Origin: Octopus vulgaris | Taxonomy: Eukaryota | DNA length: 64,000 nucleotides | Direction of reading: 5' to 3' | Assembly: GCA_951406725.2 (NCBI GenBank) | Contig: OX597841.1 | Location: forward strand, 2,294,001-2,358,000 | Part shown: in pieces, positions 1-64,000 of the stretch | How positions within the stretch are numbered: position 1 is the first letter of the stretch | Layout: every line of letters starts with the position of its first letter | Notes under the pieces: generated by a model | What the model was told of the DNA's origin: nothing | The model's database searches: none | The model's input: the letters and a program-made list of their open reading frames with translations, nothing else | Position numbers and translations under genes: made by a program

Positions 1-650
1 GGTAGAGTCTTTGACACTGTGCAATGGTGCCCCATTCCGCTATTTATGTAACATTCAATGCCAATGTTTCAGAATTTTCCAGATGTATATTACTGCATAA
101 CTTTCCTGCCTTCATTCTAGGGAGAAGTGTGTTAACTCCAGTAGCTCATACATTGCATTAAGACGATTTTCTTTGTGTAGCTCCGTTGGATTGCTTCAAG
201 TTTCGCTGTTAATTTTATACTGTGTTGACCATAGTTAAGAGCAGTAGTCCAAGTGCCTGAGGTTATTTGTCTTCCAAAGGACCATTATTGTTTGCTCTAC
301 TCTTGTTCTGAAAGTTCAGAGGATCTATTCAGCTAGCCGCCTGCATTTTATTACCAAAATTCGTAACATGCACCTAGAAAGATGCATCATTACTCGTGTC
401 AGTACCCAAATCATGCACTGATTTTGATTCAGGGATTGTAATTCCTCTCAGGCTAATGTATCCAGTCTGCTTGTCATTCAGCTTTGTGTGCCGGTTGTGC
501 AGGGCTTGGAAATTTCCTGCATTAAACTGCATGTTGTTGTCCTGGGCCCACCTGTAATATTGCGTCCAACTCCAGTTGCAGATGTACAATATGTCGAGGA
601 TTCTGAATTGTCTGAGTGACTTTTGTGTCATCAGCATAGCTAGCAAAGCT
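1..650 (-). mobile_element. Degenerate non-LTR retrotransposon (CR1/L2-like) ORF2 fragment
   Basis: Minus-strand translation shows RT-tail-like motifs (YRWAQDNNMQFN; IYIWKIL) with frameshifts. Confidence 0.6.
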
Positions 651-690
651 GTGGTTTACAAACATGTAAGCTACACACAAAATTCTGTGA

Positions 691-1283
691 TCATCATCAT
701 CATTTAACGTCCGTTCTCCATGCTAGCATGGGTTGGACGGTTCGACCGGGATCTGGGAAGCCAGAAGGCTGCACCAGGCTCCAGTCTTATCTGGCAATGT
801 TTCTACAGCTGGATGCCCTTCCTAACGCCAACCACTCCGTGAGTGTAGTGGGTGCTTTTTACGTGCCACCTGCACAGGTGCCAGGCGAGGCTGGCAACGG
901 CCACGGTCGGATTGGTGTATTTTATGTGCCACCGGCACGGAAGCCAGTCGAGGCGGCACTGGCGTCGGCCACGAGTCGGATAGTGCTTTTTACGTACTAC
1001 CAGACCAGGGATCCTGGCTGGTTCAGTTCGCTTTCGCTTGCCCCAACATGTCTTCGCAAGCAAAGGGGGTTGGCATGGGTGCCTGTCGTACGGTCGGATA
1101 GGTGCATTTTACGTGCCACCGGCACGGAAGCCAGTGGAGGCGGCACTGGCATCGGCCACGAGTCAGATAGTGCTTTTTATGTACCACCAGACCAGGGATC
1201 CTGGCTGATTCAATTCGATTTCGATTTCGCTTTCGCTTGCCCCAACATGTCTTCACAAGCAAAGAGGGTTGGCATGGGTGCCT
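691..1283 (-). mobile_element. SINE-like element, family D, with (GAT)n tail and an internal ~190-bp tandem duplication
   Basis: Interrupts conserved intron sequence TTCTGTGA|TGTAAATTTT that is contiguous in paralogs (11806, 36962); related copies at 3820-4030, 20318-20550, 49640-49825, 53380-53715, 61415-61750. Confidence 0.7.
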
Positions 1284-1420
1284 GTAAATTTTAATACATT
1301 AAAAAGTTCAGTCATTCACGTAAATGTTTATTTCTACTAAAGTTTATCTCTGTAGAAATGCTGTAAATTTTCCACTGTTGAATCTGTATTTTGAAAGCAG
1401 CTTCTTTATCTTACACTGTT

Positions 1421-1438
1421 GTTTCTTTATTATTTCAG
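1421..1438 (+). promoter_or_regulatory. Splice acceptor of the ZF1 coding exon (GTTTCTTTATTATTTCAG)
   Basis: Same motif about 300-400 nt upstream of the start codon in all complete paralogs (AG at 11959, 24051-, 27745, 37122, 43818-, 47318, 56608-). Confidence 0.75.
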
Positions 1439-1763
1439 AATATCAAATGACATTTGCTTAACAGAAGATACATTCTCAATATTTATCATCTTTTAAGACT
1501 AAAAGAAAATGAGATATAAAACAGATTTATAACACTGTTTCTATAAATCTTATATATTTCTGTGAAATATTTGTCCTAATATGTTATTATTAGCAAAAGT
1601 TTTGCACATCACTGACTGAATGTAAACTTGGATAGCTTTACAAAAGTGTTGTTAGAGAAAGATAACTGGCCAAAAAGACAACAGTGGAAGTACATATACG
1701 ATTGAACGATAAGAACAAAAAACAAGAAAAGTATGTGTACATTGTAATTTGAAAACAATAATA

Positions 1764-3182
1764 ATGGAAATGAGTAAGAAGCTTAAAGAACTGATTTCTC
1801 ATGAAGACATAATAAAAGAGAGACAAAAGTTGTCATATGATTGTGATGTCTGTGGTAAATCATTCACTAAGAAAAGTCACTTAACCAAACACAAACATAT
1901 TCATAAAGGAGAGAGACCATACCATTGTGATATCTGTGGTAAATCATTCTCTCAAAGTAGTGCCTTAACTTCACACATACGCATTCATACAGGGGAGAAA
2001 CCCTATAATTGTGATATCTGTGGTAAATCATTCTCTCAGAGTAGTCACTTAACCACACACATACGTATTCATACAGGAGAGAAGCCATTCCATTGTGATA
2101 TCTGTGATAAATCATTCACTGTTGGTAGTGCTTTAACCAAACACAGACGTATTCATACAGGAGAGAAACCATATCACTGTGATGTCTGTGGTAAATCATT
2201 CAGTGACAGTAGTGCTTTAACCAAACACAGACGTATTCATTCAGGAGAGAAGCCTTATCACTGTGATGTATGTGGTAAATCATTCCGTGATAGGAGTATT
2301 AACTTCATTATGCACAAACGTGTTCATACAGGAGAGACTCCATATCATTGTGATATTTGTGGTAAATCATTCTCTGGAAACACTGACCTAACAGAACACA
2401 AACGTATTCATACAGGAGAGAAACCATATCATTGTGATGTCTGTGATAAATCATTCTCTCGAAATAGTACTTTAACAAAACACAGACGTATTCATGCAAG
2501 AGAGAAGCCATATCATTGTGATATCTGTGGTAAATCATTCTCTTACAGTAGTCATTTAACTTCACACATACACATTCATACAGGAGAGAAACCATATCAT
2601 TGTGATATCTGTGGTAAATCATTCTCTCAGAGTAGTGGCATAACTGCACACAAACGTATTCATACAGGAGAGAAGCCATTCCATTGTGATATCTGTGATA
2701 AATCATTCACTGTTGGTAGTGCTTTAACTACACACAAGCGTATTCATACAGGAGAGAAACCATATCACTGTGATATCTGTGGTAAATCATTCAGTGACAG
2801 TAGTACATTATCTACACACAAACGTACTCATTCAGGAGAGAAGCCTTATCACTGTGATGTCTGTGGTAAATCATTCTGTTATAGTGGTAACTTCATTATG
2901 CACAGACGTATTCATACAGGAGAGACTCCATATCACTGTGATATTTGTGGTAAATCATTCTCTCAAAGTAGTGCCCTAACAAAACACAAACGTATTCATA
3001 CTGGAGAGAAGCCGTATCATTGTGATAGCTGTGGTAAATCATTCTCTGACAGTAGTGATTTAACTGGACACAAGCGTCTTCATTCAGGAAAGAGACCATA
3101 TCACTGTGATATCTGTGGTAAATCCTTCACTAAGAGTTATAATTTAACTACACACAAGCGTATTCATACAGGAGAGACATAA
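1764..3182 (+). CDS. ZF1: C2H2 zinc-finger protein, about 16 fingers, 472 aa
   Basis: ORF of CxxC...HxxxH repeats with TGEKPY linkers; first ATG at 1764 matches the paralogous MExSxKL start. Confidence 0.9.
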
Positions 3183-3590
<408 letters not shown>

Positions 3591-4299
3591 TGTATGGGTT
3601 CCATTGTAAATTTCTGTTCTTTTTAATATTCCTGCGTTTCATGTAAAAGACATTACGACTCCAAAATTTTCAGTTTTTGCTTTTTTATTCTAAAATTTTC
3701 TCCCAGCTTCATCCTTTGCTTCCATTTCCATTTCATTTCCCATGATCTCTATATTGAAATTCCTCCTACTGGCAACCCTGTACATGGCTCTTTGTTGAAT
3801 ATCACTTCCCTAATTTATCATCATCATTTAATGGAGCCTGGTGCAGCCTTCTGGCTTCCCAGATCCCCGGTCGAACTGTCCAACCCATGCTAGCATGGAG
3901 AACGGACGTTAAACGATGATGATGATGATGATGATGTCCATGCTGGCATGGGTTGATCAGCTTGATCAGGGCTGGTCAGCTGAGGGGCTTCACCAAACTC
4001 CAGTCTGATTTGGCATGGTTTCCACAGCCAAATCTATATATTTATTCCTTAAGTTTTAAATATTTATGGTTTTTTCAAAGCCATACGTGAATTTGTCAAA
4101 TATATAAATAAGAAATGACCTCCATAACAAAATGGAAGATACCACTAACAAACATGTGGCATAACTATGGTTTAGGGCCCCACAACACTGTTTTCTCTTA
4201 ACTTTCTGAAGAATTGTTTTTTTATACTAAAACTAGCAGATGAAAGTTTACAAGCATCTAGATTATCTTAATAAAATTGAGGATAAAAGCTTTTCAACT

Positions 4300-5400
4300 C
4301 CATCCTGTTTTTGTCAGGGTCACATCCTATGTAATTAGGAAGGGAGTTGAATTACATGAGATGCAGTTTGGTTTTGTGCCTGGAAGAAGCACTTCCGATG
4401 CTATCTTCCTAGTAAGGCAACTGCCGGATAAAAATTCAGCAACAGATTAATCTCTGTACTTGGCTTTTGTAAACATGGAAAAAGCTGTTGACAGGGTTCC
4501 TCACTCCCTTATCTGGTGGTCAATGTGGAAGCTGGGAAGAGATGAATACCATACAAGCCATGTCCAGGGATAATGTCAGTAAGGTAAAAGTTAGCAAAGA
4601 GTGTTTAACTAAATTTAGTGTACAAGTAGGAGGTCACCGAGGTCTCAGCTCCCTCTTATTTATCATAGACCTTCAGGTCATAACAGGAATTTAAGGTGAG
4701 GTGGTTTTAGGAGCTCCTCTAGATCTGTGATTTTGTTCTTATAGCTAATTCTTCACTCAAGTTACATAATAGGTTTCAGATGTGGACATGTCTGGAATCA
4801 AAATGCCTTAGACTTAAGTTAGGAAAGACCAAAGTTGTAGTAAGTAGGAAAGCAAACAAATTATAAATCGTTTCAAGGAGATGGCCTTGTTTGAGAAAGT
4901 GGTCCTTTTATTACCTAGGTAAGCAAATATAATGTAATTGTAGGGTGTTTGTCTAACAAGGTGACCCTGCTGATGTTTATTTCCACATAAAAATGCGACA
5001 GTGTTGGTGCCATGAGACAACCAACTGAAGGCTCCAGGCCAGATCTGTGGCTGCTGCAAAATTCCAGAAAAATTTAAGACTGGTTGTTCATGAGAACTCC
5101 TCTATGCCGATAACTTCATCCTTATTGTTGAAACTGTAGTAGATTCAGAAATGAAATTCCAGGTGTGAACACAAAGCTTGCAATTTAAGAGTCTTTAAGT
5201 TAACTTAGCCAAGATCAAGGTTCTAGTTATCAAGAAAACAGACAGTTCTCTAATCCATTTGGGTAAATGGTCCTAGATTCTTTGTAGAGAAGGTGCAGGT
5301 AGGAATTCCATATGGTATACTCAGTGCTGACTAGGGACACATAATAGGTGGAATGGAACTACAAGAAGGTTAACAAAGTATAATGTGTTTGTGGTAGTTG
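4300..5400 (+). mobile_element. Degenerate RTE-like LINE RT fragments
   Basis: Translates to EMQFGFVPGRSTSDAIFLVRQL and further RT motifs, frameshifted; similar pieces at 20750-20960, 29715-29900 and 59100-59940(-). Confidence 0.65.
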
Positions 5401-6494
5401 TACAGGATCTATTATAGCTAGAATGAAGAATTAGCTAAAATATAAAGTCGTAATTCTCTACGACAAAATTACTTCAAATTGTATATAAATATTAAAAATG
5501 CTATATGTATATAATAAAATAATGTAAAAATTATTTTCTCTTTCTTCAACTTATTAATGAAATGTATTTCTGTAATTATGAAACTGTATTTTTTTTATAG
5601 CGGTTAAAAGAACACAAAATTATTCATATTTAACATACATGCACGATTAATGTCCATTAGCATTCCAGAAAGTATATTTCTCGCTATGGCGTTTATGTAG
5701 CTGGAGTCCGGATTTACGTATAATGATAACGCTTATAAATAAGTTATAAGTGACGGTTTTATCATTATATATCCCTACTTAAAAAGCTAAATATATTTAT
5801 CTATTTCCAAATAGTTTTCTTATAGCGGACTACCAGTTTTCTTATATAGCATATGTTTTCTGGTTGGTTTGTTTACTGTTAATGTAACACTACTTTATCA
5901 TGTTTCCTATTTTGCTACTCTCCAACTCCACTCTTTGCGGTTTGTGCTTATACCACATCTTGCCTCTCTCTAGCCCCACTTTTCACACAGTTTCCAATGT
6001 AGCACTTTCGCTATAACTGATCATGTTGCCACAAATTTTAGTGGTTTTGAGCCAGGAAGGAAAGGCTGTTTTTATATGCCTGGTGGCCATGGCAAAAGAA
6101 GTGGTGTGGTGGACGAGAATGAAGGGATTTGAAGACAAACACTTTTCTCTTTGGCCAATCCCTGATGAAAAGGAAAATAGGAATAGAGAGGGAAGTGTTG
6201 TCTTCTAGTTAGTTTGCCGAAAAGTGGATGAAAGTGGCGAGAATGGTACGAGTGAACGCCTGCAGTTGGAAAGAGGAAAGGAAACGAAAAAATGCACCTG
6301 CCCCAAAAAATCAGGGCACTCATGGTTTTTATGGGGTTTTTCCATGAGCAGCCCTCGAATGTCTCCTCCCCATTGAGGATTTCATATTGTTGATCTCTTT
6401 TTTTCTTTCTTTTTTCTATTTCATTAGTCTTGTTCACACGCCAATCCCTCGCAACTACACACACACTTGTTCTTTTTAGCGACAGTTTGTCCAT

Positions 6495-7060
6495 CGCTAC
6501 GTTCTGAGTTCAAGTTTCGCCGGTGTCTACTTTGCCTTTCATCCTTTCGGGGTCAATCAACTAAAGTACCTATTTCTTTATTACCCACATGGAGCTAAAC
6601 ATAGAGGGGACAAACAAGGACAGACATAAGTATTAAGTCGATTACATCGACCCCAGTGCGTAACTGGTACTTAATTTATCGACACCGAAAGAATGAAAGG
6701 CAAAGTCGACCTCGGCGGAATTTGAACTCATACCGTAACGGCAGACGAAATACCTATTTCTTTACTACCCACAAGGGGCTAAAAATAGAGAGGACAGACA
6801 TAGGTATTAAGTCGATTATATCGACCCCAGTGCGTAACTAGTACTTAATTTATCGACCCCGAAAGGATGAAAGGCAAAGTCGACCTCGGCGGAATTTGAA
6901 CTCACAAAGTAACGGCAGACGAAATACTGCTAAGCATTTCGCCCGGCGTGCTAATGTTTCTGCCAGCTCGCCGCCTTCTAAAGTACCAGTTGCGTACAGG
7001 GGATCGATGTAAACGACTGGTTACCTCTCCCAAAATTTAAGGCCTTGTGCCTATAGTAAA
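6495..7060. mobile_element. Nested tRNA-derived SINE family C copies in both orientations
   Basis: GGCGGCGAGCTGGCAGAAAC...GAGTTCAAATTCCGCCGAGGTCGAC head with B-box; repeated at 24127-24350, 50970-51107, 51737-51870, 52146-52510. Confidence 0.75.
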
Positions 7061-7170
7061 AAACGGATTATTATTGTATTACACACACACACACAAAACC
7101 ATCTTTTGCAATATAATACTTGTAAAGGGAGGTAATCAGCATCAGGTGATAGAAATATTATGTATCAATA

Positions 7171-7538
7171 TGTGGTTAGGACAGCGGATTCACGGTCATA
7201 GGATCGCGGTTTCGATTCCCAGACCGGGCGTTGTGAGTGTTTATTGAGCGAAAACACCTAAAGCTCCACGAGGCTCCGGCAGGGGATAGTGGTGATCCCT
7301 GCTGTACTCTTTCACCACAACTCTCTCTCACTCTTACTTCCTGTTTCTGTTGTACCTGTATTTCAAGGGGCCGGCCTTGTCACTCTCTGTGTCACGCTGA
7401 ATATCCCCGAGAACTACGTTAACGGTGCACGTGTCTGTGGAGTGCTCAGTCACTTACACGTTAATTTCACGAGCAGGCTGTTCCGTTGATTCGGATCAAC
7501 CGGAACCCTCATCGTCGTAACCGACGGAGTGCTTCCAT
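7171..7538 (+). mobile_element. tRNA-derived SINE family B
   Basis: A-box-like TGGTTAGG and B-box-like GGTTTCGATTCC; near-identical copies at 26554, 29924(-), 33494(-). Confidence 0.8.
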
Positions 7539-7544
7539 TATGTA

Positions 7545-7698
7545 CTATCCTACTTCCGTTTCCGTCATTGCTTAAAATTCTCTTCATCTCCGTTCAACAC
7601 ATTTATATTACTTATAAAGCACATTTGTAATATATTTCTCGACCACCACACTCACGCTTCTAACAACTCTGCTTTATAAAGAACATTTTCGTAAGTAT
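7545..7698 (+). promoter_or_regulatory. ZF2 predicted promoter, non-coding exon 1 and donor GTAAGTAT (7691)
   Basis: CTTCCGTTTCCGTC motif shared with the ZF3 and ZF8 promoters; donor followed by conserved GAAAATATTCAG..GACGTTCG..GATTCTTTGT. Confidence 0.6.
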
Positions 7699-7877
7699 TA
7701 AGCTTTGAAAATATTCAGTGGCTTTTAATTCTGTGGACGTTCGACTTTCGGCGCGTCGATTCTTTGTTTCACTTCTATCTTTCATGAATGAAGATGTCTA
7801 TAATTTATGCAGGATTTGGTTGCTATTTCGGTACTACTTAAATACAGAGGTCCCTAAAAAGTAACACCAACCCGAAC

Positions 7878-9877
7878 ATTTCTAGCCATGGATGAGAGAT
7901 ATCTATGTGAGATTTGGCTGTTATTTCTAATAGTGGATGAGAGATGTTTATGGTTTGTGCGAGATTTGGCTGCTATTTCTAGTTGTGGATGAGAGATGTT
8001 TATGGTTTGTGCGAGATTTGGCTGCTATTTCTAGTTGTGGATGAGAGATGTTTATGGTTTGTGTGAGATTTGGCTGCTATTTCTAGTTGTGGATGAGAGA
8101 TGTTTATGGTTTGTGCGAGATTTGGCTGCTATTTCTAGTTGTGGATGAGAGATGTTTATGGTTTGTGCGAGATTTGGCTGCTATTTCTAGTTGTGGATGA
8201 GAGATGTTTATGGTTTGTGCGAGATTTGGCTGCTGCTATTTCTAGTTGTGGATGAGAGATGTTTATGGTTTGTGTGAGATTTGGCTGCTATTTCTAGTTG
8301 TGGATGAGAGATGTTTATGGTTTGTGTGAGATTTGGCTGCTATTTCTAGTTGTGGATGAGAGATGTTTATGGTTTGTGCGAGATTTGGCTGCTATTTCTA
8401 GTTGTGGATGAGAGATGTTTATGGTTTGTGTGAGATTTGGCTGCTATTTCTAGTTGTGGATGAGAGATGTTTATGGTTTGTGTGAGATTTGGCTGCTATT
8501 TCTAGTTGTGAATGAGAGATGTTTATGGTTTGTGCGAGATTTGGCTGCTATTTCTAGTTGTGGATGAGAGATGTTTATGGTTTGTGTGAGATTTAGCTGC
8601 TATTTCTAGTTGTGGATGAGAGATGTTTATGGTTTGTGTGAGATTTGGCTGCTATTTCTAGTTGTGGATGAGAGATGTTTATGGTTTGGTTTGTGTGAGA
8701 TTTGGCTGCTATTTCTAGTTGTGGATGAGAGATGTTTATGGTTTGTGCGAGATTTGGCTGCTATTTCTAGTTGTGGATGAGAGATGTTTATGGTTTGTGC
8801 GAGATTTGGCTGCTATTTCTAGTTGTGGATGAGAGATGTTTATGGTTTGTGCGAGATTTGGCTGCTATTTCTAGTTGTGAATGAGAGATGTTTATGGTTT
8901 GTGCGAGATTTGGCTGCTATTTCTAGTTGTGGATGAGAGATGTTTATGGTTTGTGTGAGATTTGACTGCTATTTCTAGTTGTGGATGAGAGATGTTTATG
9001 GTTTGTGTGAGATTTGCCTGCTATTTCTAGTTGTGGATGAGAGATGTTTATGGTTTGTGTGAGATTTGACTGCTATTTCTAGTTGTGGATGAGAGATGTT
9101 TATGGTTTGTGCGAGATTTGACTGCTATTTCTAGTTGTGGATGAGAGATGTTTATGGTTTGTGTGAGATTTGACTGCTATTTCTAGTTGTGGATGAGAGA
9201 TGTTTATGGTTTGTGTGAGATTTGACTGCTATTTCTAGTTGTGGATGAGAGATGTTTATGGTTTGTGTGAGATTTGGCTGCTATTTCTAGTTGTGGATGA
9301 GAGGTGTTTATGGTCTGTGCGAGATTTGGCTGCTATTTCTAGTTGTGGATGAGAGATGTTTATGGTTTGTGTGAGATTTGCCTGCTATTTCTAGTTGTGG
9401 ATGAGAGATGTTTATGGTTTGTGCGAGATTTGACTGCTATTTCTAGTTGTGGATGAGAGATGTTTATGGTTTGTGCGAGATTTGACTGCTATTTCTAGTT
9501 GTGGATGAGAGATGTTTATGGTTTGTGGAGATTTGACTGCTATTTCTAGTTGTGGATGAGAGTGGATGAGAGTTTAATGGTCTGTGCGAGATTTTGCTGC
9601 TATTTCTAGTTGTGGATGAGAGATGTTAATGGTCTGTGCGAGATTTGGCTGCTATTTCTAGTTGTGGATGAGAGATGTTTATGGTTTGTGCGAGATTTGG
9701 CTGCTATTTCTAGTTGTGGATGAGAGATGTTTATGGTTTGTGCGAGATTTGGCTGCTATTTCTAGTTGTGGATGAGAGATATTTATGGTTTGTGCGAGAT
9801 TTGACTGCTATTTCAAGTTGTGGATGAGAGATGTTTATGGTTTGTGCGAGATTTGGCTGTTATTTCTGGCCATGGAA
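7878..9877 (+). repeat. 52-bp tandem array (about 38 units) in ZF2 intron 1
   Basis: Unit TGTGGATGAGAGATGTTTATGGTTTGTGCGAGATTTGGCTGCTATTTCTAGT; period 52 (7981 to 8033). Confidence 0.95.
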
Positions 9878-10091
9878 GCTCCCTTCTATACTCTCCATCG
9901 TTGGCACGTTAGCTTGATGTGTGTTTTAGTTTGAGAAATATTCTGAAATACACTGCAACCACTGAAATGTGCAGAAACCAATACTTCATTATAATTTATG
10001 AAATTGCTGTTAGTGTGACTAGCAATTCGTTTCCCCATAACTTTTTGAAAATTTGATATTTTCTAATGAAATTTGTGACAAAAACGTTTCA

Positions 10092-10503
10092 GGCGTAGGA
10101 GTGGCTGTGTGGTAAGTAGCTTGCTAACCAACCACATGGTTCTGGGTTCAGTCCCACTGCGTGGCATCTTGGGCAAGTGTCTTCTGCTATAGCCCCGGGC
10201 CGACCAATGCCTTGTGAGTGGATTTGGTAGACAGAAACTGAAAGAAGCCTGTCGTATATATGTATATATATATATATATGTGTGTATGTTTGTGTGTCTG
10301 TGTTTGTCCTCTTAGCATTGCTTGACAACCGATGCTGGTGTGTTTACGTCCCCGTCACTTAGCGGTTCGGCAAAAGAGACCGATAGAATAAGTACTGGGC
10401 TTACAAAGAATAAGTCCCGGGGTCGATTTGCTCAACTAAATGCGGTGCTCCAGCATGGCCGCAGTCAAATGACTGAAACAAGTAAAAGAGTAAAGAGTAA
10501 GAG
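10092..10503 (+). mobile_element. SINE family A (CORE-like CTTGGGCAAGTG, internal (TA)/(TG) tract, (AAAGAGT)n tail)
   Basis: Full copy; at least seven more in the window. Confidence 0.85.
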
Positions 10504-11004
10504 TATATGATGTTGGTAACAATTATTTGGCAATTTGTTGTGAAAAATACAACTTAAGTAAGTGTATAAATAAATAACTTCAGCTTTGTTTCCTCATAGA
10601 TTTTAATAATGTAGATTACAACTATTTTGAAAATTTAATTACTTTTAAGATCTATTCCATAATTTACTTTCTGGAAAGAATTAAATGAATATTTTTTTTT
10701 AATGACGTGACACTTATGAGAGATATCAGTGTAAAGTTATCCATTGGTAATCTGATAATAGATTTCAAATTGGCCCTGGGGCAAGCCTACTTACCACACA
10801 GCCACCCTCCCCCCGTCCATCCTTTCTTGAAAATTGAAAATTGTAAGGTAGAGAGAGGTCCCTACATCGTAGGAGAAAAAAAAAAGTACCAGGAATGGGG
10901 ATGGGGAATAAAATTGTAAAAACATAAAATAATATGATTTCAGTTTTGGGAGATAGAATGATTTTTGGGTCGTAATTTCACAAGAATATTAACAGCGAAT
11001 AATA

Positions 11005-11145
11005 TTAGGTTGTCCCAAAAGTTCGTAAACACTTGCGAAAATTGAATTTTTACTCGCCAAGTACTAACAAGAACAACAAAAATTATTCCTCAAAATAAAG
11101 ACCATTATTTTCCAAGACTTTCTACGAACTTTTGGGACAACCTTA
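11005..11145. mobile_element. Mariner-like MITE
   Basis: TIRs TTAGGTTGTCCCAAAAGTTCGT / ACGAACTTTTGGGACAACCTTA flanked by TA. Confidence 0.75.
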
Positions 11146-11232
11146 TAATAAAAAATATCAGGATCTTTTCACTTTGACCGTCAGATTTTTAAGATAATTT
11201 CTTTGTAACTAAACACTTTTAAACTTCGTATA

Positions 11233-11574
11233 CTCTCTTTTTTTCTTTACTCTTTTTACTTGTTTCAGTCATTTGACAGTGGCCATGCTGGAGCACCGCC
11301 TTTAGTCGAGCAAATCGACCCCGGGACTTATTCTTTGTAAGCCCAGTACTTATTCTATCGGTCTCTTTTGCCGAACCGCTAAGTGACGGGGACGTAAACA
11401 CACCAACATTAGTTGTCAAGCAATGCTAGGGGGACAAACACAGACACAAACACACAAATCCTCTCACAAGGCATTGGTCAGCCCGGGGCTATAGCAGAAG
11501 ACACTTGCCCAAGATGCCACCCGGAACCATGTGGTTGGTTAGCAAGCTACTTACCACACAGCCACTCCTGCGCC
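11233..11574 (-). mobile_element. SINE family A inserted in a GGATCTTTTC-type MITE (about 11161-11730)
   Basis: Reverse complement of the 10092 copy; host element resumes at TACTGGTAG. Confidence 0.8.
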
Positions 11575-12253
11575 TACTGGTAGTGTGTTACATAAAACGT
11601 CTTTTTCTCTTGGCTTTCTTGAGAAAATTCTGTAGTTTGTAAGCTATTTGTTGTTTAATTTCTTGCATTTCAGCAATTTCAACCAATCAATGATGTCTAC
11701 TGAGGTGAATACAATTTCTGCCGGAAACATTTTCTGGCTGTGTCACATAATATATGATGTGAAAGTGTAGCTGTGGTTTACAAACATGTAAACTTCACAC
11801 AAGATTCTGTGATGTAAATTTTAATACATGGAAAAGTTCAGTTGTTCAGGTAAATGTTTGTAAGGTTTATCTCTATAAAAATGTTTTAAATTTTGCACTG
11901 TTGAATCTGTTTTGAAAGCAGCCACTATATCTTAAACTGTTGTTTCTTTATTTTTTCAGAATATCAGATGACATTGGCATAACAGATGATGCATTCTCAA
12001 TATTTATCATCTTTTGAAACACAAAGAAAATGATATACAAAGCAGATATACAACTCTTTCTGTAAATACGCTTTGCATTTCACTGATTAGATTACTGAGA
12101 AGATGAGTTTGTGTACTGAGTAGACTTGAATACATCCATGTAAGTGTTGCTAGAGAAAGGAAACAGTGGACAGAAATACAGAAGTGGGAGTATTTCTAAG
12201 ATTAAACAAGAAGAAAAACAAGGAAAGTATATTGTGATCTGAGAAAAATAATA

Positions 12254-14276
<2,023 letters not shown>

Positions 14277-14728
14277 CATTATGATATCTGTGGTAAATCA
14301 TTTACGTCATTCTCTGTAAATAGGAGCTTAACTAGACACAAGTGTATTCACATCAGAGAGAAACCATAACAAAGTGATGTCAGCTAAATCATTGTCTGAC
14401 TATCGTGCCTTGACTTCACACAAACGTATTCATACAAAGATAAAGCCATTTTACTGATAAATCATTCAGTGAAAATAGTAAATTAACTGTATACAAATAT
14501 ATTCATACAGGGGAGAAAGGCAAAGGCTAATTTGCATGGCTTCTTTTGTAAACTTCTTTTTCTTTTTAATATTCATGTTTGTCTCCATTGAACCAAATAA
14601 AGAAACCCCCTCCCCATTGATAAATCTAAATAACAAAGTGAACTCAGTGATAAAAAATCAACAGATGGAGAAGGACCTTCTGCTACCATGTTCTTAATCA
14701 TAAAATTAACCTCTGTCTATATATATAA

Positions 14729-15244
14729 CTAGCAGTATCGCCCGGCGTTGCTCGGGTTTGTAAGGGAAATAACTATATAAGCATTTTTAGAGAGTTACTT
14801 CCTTTATAGATGCCAATTCGGGCTTTCTTAGCCATTTCTGTTTTGGTGTCTTCAAGCCATGAAGTCGTTGTTCTAAAAGAACGCTGGTCTCCTTGACAAC
14901 GCATTACGACGTTGATTTCCTTAAACTCCCTTCCCCACAGCTTCACGAAGGAGGGAAGAAGGGGGAGAAGCAAACACAGGTGCAGGTGTTTGAGCGTGGA
15001 CGCCAACTCCGCCGCCATCGACACACGAAAAATTATGCATTAAATGGAATAAAAAATGATGTTAAATTATTTTTAAAATCGTAGACTCATTGTAGATGCG
15101 CGCTAATAGCCAGACGGGCTTGATATTAATCACGACTATAAGATACCCGAATTTGGTTAAACTGCACCGCAAAATGTGGGAGTAGTTAGGAATCTAAATC
15201 GTAGGAGACAGACACTCACACAACTACAGTTTTATATATAAAGA
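14729..15244 (-). mobile_element. Non-autonomous Helitron-like element (family E)
   Basis: On its own strand: 5' TC, 3' CCCGAGCAACGCCGGG hairpin then CTAG; inserted at A|T. Confidence 0.8.
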
Positions 15245-15534
15245 TATACCCTCTTAGTAATGTTGGCAAATGGAATAAGTACAAAAATGTACATTGTCCA
15301 TTTAATTTAAAAAATTGTATATGTGGCTGAAGATTGCGTTTTAAAACTGATGTAATACTTGCATTGTTTAATAAAATGAAGTAGCATGAAACAATTGTAC
15401 TACACTACCTTGGATATCCTTGTTGCTTATTTTGATTATAATCACCCCATTTGATTTATATGGATAATACCATACCAAATTCTGGTGCCTTTAACTTAAG
15501 TACCATATTCATCTGAATCTAAATTTTGCTGAAC

Positions 15535-15569
<35 letters not shown>

Positions 15570-15577
<8 letters not shown>

Positions 15578-16280
15578 GAATTAGAGATAAAACCACTATT
15601 ATGCAACTCAAACAGTGATAGACATAAACCAATACATAAATAACAAATAATATAACTCTAATTATAGTTATTATATTATTAATTACTAGCAGTATCGCCC
15701 GGCGTTGCTCGGGTTTGTAAGGGAAATAACTATATAAGCATTTTTAGAGAGTTACTTCCTTTATAGATGCCAATTCGGGCTTTCTTAGCCATTTCTGTTT
15801 TGGTGTCTTCAAGCCATGAAGTCGTTCTAAAAGATCGCTGGTCTCCTTGACAACGCATTACGACGTTGATTTCCTTAAACTCCCTTCCCCACAGCTTCAC
15901 AAGGGAGGGGAGAAGGAAACACAGGTGCAGGTGTTTGAGCGTGGACGCCAACTCCGCCGCCATCGACACACGAAAAATTATGCATTAAAATGGAATAAAA
16001 AATTATGTTAAATTATTTTTAAAATCGTAGACTCATCGTAGACGCGCGCTAATACTCAGACGGGCTCGATATTAATCACGACTATAAGATACCCGAATTT
16101 GGTTAAACTGCACCGCAAAATGTGGGAGGAGTTAGGAATCTAAATCGTAGGAGACAGACACTTACACAACTACAGTTTTATATATATAGATATAATTATA
16201 TTATTTGTTATTTATGTATTGGTTTATGTCTATCACTTTGAGTTGCATAATGGTGGTTTTATCTCTAATTCATATTTTAT
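15570..16280. repeat. ~85-bp inverted repeat (15570-15655 / 16195-16280) enclosing a Helitron-like copy
   Basis: AAAATATGAATTAGAGATAAAACCAC... is the reverse complement of ...GTGGTTTTATCTCTAATTCATATTTT. Confidence 0.8.
15686..16190 (-). mobile_element. Non-autonomous Helitron-like element (family E)
   Basis: Near-identical to the 14729 copy. Confidence 0.8.
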
Positions 16281-16374
16281 ATATTTATACTGTGAAATTT
16301 GATTTAATACTAAATCGAATTTTTCCAGTAAGTTTGGAGCTATACTCCCTAATATTATTATTATTATATATATA

Positions 16375-16756
16375 GGATCTTTTCGGTTTGAACGGCAGTT
16401 TTTAGCATAATTTCTAGTTAACTAAAAAATTTTAAACTTCGTATACTGGTAGAATGTGTTTATAAAACATCTTTTTCTATTGGCTTTATTGAGAAAATTC
16501 TGATATTTGTTTTTGTTTTTCTGCAATTTCAACCAATCACTGACGTCTATTGAGGTAAAAAAAAAAAACATTCTGTGCCGTATGAATATGTCCCTCGTTT
16601 AAGTGGGTTTATTTACATTTGTGAAGAAAAAAAGATACCCTCCCCCTAACCCTAAAACAGATTGAAATGCAATAGATCGATACTAGGGTCATAATTATGG
16701 GTGACAATTTCATATGACACCGCTAGAAAAAACTGCCGTTCAAACCGAAAAGATCC
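16375..16756. mobile_element. MITE with GGATCTTTTCGGTTTGAACGGCAGTTTTT TIRs
   Basis: Perfect ~29-bp TIRs; related partial copies at 11161, 19240, 33105-33315(-), 45063. Confidence 0.8.
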
Positions 16757-16774
16757 TATATGGATATATATATA

Positions 16775-17153
16775 GGCGTAGGAGTGGCTGTGTGGTAAGT
16801 AGCTTGCTTACCAACCACATGGTTCCGGGTTCAGTCCCACTGCGTGGCACCTTGGGCAAGTGTCTTCTACTATAGCCTCGGGCCGACCAAAGCCTTGTGA
16901 GTGGATTTCGTAGACGGAAACTGAAAGAAGCCCGCCGTATATATGTATATGTTTGTGTGTCTGTGTTTGTCCCCCCAACATCGCTTGACAACCGATAGTG
17001 GTATGTTTACATCCCCGTAACTTAGCGGTTCGGCAAAAGGGACCGATAGAATAAGAACTGGGCTTACAAAGAATAAGTCCCGGGGTCGATTTGCTCGACT
17101 ATAGGCGGTGCTCCAGCATGGCCGCAGTTAAATGACTGAAACAAGTAAAAGAG
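16775..17153 (+). mobile_element. SINE family A
   Basis: Homology to the 10092 copy. Confidence 0.85.
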
Positions 17154-17272
17154 TATGTGTGTGTGTGTATGTATGCATGAGAATGAGAGGGAGACAGACA
17201 GAGAAACGCTATATCTACCATTTCATGTCACTGAATATTTTCCCCATAACTTATTGAAATTTTATATATATA

Positions 17273-17788
17273 CTAGCAGTATCGCCCGGCGTTGCTCGGG
17301 TTTGTAAGGGAAATAACTATATAAGCATTTTTAGAGAGTTACTTCCCTTATAGATGCCAATTCGGGCTTTCTTAGCCATTTCTGTTTTGGTGTCTTCAAG
17401 CCATGAAGTCGTTGTTCTAAAAGAACGCTGGTCTCCTTGACAACGCATTACGACGTTGATTTCCTTACACTCCCTTCCCCACAGCTTCACGAGGGAGGGA
17501 AGAAGGGGAGAAGCAAACACAGGTGCAGGTGTTTGAGCGTGGACGCCAACTCCGCCGCCATCGACACACGAAAAATTATGCATTAAAATGGAATAAAAAA
17601 TTTTGTTAAATTATTTTTAAAATCGTAGACTCATCGTAGACGCGCGCTAATACCCAGAAGGGCTCGATATGAATCACGACTATAAGATACCCGCTTTTGG
17701 TTAAACTGCACCGCAAAATGTGGGAGGAGTTAGGAATCTAAATCGTAGGAGACGGACACTCACACAACTTCACTTTTATATATATAGA
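17273..17788 (-). mobile_element. Non-autonomous Helitron-like element (family E)
   Basis: Near-identical to the 14729 copy. Confidence 0.8.
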
Positions 17789-18099
17789 TTAATGAAATTT
17801 TGAAGAAATAAATTTTCCAGACACATTTAGTAATATGATAATAACATTGAAAATAAATAAAAATTAAGTAAAAGAAGAAAAATGTCAATTTATTAAAGGT
17901 TGCTGTTCCAAACGGACGACAATGTGACCTGCGTAAATGTTTAAAAAGCTTAGCTTAAAAAACAAAAAAATTGTTTTTAAGTTTTCTCATCATTATTTTT
18001 TTAAAAAATAAAATGTGTGAAAAATCTCGAGCATTACTGAGATATTCCAACTTTATGAGAGCCTACCATTCCGAAAGTCTGTGCCAGTCCGTCTGTCTA

Positions 18100-18540
18100 C
18101 CTACGTACATACATACACATACATACGTACTTACATCATATACATACATACATACATGCATACATACACACACACATACATACATACACACACACATACA
18201 TACATACGTACATACATACATACATACACACACACATACGTACATACATACACACACACATACATACATACACACACATACATACATGGATACATACATA
18301 TACATACATACACATACATACATATACTTACATACATACATACATATATACATACATACATACATACATAAATACATGTGTGTGTGTGTATGTATCTCTG
18401 CGTATTGTGTGTGTGTGTGTATACGCATAGATATAGAGATATAAGCGAATACATACATACATACGTACGTACGTACTTACAGATTTATACATATATGTAT
18501 ATATACATATTTATACATATATATGTATATACATATTCAC
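18100..18540. repeat. (TACA)n/(CA)n/(TG)n compound microsatellite
   Basis: Direct inspection. Confidence 0.9.
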
Positions 18541-18805
18541 ACAACCCAATCTCTGTTGGTATTCGAGATACTTTCTTCCATTTTGCAGTTTCATGAAACA
18601 GTTCATCGAAATAAAAATCACTTTACACAAACTTAATTGGCGCTCATTTTTCTCAATAAAATGCTGCAAGTCTTCTCGATATGAGATCGTAAATAAAGCT
18701 GTGTAGGGTTTATACTCATGAAAAAACAAAAACAAAAAATCCCTTTGAAATGAGAAGGAACGAAAATTTGAGAAATTCTGGAAAAGAAGAAGAATAAAAT
18801 AAAAG

Positions 18806-18920
18806 GCTTACCTTAATTATTTGTTGCCTCTTTCCTCGGTCGACATTTGAAAATCTTTGCAAGTTTTGAGAAGATGTCGTCTGCTCTGAAAGTCACGTGA
18901 CACTTAACCCGCGCGTTCCC
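18806..18920 (-). promoter_or_regulatory. Candidate orphan promoter and first exon: GTCACGTGAC E-box (18892-18901) and AAG|GTAAGC donor (18811)
   Basis: CpG-rich island in AT-rich background, perfect 10-bp palindrome, strong donor about 80 nt downstream on the minus strand. Confidence 0.4.
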
Positions 18921-19424
18921 CTCCCACTTCCACTTCTATTCTCACTCCCACTTCCACCCTGTCCCTTACACGGCGTCCTCATCGGAATTAGATTCCGGAA
19001 TAACAGAATGTCGACAAAGGTTTAAAGTTTTATTGTTTTTGTAAAATAGCGTGTAAAAAGGAGACTAAGTCTCTTGAAGTATTTGTATTATACACACATA
19101 CATGCACACGTGTGCATGTAGTATATATATGCATAAGATACATTATGTGTATATATACATATGTACAAGCCCGTTGTGTGTGTGTGTTTGTACTCACACC
19201 GATGCTGGTATGTTTACGTCCCCGTAACTTACCGATTCGGGATCTTTTCACTTTGACCGTCAGATTTTTAAAATAATTTCCACTTTTAAACTTCATATAC
19301 TGGTAGAATGTGTTCCATAAAACATCTTTTTCTCTTGGCTTTATTGAGAAAATTCTGTAGTTTGTAAGATATTTGTTGTTAAATTTCTTGCATTTCGGCA
19401 ACCAATTGAAATAAATACCAAAAT

Positions 19425-19441
19425 GAAATTATATATGTATG

Positions 19442-19524
<83 letters not shown>

Positions 19525-19550
19525 TTTTATATATATATGCATATATACAT
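19425..19550. repeat. (TA)n microsatellite
   Basis: Direct inspection. Confidence 0.9.
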
Positions 19551-19617
19551 ACATTCAAAATGTGACCGTGTGTGTACCGTTGGCGATTTTTTTCCCCTCT
19601 GTCTTCCCTTCTCCTAT

Positions 19618-19652
19618 GTTTCCGACGAAGAGCTCCGCTCGAAACGTTAAAC
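19618..19652 (+). ncRNA. Variant minimal hammerhead-like motif, probably Penelope-like-element derived
   Basis: GTTT-CCGACGA-A-GAGC(tcc)GCTC-GAAAC-GTT-AAAC. Confidence 0.4.
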
Positions 19653-19777
19653 CCTCCTTTTTCCCTTCCTTCCTGAGCGTCCAATAATACTATATTTGTT
19701 CCACGTCCTCGCATTGTTGTGTTTTTTTGTGCTTTCTTGTTTAGATTAACTATACATACATATATATATATACACAT

Positions 19778-19812
<35 letters not shown>

Positions 19813-21546
19813 AATTTCATTTTGGTATTTATTTTGTTTGTAAGATTAAAAATGGCTGAAGATTAGTATCACGCTTGAAACTCTCGGAGCAGCGACGAAT
19901 TTGAATCAAACTGCTTCAATCCATACATGTAACTCCCAATAAATGTATTGAGTTCCCATCTTTCGTTTGTGCACTCACTTGTATATACGTGTAAATACAA
20001 TTTTGATGCATCCTCATATAATATAAAGATGAGAATGTCTGTCTGTGTGAATCCCTAACTATACAACCAATTTCATTCAAATTTTACACATGCCTTACTT
20101 AGGGTTCATGTAGTGGCATAGGCCAATAAGATTTTTAACTTGTTGCTTAATGCGAGCCCAGAGCAATATCATATCTCCTCCACTATTTCAGTATTACGTG
20201 TCAAAAGTGAAACAATAACATCACTCTATTGTTATGTCAGATATTTTCACTTTAATACTGAAACTATTATCTCACTTATATACAGGCATACACATATATA
20301 ATATATACATACATATATCATCATCATCATCATCATTTAACGTCCGCTTTCCATGCTAGCATGGGTTGGACGGTTCAACTGGAAAGTCAAAAGGCTGCAC
20401 CAGGCCCAGTCTGATCTGGCAGTGTTTCTACAGCTGGATGCCCTTCCTGACGCCAACCACTCCGTGGGTGTAGTGGGTGCTTTTTACGTGCCACCGGCAC
20501 AGGTGCTAGATGAGGTTGGCAAACGGCCACGGTCGGATGGTGCTTTTTACGTATATATATAATTAATAGTATCAGGGTAATAAAGATTTTAGAAATTTTT
20601 ACTACTAGTGGCCTAGCATATAGAAAAATTAGTCAATAGACTATATATTATTCATACAAAATACACATCCATCCTGCTAGAAGGAACAGCTAAAGGCCAA
20701 ACCATTAATTAGGGATAAAATCTCAAAGGGAATGAAAAATAAAAACATTTTCCATGGTCCAGGGAATAGATGGTAGATGTTTTTATGGAATTAGGAAGAG
20801 AGTTGGCCTAGATATGATGCAGTTTGGTTTTGTGCCTGGAACAAGCGCTACTGATGCTAACTTCCTAGTAAGGCAACTTCTGGAGAAGAATTTAGCAACA
20901 GATAAACCTTTGTATTTGGCTTGTGTCAACACGGAGAAAGCCATTGACATCTGGTATCAAAGTGCCTTGGAGTTAGTTGCAGATCAGACAAATTCCTAAT
21001 TCTTTTCCTTAGCTAAACTGATATTCTCTGTGTCCAAGTCATTCCCTATCTCTAATTATGTGTCACACTATTTTCACTCAGCTCACATAACCTATGCATT
21101 CACCTTTGCTGCTTTTGTATTGTATTGTCAAACTGTCCAACCCATGCCAGCATGGAAAGCAGATGTTAAATGACAACAACGATGTTTCCTATCATAGAAG
21201 CAAGGTAATACTTCCTTTTATAATTTCTGTATTTATTGCTAATACAATAACTGCACAGTGATATTATCGCTTTAGTTTGCAACTACTTACCTCCAACGAC
21301 AAATTAAACAAATCTTTTCTCATTTCCAAATGCTCATAAGGAATATATATATATATCTATATATATATAAAATTACAAAGTGAGATAAAGGTTATGAGTG
21401 TAACCCACTATGGGATATCATTTATCCAGTATACTGCCAGTAAAGTACCCAGAAAGGCTAATACATAAATGCTAAGAATTGCAATGCAATTAATTCATTT
21501 ATTGTATTATATGGGCGAAGGTAAAATGTTTTACCTCAAATTCATG

Positions 21547-21700
21547 ATACAAAATAATAAAATGGAAGAATAGATTTCTTTCAATCATCAACTACTAGAT
21601 AATACCAATTCATATAATTTATTAACTAATTATATGAATTGGTATTATCTAGTAGTTGATGATTGAAAGAAATCTATTCCTCCATTTTCTTATTTTGTAT
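21547..21700. repeat. Near-perfect palindrome with ~70-bp arms
   Basis: TCAATCATCAACTACTAGATAATACCAATTCATATAATT mirrored by AATTATATGAATTGGTATTATCTAGTAGTTGATGATTGA. Confidence 0.85.
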
Positions 21701-21836
21701 ATATATATATATATATCAATGTTCTGAAAAAAATTGTTTTATGAGGAGTCATGATGAATAAAGCCTATAAGCACATTCACTAGTTGTCGCTTGTCTATAT
21801 TTCACTTCTTTTTCTGAAGTAATTGATGCTTATGAT

Positions 21837-22233
21837 ACTCTCTCTTTACTCTTTTACTTGTTTCAGTCATTTGACTGCGGCCATGCTGGAGCACCACCTT
21901 TAGTCGAGCAAATCGACTCCGGGACTTATTCTTTGTAAGCCCAGTACTTATTCTATCGGTCTCTTTTGCCGAACCGCCAGGTGACGGGGACGTAAACACA
22001 CCAGCATCGGTTGTCAAGCAATGCCAGGGGGACAAACACAGACACACAAACTTATATATACATACATATATACGACAGGTTTCTTTCGGTTTCCGTCTAC
22101 CAAATTCACTCACAAGGCATTGGCCGGCCCGGAGCTATAGCAGAAGACACTTGCCCAAGATGCCACGCAGTGGGACTGAACCCGGAACCATGTGGTTGGT
22201 TAGCAAGCTACTTACCACACAGCCACTCCTGTG
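21837..22233 (-). mobile_element. SINE family A
   Basis: Homology to the 10092 copy. Confidence 0.85.
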
Positions 22234-22617
22234 CCATACCTGAAAATATTATCTTCTTTGATATTGAGAAGGTTACAGATAGGTTTCAAAACAACAAATT
22301 CAAAGTCAAGAAGAAATTACTTTTATTAAAAATACTACATTGGTGTGTTATCTCATCAATGTAGATATAGTTGTAGTGATATAAAATATAGTGTTGGGAG
22401 GCTGTTATCAAACTCCTTTCTCATCTAAAAACACTAGCAGTTAAAGATGTCTTTATTCTTACTTTCTGCAAAAGAAATTTTGAGAGTAAACCATATCCTG
22501 GCAGACTGTAAAAAATAAGCAAAGGGGTTGGCATCAGTAAATGTCAAACAAGCTAAAAAATGGGAGACACATTGAGTGGATTTGTTACTAGCATGGCTAA
22601 AAGGCACATGGTTAACC

Positions 22618-23692
22618 TTATACATGAGTAGATATATGTTTATTTAACTTACGATTTTCGGAGAAAGATTTACCACAGATATCACAATGATATGGCTTCT
22701 CTCCTGTATGAATGCGTTTGTGTAAAGTTAAGGCACTACTTACAGAGAATGATTTACTACAGATATCACAGGCATATGGCTTTTCACCAGTATGGATACG
22801 TTTGTGAGAAATTAAGTTACTACTTGCAGAGAATGATTTACCACAGATATCACAGTGATGTGGTTTGTCACCTGTGTGAATATGTTTGTGAGAAGTTAAG
22901 TTATAACTTTGTGAGAATGATTTACCACAGACATCACATTGAAATGGCTTCTCTCCTGTATGAATAACTTTGTGCCTAGTTAAATCACTGTTTGCAGAGA
23001 ATGATTTACCACAGATATCACAGTGAAATGGCTTCTCTCCTGTGTGAATATGCATGTGTTTACTTAAGTAACTACTTACAGAGAATGATTTACCACAGAT
23101 ATCACAGTGATATGGCTTTTTTACAGAATGAATGCGTTTGTGTTTAGTTAAAACACTACTTTCGGAGAATGATTTACCACAGATATCACAGCTATATGGC
23201 TTCTCTCCTGAATGAATGCGTTTGTGAGAAGTCAAGTGATAACTTCGAGAGAATGATTTACCACAGATATCACAGTGATATGGCTTTCTCTCCCGTATGA
23301 ACACGTTTGTGTGTAATTAAGACAGCACTTTGAGAGAATGATTTACCACAGATATCACAATGATATGGCTTCTCCCCAGTATGAATGCGAATGTGCTTAT
23401 TTAAGTCAATATTTTGAGAAAATGATTTGTCACAGACATTACAGCGATATGGCTTCTCTCCTGTATGAATACGTATGTGTATTGTTAGGGCGGTACTTCC
23501 AGAGAAAGATTTACCACAGACGTCACAACGATATGGCTTCTCTCCCCTTGTATGAATACGTTGGTGTTTAGTCAAGTTATCTTTTAGAGAGAATGTCTTT
23601 TCACAGATATCACAGCCATAGGACAAATTACTTGTTTCTTTTATTATGACTTCAGGTAAAATCGATTCCTCAAGTTTCTCACTTTCTTCCAT
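22618..23692 (-). CDS. ZF3: C2H2 zinc-finger gene, about 12 fingers, with a +1 frameshift near 23285 (pseudogene or sequencing error)
   Basis: Two overlapping finger ORFs; extra T in GGCTTTCTCTCC versus consensus GGCTTCTCTCC; ATG at 23692 (MEESEKL). Confidence 0.8.
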
Positions 23693-24126
23693 AATTTTTC
23701 TTTTCAAATCTCTCTCTCTCTCACTATATATATATATTTTCTTACAGTTTATGCCTTGCCAATATTTCAATCACTGTATTTCTGTCCAGTGTTACCTTTG
23801 TCTCAGAACGTTTTTCTCAATTTATTCAAGTTTAATTTGCACACAAATTCATTTTGTAGACGATCCAGTCAGAAACGCATCGAAATTTTGGCAATAATCA
23901 CAGGTCATAGAGCATATATTGCACTGGAATGCTATCATAAGTTTACAGAAATGGTATTATACGTCTGCTTTCAATAGCATTTTCTTTGTCTTCAAAACAC
24001 GATAAATATTTTGAAATATCTTCAGTTACCCCAATGTCATTTGATATGTCCTGAAATAATAAAGAAACAACAGTGTAAGATGCAGAAGCTACTTAAAAAT
24101 TACAGATTCAACACATATATACATAT

Positions 24127-24350
24127 CTATTTCTTTACTACCCACAAGGGGTTAAACATAGAGGGGACAAACAAGGACAGACAAACGAATTACATCGACC
24201 CCAGTGCGTAACTGGTACTTAATTTATCGACCCCGAAAGGATGAAAGGCAAAGTCGACCTCGGCGGAATTTGAACTCAGAACGTAACGGCAGACGAAATA
24301 CGACTACGCATTTCGCCCGGCGTGCTAACGTTTCTGCCAGCTCGCCGCCT
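24127..24350 (-). mobile_element. SINE family C
   Basis: Homology to 6750-6977. Confidence 0.8.
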
Positions 24351-24401
24351 TATATACATATCATACACAAACTCAGCATGAGAGATATACATAAATAAAG
24401 A

Positions 24402-24442
<41 letters not shown>

Positions 24443-24659
24443 AAAGTTAAACAACATAGCTTATTTTAGCATTTTTGTAGACATTTACGGAGTCCAGTGC
24501 ACTGGTTCTGTGTGCTACCTTCTCTTTATACCAGAGGTCATTGTTCACATTGATATTCCACAACCTAAACCAAATCAATTGCTATCTATCATTAATTTCA
24601 CACTGTTGGTCCAGTGATTTTAGATATTAGCCCAGGAGGCTAAACCCAATTCACGAATT

Positions 24660-25075
24660 GGCAATCTTTCGTCTCTAGTAGACCTTTCCGTCGATTTCTG
24701 TAAAAAAAATTTTTTTTTTACATATGGGCTTGCGGGAACTTTTGAAGTAATGAGAGCGAAAGAGACTAAGAGAAAGCGATTGTATGACGAGGGAAGTTCT
24801 TTTGAAGTTACCGTCCAGGGGAAGCATTGATGTACATGTGTGTGTGTGTTTGATGGGGTGTGGGAGACATACAGTATGTTGTGTAAGTGAAGTGCTTCTG
24901 TTAGTGTGTGTGAAGAGACAGAGTAATGTGTGAAAGAAAGAGATAACTGAAATTTTTTACTCGGTGTATGTGTATATGTATGTATATTACTTCAAAAGTT
25001 CCCGCAAGCCCATATATATAAAAAAAAATTTTTACGGAAATCGACGGAAAGGTCTACTAGAGACGAAAGATCGCC
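24660..25075. mobile_element. MITE with ~90-bp TIRs and 8-bp TSD CACGAATT
   Basis: GGCAATCTTTCGTCTCTAGTAGACC... / ...GGTCTACTAGAGACGAAAGATCGCC; TSD at 24652-24659 and 25076-25083. Confidence 0.85.
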
Positions 25076-25429
25076 CACGAATTAAATATTTTGTACTACT
25101 CACCTCATATGACCACCAATACATTAACGAAACAATTGTCCTGAATGACGGTTTCCCTTCAAAGAAAGTGCCTGATCTAATTGGCAATCTCTTCCTACAC
25201 GGCCTTCTACATTACCAAATAATACCATCGCTAATTTTTTTTTATCTTTCGCCAAATATATTTCTAAGCCACATGAAGGGCAAATACGTTCCTTATGCAA
25301 GAGCCCATGTCGTCTGCACCAATCAATTGCATTAAATTAATAATCAAATCCGAACAATTTATGCTACTCACTGATGGGAAATTCATATAGAAATTGTAAA
25401 TGTTAACACTGAATATAAACAAAATGAAA

Positions 25430-25690
25430 CTAAATCACATTTAAGCTAAAAACGAAAGTAAATCATATTTAAGCGGTCACGCTTAAGCGAAACAAAGCAA
25501 AACAATATTTAAGGTAAAAACGAAAGTAAATCATATTTAAGCGGTCACGCTTAAGCGAAACAAAGCAAAACAATATTTAAGGTGAAAACGAAAGTAAATC
25601 ATATTTAAGCGGTCACGCTTAAGCGAAACGAAACAAAACAATATTTAAGGTAAAAACGAAAGTAAATCATATTTAAGCTTAAACGAAAAA
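25430..25690. repeat. 68-bp tandem repeat (about 3.5 units) containing hairpin TTAAGCG-GTCA-CGCTTAA
   Basis: AACGAAAGTA recurs at 25451, 25519, 25587, 25655. Confidence 0.9.
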
Positions 25691-25694
25691 TCGC

Positions 25695-25790
25695 CACCAA
25701 ATCTCGCACAAATCATAGACATCTCTCTTCTATAGCTAGAAATAGCAGCTAAATCTTGCACACATCATAAACATGTCTCACCCATAAAAG
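25695..25790 (-). repeat. One to two units of the 52-bp repeat in ZF3 intron 1
   Basis: CCAAATCTCGCACAAATCATAGACATCTCTCTTCTATAGCTAGAAATAGCAGC. Confidence 0.8.
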
Positions 25791-25872
25791 AGAAGCGAGA
25801 CAAAGAATCGCCACGTCAGAAACCGAACGTCTACAATATTTAAGATAAAAGATGTAATATTTTCATTGTTTA

Positions 25873-26260
25873 ATACTCACGGAAAAGTTTCGTAAAGGAT
25901 AACGTTCTTATAAGTGCGCTTGTGGTAGCTGAGAAATGTATTAAAAGTTAATGAGAGGTAATTCATCCCACCAGCAATTAAAGTAATGTCAACAGGGAAA
26001 CGGAAATATATCTAGTGCGCATGCGTGTGTTTTTACAAGACCCACGGCAGCGGATCTTTTCGGATTGAACAAGTCTTCATCCTCTGAAAGTATTATATAT
26101 GAAAGAATACGCATGCGCAATACTCGTACCTCCGTTTCTTGGCATCGGATGAGAAATGTCCTTCGCCTGAATTTCTCTTCTTCATCTTTTAATTCATTTC
26201 TCAACCAACATAAACACCGTTTATAGTAACACTGTCCACATCAAGCATTCACGTAAGTAT
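25873..26260. promoter_or_regulatory. Predicted bidirectional ZF3/ZF4 promoter with two NRF1-like palindromes (26016-26026, 26109-26119) and donors at 25880(-) and 26253(+)
   Basis: Left half homologous to the ZF8 promoter, right half to the ZF5/ZF6 promoters. Confidence 0.7.
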
Positions 26261-26479
26261 TCAACAACGAAAATATTCATTCTTTTATCTTCAATATATG
26301 AGACGTTCGGTTTCTGACATGTTCATTCTTTGTGTCTCTTCGGCTCAAGGCTATAGTAGAAGACACCTGCCCAGGGTGCTATGCAGTAGGACTGGACCTG
26401 GAACCATGTGGTTGGGAAGCAACCACACCTACACCAACATATGTATATATGCAACACTTATGTAGACATTCCTATGTAG

Positions 26480-27163
26480 ACATCGCCACAGATTGAGGAA
26501 GCAGGTTAAGGAGGGGATCGACACTTTTGAGAGAGCACGTATCCAGCATGAGTGGAGGCGCAATGGCCCAGTGGTTAGGGCAGCGGACTCGCGGTCATAG
26601 GATCGCGGTTTCGATTCCCAGACCGGGCGTTGTGAGTGTTTATTGAGCGAAAACACCTAAAAGCTCCACGAGGCTCCGGCAGGGGATGGTGGTGATCCCT
26701 GCTGTACTCTTTCACCACAACTTTCTCTCACTCTTCCTGTTTCTGTTGTACCTGTATTTCAAAGGACCGGCCTTGTCACTCTCTGTGTCACGCTGAATAT
26801 CCCCGAGAACTATGTTAAGGGTACACGTGTCTGTGGAGTGCTCAGCCACTTACACGTTAATTTCACGAGCAGGCTGTTCCGTTGATTCGGATCAACCGGA
26901 ACCCTCGTCGTCGTAACCGACGGAGTGCTTCCATCCATCCAGCATGAAGAACTTAAGCGAGCTGCACAAAAGCGCACGGATCGTATAGTGAATGGGGAAA
27001 GCTTGGTATGCAATGTTTGCAGTCGTGTATGCTTGTCAAGAGCAGGGCTCATTAGCCACCAAAGGAGCCGCAAATGCAAAACATAAGTTAGTCCTAGAGC
27101 GCACAATGTTCCTGAAGGTCGGCAATGGTCTTCCTCGGTGACGAGTGGACGGCCATCATCATC

Positions 27164-27165
<2 letters not shown>
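26480..27165 (+). mobile_element. 3' end of an RTE-like LINE (C-terminal CNVCSRVCLSRAGLISHQRS finger, (CAT)n tail) interrupted by a SINE
   Basis: Translation of 26991-27086; second copy at about 50380-50645. Confidence 0.65.
26554..26936 (+). mobile_element. SINE family B with TSD ATCCAGCATGA
   Basis: TSD at 26541-26551 and 26937-26947. Confidence 0.85.
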
Positions 27166-27202
<37 letters not shown>

Positions 27203-27411
27203 ATAAATATTAGGGAATAAATCCAAATTTACAGGGAAAAAATCAGATTTAGGATTAAATCCAATTTTATAGTAAAATATTATATAATATTAATATTATA
27301 TAATATAAATATTATATAATATTATATAGATTATATATATTTATATTTTTCATTGATAATTTTATTATTTTAAACTTATATTTTAATATATTGATATTTT
27401 AGATCGAAAAT

Positions 27412-27454
27412 CCACCTGACGAATGTCATTGAAGACATGAAACGATTGTAGTGG
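27412..27454 (+). ncRNA. Minimal type I hammerhead ribozyme motif in ZF4 intron 1
   Basis: CCAC-CTGACGA-ATGTC(attgaa)GACAT-GAAAC(gatt)GTA-GTGG: canonical core, stems I and II, short stem III, GUA triplet. Confidence 0.6.
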
Positions 27455-27538
27455 CGGTTTATTTCTTTATATTAAAAATTTTATGTATTGATTAAGTCTT
27501 TCCTTGTTTGTTTTGCAAAATAGTGGTTTTGTCTCGAA

Positions 27539-27587
<49 letters not shown>

Positions 27588-28095
27588 AGGTCTTGCAGAT
27601 AAATGGAGACCAATTTTAAGCAGTTGACTTGATGTGTTTAACTAAATCTTGCTTGCTTGAAAATCTAATCCTCATTTTCCTCTGTTGAATCTGTATTTTC
27701 AAAGTAGCCTCTATATCTTAGACTCTTGTTTCTTTATTATTTCAGAATATCAGATGACATCAGCAAAACAGAAGATATGTTCTCAACATTTATCATCTTT
27801 TTAAGACTGAAGGAAAAATTTTATACAGACCAGATATATAAGACTGGTAGATACCCTGAGAAATATTTGTTCAAAAAAAGCTGAGATTATTAGCAAAATT
27901 TCTGATCATCACTGATGGGAATGTCTACATAAGTGTTGCTATATAGTAAGGTGACAGTGGGTAGAAATACGGGAGTGGAAGTATTTGTACAGATAAAAGA
28001 TAACAAAAGCAAGAAGAATATATATACATTGTGATTTGGGAAGAAAAATAATAGAAAAGAGTGAGACACTTAAAGAATTGGTTTCCCATGAAGCC

Positions 28096-29307
28096 ATGAT
28101 GAAAGATATGAGAAAGATGTCATATGACTGTGATGTCTGTAGAAAGTCGTTCGCTCAAAAATGTAACCTAACTACACACAAATACATTCATACAGGAGAG
28201 AAACCATATCAGTGTGATATCTGTGGTAAATCATTTTCTCAGTGTAGTACTTTGACATCACATAAACGTACGCATACGGGAGAGAAGCCATATCACTGTG
28301 ACATCTGTGGTAAATCATTCACTCAAAGTGGTAAATTGATTGCACACAAACGTTTTCATTCCGGAGAGAAGCCATACCATTGTGATATCTGTGGTAAATC
28401 ATTCTCGCAGAGTAATACTTTGACTTCCCACAAACGTACTCATACGGGAGAGAAGCCATATGACTGTGATATCTGTGGTAAATCATTCTCACAAAGTAAT
28501 ACCTTAACGTCGCACAAACGTACTCATACAGGAGAAAAACCATATCATTGTGATATCTGTGGTAAATCATTTGTTCAAAGTGGTAGATTAATTGCACACA
28601 AACGTACTCATACAGGAGAGAAGCCATATCATTGTGATATCTGTGGTAAATCATTCATTCAAAGTGGTAAATTAATTGCACACATACGTACTCATACAGG
28701 AGAAAAGCCATATCATTGTGATATCTGTGGTAAATCATTTTCTAACAGTAGTGAGGTATCTGCACACAAACGTCTTCATTCAGGAGAGAAACCATATCAC
28801 TGTGATATCTGTAGTAAACGATTCCCTCGAAAAAGTGCTTTATCTGCACATGTACGTATTCATACAGGAGAGAAGCCATATCATTGTGATATCTGTGGTA
28901 AATCATTCTCTCAAAATAGTGACTTAACTAAACACAGACGTCTTCATTCAGGAGAGAAGCCATATCACTGTGATGTCTGTGGTAAATCATTCTCTGACAG
29001 TAGTCATTTAACTGCACATGTACGTATTCATACAGGCGAAAGACCGTATCACTGTGATATCTGTGGTAAATCATTCTCTCAAAATAATGACTTAACTAAA
29101 CACAGACGTCTTCATTCAGGAGAAAGACCATATCACTGTGATATCTGTGGTAAATCATTCTCTCAAAGTTATAGCGTAACTTCACACAAACGTACTCATA
29201 CAGGAGAGAAGCCATATTATTGTAATGTCTGTGGTAAATCATTCACTAAATGTAGTAATTTAACTGTGCACAAATGTATTCAGAGAGAAGAGAAAGGAAA
29301 AGATTAA
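28096..29307 (+). CDS. ZF4: C2H2 zinc-finger protein, about 14 fingers; ancestral ATG is ATA (28051), first in-frame ATG at 28096
   Basis: Uninterrupted ORF; alignment of the leader with paralogs. Confidence 0.85.
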
Positions 29308-29923
29308 TTTCTAATTGTTTCTTCTGTTAACTTCTTTTTCTTAATATTCCTGTTTTTCATGTAATGGAAATTACAATTCTGAAAATAAAGAATTTTCCAA
29401 AATTCCAGTTTTTTTTATCTTGTCTTTCATACCTTTTCACACAAGCCTCACTTCCATGCTCTTTTCATTTCCTATGATGTAGGGACCCCTATACTGAAAC
29501 TTCTCCTCCTTCAACCCTACACATTGTTCTTTGTTGAATACCACTTCCCCAATTTACTATATATATAATTGTTTTTTCTATTAGCCTTTTAAATGCTTCT
29601 CAAATATGTTAATGGTAGCATTAGTCATGGCTTTTTCAAACACACGGATGCAGATAAGTTGTCAAATATATACATAAACAATGACCTCCTGTACAAAATG
29701 GAAGAAACCACAATGGAAAAACTTGCTCCACTATGAAGATAACTTTGTTCCTATAGCGGAATCTTTACTAGAATTAGAGAATAAATGTCAGGTGTGGATG
29801 CCACATCTGGAAACAAGGGGCCTTAGAGTTAAGTTAGGAATTAACTCTAGCAATTACTAGTATGTAGGAAAACAGAAAAATCACTGATCTCTTCAAGGAG
29901 TATGAAAGGCATCAGATGTGGAT

Positions 29924-30278
29924 GGAAGCACTCCATCGGTTACGACGACGAGGGTTCCGGTTGATCCGATCAATGGAACAGCCTGCTCGTGAAATTAACG
30001 TGTAAGTGGCTAAGCACTCCACAGACACGTAGTTCTCGGGGATATTCAGCATGACACAGAGAGTGACAAGGCCGGCCCCTTGAAATACAGGTACAACAGA
30101 AATAGGAAGTAAGAGTGAGAGAAAGTTGTGGTGAAAGAGTACAGCAGGGATCACCACCATCCCCTGCCGGAGCCTCGTGCAGCTTTTAGGTGTTTTCGCT
30201 CAATAAACACTCACAACGCCCGGTCTGGGAATCGAAACCGCGAGTCCGCTGCCCTAAGCACTGGGCCATTGCGCCTCC
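29924..30278 (-). mobile_element. SINE family B with TSD GGCATCAGATGT
   Basis: Homology to 26554 copy; flanking direct repeat. Confidence 0.85.
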
Positions 30279-30547
30279 TGGCATCAGATGTAGTGTACAA
30301 GTGAAGACTGTGCTGGCATGGTCATGCAATGCATATGGATGAGGAAAGCTGCATAAAAAAAGGGATTATCTTGCATTGTGAAAGGAAGCTGTGGACGAGG
30401 TTGATACAGGAAGATGTGAGACAACGTGGTGAGAAATGATCTCTTCTGATGTTGAGACTTACAGAGGACATGATAAGGAGCTAAGACGTTCTGTGATTTG
30501 ATATGAAACTTTCTTGAAATCAATATTTTTATATTTGGGAGGAGTCA

Positions 30548-31046
30548 TCTATATATATAAAACTGTAGTTGTGTGAGTGTCTGTCCCCTTCGATTTAGAT
30601 TCCTAACTACTCCCACATTTTGCGGTGCAGTTTAACCAAACCGGGTATCTTATAGTCGTGATTCATATCGAGCCCTTCTGGCTATTAGCATGAGTCTACG
30701 ATTTAAAAAATAATTTAATATCATTTTTTATTCCATTTTAATGCATAATTTTTTGTGTCGATGGCGGCGGAGTTGGCGTCCATGGTCACACCTGCACCTG
30801 TTTGCTTCTCCCCCTTCTTCCCTCCCTCGTGAAGCTGTGGGGAAGGGAGTGTAAGGAAATCAACGTCGTAAAGCGTTGTCAAGGAGACCAGCGTTCTTTT
30901 AGAACAACGACTTCATGGCTTGAAGACACCAAAACAGAAATGGCTAAGAAAGCCCGAATTGGCATCTATAAGGGAAGTAACTCTCTAAAAATGCTTATAT
31001 AGTTATTTCCCTTACAAGCCCGAGCAACGCCGGGCGATACTGCTAG
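30548..31046 (+). mobile_element. Non-autonomous Helitron-like element (family E)
   Basis: TC...hairpin...CTAG; paralogous empty site GAGGAGTCA|TGATGAATAAAGCC at about 21743 shows A|T insertion without TSD. Confidence 0.85.
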
Positions 31047-31133
31047 TAATTAATAAAGCCTAATAATCACATCCACTAATTGTTGTTTATCTATGTTACT
31101 CTTTAAACTTTTGTTCAGAAAGTAATTGTTTGT

Positions 31134-31430
31134 GGAGATGCAATGGCCTAGTGGTTAGGGCAGCGGACTTGTGGTCAGAAGATCGCGGTTTCGATTCCCA
31201 GACCGGGCGTTTTGTGTGTTTATTGAGCGAAAACACCTAAAAGCTCCATGAGTCTCTGGCAGGGGGTGGTGGCAACTCCTGTTGTACTCTTTCGCCACAA
31301 CTTTCTCTCACTCTCTCTTCCTGTTTCTAGAGTAACGCTGCGATGGACTGGCATCCCGTCCAGCTGGTGGGGAACACATACGCCAGAGAAACCAGGCCTA
31401 TGAGCCTGGCTAGGCTTGAAAAGGGCGAAG
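31134..31430 (+). mobile_element. SINE family B variant with a different 3' tail
   Basis: Shares the tRNA-like head with the 26554 copy and diverges after about 190 nt. Confidence 0.7.
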
Positions 31431-31477
31431 AAAAGAAATACTATATCAAACTAAGCTCACATCATCATCATCTTTAA

Positions 31478-31877
31478 CAGGAGTGGCTGTGTGGTAAGTA
31501 GCTTGCTAACCAACCACATGGTTCCGGGTTCAATCCCACTGCGTGGCATCTTGGGTAAGTGTCTTCTGCTATAGCCCCGGGCCAACCAATGCCTTGTGAG
31601 TGGATTTGGTAGACGGAAACTGAAAGAAGCCTGTCGTATATATGTGTATATATGTATGCATGTGTGTGTGTTTGTCCCCCTAGCATTGCTTGACAACCGA
31701 TGCTGGTGTGTTTACGTCCCCGTCCCTTAGCGGTTCGGCAAAAAGAGACCAATAGAATAAGTACTGGGCTTACAAAAAGAATAAGTCCCGGGGTCGAGTT
31801 GCTCGACTAAAGGTGGTGCTCCAGCATGGCCGCAGTCAAATGACTGAAACAAGTAAAAGAGTAAAAAAAGAGAGAGT
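31478..31877 (+). mobile_element. SINE family A
   Basis: Homology to the 10092 copy. Confidence 0.85.
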
Positions 31878-32136
31878 ATGTCTCACAGCTCAAACCTTAT
31901 ACTAAATATTTTATCCAATCATTTCTCTCCAGAATGGCAACCTCTACACGGAATCACTTTTTCATCAGACATTAATTTACAGAAGTTGAAAAAAAGACAT
32001 CCTCTACATTCACATTAACAGTTTGGGAAAGCCAGCAGATGTTCTTTGAAAACCATTTTTTCTCTTGCTTGCACTATATAATAATACTAACAAGTATTTC
32101 TAACAAAGGCACAACGCAAGAAATTTTATTGGAGGA

Positions 32137-32519
32137 CTAGCAGTATCGCCCGGCGTTGCTCAGGTTTGTAAGGGAAATAACTATAAAGCATTTTTAGAGA
32201 GTTATAGCCAAAAAATAGCAAAAAAATGGAAAAAAATGATGGTAAATTTTTTTTTTAGTTAAAAAAGGTGGAGCTGCGTCCCCTAGACAGTTTGCGGTTT
32301 GTGTTTCTGATTCTCGACCCCATGTCGAATATATCGATATTTTTCAGAACTGGGGGAACTTTTCAAAATTTTCGCTGCGTTAGTTTTGAATTATGACATT
32401 GGGCTATGTGTGTGTCAAGTTTCATCAGAATCGGTTGAAAGCCGTGGTCAGGGTGAGGGTACAACCAAACAGACACACAGAAACACGCACAGACAAACTG
32501 CCGTTTATATAGAGAGAGA
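32137..32519 (-). mobile_element. Helitron-like element with the family E 3' end but a different body
   Basis: CTAGCAGTATCGCCCGGCGTTGCTC end, then divergent internal sequence. Confidence 0.7.
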
Positions 32520-33493
32520 TACAATTACACAACTATATTGACCAAAACAATAATATGCCTAAATCGGTCTAGAGGGTGCGCGTGGAGTGTGGGTCATATT
32601 GTAAAAATTTGCGAAATATTTTTTCATAAAAGGATGCCCCAGCTTGTCGGAGGCTGTGATATAAATTGGGGAAAAAATCCTCGACACCAGTGCGTAACTG
32701 GTACTTAATTTATCGCCCCCGAAATGATGAAACATTGACCCCCCCCACCCCATTTCTGGTTTATTTACCTTTTGTGTAAATTTGTTGCGGCAAGGGGCAA
32801 AACACAGAGGGGACAAAGCATGAGATACAAAAGTATTAAGTCGATTCTATCGACACCAGTGCGAACTCACGAACGTGTATGTATGCTTGTGTGCGTATGT
32901 GTGTGTATGTATATCTCCGTTTGTATGTGTGTGTATGCTTATATATTAATTACTATGTGCATGTGCAAATGTATATGCATGTGTTAGAGAGAGAGTGACA
33001 GAGAGTGTGTGTGTGTGTGTGTGTGTGTGCAAGTGTATGTGTGTATGTATCTGAATATATGTGTGTATGTGTGTGTATGCGGCGTGCGTTTGTTTATCAA
33101 TATCGATAACGCAGCAAATGATTTGAGCTCAAATGCTGGCACTTCATTGGTTAAAATTCGAAGAATTAAACTACGTTAAACTTACAAATTACAATTTTCT
33201 CAAAAAAAAAAAAACAAGTGAATATAATGTTTTCTTTTGACACATTCTACCAGTATACGAAGTTTCAAGTTGTTTAGTTAACTATAAATTCCGCCCATCA
33301 AAAGGAAAAGATCCTTTTATTTTATTACCTTCAGAAACATAGAAATGTGAAGTGTGTTGATGCTGCACACCCTTAATTTCTGATAAGTAATCTGTTTTAA
33401 TTAATCTTCAGAGCCACTTTAGTATACAGTATAGCATGGTATCTAACACTAATTCTAAACCATAGCACTAACCCATAACGAGGCATGTCTAGG

Positions 33494-33877
33494 GAAGCAC
33501 TCCGTCGGTTACGACGATGAGGGTTCCGGTTGATCCGAATCAAAGGAACAGCCTGCTCGTGAAATTAACGTGTAAGTGGCTGAGCACTCCACAGACACGT
33601 GCACCCTTAACGTAGTTCTCGGGGATATTCAGCGTGACACAGAGAGTGACAAGGCCGGCCCCTTGAAATACAGGTACAACAGAAACAGGAAGTAAGAGCG
33701 AGAGAAAGTTGTGGTGAAAGAGTACAGCAGGGATCACCACCATCCCCTGCCGGAGCCTCGTGGAGCTCTTAGGTGTTTTCGCTCAATAAACACTCACAAC
33801 GCCCGGTCTGGGAATCGAAACCGCGATCCTATGACCGCGAGTCCGCTGCCCTAACCACTGGGCCATTGCGCCTCCAC
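33494..33877 (-). mobile_element. SINE family B with TSD TAACGAGGC(A/G)TGT
   Basis: Homology; flanking direct repeat. Confidence 0.85.
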
Positions 33878-34090
33878 TAACGAGGCGTGTACACGATGTA
33901 AATAAAAGGATAAACAAAGCAAACGGATAAAGATTAAATCAATTTTAATGCAGGATATTACACTAAGAAATGCACTGTAAGATTTCATGGCAGTACACAC
34001 GAGTTCAAGTAAAGGACAAAGGAGATAATAATCGGGTAGGTGTGCAACACATACCAAAGCAGGATACATTAAAAGATACAAGCAGAGATT

Positions 34091-34437
34091 ACTCTTACTC
34101 TCTTACTTGTTTCAGTCATTTGACTGCGGCCATGCTGGAGCACCGCCTTTAGTCGAGCAAATCAACCACAGGACTTATTCTTCTGTAAGCCCAGTACTTA
34201 TTCTATCGGTCACTTTTGCCGAACCGTTAAGTTACGGGGACATAAACACACCAGCATCGGTTGTCAAGCAATGCTAGGGGGACAAACACACACACGCATA
34301 TATATATATACATATAAACGACGGGCTTCTTTCAGTTTCCGTCTACCAAATCCACTCACAAGGCTTTGGTCGGCCCGGGGCTATAGTAGAAGACACTTGC
34401 CCAAGGTGCCACGCAGTGGGACTGAACCCGGAACCAT
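34091..34437 (-). mobile_element. SINE family A, 5'-truncated
   Basis: Homology to the 10092 copy. Confidence 0.8.
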
Positions 34438-34506
34438 ATCAATTTTAATGCAAGATGTTGAAATACACTAAGATTTCATGGCAGTACACACAGAGTTCAG
34501 GCTGTG

Positions 34507-34828
34507 GTATTCTTTCGATATGACTCGACAAAATCAAAACACTTCAATTCGGCTGTTTCCGTGAAAGCACGCGTCTGTGTTACGTCAGTTAACGAAATGG
34601 GAAGGAAGAGAAGAAAGCTAATGGGTTGTACGTGTGGCGTGCTTGTTCTTGCCTCTGTGTGTGCCTGTTCTGCTTTTATGTCTTGCGGAATATAGACATA
34701 ACGACAAGTACAAGCTCTTCTCCTCCTCCCATTTTTCAACTGACAGTTGGCAAGACACAGACACACGCTTTCACGGAAACAGCCGAACTGAAGTGTTCTA
34801 ATTCTTTCGAGTCATACCGAAAGAATAC
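34507..34828. repeat. ~75-bp inverted repeat enclosing about 175 bp (MITE or foldback-like)
   Basis: GTATTCTTTCGATATGACTCGA..TTCGGCTGTTTCCGTGAAAGC versus GCTTTCACGGAAACAGCCGAA..TCGAGTCATACCGAAAGAATAC. Confidence 0.75.
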
Positions 34829-35134
34829 TAGCTACTTAATTATTTAGTCAAATTAGGAAAATTTTCGACATATTTGTTAACCATTCACATTGTCATATTC
34901 CTCCTCAAAATATTCATCCAAATTTCATAACTGTGGTAGCAAAATGTTTCTTTTGGATGCTCCTCTCAAATAAGAAGTAAAGTAGGAATTACATTTGGAT
35001 ATTTCCCAAAATCCATATCGATCCCCAATTTACCATTTAATCAGATGCAATAAATACAGAGAAATACTTTCAATCACAAGACGTAAAGGGAGATAACAAG
35101 TCTTATCCTCTCAAAGTATTATATATGAAAGAAT

Positions 35135-35286
35135 ACGCATGCGCAATACTCGTACCTCCGTTTCTTGGTATCGGATGAGAAATGTCCTTCGCCTGAATTT
35201 CTCTTCTTCATCTTTTAATTCATTTCTCAACCAACATAAACACCGTTTATAGTAACGCTGTCCATATCAAGCATTCACGTAAGTAT
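35135..35286 (+). promoter_or_regulatory. ZF5 predicted promoter (ACGCATGCGCA), exon 1 and donor at 35279
   Basis: Near-identical to the ZF4 and ZF6 promoter and exon 1. Confidence 0.65.
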
Positions 35287-35376
35287 TCAACAACGAAAAT
35301 ATTTAATCTTTTATCTTAAATATATGAGACGTTCGGTTTTTGACATGTTTGATTCTTTGTGTCTCTTCTGTCTTTT

Positions 35377-36122
35377 ATGGAAGAGAGATATTGAATTGTG
35401 CAAGATTTGGCTGCTATTTCTAGCTATGGAAGAGAGATGTCCAGGATTTATGCAAGATTTGGCTGCTATTTCTAGCTATGGAAGAGAAGTCGATGATTTA
35501 TGCAAGATTTGGCTGCTATTTCTAGCTATGGAAGACATGTCCAAGATTTATGCAAGATTTGGCTGCTATTTCTAGCTATGGAAGAGAGATGTCCATCATT
35601 TTTGCAAGATTTGGCTGCTATTTCTAGCTATGGAAGAGAGATGTCCATGATTTAAGCAAGATTTGGCTGCTATTTCTAGCTATGGAAGAGATATCCAGGA
35701 TTTATGAAGATTTGTGCAAGATTTGGTTGCAAGATTTGGCTGCTATTTCTAGCTATGGAAGAGAGATGTCCATGATTTGTGCGAGATTTGGCTGCTATTT
35801 CTAGCTATGGAAGAGAGATGTCCATGATTTATGCAAGATTTGGCTGCTATTTCTAGCTATGGAAGAGAGATGTCCATGATTTGGACGAGATTTGGCTGCT
35901 ATTTCTAGCTATGGAAGAGAGATCTCCATGATTTATGCAAGATTTGGCTGCTATTTCTAGCTATGGAAGAGAGATGTCCATGATTTGTACTGCAAGATTT
36001 GGCTGCTATTTCTAGCTATGGAAGAGAAGTCTCCATGATTTGTACGAGATTTGGCTGCTATTTCTAGCTATGGAAGAGAGATGTCCATGATTTGTACTAG
36101 ATTTGGCTGCTATTTCTAGCTA
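35377..36122 (+). repeat. 52-bp tandem array (about 14 units) in ZF5 intron 1
   Basis: Unit CTATGGAAGAGAGATGTCCATGATTTATGCAAGATTTGGCTGCTATTTCTAG. Confidence 0.95.
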
Positions 36123-36461
36123 TTTGTAAAAGCACTTATCCATGCTTGCTTGGCTCAGAATTCATAGAGGTAGAATTTTTATGGGCAGATGCCCTTCTTG
36201 TCACTAGTCCTCAAGCAAGGTAATATTTCACCATATCCTGACGTGTTTCCATGGAAGACTGGGATCACATGACATGTTGATGCTTATTTATATCTATCGC
36301 AGGATGTCAGACCAAGAACACACACACACATATGCAACATGAGTCTTCTTTCAGTTTACCGAATACACTCAGACGGCTTTGATTTCACTGATGCTATTGT
36401 ATGAGACACTGGCTGAAGGTACTGCACTGTGGGACTGAACCTGAAATCACTTTGCTCATGG

Positions 36462-36693
36462 GGTAAAATTACAGATTAACACCCGCATGATTTTCACTAA
36501 GAAAAAAAACAAAAAAAAATTCGGATTTTTTGCGTGGAATCAAGTACTCTGACCTCCTAATATGCTGCAAATCCTATATTTTGGTTCGGAATTGGTCCGG
36601 AATTTTCACACAAAAAAGAACTGATTTTTTGCGTGGAATCTTTTTTTTTTTTTATTAGTGAAAATCGTGTGGGTATTAATCTGTAATTTTACC
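36462..36693. mobile_element. MITE-like element with GGTAAAATTACAGATTAA TIRs
   Basis: ~40-bp imperfect TIRs. Confidence 0.65.
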
Positions 36694-37444
36694 AATTGTG
36701 ATCATAGCTCTCTGTGGCCTTAGATATTGAAAATCTAATCCTAGATATACAATGCTATTGAAAAAAACAGGATGTTCATGGATAGAATGTCTTTAACCAT
36801 ATGTATACTGGGCCACAACTGCTCTGCAGCTAAACAACGTCAGATTATATTTGTTAAGGGAGAAGATGGTTATTATTTGCTATTCTGCAGTTTAATCTAA
36901 ATAATATTACACAATGTGAAGGTGTAGCTGTTGTTTACAAATATGTAAGCTACACACAAGATTCTGTGATGTAAATTTTAATACATTAAAAAGTTCAGTT
37001 GTTCGGGTAAATGCTTATTTCTAAAGTTTATCTTTGTAGAAATGTTGTAAATTTTCCACTGTTGAATCTGTATTTTGAAAGCAGCTTCTTTATCTTACAC
37101 TGTTGTTTCTTTATTATTTCAGATGACATTGGTATAACAGAATATTCTCAATATTTATCATGTTGTGAAACTGAAAGAAAATTATGTACAAAGCAGATAA
37201 ATAACAGTGTTTCAATAAATCTGTTGCCGATTTCTGTGAAGTATTTGTTCTAATATCATTAACAAAAGTTCTGCACATCTGACTGGAGTGTTGAAGAGAT
37301 GAGTTTGTGTGCTGAGCAGACTTGGATAGATTTACTAGAGAAGGAAAACAGTGGAAAGTCCAACAGAAGTGGAAATATTTCTAAAATTAAACAAGGAAAT
37401 ATTTATATTTAATATATTTATATTGTGATTTGAGGAAAATAATA

Positions 37445-38330
<886 letters not shown>

Positions 38331-38343
38331 TAATTGTGGTTAA

Positions 38344-38549
<206 letters not shown>

Positions 38550-39761
38550 TGAAAGCAGTAATTTAACAAGACATGTACGTCTTCATAGAGAAGAGAAAAG
38601 AAAAGACTAATTTCTAATTGTTTCTTCTGTTTTTTTTCTTAATATTCCTGTTTTTCATGTAATGGTAATGGTAATTACAATTCTGAAAATAAAGAATTTC
38701 CAAAAATTCCAGTTTTTTTATTTTATCATTCATACCTTTGCACACAAGCCCCACTTCCATGCTCTTTTCATTTCCCATGATGTAGGGACCTCTATAGTGT
38801 GTGATTGTCGCATAGACCAGGACAGAGAAAGTTGTCATGGTGATACCTGCTCAGAGGCTTACATAAGGTTAACAGAAAGTATATGGAGTGGAGTGTATGA
38901 GCTTCACACAAGTGTACGAGAGGTTCAGACGTTTCCAAGATTGCCAAAAAAAATGTTGATATTGAGAAATGTAGTAGAAGACCTGCAATCAGCATGTGAG
39001 GGGAAATTGACAAATCCGTGAGTAATTAGAGAATGTGCCTTGTCAGGTACGTCTTCAGATACCTGATCAAAAATGCACCGGGCTGGTGACATTAGGAGAA
39101 AATCAGACATTGAGACAGATCCAGGTGGTTTCTATGAACGTTTTTAGGCCCAGGATGAGCCAGAAGCAAAGAGACAATCCATGCAATGGAAAAATCCTTC
39201 ACACGTGCTCAGAAGAAGGCCAAGGTTGTTTTCATTGCAGGGAAGGTGATGGCCTCAGTTTTTTGGTGGAGGAAGTACTGATGAATAACACACAAGGCAA
39301 CTTAAAGTTCCTTTAAGATAATCTACTGCGGGAGTTCCAGCCAAACTAAGGGTGACATGGTGTTGACACTGTGAGAGTGATAAAATAAGAAAGACTGGAA
39401 ATATAGCAGCAACAGGAAAATATAGTAATCAAGTCAGTTTAATTAGTCTTACTAATCACTGGCTCCCTCATAATTTCATTAAATGTTATTCACTCTAAAT
39501 GTACAGTCACTGAATGTCTACAAGGATTCTATGGTGTGCTGCTTTACGTGACAGTAATTAATTCAGTTTAATTAACCTTGTAGTCACTTTTGTAAAGTGC
39601 TAATTTATTTTCAAATTCTGTTTTGGACCTAACTACAGTTTAGTGCTCCACCCATGACTTTGTTTCCTCATAACTCTCTTTGAAACTGACCACATTTTTA
39701 AATAACATTTTGCAGAAATGTTTTCAGTGGTGTAGAATACATAACGTTTATATTTCAAAAA

Positions 39762-40027
39762 TCTTTATATATAAAAGTAAGGTTGTGTGTCTGTCTCCTA
39801 CGATTTAGATTCCTAACTACTCCCACATTTTGCGGTGCAGTTTAACCAAAACCGTGTATCTTATAGTCGTGATTCATATTGAGCCCTTCTGGGATATTAG
39901 CGCGCGTCTACGATGAGTCTACGATTTAAAAAAAAATTTACCATAATTTTTTTCCATTTTAGTGCATTTTTTTGGCTATAACTCTCTAAAAATGCTTATA
40001 TAGTTATTTCCCTTACAAACCCGAGCA
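39762..40027 (+). mobile_element. Internally deleted, 3'-truncated Helitron-like element (family E)
   Basis: Homology to the 30548 copy. Confidence 0.7.
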
Positions 40028-40084
40028 AACTGTGAAAACCTGAAGTTATGGAAATTGAAGATAACGAAACTGAGCAACAGATTC

Positions 40085-41430
40085 ATTATATAGGCCTCTG
40101 GGTCTATATAATGTATATAGGCCCCTGGAGGCACCCTGGGCCTATACACATTATATAGGCCCCTGAGCATATATACACTATTTAGGCCCCTGGGATTATA
40201 TATATAGTGTATATAAGGACAAGGGCCTGTATAGTCTAGGCCACCAGGTCCACTATACACTATAGGCACCCTGTGCCTGTATTCTTTATATAGGCCCCTG
40301 GGTCTATTTACACTATATAGTCCCTGAGCCTATGTGACGTATATAGGGAAAGGGGCCTGTATAGTTTATATAGGTATGCAGTGCCTGTATGCACTATAGG
40401 CCCCCTGGGCCTATATATAGTGTAGATAGGGACAAGTGCCTGTATAGTGCTGGCCACCTGGTCAACTATACACTATAAGACCACTGGGCCAGTACATATT
40501 ATAGAGGTCCCTGAGTCTATATACACTGTATAGGCCTCTGGGCCTATATACACTTTATAGTGTATATTAGCCCAGCATGCCTGTATAGCCTATATAGACC
40601 CACCAGGGCCTATATAGACTCTGAAAAAAAATTGGACCTATATTGCAAGTTCTATATACACTGTATAATGTATATTGGCCCAGGATGCCTGATATAGGCA
40701 ATAGCCTATATAGGCCCACCAGTGCCTATAATGACTGAGCCTATATAGCCTCTGATAAAAAAAACTGCGCCTATATTGCAACTTCTGCACTTGTATAGGA
40801 TTCGTATGAAAATTTTCAAAATATTTTTAATTGATTTCCTGGAAATTTCTGAAAAAGTTTTCAAAGGAACATGATGAAAACTAGTAAAAATATATACGCC
40901 CACGGGTCCTTTTTAGGCTATTTAGCACCCACCCCACCCCAGTATCGATATGCTATATAGGCCCATTCTCGGCCTATGTAGTCTATATTGGCACCCATGG
41001 GTATAAGTAGTTATATAGTCTCCTAAGCAAACTCTCGGAACACCTAGGCCTATATTGCAACTTCTGCACCTGCATAGGATTTTAATGAAAATTTTGAAAA
41101 ACGTTTCAAAGGAATTTGATGAAAATTTTGAAAAACCTTTCAAAGGAATTTGATGAAAACCTTCAAAACTTTCCAAAGTGTTCCATGAAAATTCTGAAAA
41201 AATTTTCAGAAGAGTTTGATAAAAATTTTGTTTCACGAAATTTTTTTAAAATTTTCACCAAATTCCTTAGAAGAGTTTTTAAAATTTTCATCAAATTCCT
41301 TAGAAGAGTTTTTCAAAATTTTCAACATATTCCTTAGGAAACGTTTTGAAAATTTTCCTCCAATTCCTTTGAAAAGTTTGTCAAAATTTTCACAAAAAAC
41401 CTCTAAAAGCTTTTCAAAATTTTCATCATA
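40085..41430. repeat. Degenerate satellite-like tract: GGCCTATA/TATAGGCC motifs followed by inverted GAAAATTTT/GGAATTTGATG repeats
   Basis: Direct inspection. Confidence 0.7.
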
Positions 41431-41731
41431 GTAAATTGTGGAACTGGTATTCAACAAAGAACAATGTGTAGGGTTGAAGGAGAAGTTTCAGTATAGGGGT
41501 CCCTACATCATAGGAAATGAAAAGAGCATGGAAGTGAGGCTTGTGTGAAAAGGTATGAATACAAAATAAAAAAACTGGAATTTTTGGAAATTCTTTATTT
41601 TCAGAATTGTAATTTCCATTACATGAAAAACAGAAATATTAAGAAAAAGAACAGAAGAAACAATTAGAAATTAGTCTTTTCCTTTCTCTTCTCTATGAAG
41701 ACATACATGTCTTGTTAAATTACTACTTTCA

Positions 41732-41890
<159 letters not shown>

Positions 41891-41903
41891 TTAACCACAA
41901 TTA

Positions 41904-43463
41904 TCACTTCTCTCTTGTATGAATACCTATGTGTGCAGCTAAGTTACTGCTTTTAGTGAACGATTTACCACAGATATCACAATGGTATGGCTTCTCTCCT
42001 GTATGAATACGCTTGTGTATAGTTAATTTACTACTTTCAGTGAATGATTTATCGCAGATATCACACTGATATGGTTTCATGCCTGTATGAATACGTGTAT
42101 GTCTTCTTAAGTCATTCCTGCGAAAGAAAGATTTACCACAGATATCGCAGTTATATGGCTTCTCTCCCGTATGAATACGCTCGTGTGCATTTAAGTTACT
42201 ACTTTCAATGAATGATTTACCACAGATATCACACTGATATGACTTCTCATCTGTATGAATACGTTTGTGTTTAGTCATGTCATTATTGCAGATGAAAGAT
42301 TTACCACAGATATCACAATGATATGGTTTCTCTCCTGTATGAATACGCTTGTGTGCAGTTAATTTACCACTTGAAATGAATGACTGACCACAGATATCAC
42401 ACTGATATGGTTTCATTCCTGTATGAATACGTCTGTGTCTAGTAATGTCACTACTGTAAGTGAAAGATTTACCACAGACATCACAGTGATATGGCTTCTC
42501 TCCTGTATGGATACGTTTGTGTGCAGTTAATATACCACTTTCAATGAAAGATTTTCCACAGATATCACAGTGATATGGCTTCTCTCCTGTATGAATACGT
42601 CTGTGTTTAGTTATGTCATTACTGCGGATGAAAGATTTACCACAGACGTCACAATGATATGGCTTCTCTCCTGTATGAATACGCTTGTGTGCAGTTAATA
42701 AACTACTTTCAAAGAATGATTTACCGCAGATATCACACTGATATGGTTTTTCTCCTGTATGAGTACGTTTGTGTGAAGTTACACTATAACTTTGAGAGAA
42801 TGATTTACCACAGATATCACAGTGGTATGGTCTCTCTCCTGAATGAATACGTTTGTGTATAGTTAAGTCATTATTTCGAGAGAATGATTTACCACAGATA
42901 TCACAATGGTATGGCCTCTCTCCAGTATGAACACGTACGTGTGCAGTTAAATGGCTACTGTCAGAAAATGATTTACCACAGACATCACAATGACATGGCT
43001 TCTCTCCTGTATGAATACGCTTGTGGGCAGTTAATTTACCACTTTCAATGAATGCTTTACCACAGATATCACAATGGTACGGTTTCTCTCCTGTATGAAT
43101 ACGTCTGTGTTTAGTTAGAGCACCATTATCAGAGAATGATTTACCACAGATATCACAGCGAAAAGGCTTCTCTCCTGTATGAATACGTATGTGCGAAGTC
43201 AAGGTACTACTTTGAGTGAATGATTTACCACAGATGCCACAGTGATATGGCTTCTCTCCTGAATGAAGGCGTTTGTGTTTAGTTAAGTCACTATTTCGAG
43301 AGGCTGATTTACCACAGATATCACACTGATACAGTTTTTCTCCTGAATGAATACATTTGTGTTTAGTTAAGTCACTATTATCAGAGAATGATTTACCACA
43401 GACATCACAGTGATGTGGTTTTTCTTCTGAATGTATTTCTGTAATTTTTTCACTCTTTTCCAT
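41904..43463 (-). CDS. ZF6: C2H2 zinc-finger protein, about 18 fingers, 519 aa
   Basis: Intact ORF starting at ATG. Confidence 0.92.
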
Positions 43464-44070
43464 TATTATTTTTTTCTCAAATCACAATGTAGATATAAAT
43501 ATTAATATTTCCTTGTTTTTCTTCTTGTTTAATCTTAGAAATATTTCCACTTCTGTAGTTCTGTCCACTGTTTCCCTTCTCTAGTAAATCTATCCAAGTC
43601 TTATATAAATGTATCCAAGTCTGCTCAGCACACAAACTCATCTCCTCAACACTCCAGTCAGATGTGCAGAACTTTTGCTAATGATATTAGAACAAATACT
43701 TCACAGAAATCGATAACAGATTTATTGAAACACTGTTATTCATCTGCTTTGTACATAAGTTTCTTTCAGTTTGACAACATGATAAATATTGAGAATATTC
43801 TGTTATACCAATGTCATCTGAAATAATAAAGAAACAACAGTGTAAGATAAAGAAGTTGCTTTCAAAATACAGATTCAACAGTGGAAAATTTACAACATTT
43901 CTACAGAGATAAACTTAAGAAATAAGCATTTACCCGAACAACTGAACTTTTTAATGTATTAAAATTTACATCACAGAATCTTCTGTGTTGCTTACATATT
44001 TGTAAACAACAGCTACACCTTCGCATTGTGTAATATTATTTAGATTAAACAACAGAATAGCAAATAATAA

Positions 44071-44497
44071 CATCCATAGCTAGAAATAGCAGCCAAATCT
44101 CGCACAAAACAAAGACATCTCTCTCTTCCATAGCTAGAAATAGCAGCCAAATCTTGCACAAAACAAAGACATCTCTCTCTTCCATAGCTAGAAATAGCAG
44201 CCAAATCTTGCATAAATCCTGGACATCTCTCTTCCATAGCTAGAAATAGCAGCCAAATCTTGCATAAATCATGGACATCTCTCTTCCATAGCTAGAAATA
44301 GCAGCCAAATCTTGCATAAATCCTGGACATCTCTCTTCCATAGCTAGAAATAGCAGCCAAATCTTGCATAAATCCTGGACATCTCTCTTCCATAGCTAGA
44401 AATAGCAGCCAAATCTTGCATAAATCATCGACCTCTCTTCCATAGCTAGAAATAGCAGCCAAATCTTGCATAAATCATGGACATCTCTCTTCCATAA
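44071..44497 (-). repeat. 52/54-bp tandem array (about 8 units) in ZF6 intron 1
   Basis: CCATAGCTAGAAATAGCAGCCAAATCT repeated. Confidence 0.95.
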
Positions 44498-44584
44498 AAG
44501 ACAGAAGAGACACAAAGAATGAACATGTCAAAAACCGAACGTCTCATATATTTAAGATAAAAGATTGAATATTTTCGTTGTTGA

Positions 44585-44736
44585 ATACTTACGTGAATGC
44601 TTGATGTGGACAGCGTTACTATAAACGGTGTTTATGTTGGTTGAGAAATGAATTAAAAGACGAAGAAGAGAAATTCAGGCGAAGGACATTTCTCATCCGA
44701 TGCCAAGAAACGGAGGTACGAGTATTGCGCATGCGT
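44585..44736 (-). promoter_or_regulatory. ZF6 predicted promoter (palindrome at 44726-44736), exon 1 and donor at 44592
   Basis: Reverse complement of the ZF5 promoter. Confidence 0.65.
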
Positions 44737-45062
44737 ATTCTTTCATATATAATACTTTGAGGGGATAAGACTTGTTATCTCCCTTTACGTCTTGTGATTG
44801 AAAGTATTTCTCTGTATTTATTGCATCTGATTAAATGGTAAATTGGGGATCGATAGGGATTTTGGGAAATATCCAAATGTAATTTCTACTTTACTTCTTA
44901 TTTGAGAGGAGCATCGAAAAAGAAACATTTTGGCGGTCAAACTAAAGCTTTTGACCCTGTCATACAAAACAAAAAGATTCTTTTTATCTGGTGGAAATGT
45001 AGGGGCCTACTATCTCTAAATTAAAATATATTTCTTCATTGAGAATAATTATGCCGGAATTT

Positions 45063-45252
45063 GGATCTTTTCCTTTTGAACGGCAGTTTTCAACACAATT
45101 TCTAGTTAACCAAACACTTTTAAACTTTGTATACTGGTAGAATGTGTCAAAATGGCTTTCTTGAGAAAATTGTAATTTGTAAGTTTAACGTAGTTTAATT
45201 TTTCGAATTTTAACCAATCCTATTGCCTCTATTGAGCTAAAATCAAAGATCC
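45063..45252. mobile_element. GGATCTTT-type MITE with 8-bp TSD CGGAATTT
   Basis: TSD at 45055-45062 and 45253-45260; ends GGATCTTT / AAAGATCC. Confidence 0.75.
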
Positions 45253-45290
45253 CGGAATTTTTATTCCCTAAAAAAATAATATTTAAATAT

Positions 45291-45333
<43 letters not shown>

Positions 45334-45558
45334 GTGTGTGTGTGTGCGTGTAAATATATACTACTTATGCATGACTGTGTCTGTATATATATTCATGTCT
45401 ACATGTGTGCTTTTAATTTGCACAGTAAAGATGTCTTCTAGAAATTTAACCCAGAGATGCTATAATGAGACGCACTCAATACGGGCGACGTAAAGACCGA
45501 CATGAAACATCAAGGGAGGTAAACAGAGTGAACTAATGGAAACATCGAGTCCAAAAAC

Positions 45559-45690
45559 GCGCATGCGCACTATGCGTCCATCTCTTTCCATTTTAGCATC
45601 GAATTATTTATGTCCATTGCTTGAATTTATGAATACATTTATAATACTTTGTAAACAACACTATCCTTTATAAAACATTGCTGTAAGTAT
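45559..45690 (+). promoter_or_regulatory. ZF7 predicted promoter (GCGCATGCGCA), exon 1 and donor at 45683
   Basis: Motif and post-donor sequence match the ZF2-type first exon. Confidence 0.65.
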
Positions 45691-45789
45691 TAAACAAGGA
45701 AAATATTCAGTCTTTTTAATTCTGTAGACTTTCGATATTTGACGTCTCGATTCTTTGTGTTTTTTCTATCTTTTATGAATGAATGATTT

Positions 45790-46657
45790 CTATGATTTGG
45801 CTGCTATTTCTAGCTATGGAAGAGAGGTGTCTATAATTTGTGCGAGATTTGGCTGCTATTTCTAGCTATGGAAGAGAAGTGTCTATGATTTGTGCGAGAT
45901 TTGGCTGCTATTTCTAGCTATGGAAGAGAGGTGTCTATAATTTGTGCGAGATTTGGCTGCTATTTCTAGCTATGGAAGAGAAGTGTCTATGATTTGTGCG
46001 AGATTTGGCTGCTATTTCTAGCTATGGAAGAGAGGTGTCTATGATTTGTGCGAGATTTGGCTGCTATTTCTAGCTATGGAAGAGAAGTGTCTATGATTTG
46101 TGCGAGATTTGGCTGCTATTTCTAGCTATGGAAGAGAGGTGTCTATGATTTGTGCGAGATTTGGCTGCTATTTCTAGCTATGGAAGAGAGGTGTCTATGA
46201 GTTGTGCGAGATTTGGCTGCTATTTCTAGCTATGAAAGAGAGGTGTCTATGATTTGTGCGAGATTTGGCTGCTATTTCTAGCTATGGAAGAGCGGTGTCT
46301 ATGATTTGTGCGAGATTTGGCTGTTATTTCTAGCTATGAAAGAGAGGTGTCTATGATTTGTGCGAGATTTGTCTGCTATTTCTAGCTATGGAAGAGCGGT
46401 GTCTATGAGTTGTGCGAGATTTGGCTGCTATTTCTAGCTATGGAAGAGAGGTGTCTATGATTTGTGCGAGATTTGGCTGCTATTTCTAGCTATGGAAGAG
46501 CGGTGTCTATGATTTGTGCGAGATTTGGCTGCTATTTCTAGCTATGGAAGAGAGGTGTCTATGATTTGTGCGAGATTTAGCTGCTATTTCTAGCTATGGA
46601 AGATAGGTGTCTATGATTTGTGCGAGATTTGGCTGCTATTTCTAGCTATGGAAGAGT
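45790..46657 (+). repeat. 52/53-bp tandem array (about 16 units) in ZF7 intron 1
   Basis: Unit CTATGGAAGAGAGGTGTCTATGATTTGTGCGAGATTTGGCTGCTATTTCTAG. Confidence 0.95.
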
Positions 46658-47669
46658 GATGTCGTCAAAAAAAAAAAAATAGTGCAACGGGTGTTAAAAA
46701 ATGGGGAGCAGGAAACGAAAATGAAAGCAAAAATGCGTGGAAAGCAACGGCGGGATGGGGAGAGGACTTCGGAAAATTCACAAGATCCGAGTTTTTCCCT
46801 AATAACTTTTAGGAAAATGGTTTTATTTTTTTTAAATGAAATTTTATATAAATACCTTTCAAACGGCATACATTACGATTATAACGAAATTTATGGGTAA
46901 AATCTTTTCCTAGGGGTGGGGAGAGGACTTCGGTAGAATTTATCTCCTTTCATAAAAGGGGTTAATTTTGTATTTTCGTTTTATTATCATCATCATCATC
47001 ATTATTATTATTTTTGTATTATAAATTCAGAATTGATTTTCCAATTAAGGAATAAATTGTATCTCAATTGAAGAATAAATTGAATTTAGAATCACAAATT
47101 TCTATACAACATATTTTGCTTTTTTCTTCCAAAATATACAAAATTTCATTCGGGGACAACACCAGGTGTCTCTGCTAGTAAATTAAAGAGTTCAGTTGTG
47201 AGGTAGATGTTTATTTCTACAGTTCCTCTCTACAGACGTGTTGTAGATTTTCCACTGTTGAATCTGTACTTATAAAGTAACCTTTATATCTTTAACTGTT
47301 GTTTCTTTATTATTTCAGAATATCAGATGACATTTGGGATACCAAAAGATATATGCTCCTTATCTATCATCTTTTGAAGACTGAAGAAAAATGTTATACT
47401 GAAGAGATATATAACACTGTTTCTATAAATCTTTGGCAGAATTACTGTGAAATATTTCCTCTGAACTGTGATTATTAGCAAAATGTGTACTACACTGATT
47501 GTAGTGTCTACAAGATTAGATTGTGTAAACTAAACTTGAATAAATTTACAAGAGTTCTTAGATAAAGGTAACACTAGACAAAAATACAGCAGTATGTATA
47601 ATTGTAAAGAATAAAGTACAAGAACAAAAGCAAGAAATATATATGCATTGTGATTTGAGAAGGTAAATA

Positions 47670-48743
47670 ATGGAAAAGATCGAGAAATCTGAGGAAATGA
47701 TTTTTCCTGAAGGTACGATAAAAGAGAAAAGTAAATTGTCATACAACTGTGATATCTGTAAAAAGTCCTTCTCTCAAAAAGGTAACCTGAATACTCACAA
47801 ACGTATTCATACTGGGGAGAAGCCATATCATTGTGATATTTGTGGTAAATCATTCACTGGAAGTATTGACTTAACTAGGCATGTACGCATTCATACAGGT
47901 GAAAAACCATATCATTGTGATATCTGTGGTAAATCCTTCTCTCAAAGTGTTGTCTTAACTACACACAAACGTATTCATACAGGAGAGAAGCCATATCACT
48001 GTGATATCTGTGGTAAATCATTCTCTCGAAGTTACCATGTCACTTCTCACAAACGTATTCATTCAGGAGAGAAGCCCTATTGTTGTGATATCTGTGGTAA
48101 ATCATTCTCTGAAAGTAGTGTCTTAACTAAACACAAGCGTATTCATACAGGAGAGAAGTCATATCGCTGTGATATCTGTGGTAAATCATTCTCTCTAAGT
48201 AACCACTTAGCTGATCACAAAAGTATTCATACAGAGGAAAAGAGATATCTCTGTCACATCTGTGGTAAATCATTCTCTGTAAGTAATCACTTGGCTGATC
48301 ATAAAAGGGGTCACACTGGAGAGAAGAGGTATCTCTGTGACATCTGTGGTAAATCATTCTCTGAACGTAGTGCATTAACTAGACACAGCCGTATTCACAC
48401 AGGGGAGAAGCCATTTCATTGTAATATCTGTGGTAAATCATTCTGCAGAAGTAGTGACTTTACAAAACACAAACGTATTCATTCAGGAGAGAAACCATAT
48501 CACTGTGATATCTGTAATAAATCATTCTCTCAAGGTAATAACTTAGCTAAACACATATATATTCATACAGGAGAGAAGTCATATCACTGTGATATCTGTG
48601 CTAAATCATTCTCCACAAGTAGTGCCTTGACTTCTCACAAACGTGTTCACACAGGGGAAAAACCATATCACTGTGATATCTGTGGTAAATTATTCTCTCA
48701 AAACAGTGACTTAACTAAACACAGACGTATTCATACAAGATAA
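47670..48743 (+). CDS. ZF7: C2H2 zinc-finger protein, about 12 fingers, 357 aa
   Basis: Intact ORF starting at ATG. Confidence 0.92.
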
Positions 48744-51700
48744 AAGCCATCCCATTGTGATATCAATGGCACATCATTCTCTGTAAGTCTTCAATTAGCT
48801 AAATGCAAACATATTCTTAGAGGAGAGAAACCATGTCACTGATGTATGTGGTAAATCTTTCACTGAAAGTAGCCACTGATGCAGACATGTATATATTCAT
48901 ATACAAGTATAACTATATCAATGTAAAATTTCATAGCAACAACGAATATTTTGACCTTTACCTATAGTGTGAAAAGCCTTGTGGGTTTTAATCTCAGCAA
49001 TAACTGACACGTTGAGGCACTGTATTTTTCAGCTAGTTGACCCTTCTTGATGCAACTCACTTTAGATATCTCCTATAGCATACAGTGATATTGATTTTAG
49101 TTAAAATTCCTCTATAAGATAAAAAATTGCTCATCTGTATCAATATGTATTCATATAAAGAAGGAGATACAACAGTGTGTGGCAACTGCCTCCCAATACT
49201 ACATTTTATTTCACAACAACTATATTTTCACAGGTGAGATAATTTATGTCTGGGATATTTTTAATAAAGGCAATTTCTTCTCGCTTTTGAATTCGTTTTG
49301 AATTCGTATTGATCTGAAACTATGTTGAAACTAATATTGTTATATTTGGGAAAAGCTATAATTAATAAAGTCTAATACATGTTTGTTTGTTTGTTTTTTC
49401 ATTTATTCTTTTTTTTTTAAGCAGTTGATGTTTGTGTCCCACAAAATATTTTTCATCACACTGATCTGTAGCTTTCTGAATGGTGTGGTGACAAAGTTTC
49501 TCTCACCTTTCGTCATCTGACTCCAGATCATTTCCTCCATTACAGCAAAACCCCTGTTTCTGTCTCTGCCTCTCAGTTACACTCTAACCTTTCATCCTCT
49601 GACACAAGTTCCCTCTTCAAATGCCCCTGCCCCTCTCAAAATTCCTTGTCTTGCAAGTTACTTGGTGATCCTGCCAGTGCTGGTGCCACGTAAAAAGCAT
49701 CCAGCCATAAAAACCTTGCCAAAACAGACATAGTAACCTGGAGTAGTCTTCTACCTGGCTGGCTTCTGTCACATGTTCTGCCCATGCATGCACTGAAAAT
49801 GGATGTTAAGCGATATGATTATGATCACACCCACACACATAAAGAGATGACAATGGAAAATCTGAATGTTGTGTAAAGACTTCATTAGCTTACAATTGTT
49901 TGTGCTATAGATGTGGTGAACTCTTAGTTTCTCATCAGATAACATTTAGATTTTCCAGTGTCATTTCTTTGTTTTCTGTTACTGCTCTACGCTCATATAA
50001 CATTGTGTCCTGGACTTCATGTATCTTGAGTTCTACTCCAGGTTATCAGTTTCACTATGTCTAAGTAAAATATTAAATTATTTGTATGTTTGTGCGTACA
50101 TCGGTCTCCTACATATCACAGGCCTTTAATGGCAACTTGAGACGGTCCTTAAATTGCAGCCTTTGTTTCTTCTGGGGCCTCTTTTCACTAACAAGTTCCC
50201 TATATAACATTTGTTTAGGGATCCTGCTATCCTTCTAATAAGGTGTCCAGTCCAACATAACCAGTGTTTGTGCACCATTGCCTCAATACTCAACATATCA
50301 GCTTTCCTCAGGACCTGTGTGTTTGGATTTTTTAAGGCCCTGCTAACATTCAGGATATGTCAATGCCTGTCATCACCACAGATGGAGGGAGCAGGTTAAG
50401 GAGGGGGTCAACACCTATGTGAGAGCACATATTCTGCATGAAGAATTTAAGCCTGCTGGTGTAGTGAATGGGGAAATCTTGGTTTCCAATGTTTGCAGTC
50501 GTGTATGCTTGTCAAGAGCAGGGCTCATTAGTCACCATTGGAGCTGCAAATGCAAAACATAAGTTAGTCCTAGAGCACAAAATGTTCCTAAAGGTCAGCA
50601 ATAGTCTTCCTCAGTCACAAGTACACGACCATCATCATCATCATGCACGTATGTACATATATACAAGAGAGTGAAAAAAGAAAAGAAAGAGACAGCACAT
50701 TTAAGAGTTAAATTTTTTATTTAAAAAAACATTACAAGAACATAGCTTATCAGGCAAAGGCAACTGAATGCAGAGACTGAGGAAGGTCAAGATGCTTACT
50801 GGATATTGAGCTGCTATTGGTTAAGGAGGGTTGTGCAGCATTGTTGATAACAGTATTGATATATCAGTGAGATAAGATAGAGATCCCAATCTGAAGATTA
50901 TAGACCATGAGAATGGACAGGATGTTGGTGGCACTGTATGGTAGTATGGAGGCAAAAACTTAAGCAATACCAACTTTGCCTTTCATCCTTTCGGGGTCGA
51001 TTAAATAAGTACCAGTTACGCACTGGTGTCGATATGATCGACTTAATACCTATGTCTGTCCTTGTTTGTCCCCTCTATGTTTAGCCCCTTGTGGGTAGTA
51101 AAGAAATATATAGTGTGTGCGTTCACCTGCTGTATGAATGCCTGTCTGTTGCATGTGTGTGACCTGATGGCATCAGCTCCACAGCGTGTATATACGTGTT
51201 TGCTAGGGTGGGTATCAACTGTGTGAGTGTACACATATGCAGGACTCTGTGTGTGTGTGTGTGTGTGTATACATGTGCACCAGTGCCATCTGTGGGCATG
51301 TGTCTATGCATACATGTCTGGGATGCATGAGTTTGTGTGCATACCAATGTCTGGTGTGTGTGAACATACTCATTTCTGTATTTGTAAGTGTATGTAAGAA
51401 TGTGTGTAAGCATATCTGCATGAAAGTCTGTGTGTGTGTGTGTGTATGTGTGCTTGCGTACAGTATTGATATATCAGTGAGATAAGATAGAGATCCCAAT
51501 CTGAAGATTATAGACCATGCTCTAACATAAGTGTTGACCCCCTCCTTAACCTGCTCCCTCCATCTGTAGTGATGACAGGCATTGACATATCCTGAATGTT
51601 AGCAGGACCTGAAAAAATCATCCGATCATGGCCGTTTGCCAGCCTTGCCTAGCAAACAGGTATATACACACTGTGGAGCTGATGCCATCAGGTCACACAC

Positions 51701-52474
51701 ATATGCATTCATACAGCAGGTGAACACGCACACACTATCTATTTCTTTACTACCCACAAGGGGCTAAACATAGAGGGGACAAACAAGGACAGACATAGGT
51801 ATTAAGTCGATCATATCAACCCCAGTGCGTAACTAGTACTTATTTAATCGACCCCGAAAGGATGAAAGGCATATGAGCATTCGTACCCCTAGCAACATAT
51901 CCCAACCACACAATCCAAGAAACACAGCTTGAGATATGCATTTGATATCCCTCATATTTCAATACTATTATCAACAACACCATGTGACCTGCCTCGACCA
52001 ATAACATCCTAGTCTCCAGTAACCACTTTGGAATTCCTCTATCTCTGCATTTAATCATCTGAGCCTGACAAGCTAGGTTCCTATGATGAGCCTAAAAGAC
52101 TTCATGGGGCCAAATCAGACCCTTTTTAAATAAAAATAATAATAATCCTTTTTACTAAAGGCACAAGGCCTGAAACCTGGTGGGAGGGGACTAGTCAATT
52201 ACATTGACCCCAGTGCATAACTGGTACTTGATTTATTGACTAGAAAAGATAAAGGCAAAGTCAACCTCAGCAAAATTTGAACTCAGAACATGAAAACAAA
52301 CGAAATTCCACCAAGTATTTTAATCAGCATGCTAACGTGTCTGCCATCTTGCCGCCTAAATAATAATAATAATCCTTTCTGTTATTAGCATAAGACCTCG
52401 GGTTTTGGGGGAGGGAGCCAGTGCATAACTGTTACTTCATGGACCCCAAAAGGATGAAAGGCAAAGTCAACCTC

Positions 52475-55400
52475 GGTGGAATTTGAACTCAGAACATAAA
52501 AATGGATGAAATCCTACTGTTTTACCTGGTTTTTGATCTTAACTGATTGGAAGTGTTATCAATGTACGTAACTTTCAGAAAAATGTATATCTTACAAAGA
52601 TGAGATTTTTTAAAATTAAACTTTGGGGAGATAAGTTTTTGAGGACTTACATTATGATTATCTTCATAAAGATTTAGGAAAACATTTTTCTAGAGGAGTT
52701 TCCAATCTTTCTCAACCCCCACCTCAGTTTTGTTATCATCAATTTCCATAACTTTGGATTTTCACAATTTTTTAAAAATAATTGTGTGAAATAAAAACAC
52801 TATGTATTCTATACCTTTGCAAAGATTTTGCAGAAATTTCATTTAAAAATGTGATCAGTTTTAAAGAGAGCTATGAGGAAACAAAGTCATGGGTGGGGCA
52901 CTAAACTGTAGTTATGTCCAAAACAGAATTTACAAATAAATCAGTGATTACAAAATTAATTAAACTGAGATAATTACTGTCTTATGAATCTATTTGATAG
53001 ACAAAAATCAGCAAACCTTAAAAACATTGCAGACATTCAGGGATACCTCACATGTAGAATACTTTAAAAAACAATGAGGGAACCAGTGGTTAGTACGACT
53101 AATTAAACTGACTTAATTACAATTTCTCTGTTGTCCCCATATTTCCAGTCTTTCTAATTTTATCACACTGTCGTCTACCTCACAGTTCCAACACTATGTC
53201 CCCCTGGCTGGGACTTTGCACCAGCCACATATTTGGTCTATAGCCCCTCAGTAGATTGTTCCCTAGGAACTTCCAGTTGTCATATATGCTATACATCTCT
53301 ATCTCCTCCACCATCAAATGCTTCGACTAGAACATCTCATTTCTACAAAGACTCACAAGGAATAAATATATATATATATGGTGAACCATCCGATCGTGGC
53401 CGTTGCCAGCGCTGCCCTGACTGGCCTCCGGTGGCATGTAAAAAGCACCATCCAATTGTGGCCATTGCCAGCCTCACCTGGCCCCCGTGCCGGTGGCAAA
53501 TAAAAAGCACCATCCGACCATGAATATTTGCCAGCCCCGTCTGGCACGTAAAAAGCACCCACTACACTCACAGAGTGGTTGGCGTTAGGAAGGGCATCCA
53601 GCCGTAGAAACATTGCCAAATCAGACTGGGCCTGTTGCAGCCTTCTGGCTTCCCAGACCCCAGTTGAACCGTCCAACCCATGCTAGCATGGAAAGCGGAC
53701 GCTAAATGATGATGATGGATATTCTGAAAAAAATACATTCATGAGGAGTCACGATGAGTAAAACCTATATATTCACTCACTGGTTGTTGGTTGTCTATAT
53801 TTCACTTCTTTTTCTCAGTAACTGATGCTTAGGATCCCAGAAAATATTTTCTTATTTAACATTGAGAAAGCAAGAGATTGGTTTCAAAAAATAGTTTCAC
53901 ATAAAAATTCTTGTAACAAGGCGCAGGAGTGGCTGTGTGGTAAGTAGCTTGCTAACCAACCACATGGTTCCGGGTTCAGTCCCACTGCGTGGCATCTTGG
54001 GCAAGTGTCTTCTGCTATAGCCTTGGGCCGACCAATGCCTTGTGAGTGGATTTGGTAGACGGAAACTGAAAGAAGCCTGTCGTATATATGTGTGTATATT
54101 TATATATGTATGTGTGTAAATGTTTGTGTGTCTGTGTTTGTCCCTCTAGCATTGCTTGACAACCGATGCTGGTGTGTTTACATCCCCGTCACTTAGCGGT
54201 TCGGCAAAAGGAACCAATAGAATAAGTACTGGGCTTACAAAGAATAAGTCCCGGGATCGATTTGCTCGACTAAAGGCGGTGCTCCAGCATGGCTGCAGTC
54301 AAATGACTGAAACAAGTAAAAGAGTAAAGAGTAACATATTCAAAGTTTGGGAGAAATTACTTTTATTAAAAATATCACAGAGGTAAACTATCTCATCAAT
54401 AGAGATATAGCTGTAGAGATAAAAACTATAGTGTTGGTAGGTTGTTATAAAACTTCTTCCTTATATAAAAACATTTGCAGTTATAGATGTTTCCATTTTT
54501 GTTTTCCATAAAACAAATTTTTAAAGTAAACCATATTCTGGCATACAGTAAGAGGTAAGTAAAGGGGTTGGCATCAGTAAATGTCAAACCTAAAAAGTGG
54601 GTGATATATCTAGTGGATTAGTTACTTGTATAGCAAAATGCACAAGGTTACCCTTACATCAGATGATGCCTAAAATGTTTGTTATTGTTGTTATAAGTTT
54701 TGACATTGATATAGTTGCACTTACATATGTGTAGATGTATGTTTATGTAACTTATGACTTTCAGAGAAAGATTTACCACAAATGTCACAGTGATATGCCT
54801 TCTCTCCCGTATGAATACGTTTGTGTTTAGTTAAGTCACTACTTTTAGAGAATGATTTGCTACAGATATCACAGGCATATGGCTTTTCACCTGTATGGAT
54901 ACGTTTGTGAGAAATTAAGTTACTACTTGCAGAGAATGATTTACCACAGATATCACAGTGATGTGGCTTCTCTCCTGTATGAATACGTTTGTGAGAAGTC
55001 AAGTTACAACTTTGCGAGAATGATTTATCACAAATATCACAGTGAAATGGCTTTTCGCCTGAATGAATACGTTTATGTTTAGTAAAGTCGCCACTCCCAG
55101 AGAATGATTTACCACAAATATCACAGTGAAATGGCTTCTCTCCAGAATGATCACGTTTGTGTTTAGTAAAGTTACTACTTCCAGAGAATGATTTACCACA
55201 AATATTACAGTGAAATGGTTTCTCTCCTGTATGAATACGTATGTGTCTAGTTAATGTACCAAATTTGTAAAATGATTTACCACAGATATCACAGAGATAT
55301 TGCCTCTCCCCTGTATGAAAACTTTTGTGCTCAGCTAAGTAACTACTTACAGAGAATGATTTACCACAGACATCACAATGATATGGTTTTTCTGCTGTAT

Positions 55401-56020
55401 GAATACGCTTGTGTTTAGTTAACGTAGTACCATCAGAGAATGATTTACCACAGACATCACAGTGAAATGGCTTCTCTCCTGTATGAATATGTTTGTGTCT
55501 AGTTAAGTGACAACTAACAGAGAATGATTTACCACAGACATCACAGTGATATGGCTTCTCTGCTGTATGAATACGCTTGTGTTTAGTTAACGTACTACCA
55601 TCAGAGAATGATTTACCACAGACATCACAATAATATGGTTTCTCTCCTGAATGAATGCGTTTGTGAGAAGTCAATTGATAACTTCGAGAGAATGATTTAC
55701 CACAGATATCACAGTGATATGGCTTCTCTCCCGTATGAACACGTTTGTGTTTAGTTAAGACAGCACTTTGAGAGAATGATTTACCACAGATATCACAATG
55801 ATATGGCTTCTCCCCTGTATGAATGCGAATGTGCTTATTTAAGTCTATATTTTGAGAAAATGATTTGTCACAGATATGACACTGATATGGCTTCTCTCCT
55901 GTATGAATACGTATGTGTATTGTTAAGTTATTACTAACAGAGAAAGATTTACCACAGATAGCACAATGATATGGTTTCTCTCCTGAATGAAGACGTCTGT
56001 GTTTAGTTAAAGTACTACTA
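52475..56020. repeat. Direct segmental duplication, copy 1 (copy 2 at about 60495-64000)
   Basis: Near-identical sequence including both SINEs and the ZF 3' part; offset about 8.03 kb. Confidence 0.92.
53920..54332 (+). mobile_element. SINE family A (duplicated at 61955-62369)
   Basis: Homology; GTAACA flanking repeat. Confidence 0.85.
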
Positions 56021-56211
56021 ACAGTGAATGATTTACCACAGATATCACAATGATATGGCTTCTCTCCTGTATGAATACGTTGGTGTTTAGTCAAGTTATC
56101 TTTTAGAGAGAATGTCTTTTCACAGATATCACAGTCATAGGATAATTTACTTCTCTCTTTTATCATGTCTTCAGGTAAAATCAATTCGGTATGTTTCTCG
56201 CTTTTATCCAT
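54721..56211 (-). CDS. ZF8: C2H2 zinc-finger protein, about 17 fingers, 496 aa
   Basis: Intact ORF; ATG at 56211 (MDKSEKH); close paralog of ZF3. Confidence 0.92.
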
Positions 56212-57216
56212 AATTTTTCTTTTCAAATCAATATATAATAATAATAATGATGATGACGATAAATATATAAATATATATACGCAAACATATATTTTTTATT
56301 TTGTTCTTATAGGTTATACCTTGCCAATATTTCAATCACTGTATTTCTGTCCAATGTTACCTTTGTCTCAGAACTTTTTTCTCAATTTATCCAAGTTTAA
56401 TTTGCACACAAATTTGTTTTGTTGACACTGTAGTCAGAAATGCAAGGAACGTTTGATAATAATAACAGAGCATATATTGCACTGGAATGCCATAATAACT
56501 TTACAGAAATGGTATTATATATCTGCTTTCAATAGCATTTTCTTTGTCTTCAAAACACGATAAATATTGAGAATGTATCTTCACTTATCCCAACGTCATC
56601 TGATATTCTGAAATAATAAAGAAACAATCAGTGTAAGACACAGAAACTACTTAAAAATTACAGATTCAGTACATATACAAATACCAGCACGAGAGATATA
56701 CATATAGAGAGAAAGAGTGAGAGAGAATGTGGTAAATATATAGAAGGTGAAAGCTCGCAAAGAGAAAAGCATAAGAGACAGAGGTAGACAGATAAAGAGT
56801 TGTACGTAGATACATGCGACACACAATATTCCCTGTGATTGATCTGCATCACCTCATAACAAGACAGATGTGGGGAGCAGTTGTGTCGTTAAAATATATG
56901 AGGAAACAAAGTCGAAGACATAAAACATCTAACCCTTTCTCCCAACTATATTTTTTTCACAACAAATTCCAACATATTCGTAATCCACATTGTCTGAAAA
57001 GTATTTCTAGAAAATTTCATTACCAAAAATATCCATTTTTCACGAAGTTATGACGAATCAAATTGCTAGTTGAGTGAGCACACATCGGTAGTTATATCAA
57101 GAAACATTCGATAAATAATAATAATAAAGTATTGGTTTCTCAACATTTCAGCGGTTGGGGTGTATTTGAGAATATTTCTCAAACCACGACAAACACGGCA
57201 ACGATGGAGGGTGTAG

Positions 57217-57590
57217 CTTCCATGGCTAGAAATAGCAGCCAAATCTCGCACAAATAATAGACATCTCTCATCCATAGCTAGAAATAGCAGCCAGATATCG
57301 CACTAATCATAGACATTTCTCTTCCATAGCTAGAAATAGCAGCCAAATCTCGCACAAATAATAGACATCTCTCATCCATAGCTAGAAATAGCAGCCAGAT
57401 ATCGCACTAATCATAGACATTTCTCTTCCATAGCTAGAAATAGCAGCCAAATCTGGCACGAAACATAGTGATTTCTCTTCCATAACTAGAAATAGCAACC
57501 AGATCTCGCTCAAATCATAGATAACTCTCTTCCATAGCTAGAAATAGCAGCTAAATCTTGTACAATACATAGACATCTCTGATACATAAA
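57217..57590 (-). repeat. 52-bp tandem array (about 7 units) in ZF8 intron 1
   Basis: CCATAGCTAGAAATAGCAGCCA(A/G)AT repeated; alternating unit variants. Confidence 0.92.
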
Positions 57591-57645
57591 AAATTGGAGA
57601 AAAACAGCCAATCGAAAAGTCAAATACTGAACGTCTACTGATGAA

Positions 57646-57802
57646 ATACTCACGGAAAAGTTTCATAGGGGATAACGTTGTTATAAGTGGATTTGTAATA
57701 GATGAGAAATGTATTAAAAGTTTAGGAATAGAAATTCATTCAACCAACAATTCAATTAATGTCAAGACGGAAACGGAAATATATCTCGTGCGCACGCGTG
57801 GG
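57646..57802 (-). promoter_or_regulatory. ZF8 predicted promoter (ACGCGTGCGCAC; TTTCCGTTTCCGTC), exon 1 and donor GTGAGTAT at 57653
   Basis: Homologous to the ZF3 promoter at 25873-26050. Confidence 0.65.
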
Positions 57803-57863
57803 TTTTACAGAAACCACGGTAGACAACTCTTGTTACTATCTTTCTGTTCCTGGGGACTTCAAC

Positions 57864-58539
<676 letters not shown>

Positions 58540-58540
<1 letters not shown>

Positions 58541-59000
58541 CATTGTGTACAGTGCTCAGGTGCACTACAACTCATCTAAAGTGTATGTATAGTACATTGG
58601 GTAATGTACAAGCGTCAGGAAAAGAACAGTGTATGAGTCATGACATACACATATGTGTATGAGTATAGAAGTGGGGCAATCAGGTGTAGTTTCGGCGGAT
58701 TTCGGAAAGCATGAGGGCCTTAAAGGATGTAGTGTTATGGCAGTCAACAACTGACGCAGGCAGTTTGTTCCATGCTTCAGCAACTCTGCGCGTGAAAAAA
58801 TGTTTGCGAAAGTCATGGGAGCGGTGCTGTTTTCTGACTTTGTAGGCATGTCCACGTGTGTTGGACACATGGAGATCAAAAAGGTGTTGAGTGTTGTTGT
58901 TGGTGAGGTGGTTGATAACTTTGTGGGTGTTTACCAAGTCCATCCCCAGACGCCGGAGCTTCAGTGAATCCATGCCCAGGGAAACAAGGCGCTCTGAGAA
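58540..59000 (-). mobile_element. 3' end of a CR1/L2-like LINE
   Basis: Translation LGMDSLKLRRL..TRGHAYKVRK..RKHFFTRRVAEAWNKLP is typical of an ORF2 C-terminus. Confidence 0.75.
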
Positions 59001-59099
59001 AAACGTCAGACGTATAAAATATTCTAAAAACTTCTTGAATGAACAGTCTATGTCCCTCAGTAGATTGTCCTGCAGGGACTTCCAGTTGTCCAATATGCT

Positions 59100-59940
59100 A
59101 TACATCTCTATTTTAAATGCTTCAAATAGAATTTCACAAAATTTCTTACTGTTTTTGTTGAGTGTTTGAATTTATATATTGTCGTTTTCTGGAATGACCT
59201 ATTTCTCGGAAACCTTCTAGCTCTAAGTTTCAAATCACAAACCACTAACCTATGTTGAGTTGTACATTCATCACCATGGAAAGACTTCACATTCACAAGT
59301 ATCTATCTCATTTTCAAGTAAGAATGAAGTCAATCAAGTAAGAATCAAGTCATATCAATCAAGGCCATCTCCTTGAAGAAATTAATGACTTGTCTGCTTT
59401 CCTACATGCTAGTACTATGGGTTTTGCTAAATTAAGTCTAAGGCCCTCGAATTGCAGACGCTGCATCCACACCTTATATTCATTCTCTAACTCGTGTAGA
59501 AATTCTGCTATAATAAAGGGTATCATCATAGTGGAGCTCTCAAGGGCATCTAGTCTTAAATTCCTCTGCTATGGCTAGAAGGTCTATGATAAATAAGAGG
59601 GGAGTGAGAATTGATCCTTTGGGAACTCCTACTTGCTTACTAAATTCATTGCTACACACATTACCAACTTTCATCTTACTGACAGCATCCCTGTACACAG
59701 TTTGTATGGCTCACACCAACAACTCTATTCCTAGCTTCTGCATTAACCACTGAATAAGGAAGTGGGGGAACCTGTCAAAGGCTTTCTCAATGTCAAGTAT
59801 AGAGGTTTAATTTTTACTAAATTCTTCTCAGTACTCGTCTTACAAAGAAGAAAACATCAGTAGTGCTTCTACATAACACAAAGCCAAACTGCATCTATTT
59901 CTCTCTCTTCCTAATTAGCTGAGCTATGAGCCTCACAAAA
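59100..59940 (-). mobile_element. Degenerate RTE-like LINE fragments
   Basis: QHRLVVCDL (endonuclease end) and MQFGFV-like RT motifs. Confidence 0.6.
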
Positions 59941-62836
59941 AGAGGGGGGCGTCAATAACGGTCAGAATCTCATACAAAAAATTTCATTCATCAATTTTAG
60001 TAAGGTAATTGTAGTCTAGACCCTCAAACACTTATCTCTGCAAAATTTAATTTAAACAACGATAAGTAGGTTATGAGTAGACAGTCTGTTGTGGGGCACT
60101 AAACTATTGTTATGAGGAAAATTCTTCTCTTGTGGTTTCTTCCATTTTGTACAGGAGGTCATTGTTTATGTATATATTTGACAACTTTACTGCATCCGTG
60201 TTTGAAAAAGCCATGACTTATGCTACCATTAACATATTTGAGAAGCATTTAAAAGGCTAATAAAAAAAAATATATATAGTAAATTGGGGAAGTGGTATTC
60301 AACAAAGAACAATGTGTAGGGTTGAAGGAGGAGAAGTTTCAGTATAGGGGTCCCTACATCATGGGAAATGAAAAGAGCATGGAAGTGAGGCTTGTGTGAA
60401 AAGGTATGAAAGACAAAATAAAAAACTGGAATTTTGGGAAATTCTTTATTTTCAGTATTGTAATTTCCAGAATTGTAATTTTCAGATTCCACCCCGGTGG
60501 AATTTGAACTCAGAACATAAAAATGGATGAAATCCTACTGTTTTACCTGGTTTTTGATCTTAACTGATTGGAAGTGTTATCAATGTACGTAACTTTCAGA
60601 AAAATGTATATCTTACAAAGATGAGATTTTTTAAAATTAAACTTTGGGGAGATAAGTTTTTGAGGACTTACATTATGATTATCTTCATAAAGATTTAGGA
60701 AAACATTTTTCTAGGGGAGTTTCCAATCTTTCTCAACCCCCACCTCAGTTTTGTTATCATCAATTTCCATAACTTTGGATTTTCACTATTTTTTAAAAAT
60801 AATTGTGTGAAATAAAAACACTATGTATTCTAAACCTTTGCAAAGATTTTGCAGAAATTTCATTTAAAAATGTGATCAGTTTTAAAGAGAGCTATGAGGA
60901 AACAAAGTCATGGATGGGGCACTAAACTGTAGTTATGTCCAAAACAGAATTTACAAATAAATCAGCCCTTTTACAAAAGTGATTACAAAATTAATTAAAC
61001 TGAGATAATTACTGTCTTGTGAATCTATTTGATAGACAAAAATCAGCAAACCTTAAAAGCATTGCAGGCATTCAGGGATACCTCACATGTAGAATATTTT
61101 AAAAAACAATGCGGGAACCAGTGGTTAGTACGACTAATTAAACTGACTTAATTACTATTTCTCTGTTGTCCCCATATTTCCAGTCTTTCTAATTTTATCA
61201 CACTGTCGTCTACCTCACAGTTCCAACACTATGTCCCCCTGGCTGGGACTTTGCACCAGCCACATATTTGGTCTATAGCCCCTCAGTAGATTGTTCCCTA
61301 GGAACTTCCAGTTGTCATATATGCTATACATCTCTATCTCCTCCACCATCAAATGCTTCGACTAGAACATCTCATTTCTACAAAGACTCACAAGGAATAA
61401 ATATATATATATATGGTGAACCATCCGATCGTGGCCGTTGCCAGCGCTGCCCTGACTGGCCTCCGGTGGCATGTAAAAAGCACCATCCAATTGTGGCCAT
61501 TGCCAGCCTCACCTGGCCCCCGTGCCGGTGGCAAATAAAAAGCACCATCCGACCATGAATATTTGCCAGCCCCGTCTGGCACGTAAAAAGCACCCACTAC
61601 ACTCACAGAGTGGTTGGCGTTAGGAAGGGCATCCAGCCGTAGAAACATTGCCAAATCAGACTGGGCCTGTTGCAGCCTTCTGGCTTCCCAGACCCCAGTT
61701 GAACTGTCCAACCCATGCTAGCATGGAAAGCGGACGCTAAATGATGATGATGGATATTCTGAAAAAAATACATTCATAAGGAGTCACGATGAGTAAAACC
61801 TATATATTCACTCACTGGTTGTTGGTTGTCTATATTTCACTTCTTTTTCTCAGTAACTGATGCTTAGGATCCCAGAAAATATTTTCTTATTTAACATTGA
61901 GAAAGCAAGAGATTGGTTTCAAAAAATAGTTTCACATAAAAATTCTTGTAACAAGGCGCAGGAGTGGCTGTGTGGTAAGTAGCTTGCTAACCAACCACAT
62001 GGTTCCGGGTTCAGTCCCACTGCGTGGCATCTTGGGCAAGTGTCTTCTGCTATAGCCTTGGGCCGACCAATGCCTTGTGAGTGGATTTGGTAGATGGAAA
62101 CTGAAAGAAGCCTGTCGTATATATGTGTGTATATATATATATGTATGTGTGTAAATGTTTGTGTGTCTGTGTTTGTCCCTCTAGCATTGCTTGACAACCG
62201 ATTCTGGTGTGTTTACGTCCCCGTCACTTAGCGGTTCGGCAAAAGGAACCAATAGAATAAGTACTGGGCTTACAAAGAATAAGTCCCGGGATCGATTTGC
62301 TCGACTAAAGGCGGTGCTCCAGCATGGCTGCAGTCAAATGACTGAAACAAGTAAAAGAGTAAAGAGTAACATATTCAAAGTTTGGGAGAAATTACTTTTA
62401 TTAAAAATATCACAGAGGTAAACTATCTCATCAATAGAGATATAGCTGTAGAGATAAAAACTATAGTGTTGGTAGGTTGTTATAAAACTTCTTCCTTATA
62501 TAAAAACATTTGCAGTTATAGATGTTTCCATTTTTGTTTTCCATAAAACAAATTTTTAAAGTAAACCATATTCTGGCATACAGTAAGAGGTAAGTAAAGG
62601 GGTTGGCATCAGTAAATGTCAAACCTAAAAAGTGGGTGATATATCGAGTGGATTAGTTACTTGTATAGCAAAATGCACAAGGTTACCCTTACATCAGATG
62701 ATGCCTAAAATGTTTGTTATTGTTGTTATAAGTTTTGACATTGATATAGTTGCACTTACATATGTGTAGATGTATGTTTATGTAACTTATGACTTTCAGA
62801 GAAAGATTTACCACAAATGTCACAGTGATATGCCTT

Positions 62837-64000
62837 CTATCCCGTATGAATACGTCTGTGTTTAGTTAAGTCACTACTTTTAGAGAATGATTTGCTACAG
62901 ATATCACAGGCATATGGCTTTTCACCTGTATGGATACGTTTGTGAGAAATTAAGTTACTACTTGCAGAGAATGATTTACCACAGATATCACAGTGATGTG
63001 GCTTCTCTCCTGTATGAATACGTTTGTGAGAAGTCAAGTTACAACTTTGCGAGAATGATTTATCACAAATATCACAGTGAAATGGCTTTTCGCCTGAATG
63101 AATACGTTTATGTTTAGTAAAGTCGCCACTCCCAGAGAATGATTTACCACAAATATCACAGTGAAATGGCTTCTCTCCAGAATGATCACGTTTGTGTTTA
63201 GTAAAGTTACTACTTCCAGAGAATGATTTACCACAAATATTACAGTGAAATGGTTTCTCTCCTGTATGAATACGTATGTGTCTAGTTAATGTACCAAATT
63301 TGTAAAATGATTTACCACAGATATCACAGAGATATTGCCTCTCCCCTGTATGAAAACTTTTGTGCTCAGCTAAGTAAGTACTACTTACAGAGAATGATTT
63401 ACCACAGACATCACAATGATATGGTTTTTCTGCTGTATGAATACGCTTGTGTTTAGTTAACGTAGTACCATCAGAGAATGATTTACCACAGACATCACAG
63501 TGAAATGGCTTCTCTCCTGTATGAATATGTTTGTGTCTAGTTAAGTGACAACTAACAGAGAATGATTTACCACAGACATCACAGTGATATGGCTTCTCTG
63601 CTGTATGAATACGCTTGTGTTTAGTTAACGTACTACCATCAGAGAATGATTTACCACAGACATCACAATAATATGGTTTCTCTCCTGAATGAATGCGTTT
63701 GTGAGAAGTCAATTGATAACTTCGAGAGAATGATTTACCACAGATATCACAGTGATATGGCTTCTCTCCCGTATGAACACGTTTGTGTTTAGTTAAGACA
63801 GCACTTTGAGAGAATGATTTACCACAGATATCACAATGATATGGCTTCTCCCCTGTATGAATGCGAATGTGCTTATTTAAGTCTATATTTTGAGAAAATG
63901 ATTTGTCACAGATATGACACTGATATGGCTTCTCTCCTGTATGAATACGTATGTGTATTGTTAAGTTATTACTAACAGAGAAAGATTTACCACAGATAGC
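62837..64000 (-). CDS. ZF9: partial duplicate of ZF8, 5' end outside the window, premature TAG removing the last finger
   Basis: Frame appears open to the window edge; GAG>TAG at 62837-62839; 3-nt insertion giving SVSSTYL. Confidence 0.8.

What the first reader, a model, noticed from the sequence alone, without database searches (positions are those of the whole stretch)
7878..57590. Nearly every ZF gene carries its own sense-oriented 52-bp array just inside intron 1
Seen: arrays at 7878-9877 (ZF2, about 38 units), 25695-25790 (ZF3, 1-2), none in ZF4, 35377-36122 (ZF5, about 14), 44071-44497 (ZF6, about 8), 45790-46657 (ZF7, about 16) and 57217-57590 (ZF8, about 7). All begin within about 60-190 nt of the predicted exon-1 donor, flip with gene strand and occur nowhere else in the window. 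A 21-nt core AGATTTGGCTGCTATTTCTAG is almost invariant, while the other ~31 nt are homogenised within an array but differ between genes (TTGTGGATGAGAGATGTTTATGG in ZF2, CTATGGAAGAGAGATGTCCATGA in ZF5, CTATGGAAGAGAGGTGTCTATGA in ZF7). This implies independent amplification after gene duplication. Inference: a copy-number-tunable cis element or per-gene barcode for the family, for example a binding array for a regulator (possibly the ZF proteins themselves), a Pol II pausing or chromatin element, or a small-RNA target.
Basis: partly seen in the sequence, partly recalled or inferred. Interest (0 to 1): 0.8.

Follow-up and report, generated by a model that had tools for sequence, protein, structure and literature searches.

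The report
Conserved-core minisatellite in zinc-finger introns
In a cluster of zinc-finger genes, probably from an octopus, most genes carry an inherited 52-base repeat just inside their predicted first intron, and a 12-base piece of it has barely changed while the DNA around it drifted, so it likely serves as a repeated docking site for a regulator, possibly MEF2, though no binding has been tested.

Summary
The arrays are real: 84 core matches, all in six arrays, none expected by chance. They lie in 6 of 7 C2H2 genes whose 5' end is in the window, the first core 97-128 nt after the predicted donor. Position and strand are explained by descent: homologous flanks, and a 3' boundary shared by ZF2 and ZF8. 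The 'barcode' is weak: consensus units differ from the family consensus by only 0-5 of 52 nt. The unusual part is constraint. Between five gene lineages, flanks differ by 29%, units by 13%, and the 12-mer TGCTATTTCTAG by 0.5%; the period stays 52 bp. The 12-mer holds the reverse complement of CTAGAAATAG, the core of a reported MEF2A site, but misses the strict MEF2 consensus. Best reading: an inherited intron-1 minisatellite whose core is likely kept as a protein-binding site, possibly MEF2 (0.45). Main rival: a neutral repeat homogenised by gene conversion (0.35). Against necessity: ZF4 has no array, keeps an intact ORF and probably gives the one spliced-looking contig. No binding, expression or genome-wide test was possible.

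The parts
7783..9877 (+). ZF2 intron-1 array: one degenerate unit at 7783-7830, a ~47-nt interruption, then about 38 units; interior fixed for 5 ZF2-specific changes, edge units closer to the family form
25695..25790 (-). ZF3 intron-1 repeat: one intact core (25736-25756) with partial units on both sides
35376..36123 (+). ZF5 intron-1 array, 14 cores
44073..44496 (-). ZF6 intron-1 array, 8 cores, 55% of a 775-nt predicted intron
45793..46663 (+). ZF7 intron-1 array, 17 cores, 16 of 16 spacings exactly 52
57217..57588 (-). ZF8 intron-1 array, 7 cores, older and partly a 104-bp dimer; 3' flank homologous to that of ZF2
45854..45865 (+). Example of the near-invariant 12-mer TGCTATTTCTAG (unit positions 9-20), holding the MEF2-like 10-mer
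   Evidence: MEF2 likeness
7691..11959 (+). ZF2 predicted intron 1 (donor 7691, acceptor 11959); fingers in exon 2 from about 12254
   Evidence: prediction from motif homology
24051..25880 (-). ZF3 predicted intron 1; coding region frameshifted (ORFs 23270-23770 and 22618-23316)
26068..26341 (+). ZF4 promoter/exon 1/intron start: a 274-bp module 96-97% identical to ZF5/ZF6 that stops about 10 nt before the first partial unit; no array follows (a SINE-like piece does, label recalled)
26253..27745 (+). ZF4 predicted intron 1 without any core; ORF 27997-29307 intact (436 aa from stop to stop)
35279..37122 (+). ZF5 predicted intron 1; ORF stops early at 37930
43818..44592 (-). ZF6 predicted intron 1; a contig of a run guessed to be RNA stops matching exactly at 44593, the last exon-1 base
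45683..47318 (+). ZF7 predicted intron 1; head to head with ZF6
56608..57653 (-). ZF8 predicted intron 1; ORF 54721-56295 intact

Best explanation
This is a 52-bp minisatellite that sits at the same homologous spot of the predicted first intron in six zinc-finger paralogues, was likely inherited with each gene duplication and then re-expanded gene by gene, and whose 12-bp core is likely kept by selection as a repeated binding site for a DNA-binding regulator, possibly a MEF2-type dimer. Shown: the arrays, their homologous flanks, copy numbers of 0-38, and the much lower divergence of unit, core and period than of neighbouring non-coding DNA. Inferred: that selection rather than conversion keeps the core; that the bound factor is MEF2 (the near-palindromic 10-mer equals a reported MEF2A site core); that 52 bp, five helical turns at about 10.4 bp per turn, puts all sites on one face of the helix next to the promoter; and that copy number would then modulate, not switch on, expression, since ZF4 does without it.
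For: Descent: 5' flanks align in all genes and run into the first partial unit; ZF2 and ZF8 share the 3' boundary; the sister-like ZF3 and ZF8 share a variant in their first core. Constraint: mean mismatch over 10 pairs of 5 lineages (pairs not independent): flanks 0.289, whole unit 0.130 (lower than flanks in 10 of 10), positions 9-20 0.005, unrelated control 0.45; four-fold sites of the fingers between genes 0.24. Single random units are invariant at 69% of columns against 22-29% in flank alignments; the only comparable invariant run in the flanks is the 13-nt pyrimidine tract of the true acceptor. Period: 67 of 79 spacings are 52 and all consensus units are 52 nt although flanks carry 1.7 indels per 52 nt per pair (rough star-tree P 0.014). 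The 12-mer takes 4 of 61 distinct variants (post-hoc p 0.017, 0.033 when base class is kept); 80 of 85 units keep the 10-mer exactly, and 3 of the 4 variants are ones the recalled MEF2 consensus allows. In contigs of other runs none of the 19 listed variant places in the array falls in unit positions 1-20, but 12 of them only revert ZF6 to the family consensus and only 40 of 233 rows were shown. The reverse complement CTAGAAATAG is the core of a JASPAR-predicted MEF2A site in the IL8 promoter, relative score 0.945, in a paper that reports loss of binding on motif deletion (PMC13618858, passages and Table 1). A pattern relaxed to admit it occurs in 1.1% of 20,000 shuffled units. Octopus mef2 is expressed in brain (PMC9712504 passages), and cephalopod C2H2 paralogues fall in different expression modules (PMC12513265 section 14).
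Against: The core misses the strict recalled consensus YTA(A/T)4TAR by one base (0 strict sites in the arrays), and the relaxed pattern was chosen after seeing the core; with hundreds of known motifs some match is expected. Core conservation is not significant at the level of fixed differences (1 of 12, post-hoc p 0.23) and marginal for a 10-nt window (p 0.036-0.073). 17 of 85 units (odd length or terminal) were left out of these counts. ZF4 has no array and an intact ORF, and the only contig that marks the donor looks ZF4-like. Copy number shows no link to ORF integrity: ZF5 (14 cores) stops early, ZF3 (1) is frameshifted, ZF4 (0) is intact. In PMC9712504 the ZnF genes are enriched in precursors while mef2 is named for vertical-lobe cells, which does not fit simple activation. 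The non-core part is also more conserved than flanks in 9 of 10 pairs, as conversion would give. No binding, chromatin or expression data.
Confidence: 0.45

Rival explanations
1. A neutral minisatellite carried along by gene duplication, kept alike across paralogues by ectopic gene conversion between the many arrays; the quiet 12-mer is chance plus low mutability of an A/T-rich stretch.
For: Descent explains place and strand. The whole unit, not just the core, is under-diverged. 10 of 47 distinct variants are shared by two or more lineages. Paralogues do exchange modules: ZF4's 5' 274 bp is 96-97% like ZF5/ZF6 while its intron end and exon 2 are 67-73%. Copy number runs from 0 to 38 with no visible cost. 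Fixed-difference test not significant.
Against: Conversion should act on the whole unit, yet positions 9-20 differ by 0.5% against 11-18.5% for the rest; A/T sites in the 12-mer took 1 event in 8 sites against 23 in 23 elsewhere. The finger-coding 84-bp repeat, also open to conversion, is 24% diverged at four-fold sites. The quiet stretch coincides with a near-palindromic motif match.
Confidence: 0.35
2. An RNA-level element: each core ends in a pyrimidine stretch plus TAG followed by a purine-rich stretch and an ATG, so the array would be a row of decoy or alternative 3' splice sites, or splicing-factor sites, that tunes intron-1 splicing.
For: Always in sense orientation. The core resembles the true acceptor end (11 pyrimidines in the 19 upstream bases against 15). 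The invariant 12-mer ends at the AG.
Against: Sense orientation follows from descent. No joint from the donor into a unit is among the 15 of 35 joints shown, and depth in run X1 is zero at listed places behind several of the cores (inconclusive, since joints were hidden and the RNA label is a guess). No AG|GT ratchet and no good donor in the unit.
Confidence: 0.1
3. A target for the family's own zinc fingers or for a heterochromatin-nucleating protein: an autoregulatory or genome-stabilising array.
For: KRAB zinc fingers bind satellites, promoters and other KZNF genes (PMC10547256 passages); ZNF91 binds the SVA VNTR (PMC8015857 passages). Long finger arrays could read 12 bp or more.
Against: Recognition helices differ widely within and between these genes, so one invariant site is not an obvious shared target; a near-palindrome fits a dimer better than a finger array (inference). 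ZNF91 binding at KZNF promoters did not track expression. No KRAB or other effector domain among the Pfam families shown for 4 proteins (25 of 30-35 families shown each).
Confidence: 0.08
4. A source or target of small or structured RNA.
For: Contigs of runs guessed to be RNA do cover array sequence.
Against: No Rfam match in the window; folding no better than shuffles in 8 of 8 strands.
Confidence: 0.02

Closest known systems
[quoted passage not shown]
   Same: Minisatellite close to the start of the gene, variable copy number, candidate factor site in each unit.
   Different: Those are single-gene polymorphisms with tested effects; this is one repeat family shared by paralogues, with measurable constraint on a core and on the period, and no functional test.
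MEF2 response elements (IL8 promoter site of PMC13618858 Table 1; strict consensus recalled)
   Same: Identical 10-bp core on the opposite strand; near-palindromic; promoter-proximal.
   Different: One base off the strict consensus; up to 38 copies at a fixed 52-bp period; binding untested in this organism.
Repeats tied to vertebrate KRAB-ZNF clusters: SVA VNTR bound by ZNF91 (PMC8015857 passages); beta-satellite at 19p12 and the MSR1 minisatellite (both recalled, papers not seen)
   Same: A tandem repeat travelling with or regulating an expanding zinc-finger gene cluster.
   Different: Unrelated lineage and proteins with no KRAB among the families shown; the repeat is at a fixed homologous intron position rather than in a transposon or between genes.
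Octopus C2H2-ZNF clusters (PMC9068888, PMC12513265 passages; Albertin 2015 recalled, not held)
   Same: Tandem, KRAB-less multi-finger genes; the highest-identity named hit of ZF7 among 120 shown is an Octopus sinensis protein, 64% over 56% of the query.
   Different: The passages seen do not mention an intronic repeat. I recall Albertin 2015 reporting a 70-90-bp tandem repeat enriched at these genes; that is probably the 84-bp finger repeat, but I could not see the paper or its supplement.

Membership tests
Minisatellite / VNTR | Head-to-tail units longer than 10 bp | tested here: met
   Period 52, 84-95% matches; definition in PMC3899988
Minisatellite / VNTR | Copy number varies between homologous loci | tested here: met
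   0, 1, 7, 8, 14, 17, 38 among paralogues
Minisatellite / VNTR | Copy number polymorphic between individuals | not testable with these tools
   Only short contigs were available; none spans an array
MEF2 response element | Strict consensus YTA(A/T)4TAR (recalled) | tested here: not met
   0 strict sites in the arrays; one base off
MEF2 response element | Matches a reported MEF2-bound sequence | tested here: met
   10-bp core identical to the IL8 promoter site, JASPAR relative score 0.945 for that site with its own flanks; 80 of 85 units keep it
MEF2 response element | Bound by MEF2 and needed for MEF2-dependent expression | not testable with these tools
   No binding or expression assay
Known structured RNA / miRNA precursor | Rfam match or stable fold | tested here: not met
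Dispersed transposable element | Copies at unrelated sites in either orientation | tested here: inconclusive
   None outside the six arrays in 64 kb; no genome held; much more unit-like DNA exists in the runs than this window explains
CRISPR-like repeat-spacer array | Unique spacers between constant repeats | tested here: not met
   The 31-nt parts are near-identical copies
Recursive-splicing ratchet points | AG|GT junction | tested here: not met
   The AG of the core is followed by CT or TT

The most novel reading that the evidence does not exclude
The expanded octopus C2H2 family carries a built-in expression dial: an intron-1 array of MEF2 sites held exactly five helical turns apart, whose copy number (0-38 here) sets each paralogue's response to MEF2 and neuronal activity and can change far faster than the genes themselves.
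Probability: 0.2. Interest if true: 0.75.

Novelty: new variant of a known kind. Interest (0 to 1): 0.48.

Why it matters
Cephalopod C2H2 genes are one of the hallmark expansions of these genomes, and how near-identical paralogues come to be expressed differently is an open question (PMC12513265). A family-wide, promoter-proximal repeat with a constrained core and a natural series of 0 to 38 copies gives a direct test with existing genomes, ATAC-seq and single-cell data. If the neutral reading holds, it is still a clean marker of concerted evolution in the cluster.

Tried and rejected
No whole genome is held, so the genome-wide test could not be run. No listed holder of the stretch is on record as RNA; this is no evidence on expression. 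Summed contig depth on the array relative to exon 1 was 67 and 85 in the two runs guessed to be RNA against 1,212 and 1,387 in the other two, a drop like that of a neighbouring high-copy repeat; the tool warns that depth is neither copy number nor expression, so I use it only as a hint that many more units exist than the 85 here. Metagenome scans: 0 matches for a 33-mer and 2 single, non-tandem matches for the 21-mer, taken as chance. Rfam and folding negative. A 4-bp palindrome arm is common by chance (60% of 2,000 shuffles), so the palindrome alone is no evidence. The protein search was dominated by vertebrate fingers and does not fix the species. Earlier findings: none by sequence or place; the 8 by words concern other genomes and were not used. 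Ten paper searches found no description of this repeat; the library lacks most subscription papers, Albertin 2015 and the MSR1 paper were not held, and no supplements were read, where a repeat annotation could lie. The search for the 10-mer was swamped by papers with unrelated oligonucleotides; PMC4230783, PMC7987942 and PMC10547255 gave nothing relevant. Predicting targets of the fingers was not attempted beyond listing the helices.
Full report
Setting. The window holds nine tandem C2H2 zinc-finger genes (84-bp coding repeats; ORFs; zf-C2H2 in 4 of 4 proteins scanned). The highest-identity named hit of ZF7 among the 120 shown is an Octopus sinensis protein (64% over 56% of the query); the interspersed SINEs also look octopod to me (recalled). 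So the source is probably an octopus; the species is not fixed. Seven genes have their 5' end in the window. A shared donor motif and a shared acceptor motif give predicted introns of 775-4,269 nt in the 5' UTR, with all fingers in exon 2. One contig of a run guessed to be RNA (X1, record 3) matches 44593-44766 and leaves off exactly at the base before the predicted ZF6 donor with 29 further letters, which supports the donor.

Observation. Confirmed. The 21-mer occurs 84 times with up to 3 mismatches, all in six arrays and in gene-sense orientation, against 0 in 100 shuffles. The first core lies 97-128 nt into the intron. An HMM of the units finds no significant copy elsewhere in the window (best E 0.45). 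ZF4 has none.

Why there, and why that strand. Descent is enough. The intron starts of all seven genes align and run into the first partial unit; ZF2 and ZF8 share the sequence just after the last core; the edge units of ZF2 keep the family form while its interior is fixed for five private changes. The repeat therefore most likely arose once in an ancestral intron and was copied with the gene, then grew or shrank. Homogenisation is clear in ZF2 and ZF7, shared between the sisters ZF5 and ZF6, and absent in ZF8. A barcode is unlikely: ZF7 and ZF8 consensus units differ by one base. ZF4 is a chimera: 274 bp of promoter, exon 1 and intron start are 96-97% identical to ZF5/ZF6 and stop about 10 nt short of the first unit, while its intron end and exon 2 are only 67-73% alike.

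What is unusual. Across five lineages (ZF6 dropped as sister of ZF5; 68 of 85 units were full 52-mers and entered the counts, 64 without ZF6), flanking non-coding DNA differs by 29% and four-fold sites of the fingers by 24%, but units differ by 13%, their first nine bases by 11%, positions 21-51 by 18.5% and positions 9-20 by 0.5%. The period is 52 in 67 of 79 spacings and in every consensus, although flanks carry 1.7 indels per 52 nt per pair. The 12-mer takes 4 of 61 distinct variants; corrected for choosing the best window, p is 0.017-0.033, but only 0.036-0.073 for a 10-nt window and 0.23 for fixed differences alone. The evidence for a constrained core is therefore moderate. Contigs from other runs agree weakly: none of 19 listed variant places lies in positions 1-20, but 12 are reversions of ZF6 to the family consensus, 193 of 233 rows were hidden and alignment favours conserved seeds. 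Unit-like contigs were laid in all four runs, which carry three organism codes. One contig type, seen in two runs, joins diverged units to a homologous intron start through letters that I could not match by eye to any of the seven intron starts here, which suggests a further locus of the same build.

Mechanism. The quiet stretch contains CTATTTCTAG, exact in 80 of 85 units. Its reverse complement is the core of a JASPAR-predicted MEF2A site in the human IL8 promoter (relative score 0.945), and that paper reports loss of MEF2A binding and activation when the predicted motifs are deleted (PMC13618858, passages and Table 1). It is one base off the strict MEF2 consensus (recalled); a pattern relaxed after the fact to admit it occurs in 1.1% of shuffled units. 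52 bp is five helical turns, so sites would line up on one face (arithmetic, untested). I therefore commit to an inherited minisatellite whose core is kept as a binding site, MEF2 being the best-named candidate (0.45 for a selected protein site; about 0.2 for the full MEF2 dial). Octopus mef2 is expressed in vertical-lobe cells whereas ZnF genes are enriched in precursors (PMC9712504 passages), which does not fit simple activation.

Against necessity. ZF4 lacks the array and keeps an intact ORF. The donor-marking contig also stops matching at 44766, exactly where ZF4 has a one-base insertion relative to ZF6, and carries the non-ZF5 base at 44606; I infer that it is a spliced ZF4-type transcript, whose exon 2 would be too diverged to lay. 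Against this, ZF4 and ZF6 differ here at four sites in that stretch while the contig differs from ZF6 at two, the loose letters were not shown, and the RNA label is a guess. If right, the array modulates at most.

Rivals. Neutral inheritance with gene conversion among many arrays (0.35) explains place, strand, the under-diverged unit and shared variants (10 of 47) but not easily the 20- to 40-fold difference within the unit. A row of decoy 3' splice sites (0.10) fits the pyrimidine-TAG end of the core; no such joint was among those shown. Self-binding by the fingers (0.08) has vertebrate precedent (PMC10547256, PMC8015857 passages) but no support here. Structured or small RNA (0.02) is not supported.

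Comparison and novelty. It works like a promoter-proximal VNTR that changes the number of factor sites (PMC3899988 passages) and is a minisatellite by definition; it is not filed as a MEF2 element, since the strict consensus is not met and binding is untested. Ten searches and passages of PMC9068888 and PMC12513265 showed no description of this repeat; the 2015 octopus genome paper was not held and no supplements were seen. Verdict: real, partly ordinary, with a measurable constraint and a testable candidate regulator. New variant of a known kind; interest 0.48.

Noticed in passing
window 26016-26026, 26109, 35135, 44726-44736, 45559, 57799: A GCGCATGCGC-type palindrome (NRF1-like, label recalled) lies about 125-145 nt upstream of the donor in six of seven genes, with TTCCG (ETS-like, recalled) words beside it; ZF2 has only the latter. 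Probably the family's core promoter.
   Followed up: partly
window 25880-26341 and 44592-45683: ZF3/ZF4 and ZF6/ZF7 are head-to-head pairs; the ZF3 and ZF4 donors are only 373 nt apart, so ZF4 could share the single ZF3 unit.
   Followed up: no
window 52467-55962 and 60488-64000: ZF8 and ZF9 lie in a 3.5-kb duplication 98.9% identical: very recent duplication or an uncollapsed haplotype.
   Followed up: partly
window 43818 and homologous acceptors: Two AG acceptors 8 nt apart in most genes (one lost in ZF5/ZF6), followed by a conserved upstream ATG at the start of exon 2: possible uORF control.
   Followed up: no
window 12254-12325, 47669-47745, 23620-23695: A short shared N-terminal peptide precedes the first finger in most genes; no Pfam family shown covers it. 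Candidate lineage-specific effector motif.
   Followed up: no
window 12254-12264 against the unit: The unit shares 11 nt with the start-codon context of ZF2 and would encode a 6-codon upstream ORF if included in an exon; probably chance.
   Followed up: no
window 45060-45220: A very high-copy repeat end (depth over 10,000 times exon 1 in two runs); several contigs join a core to it, flagged by the tool as unreliable joints.
   Followed up: no
window 44080-44100 (+ strand): The antisense strand of the core shares about 14 nt with the common Cas9 guide scaffold hairpin (recalled); coincidence, it explains the noise in paper search.
   Followed up: no
window 57865-58537: An (ATA)224 microsatellite directly upstream of the ZF8 promoter.
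   Followed up: no
window 25439-25678: A separate 68-bp tandem repeat (3.5 copies, 97%) directly follows the single ZF3 unit: a second amplification at the same spot of intron 1.
   Followed up: no
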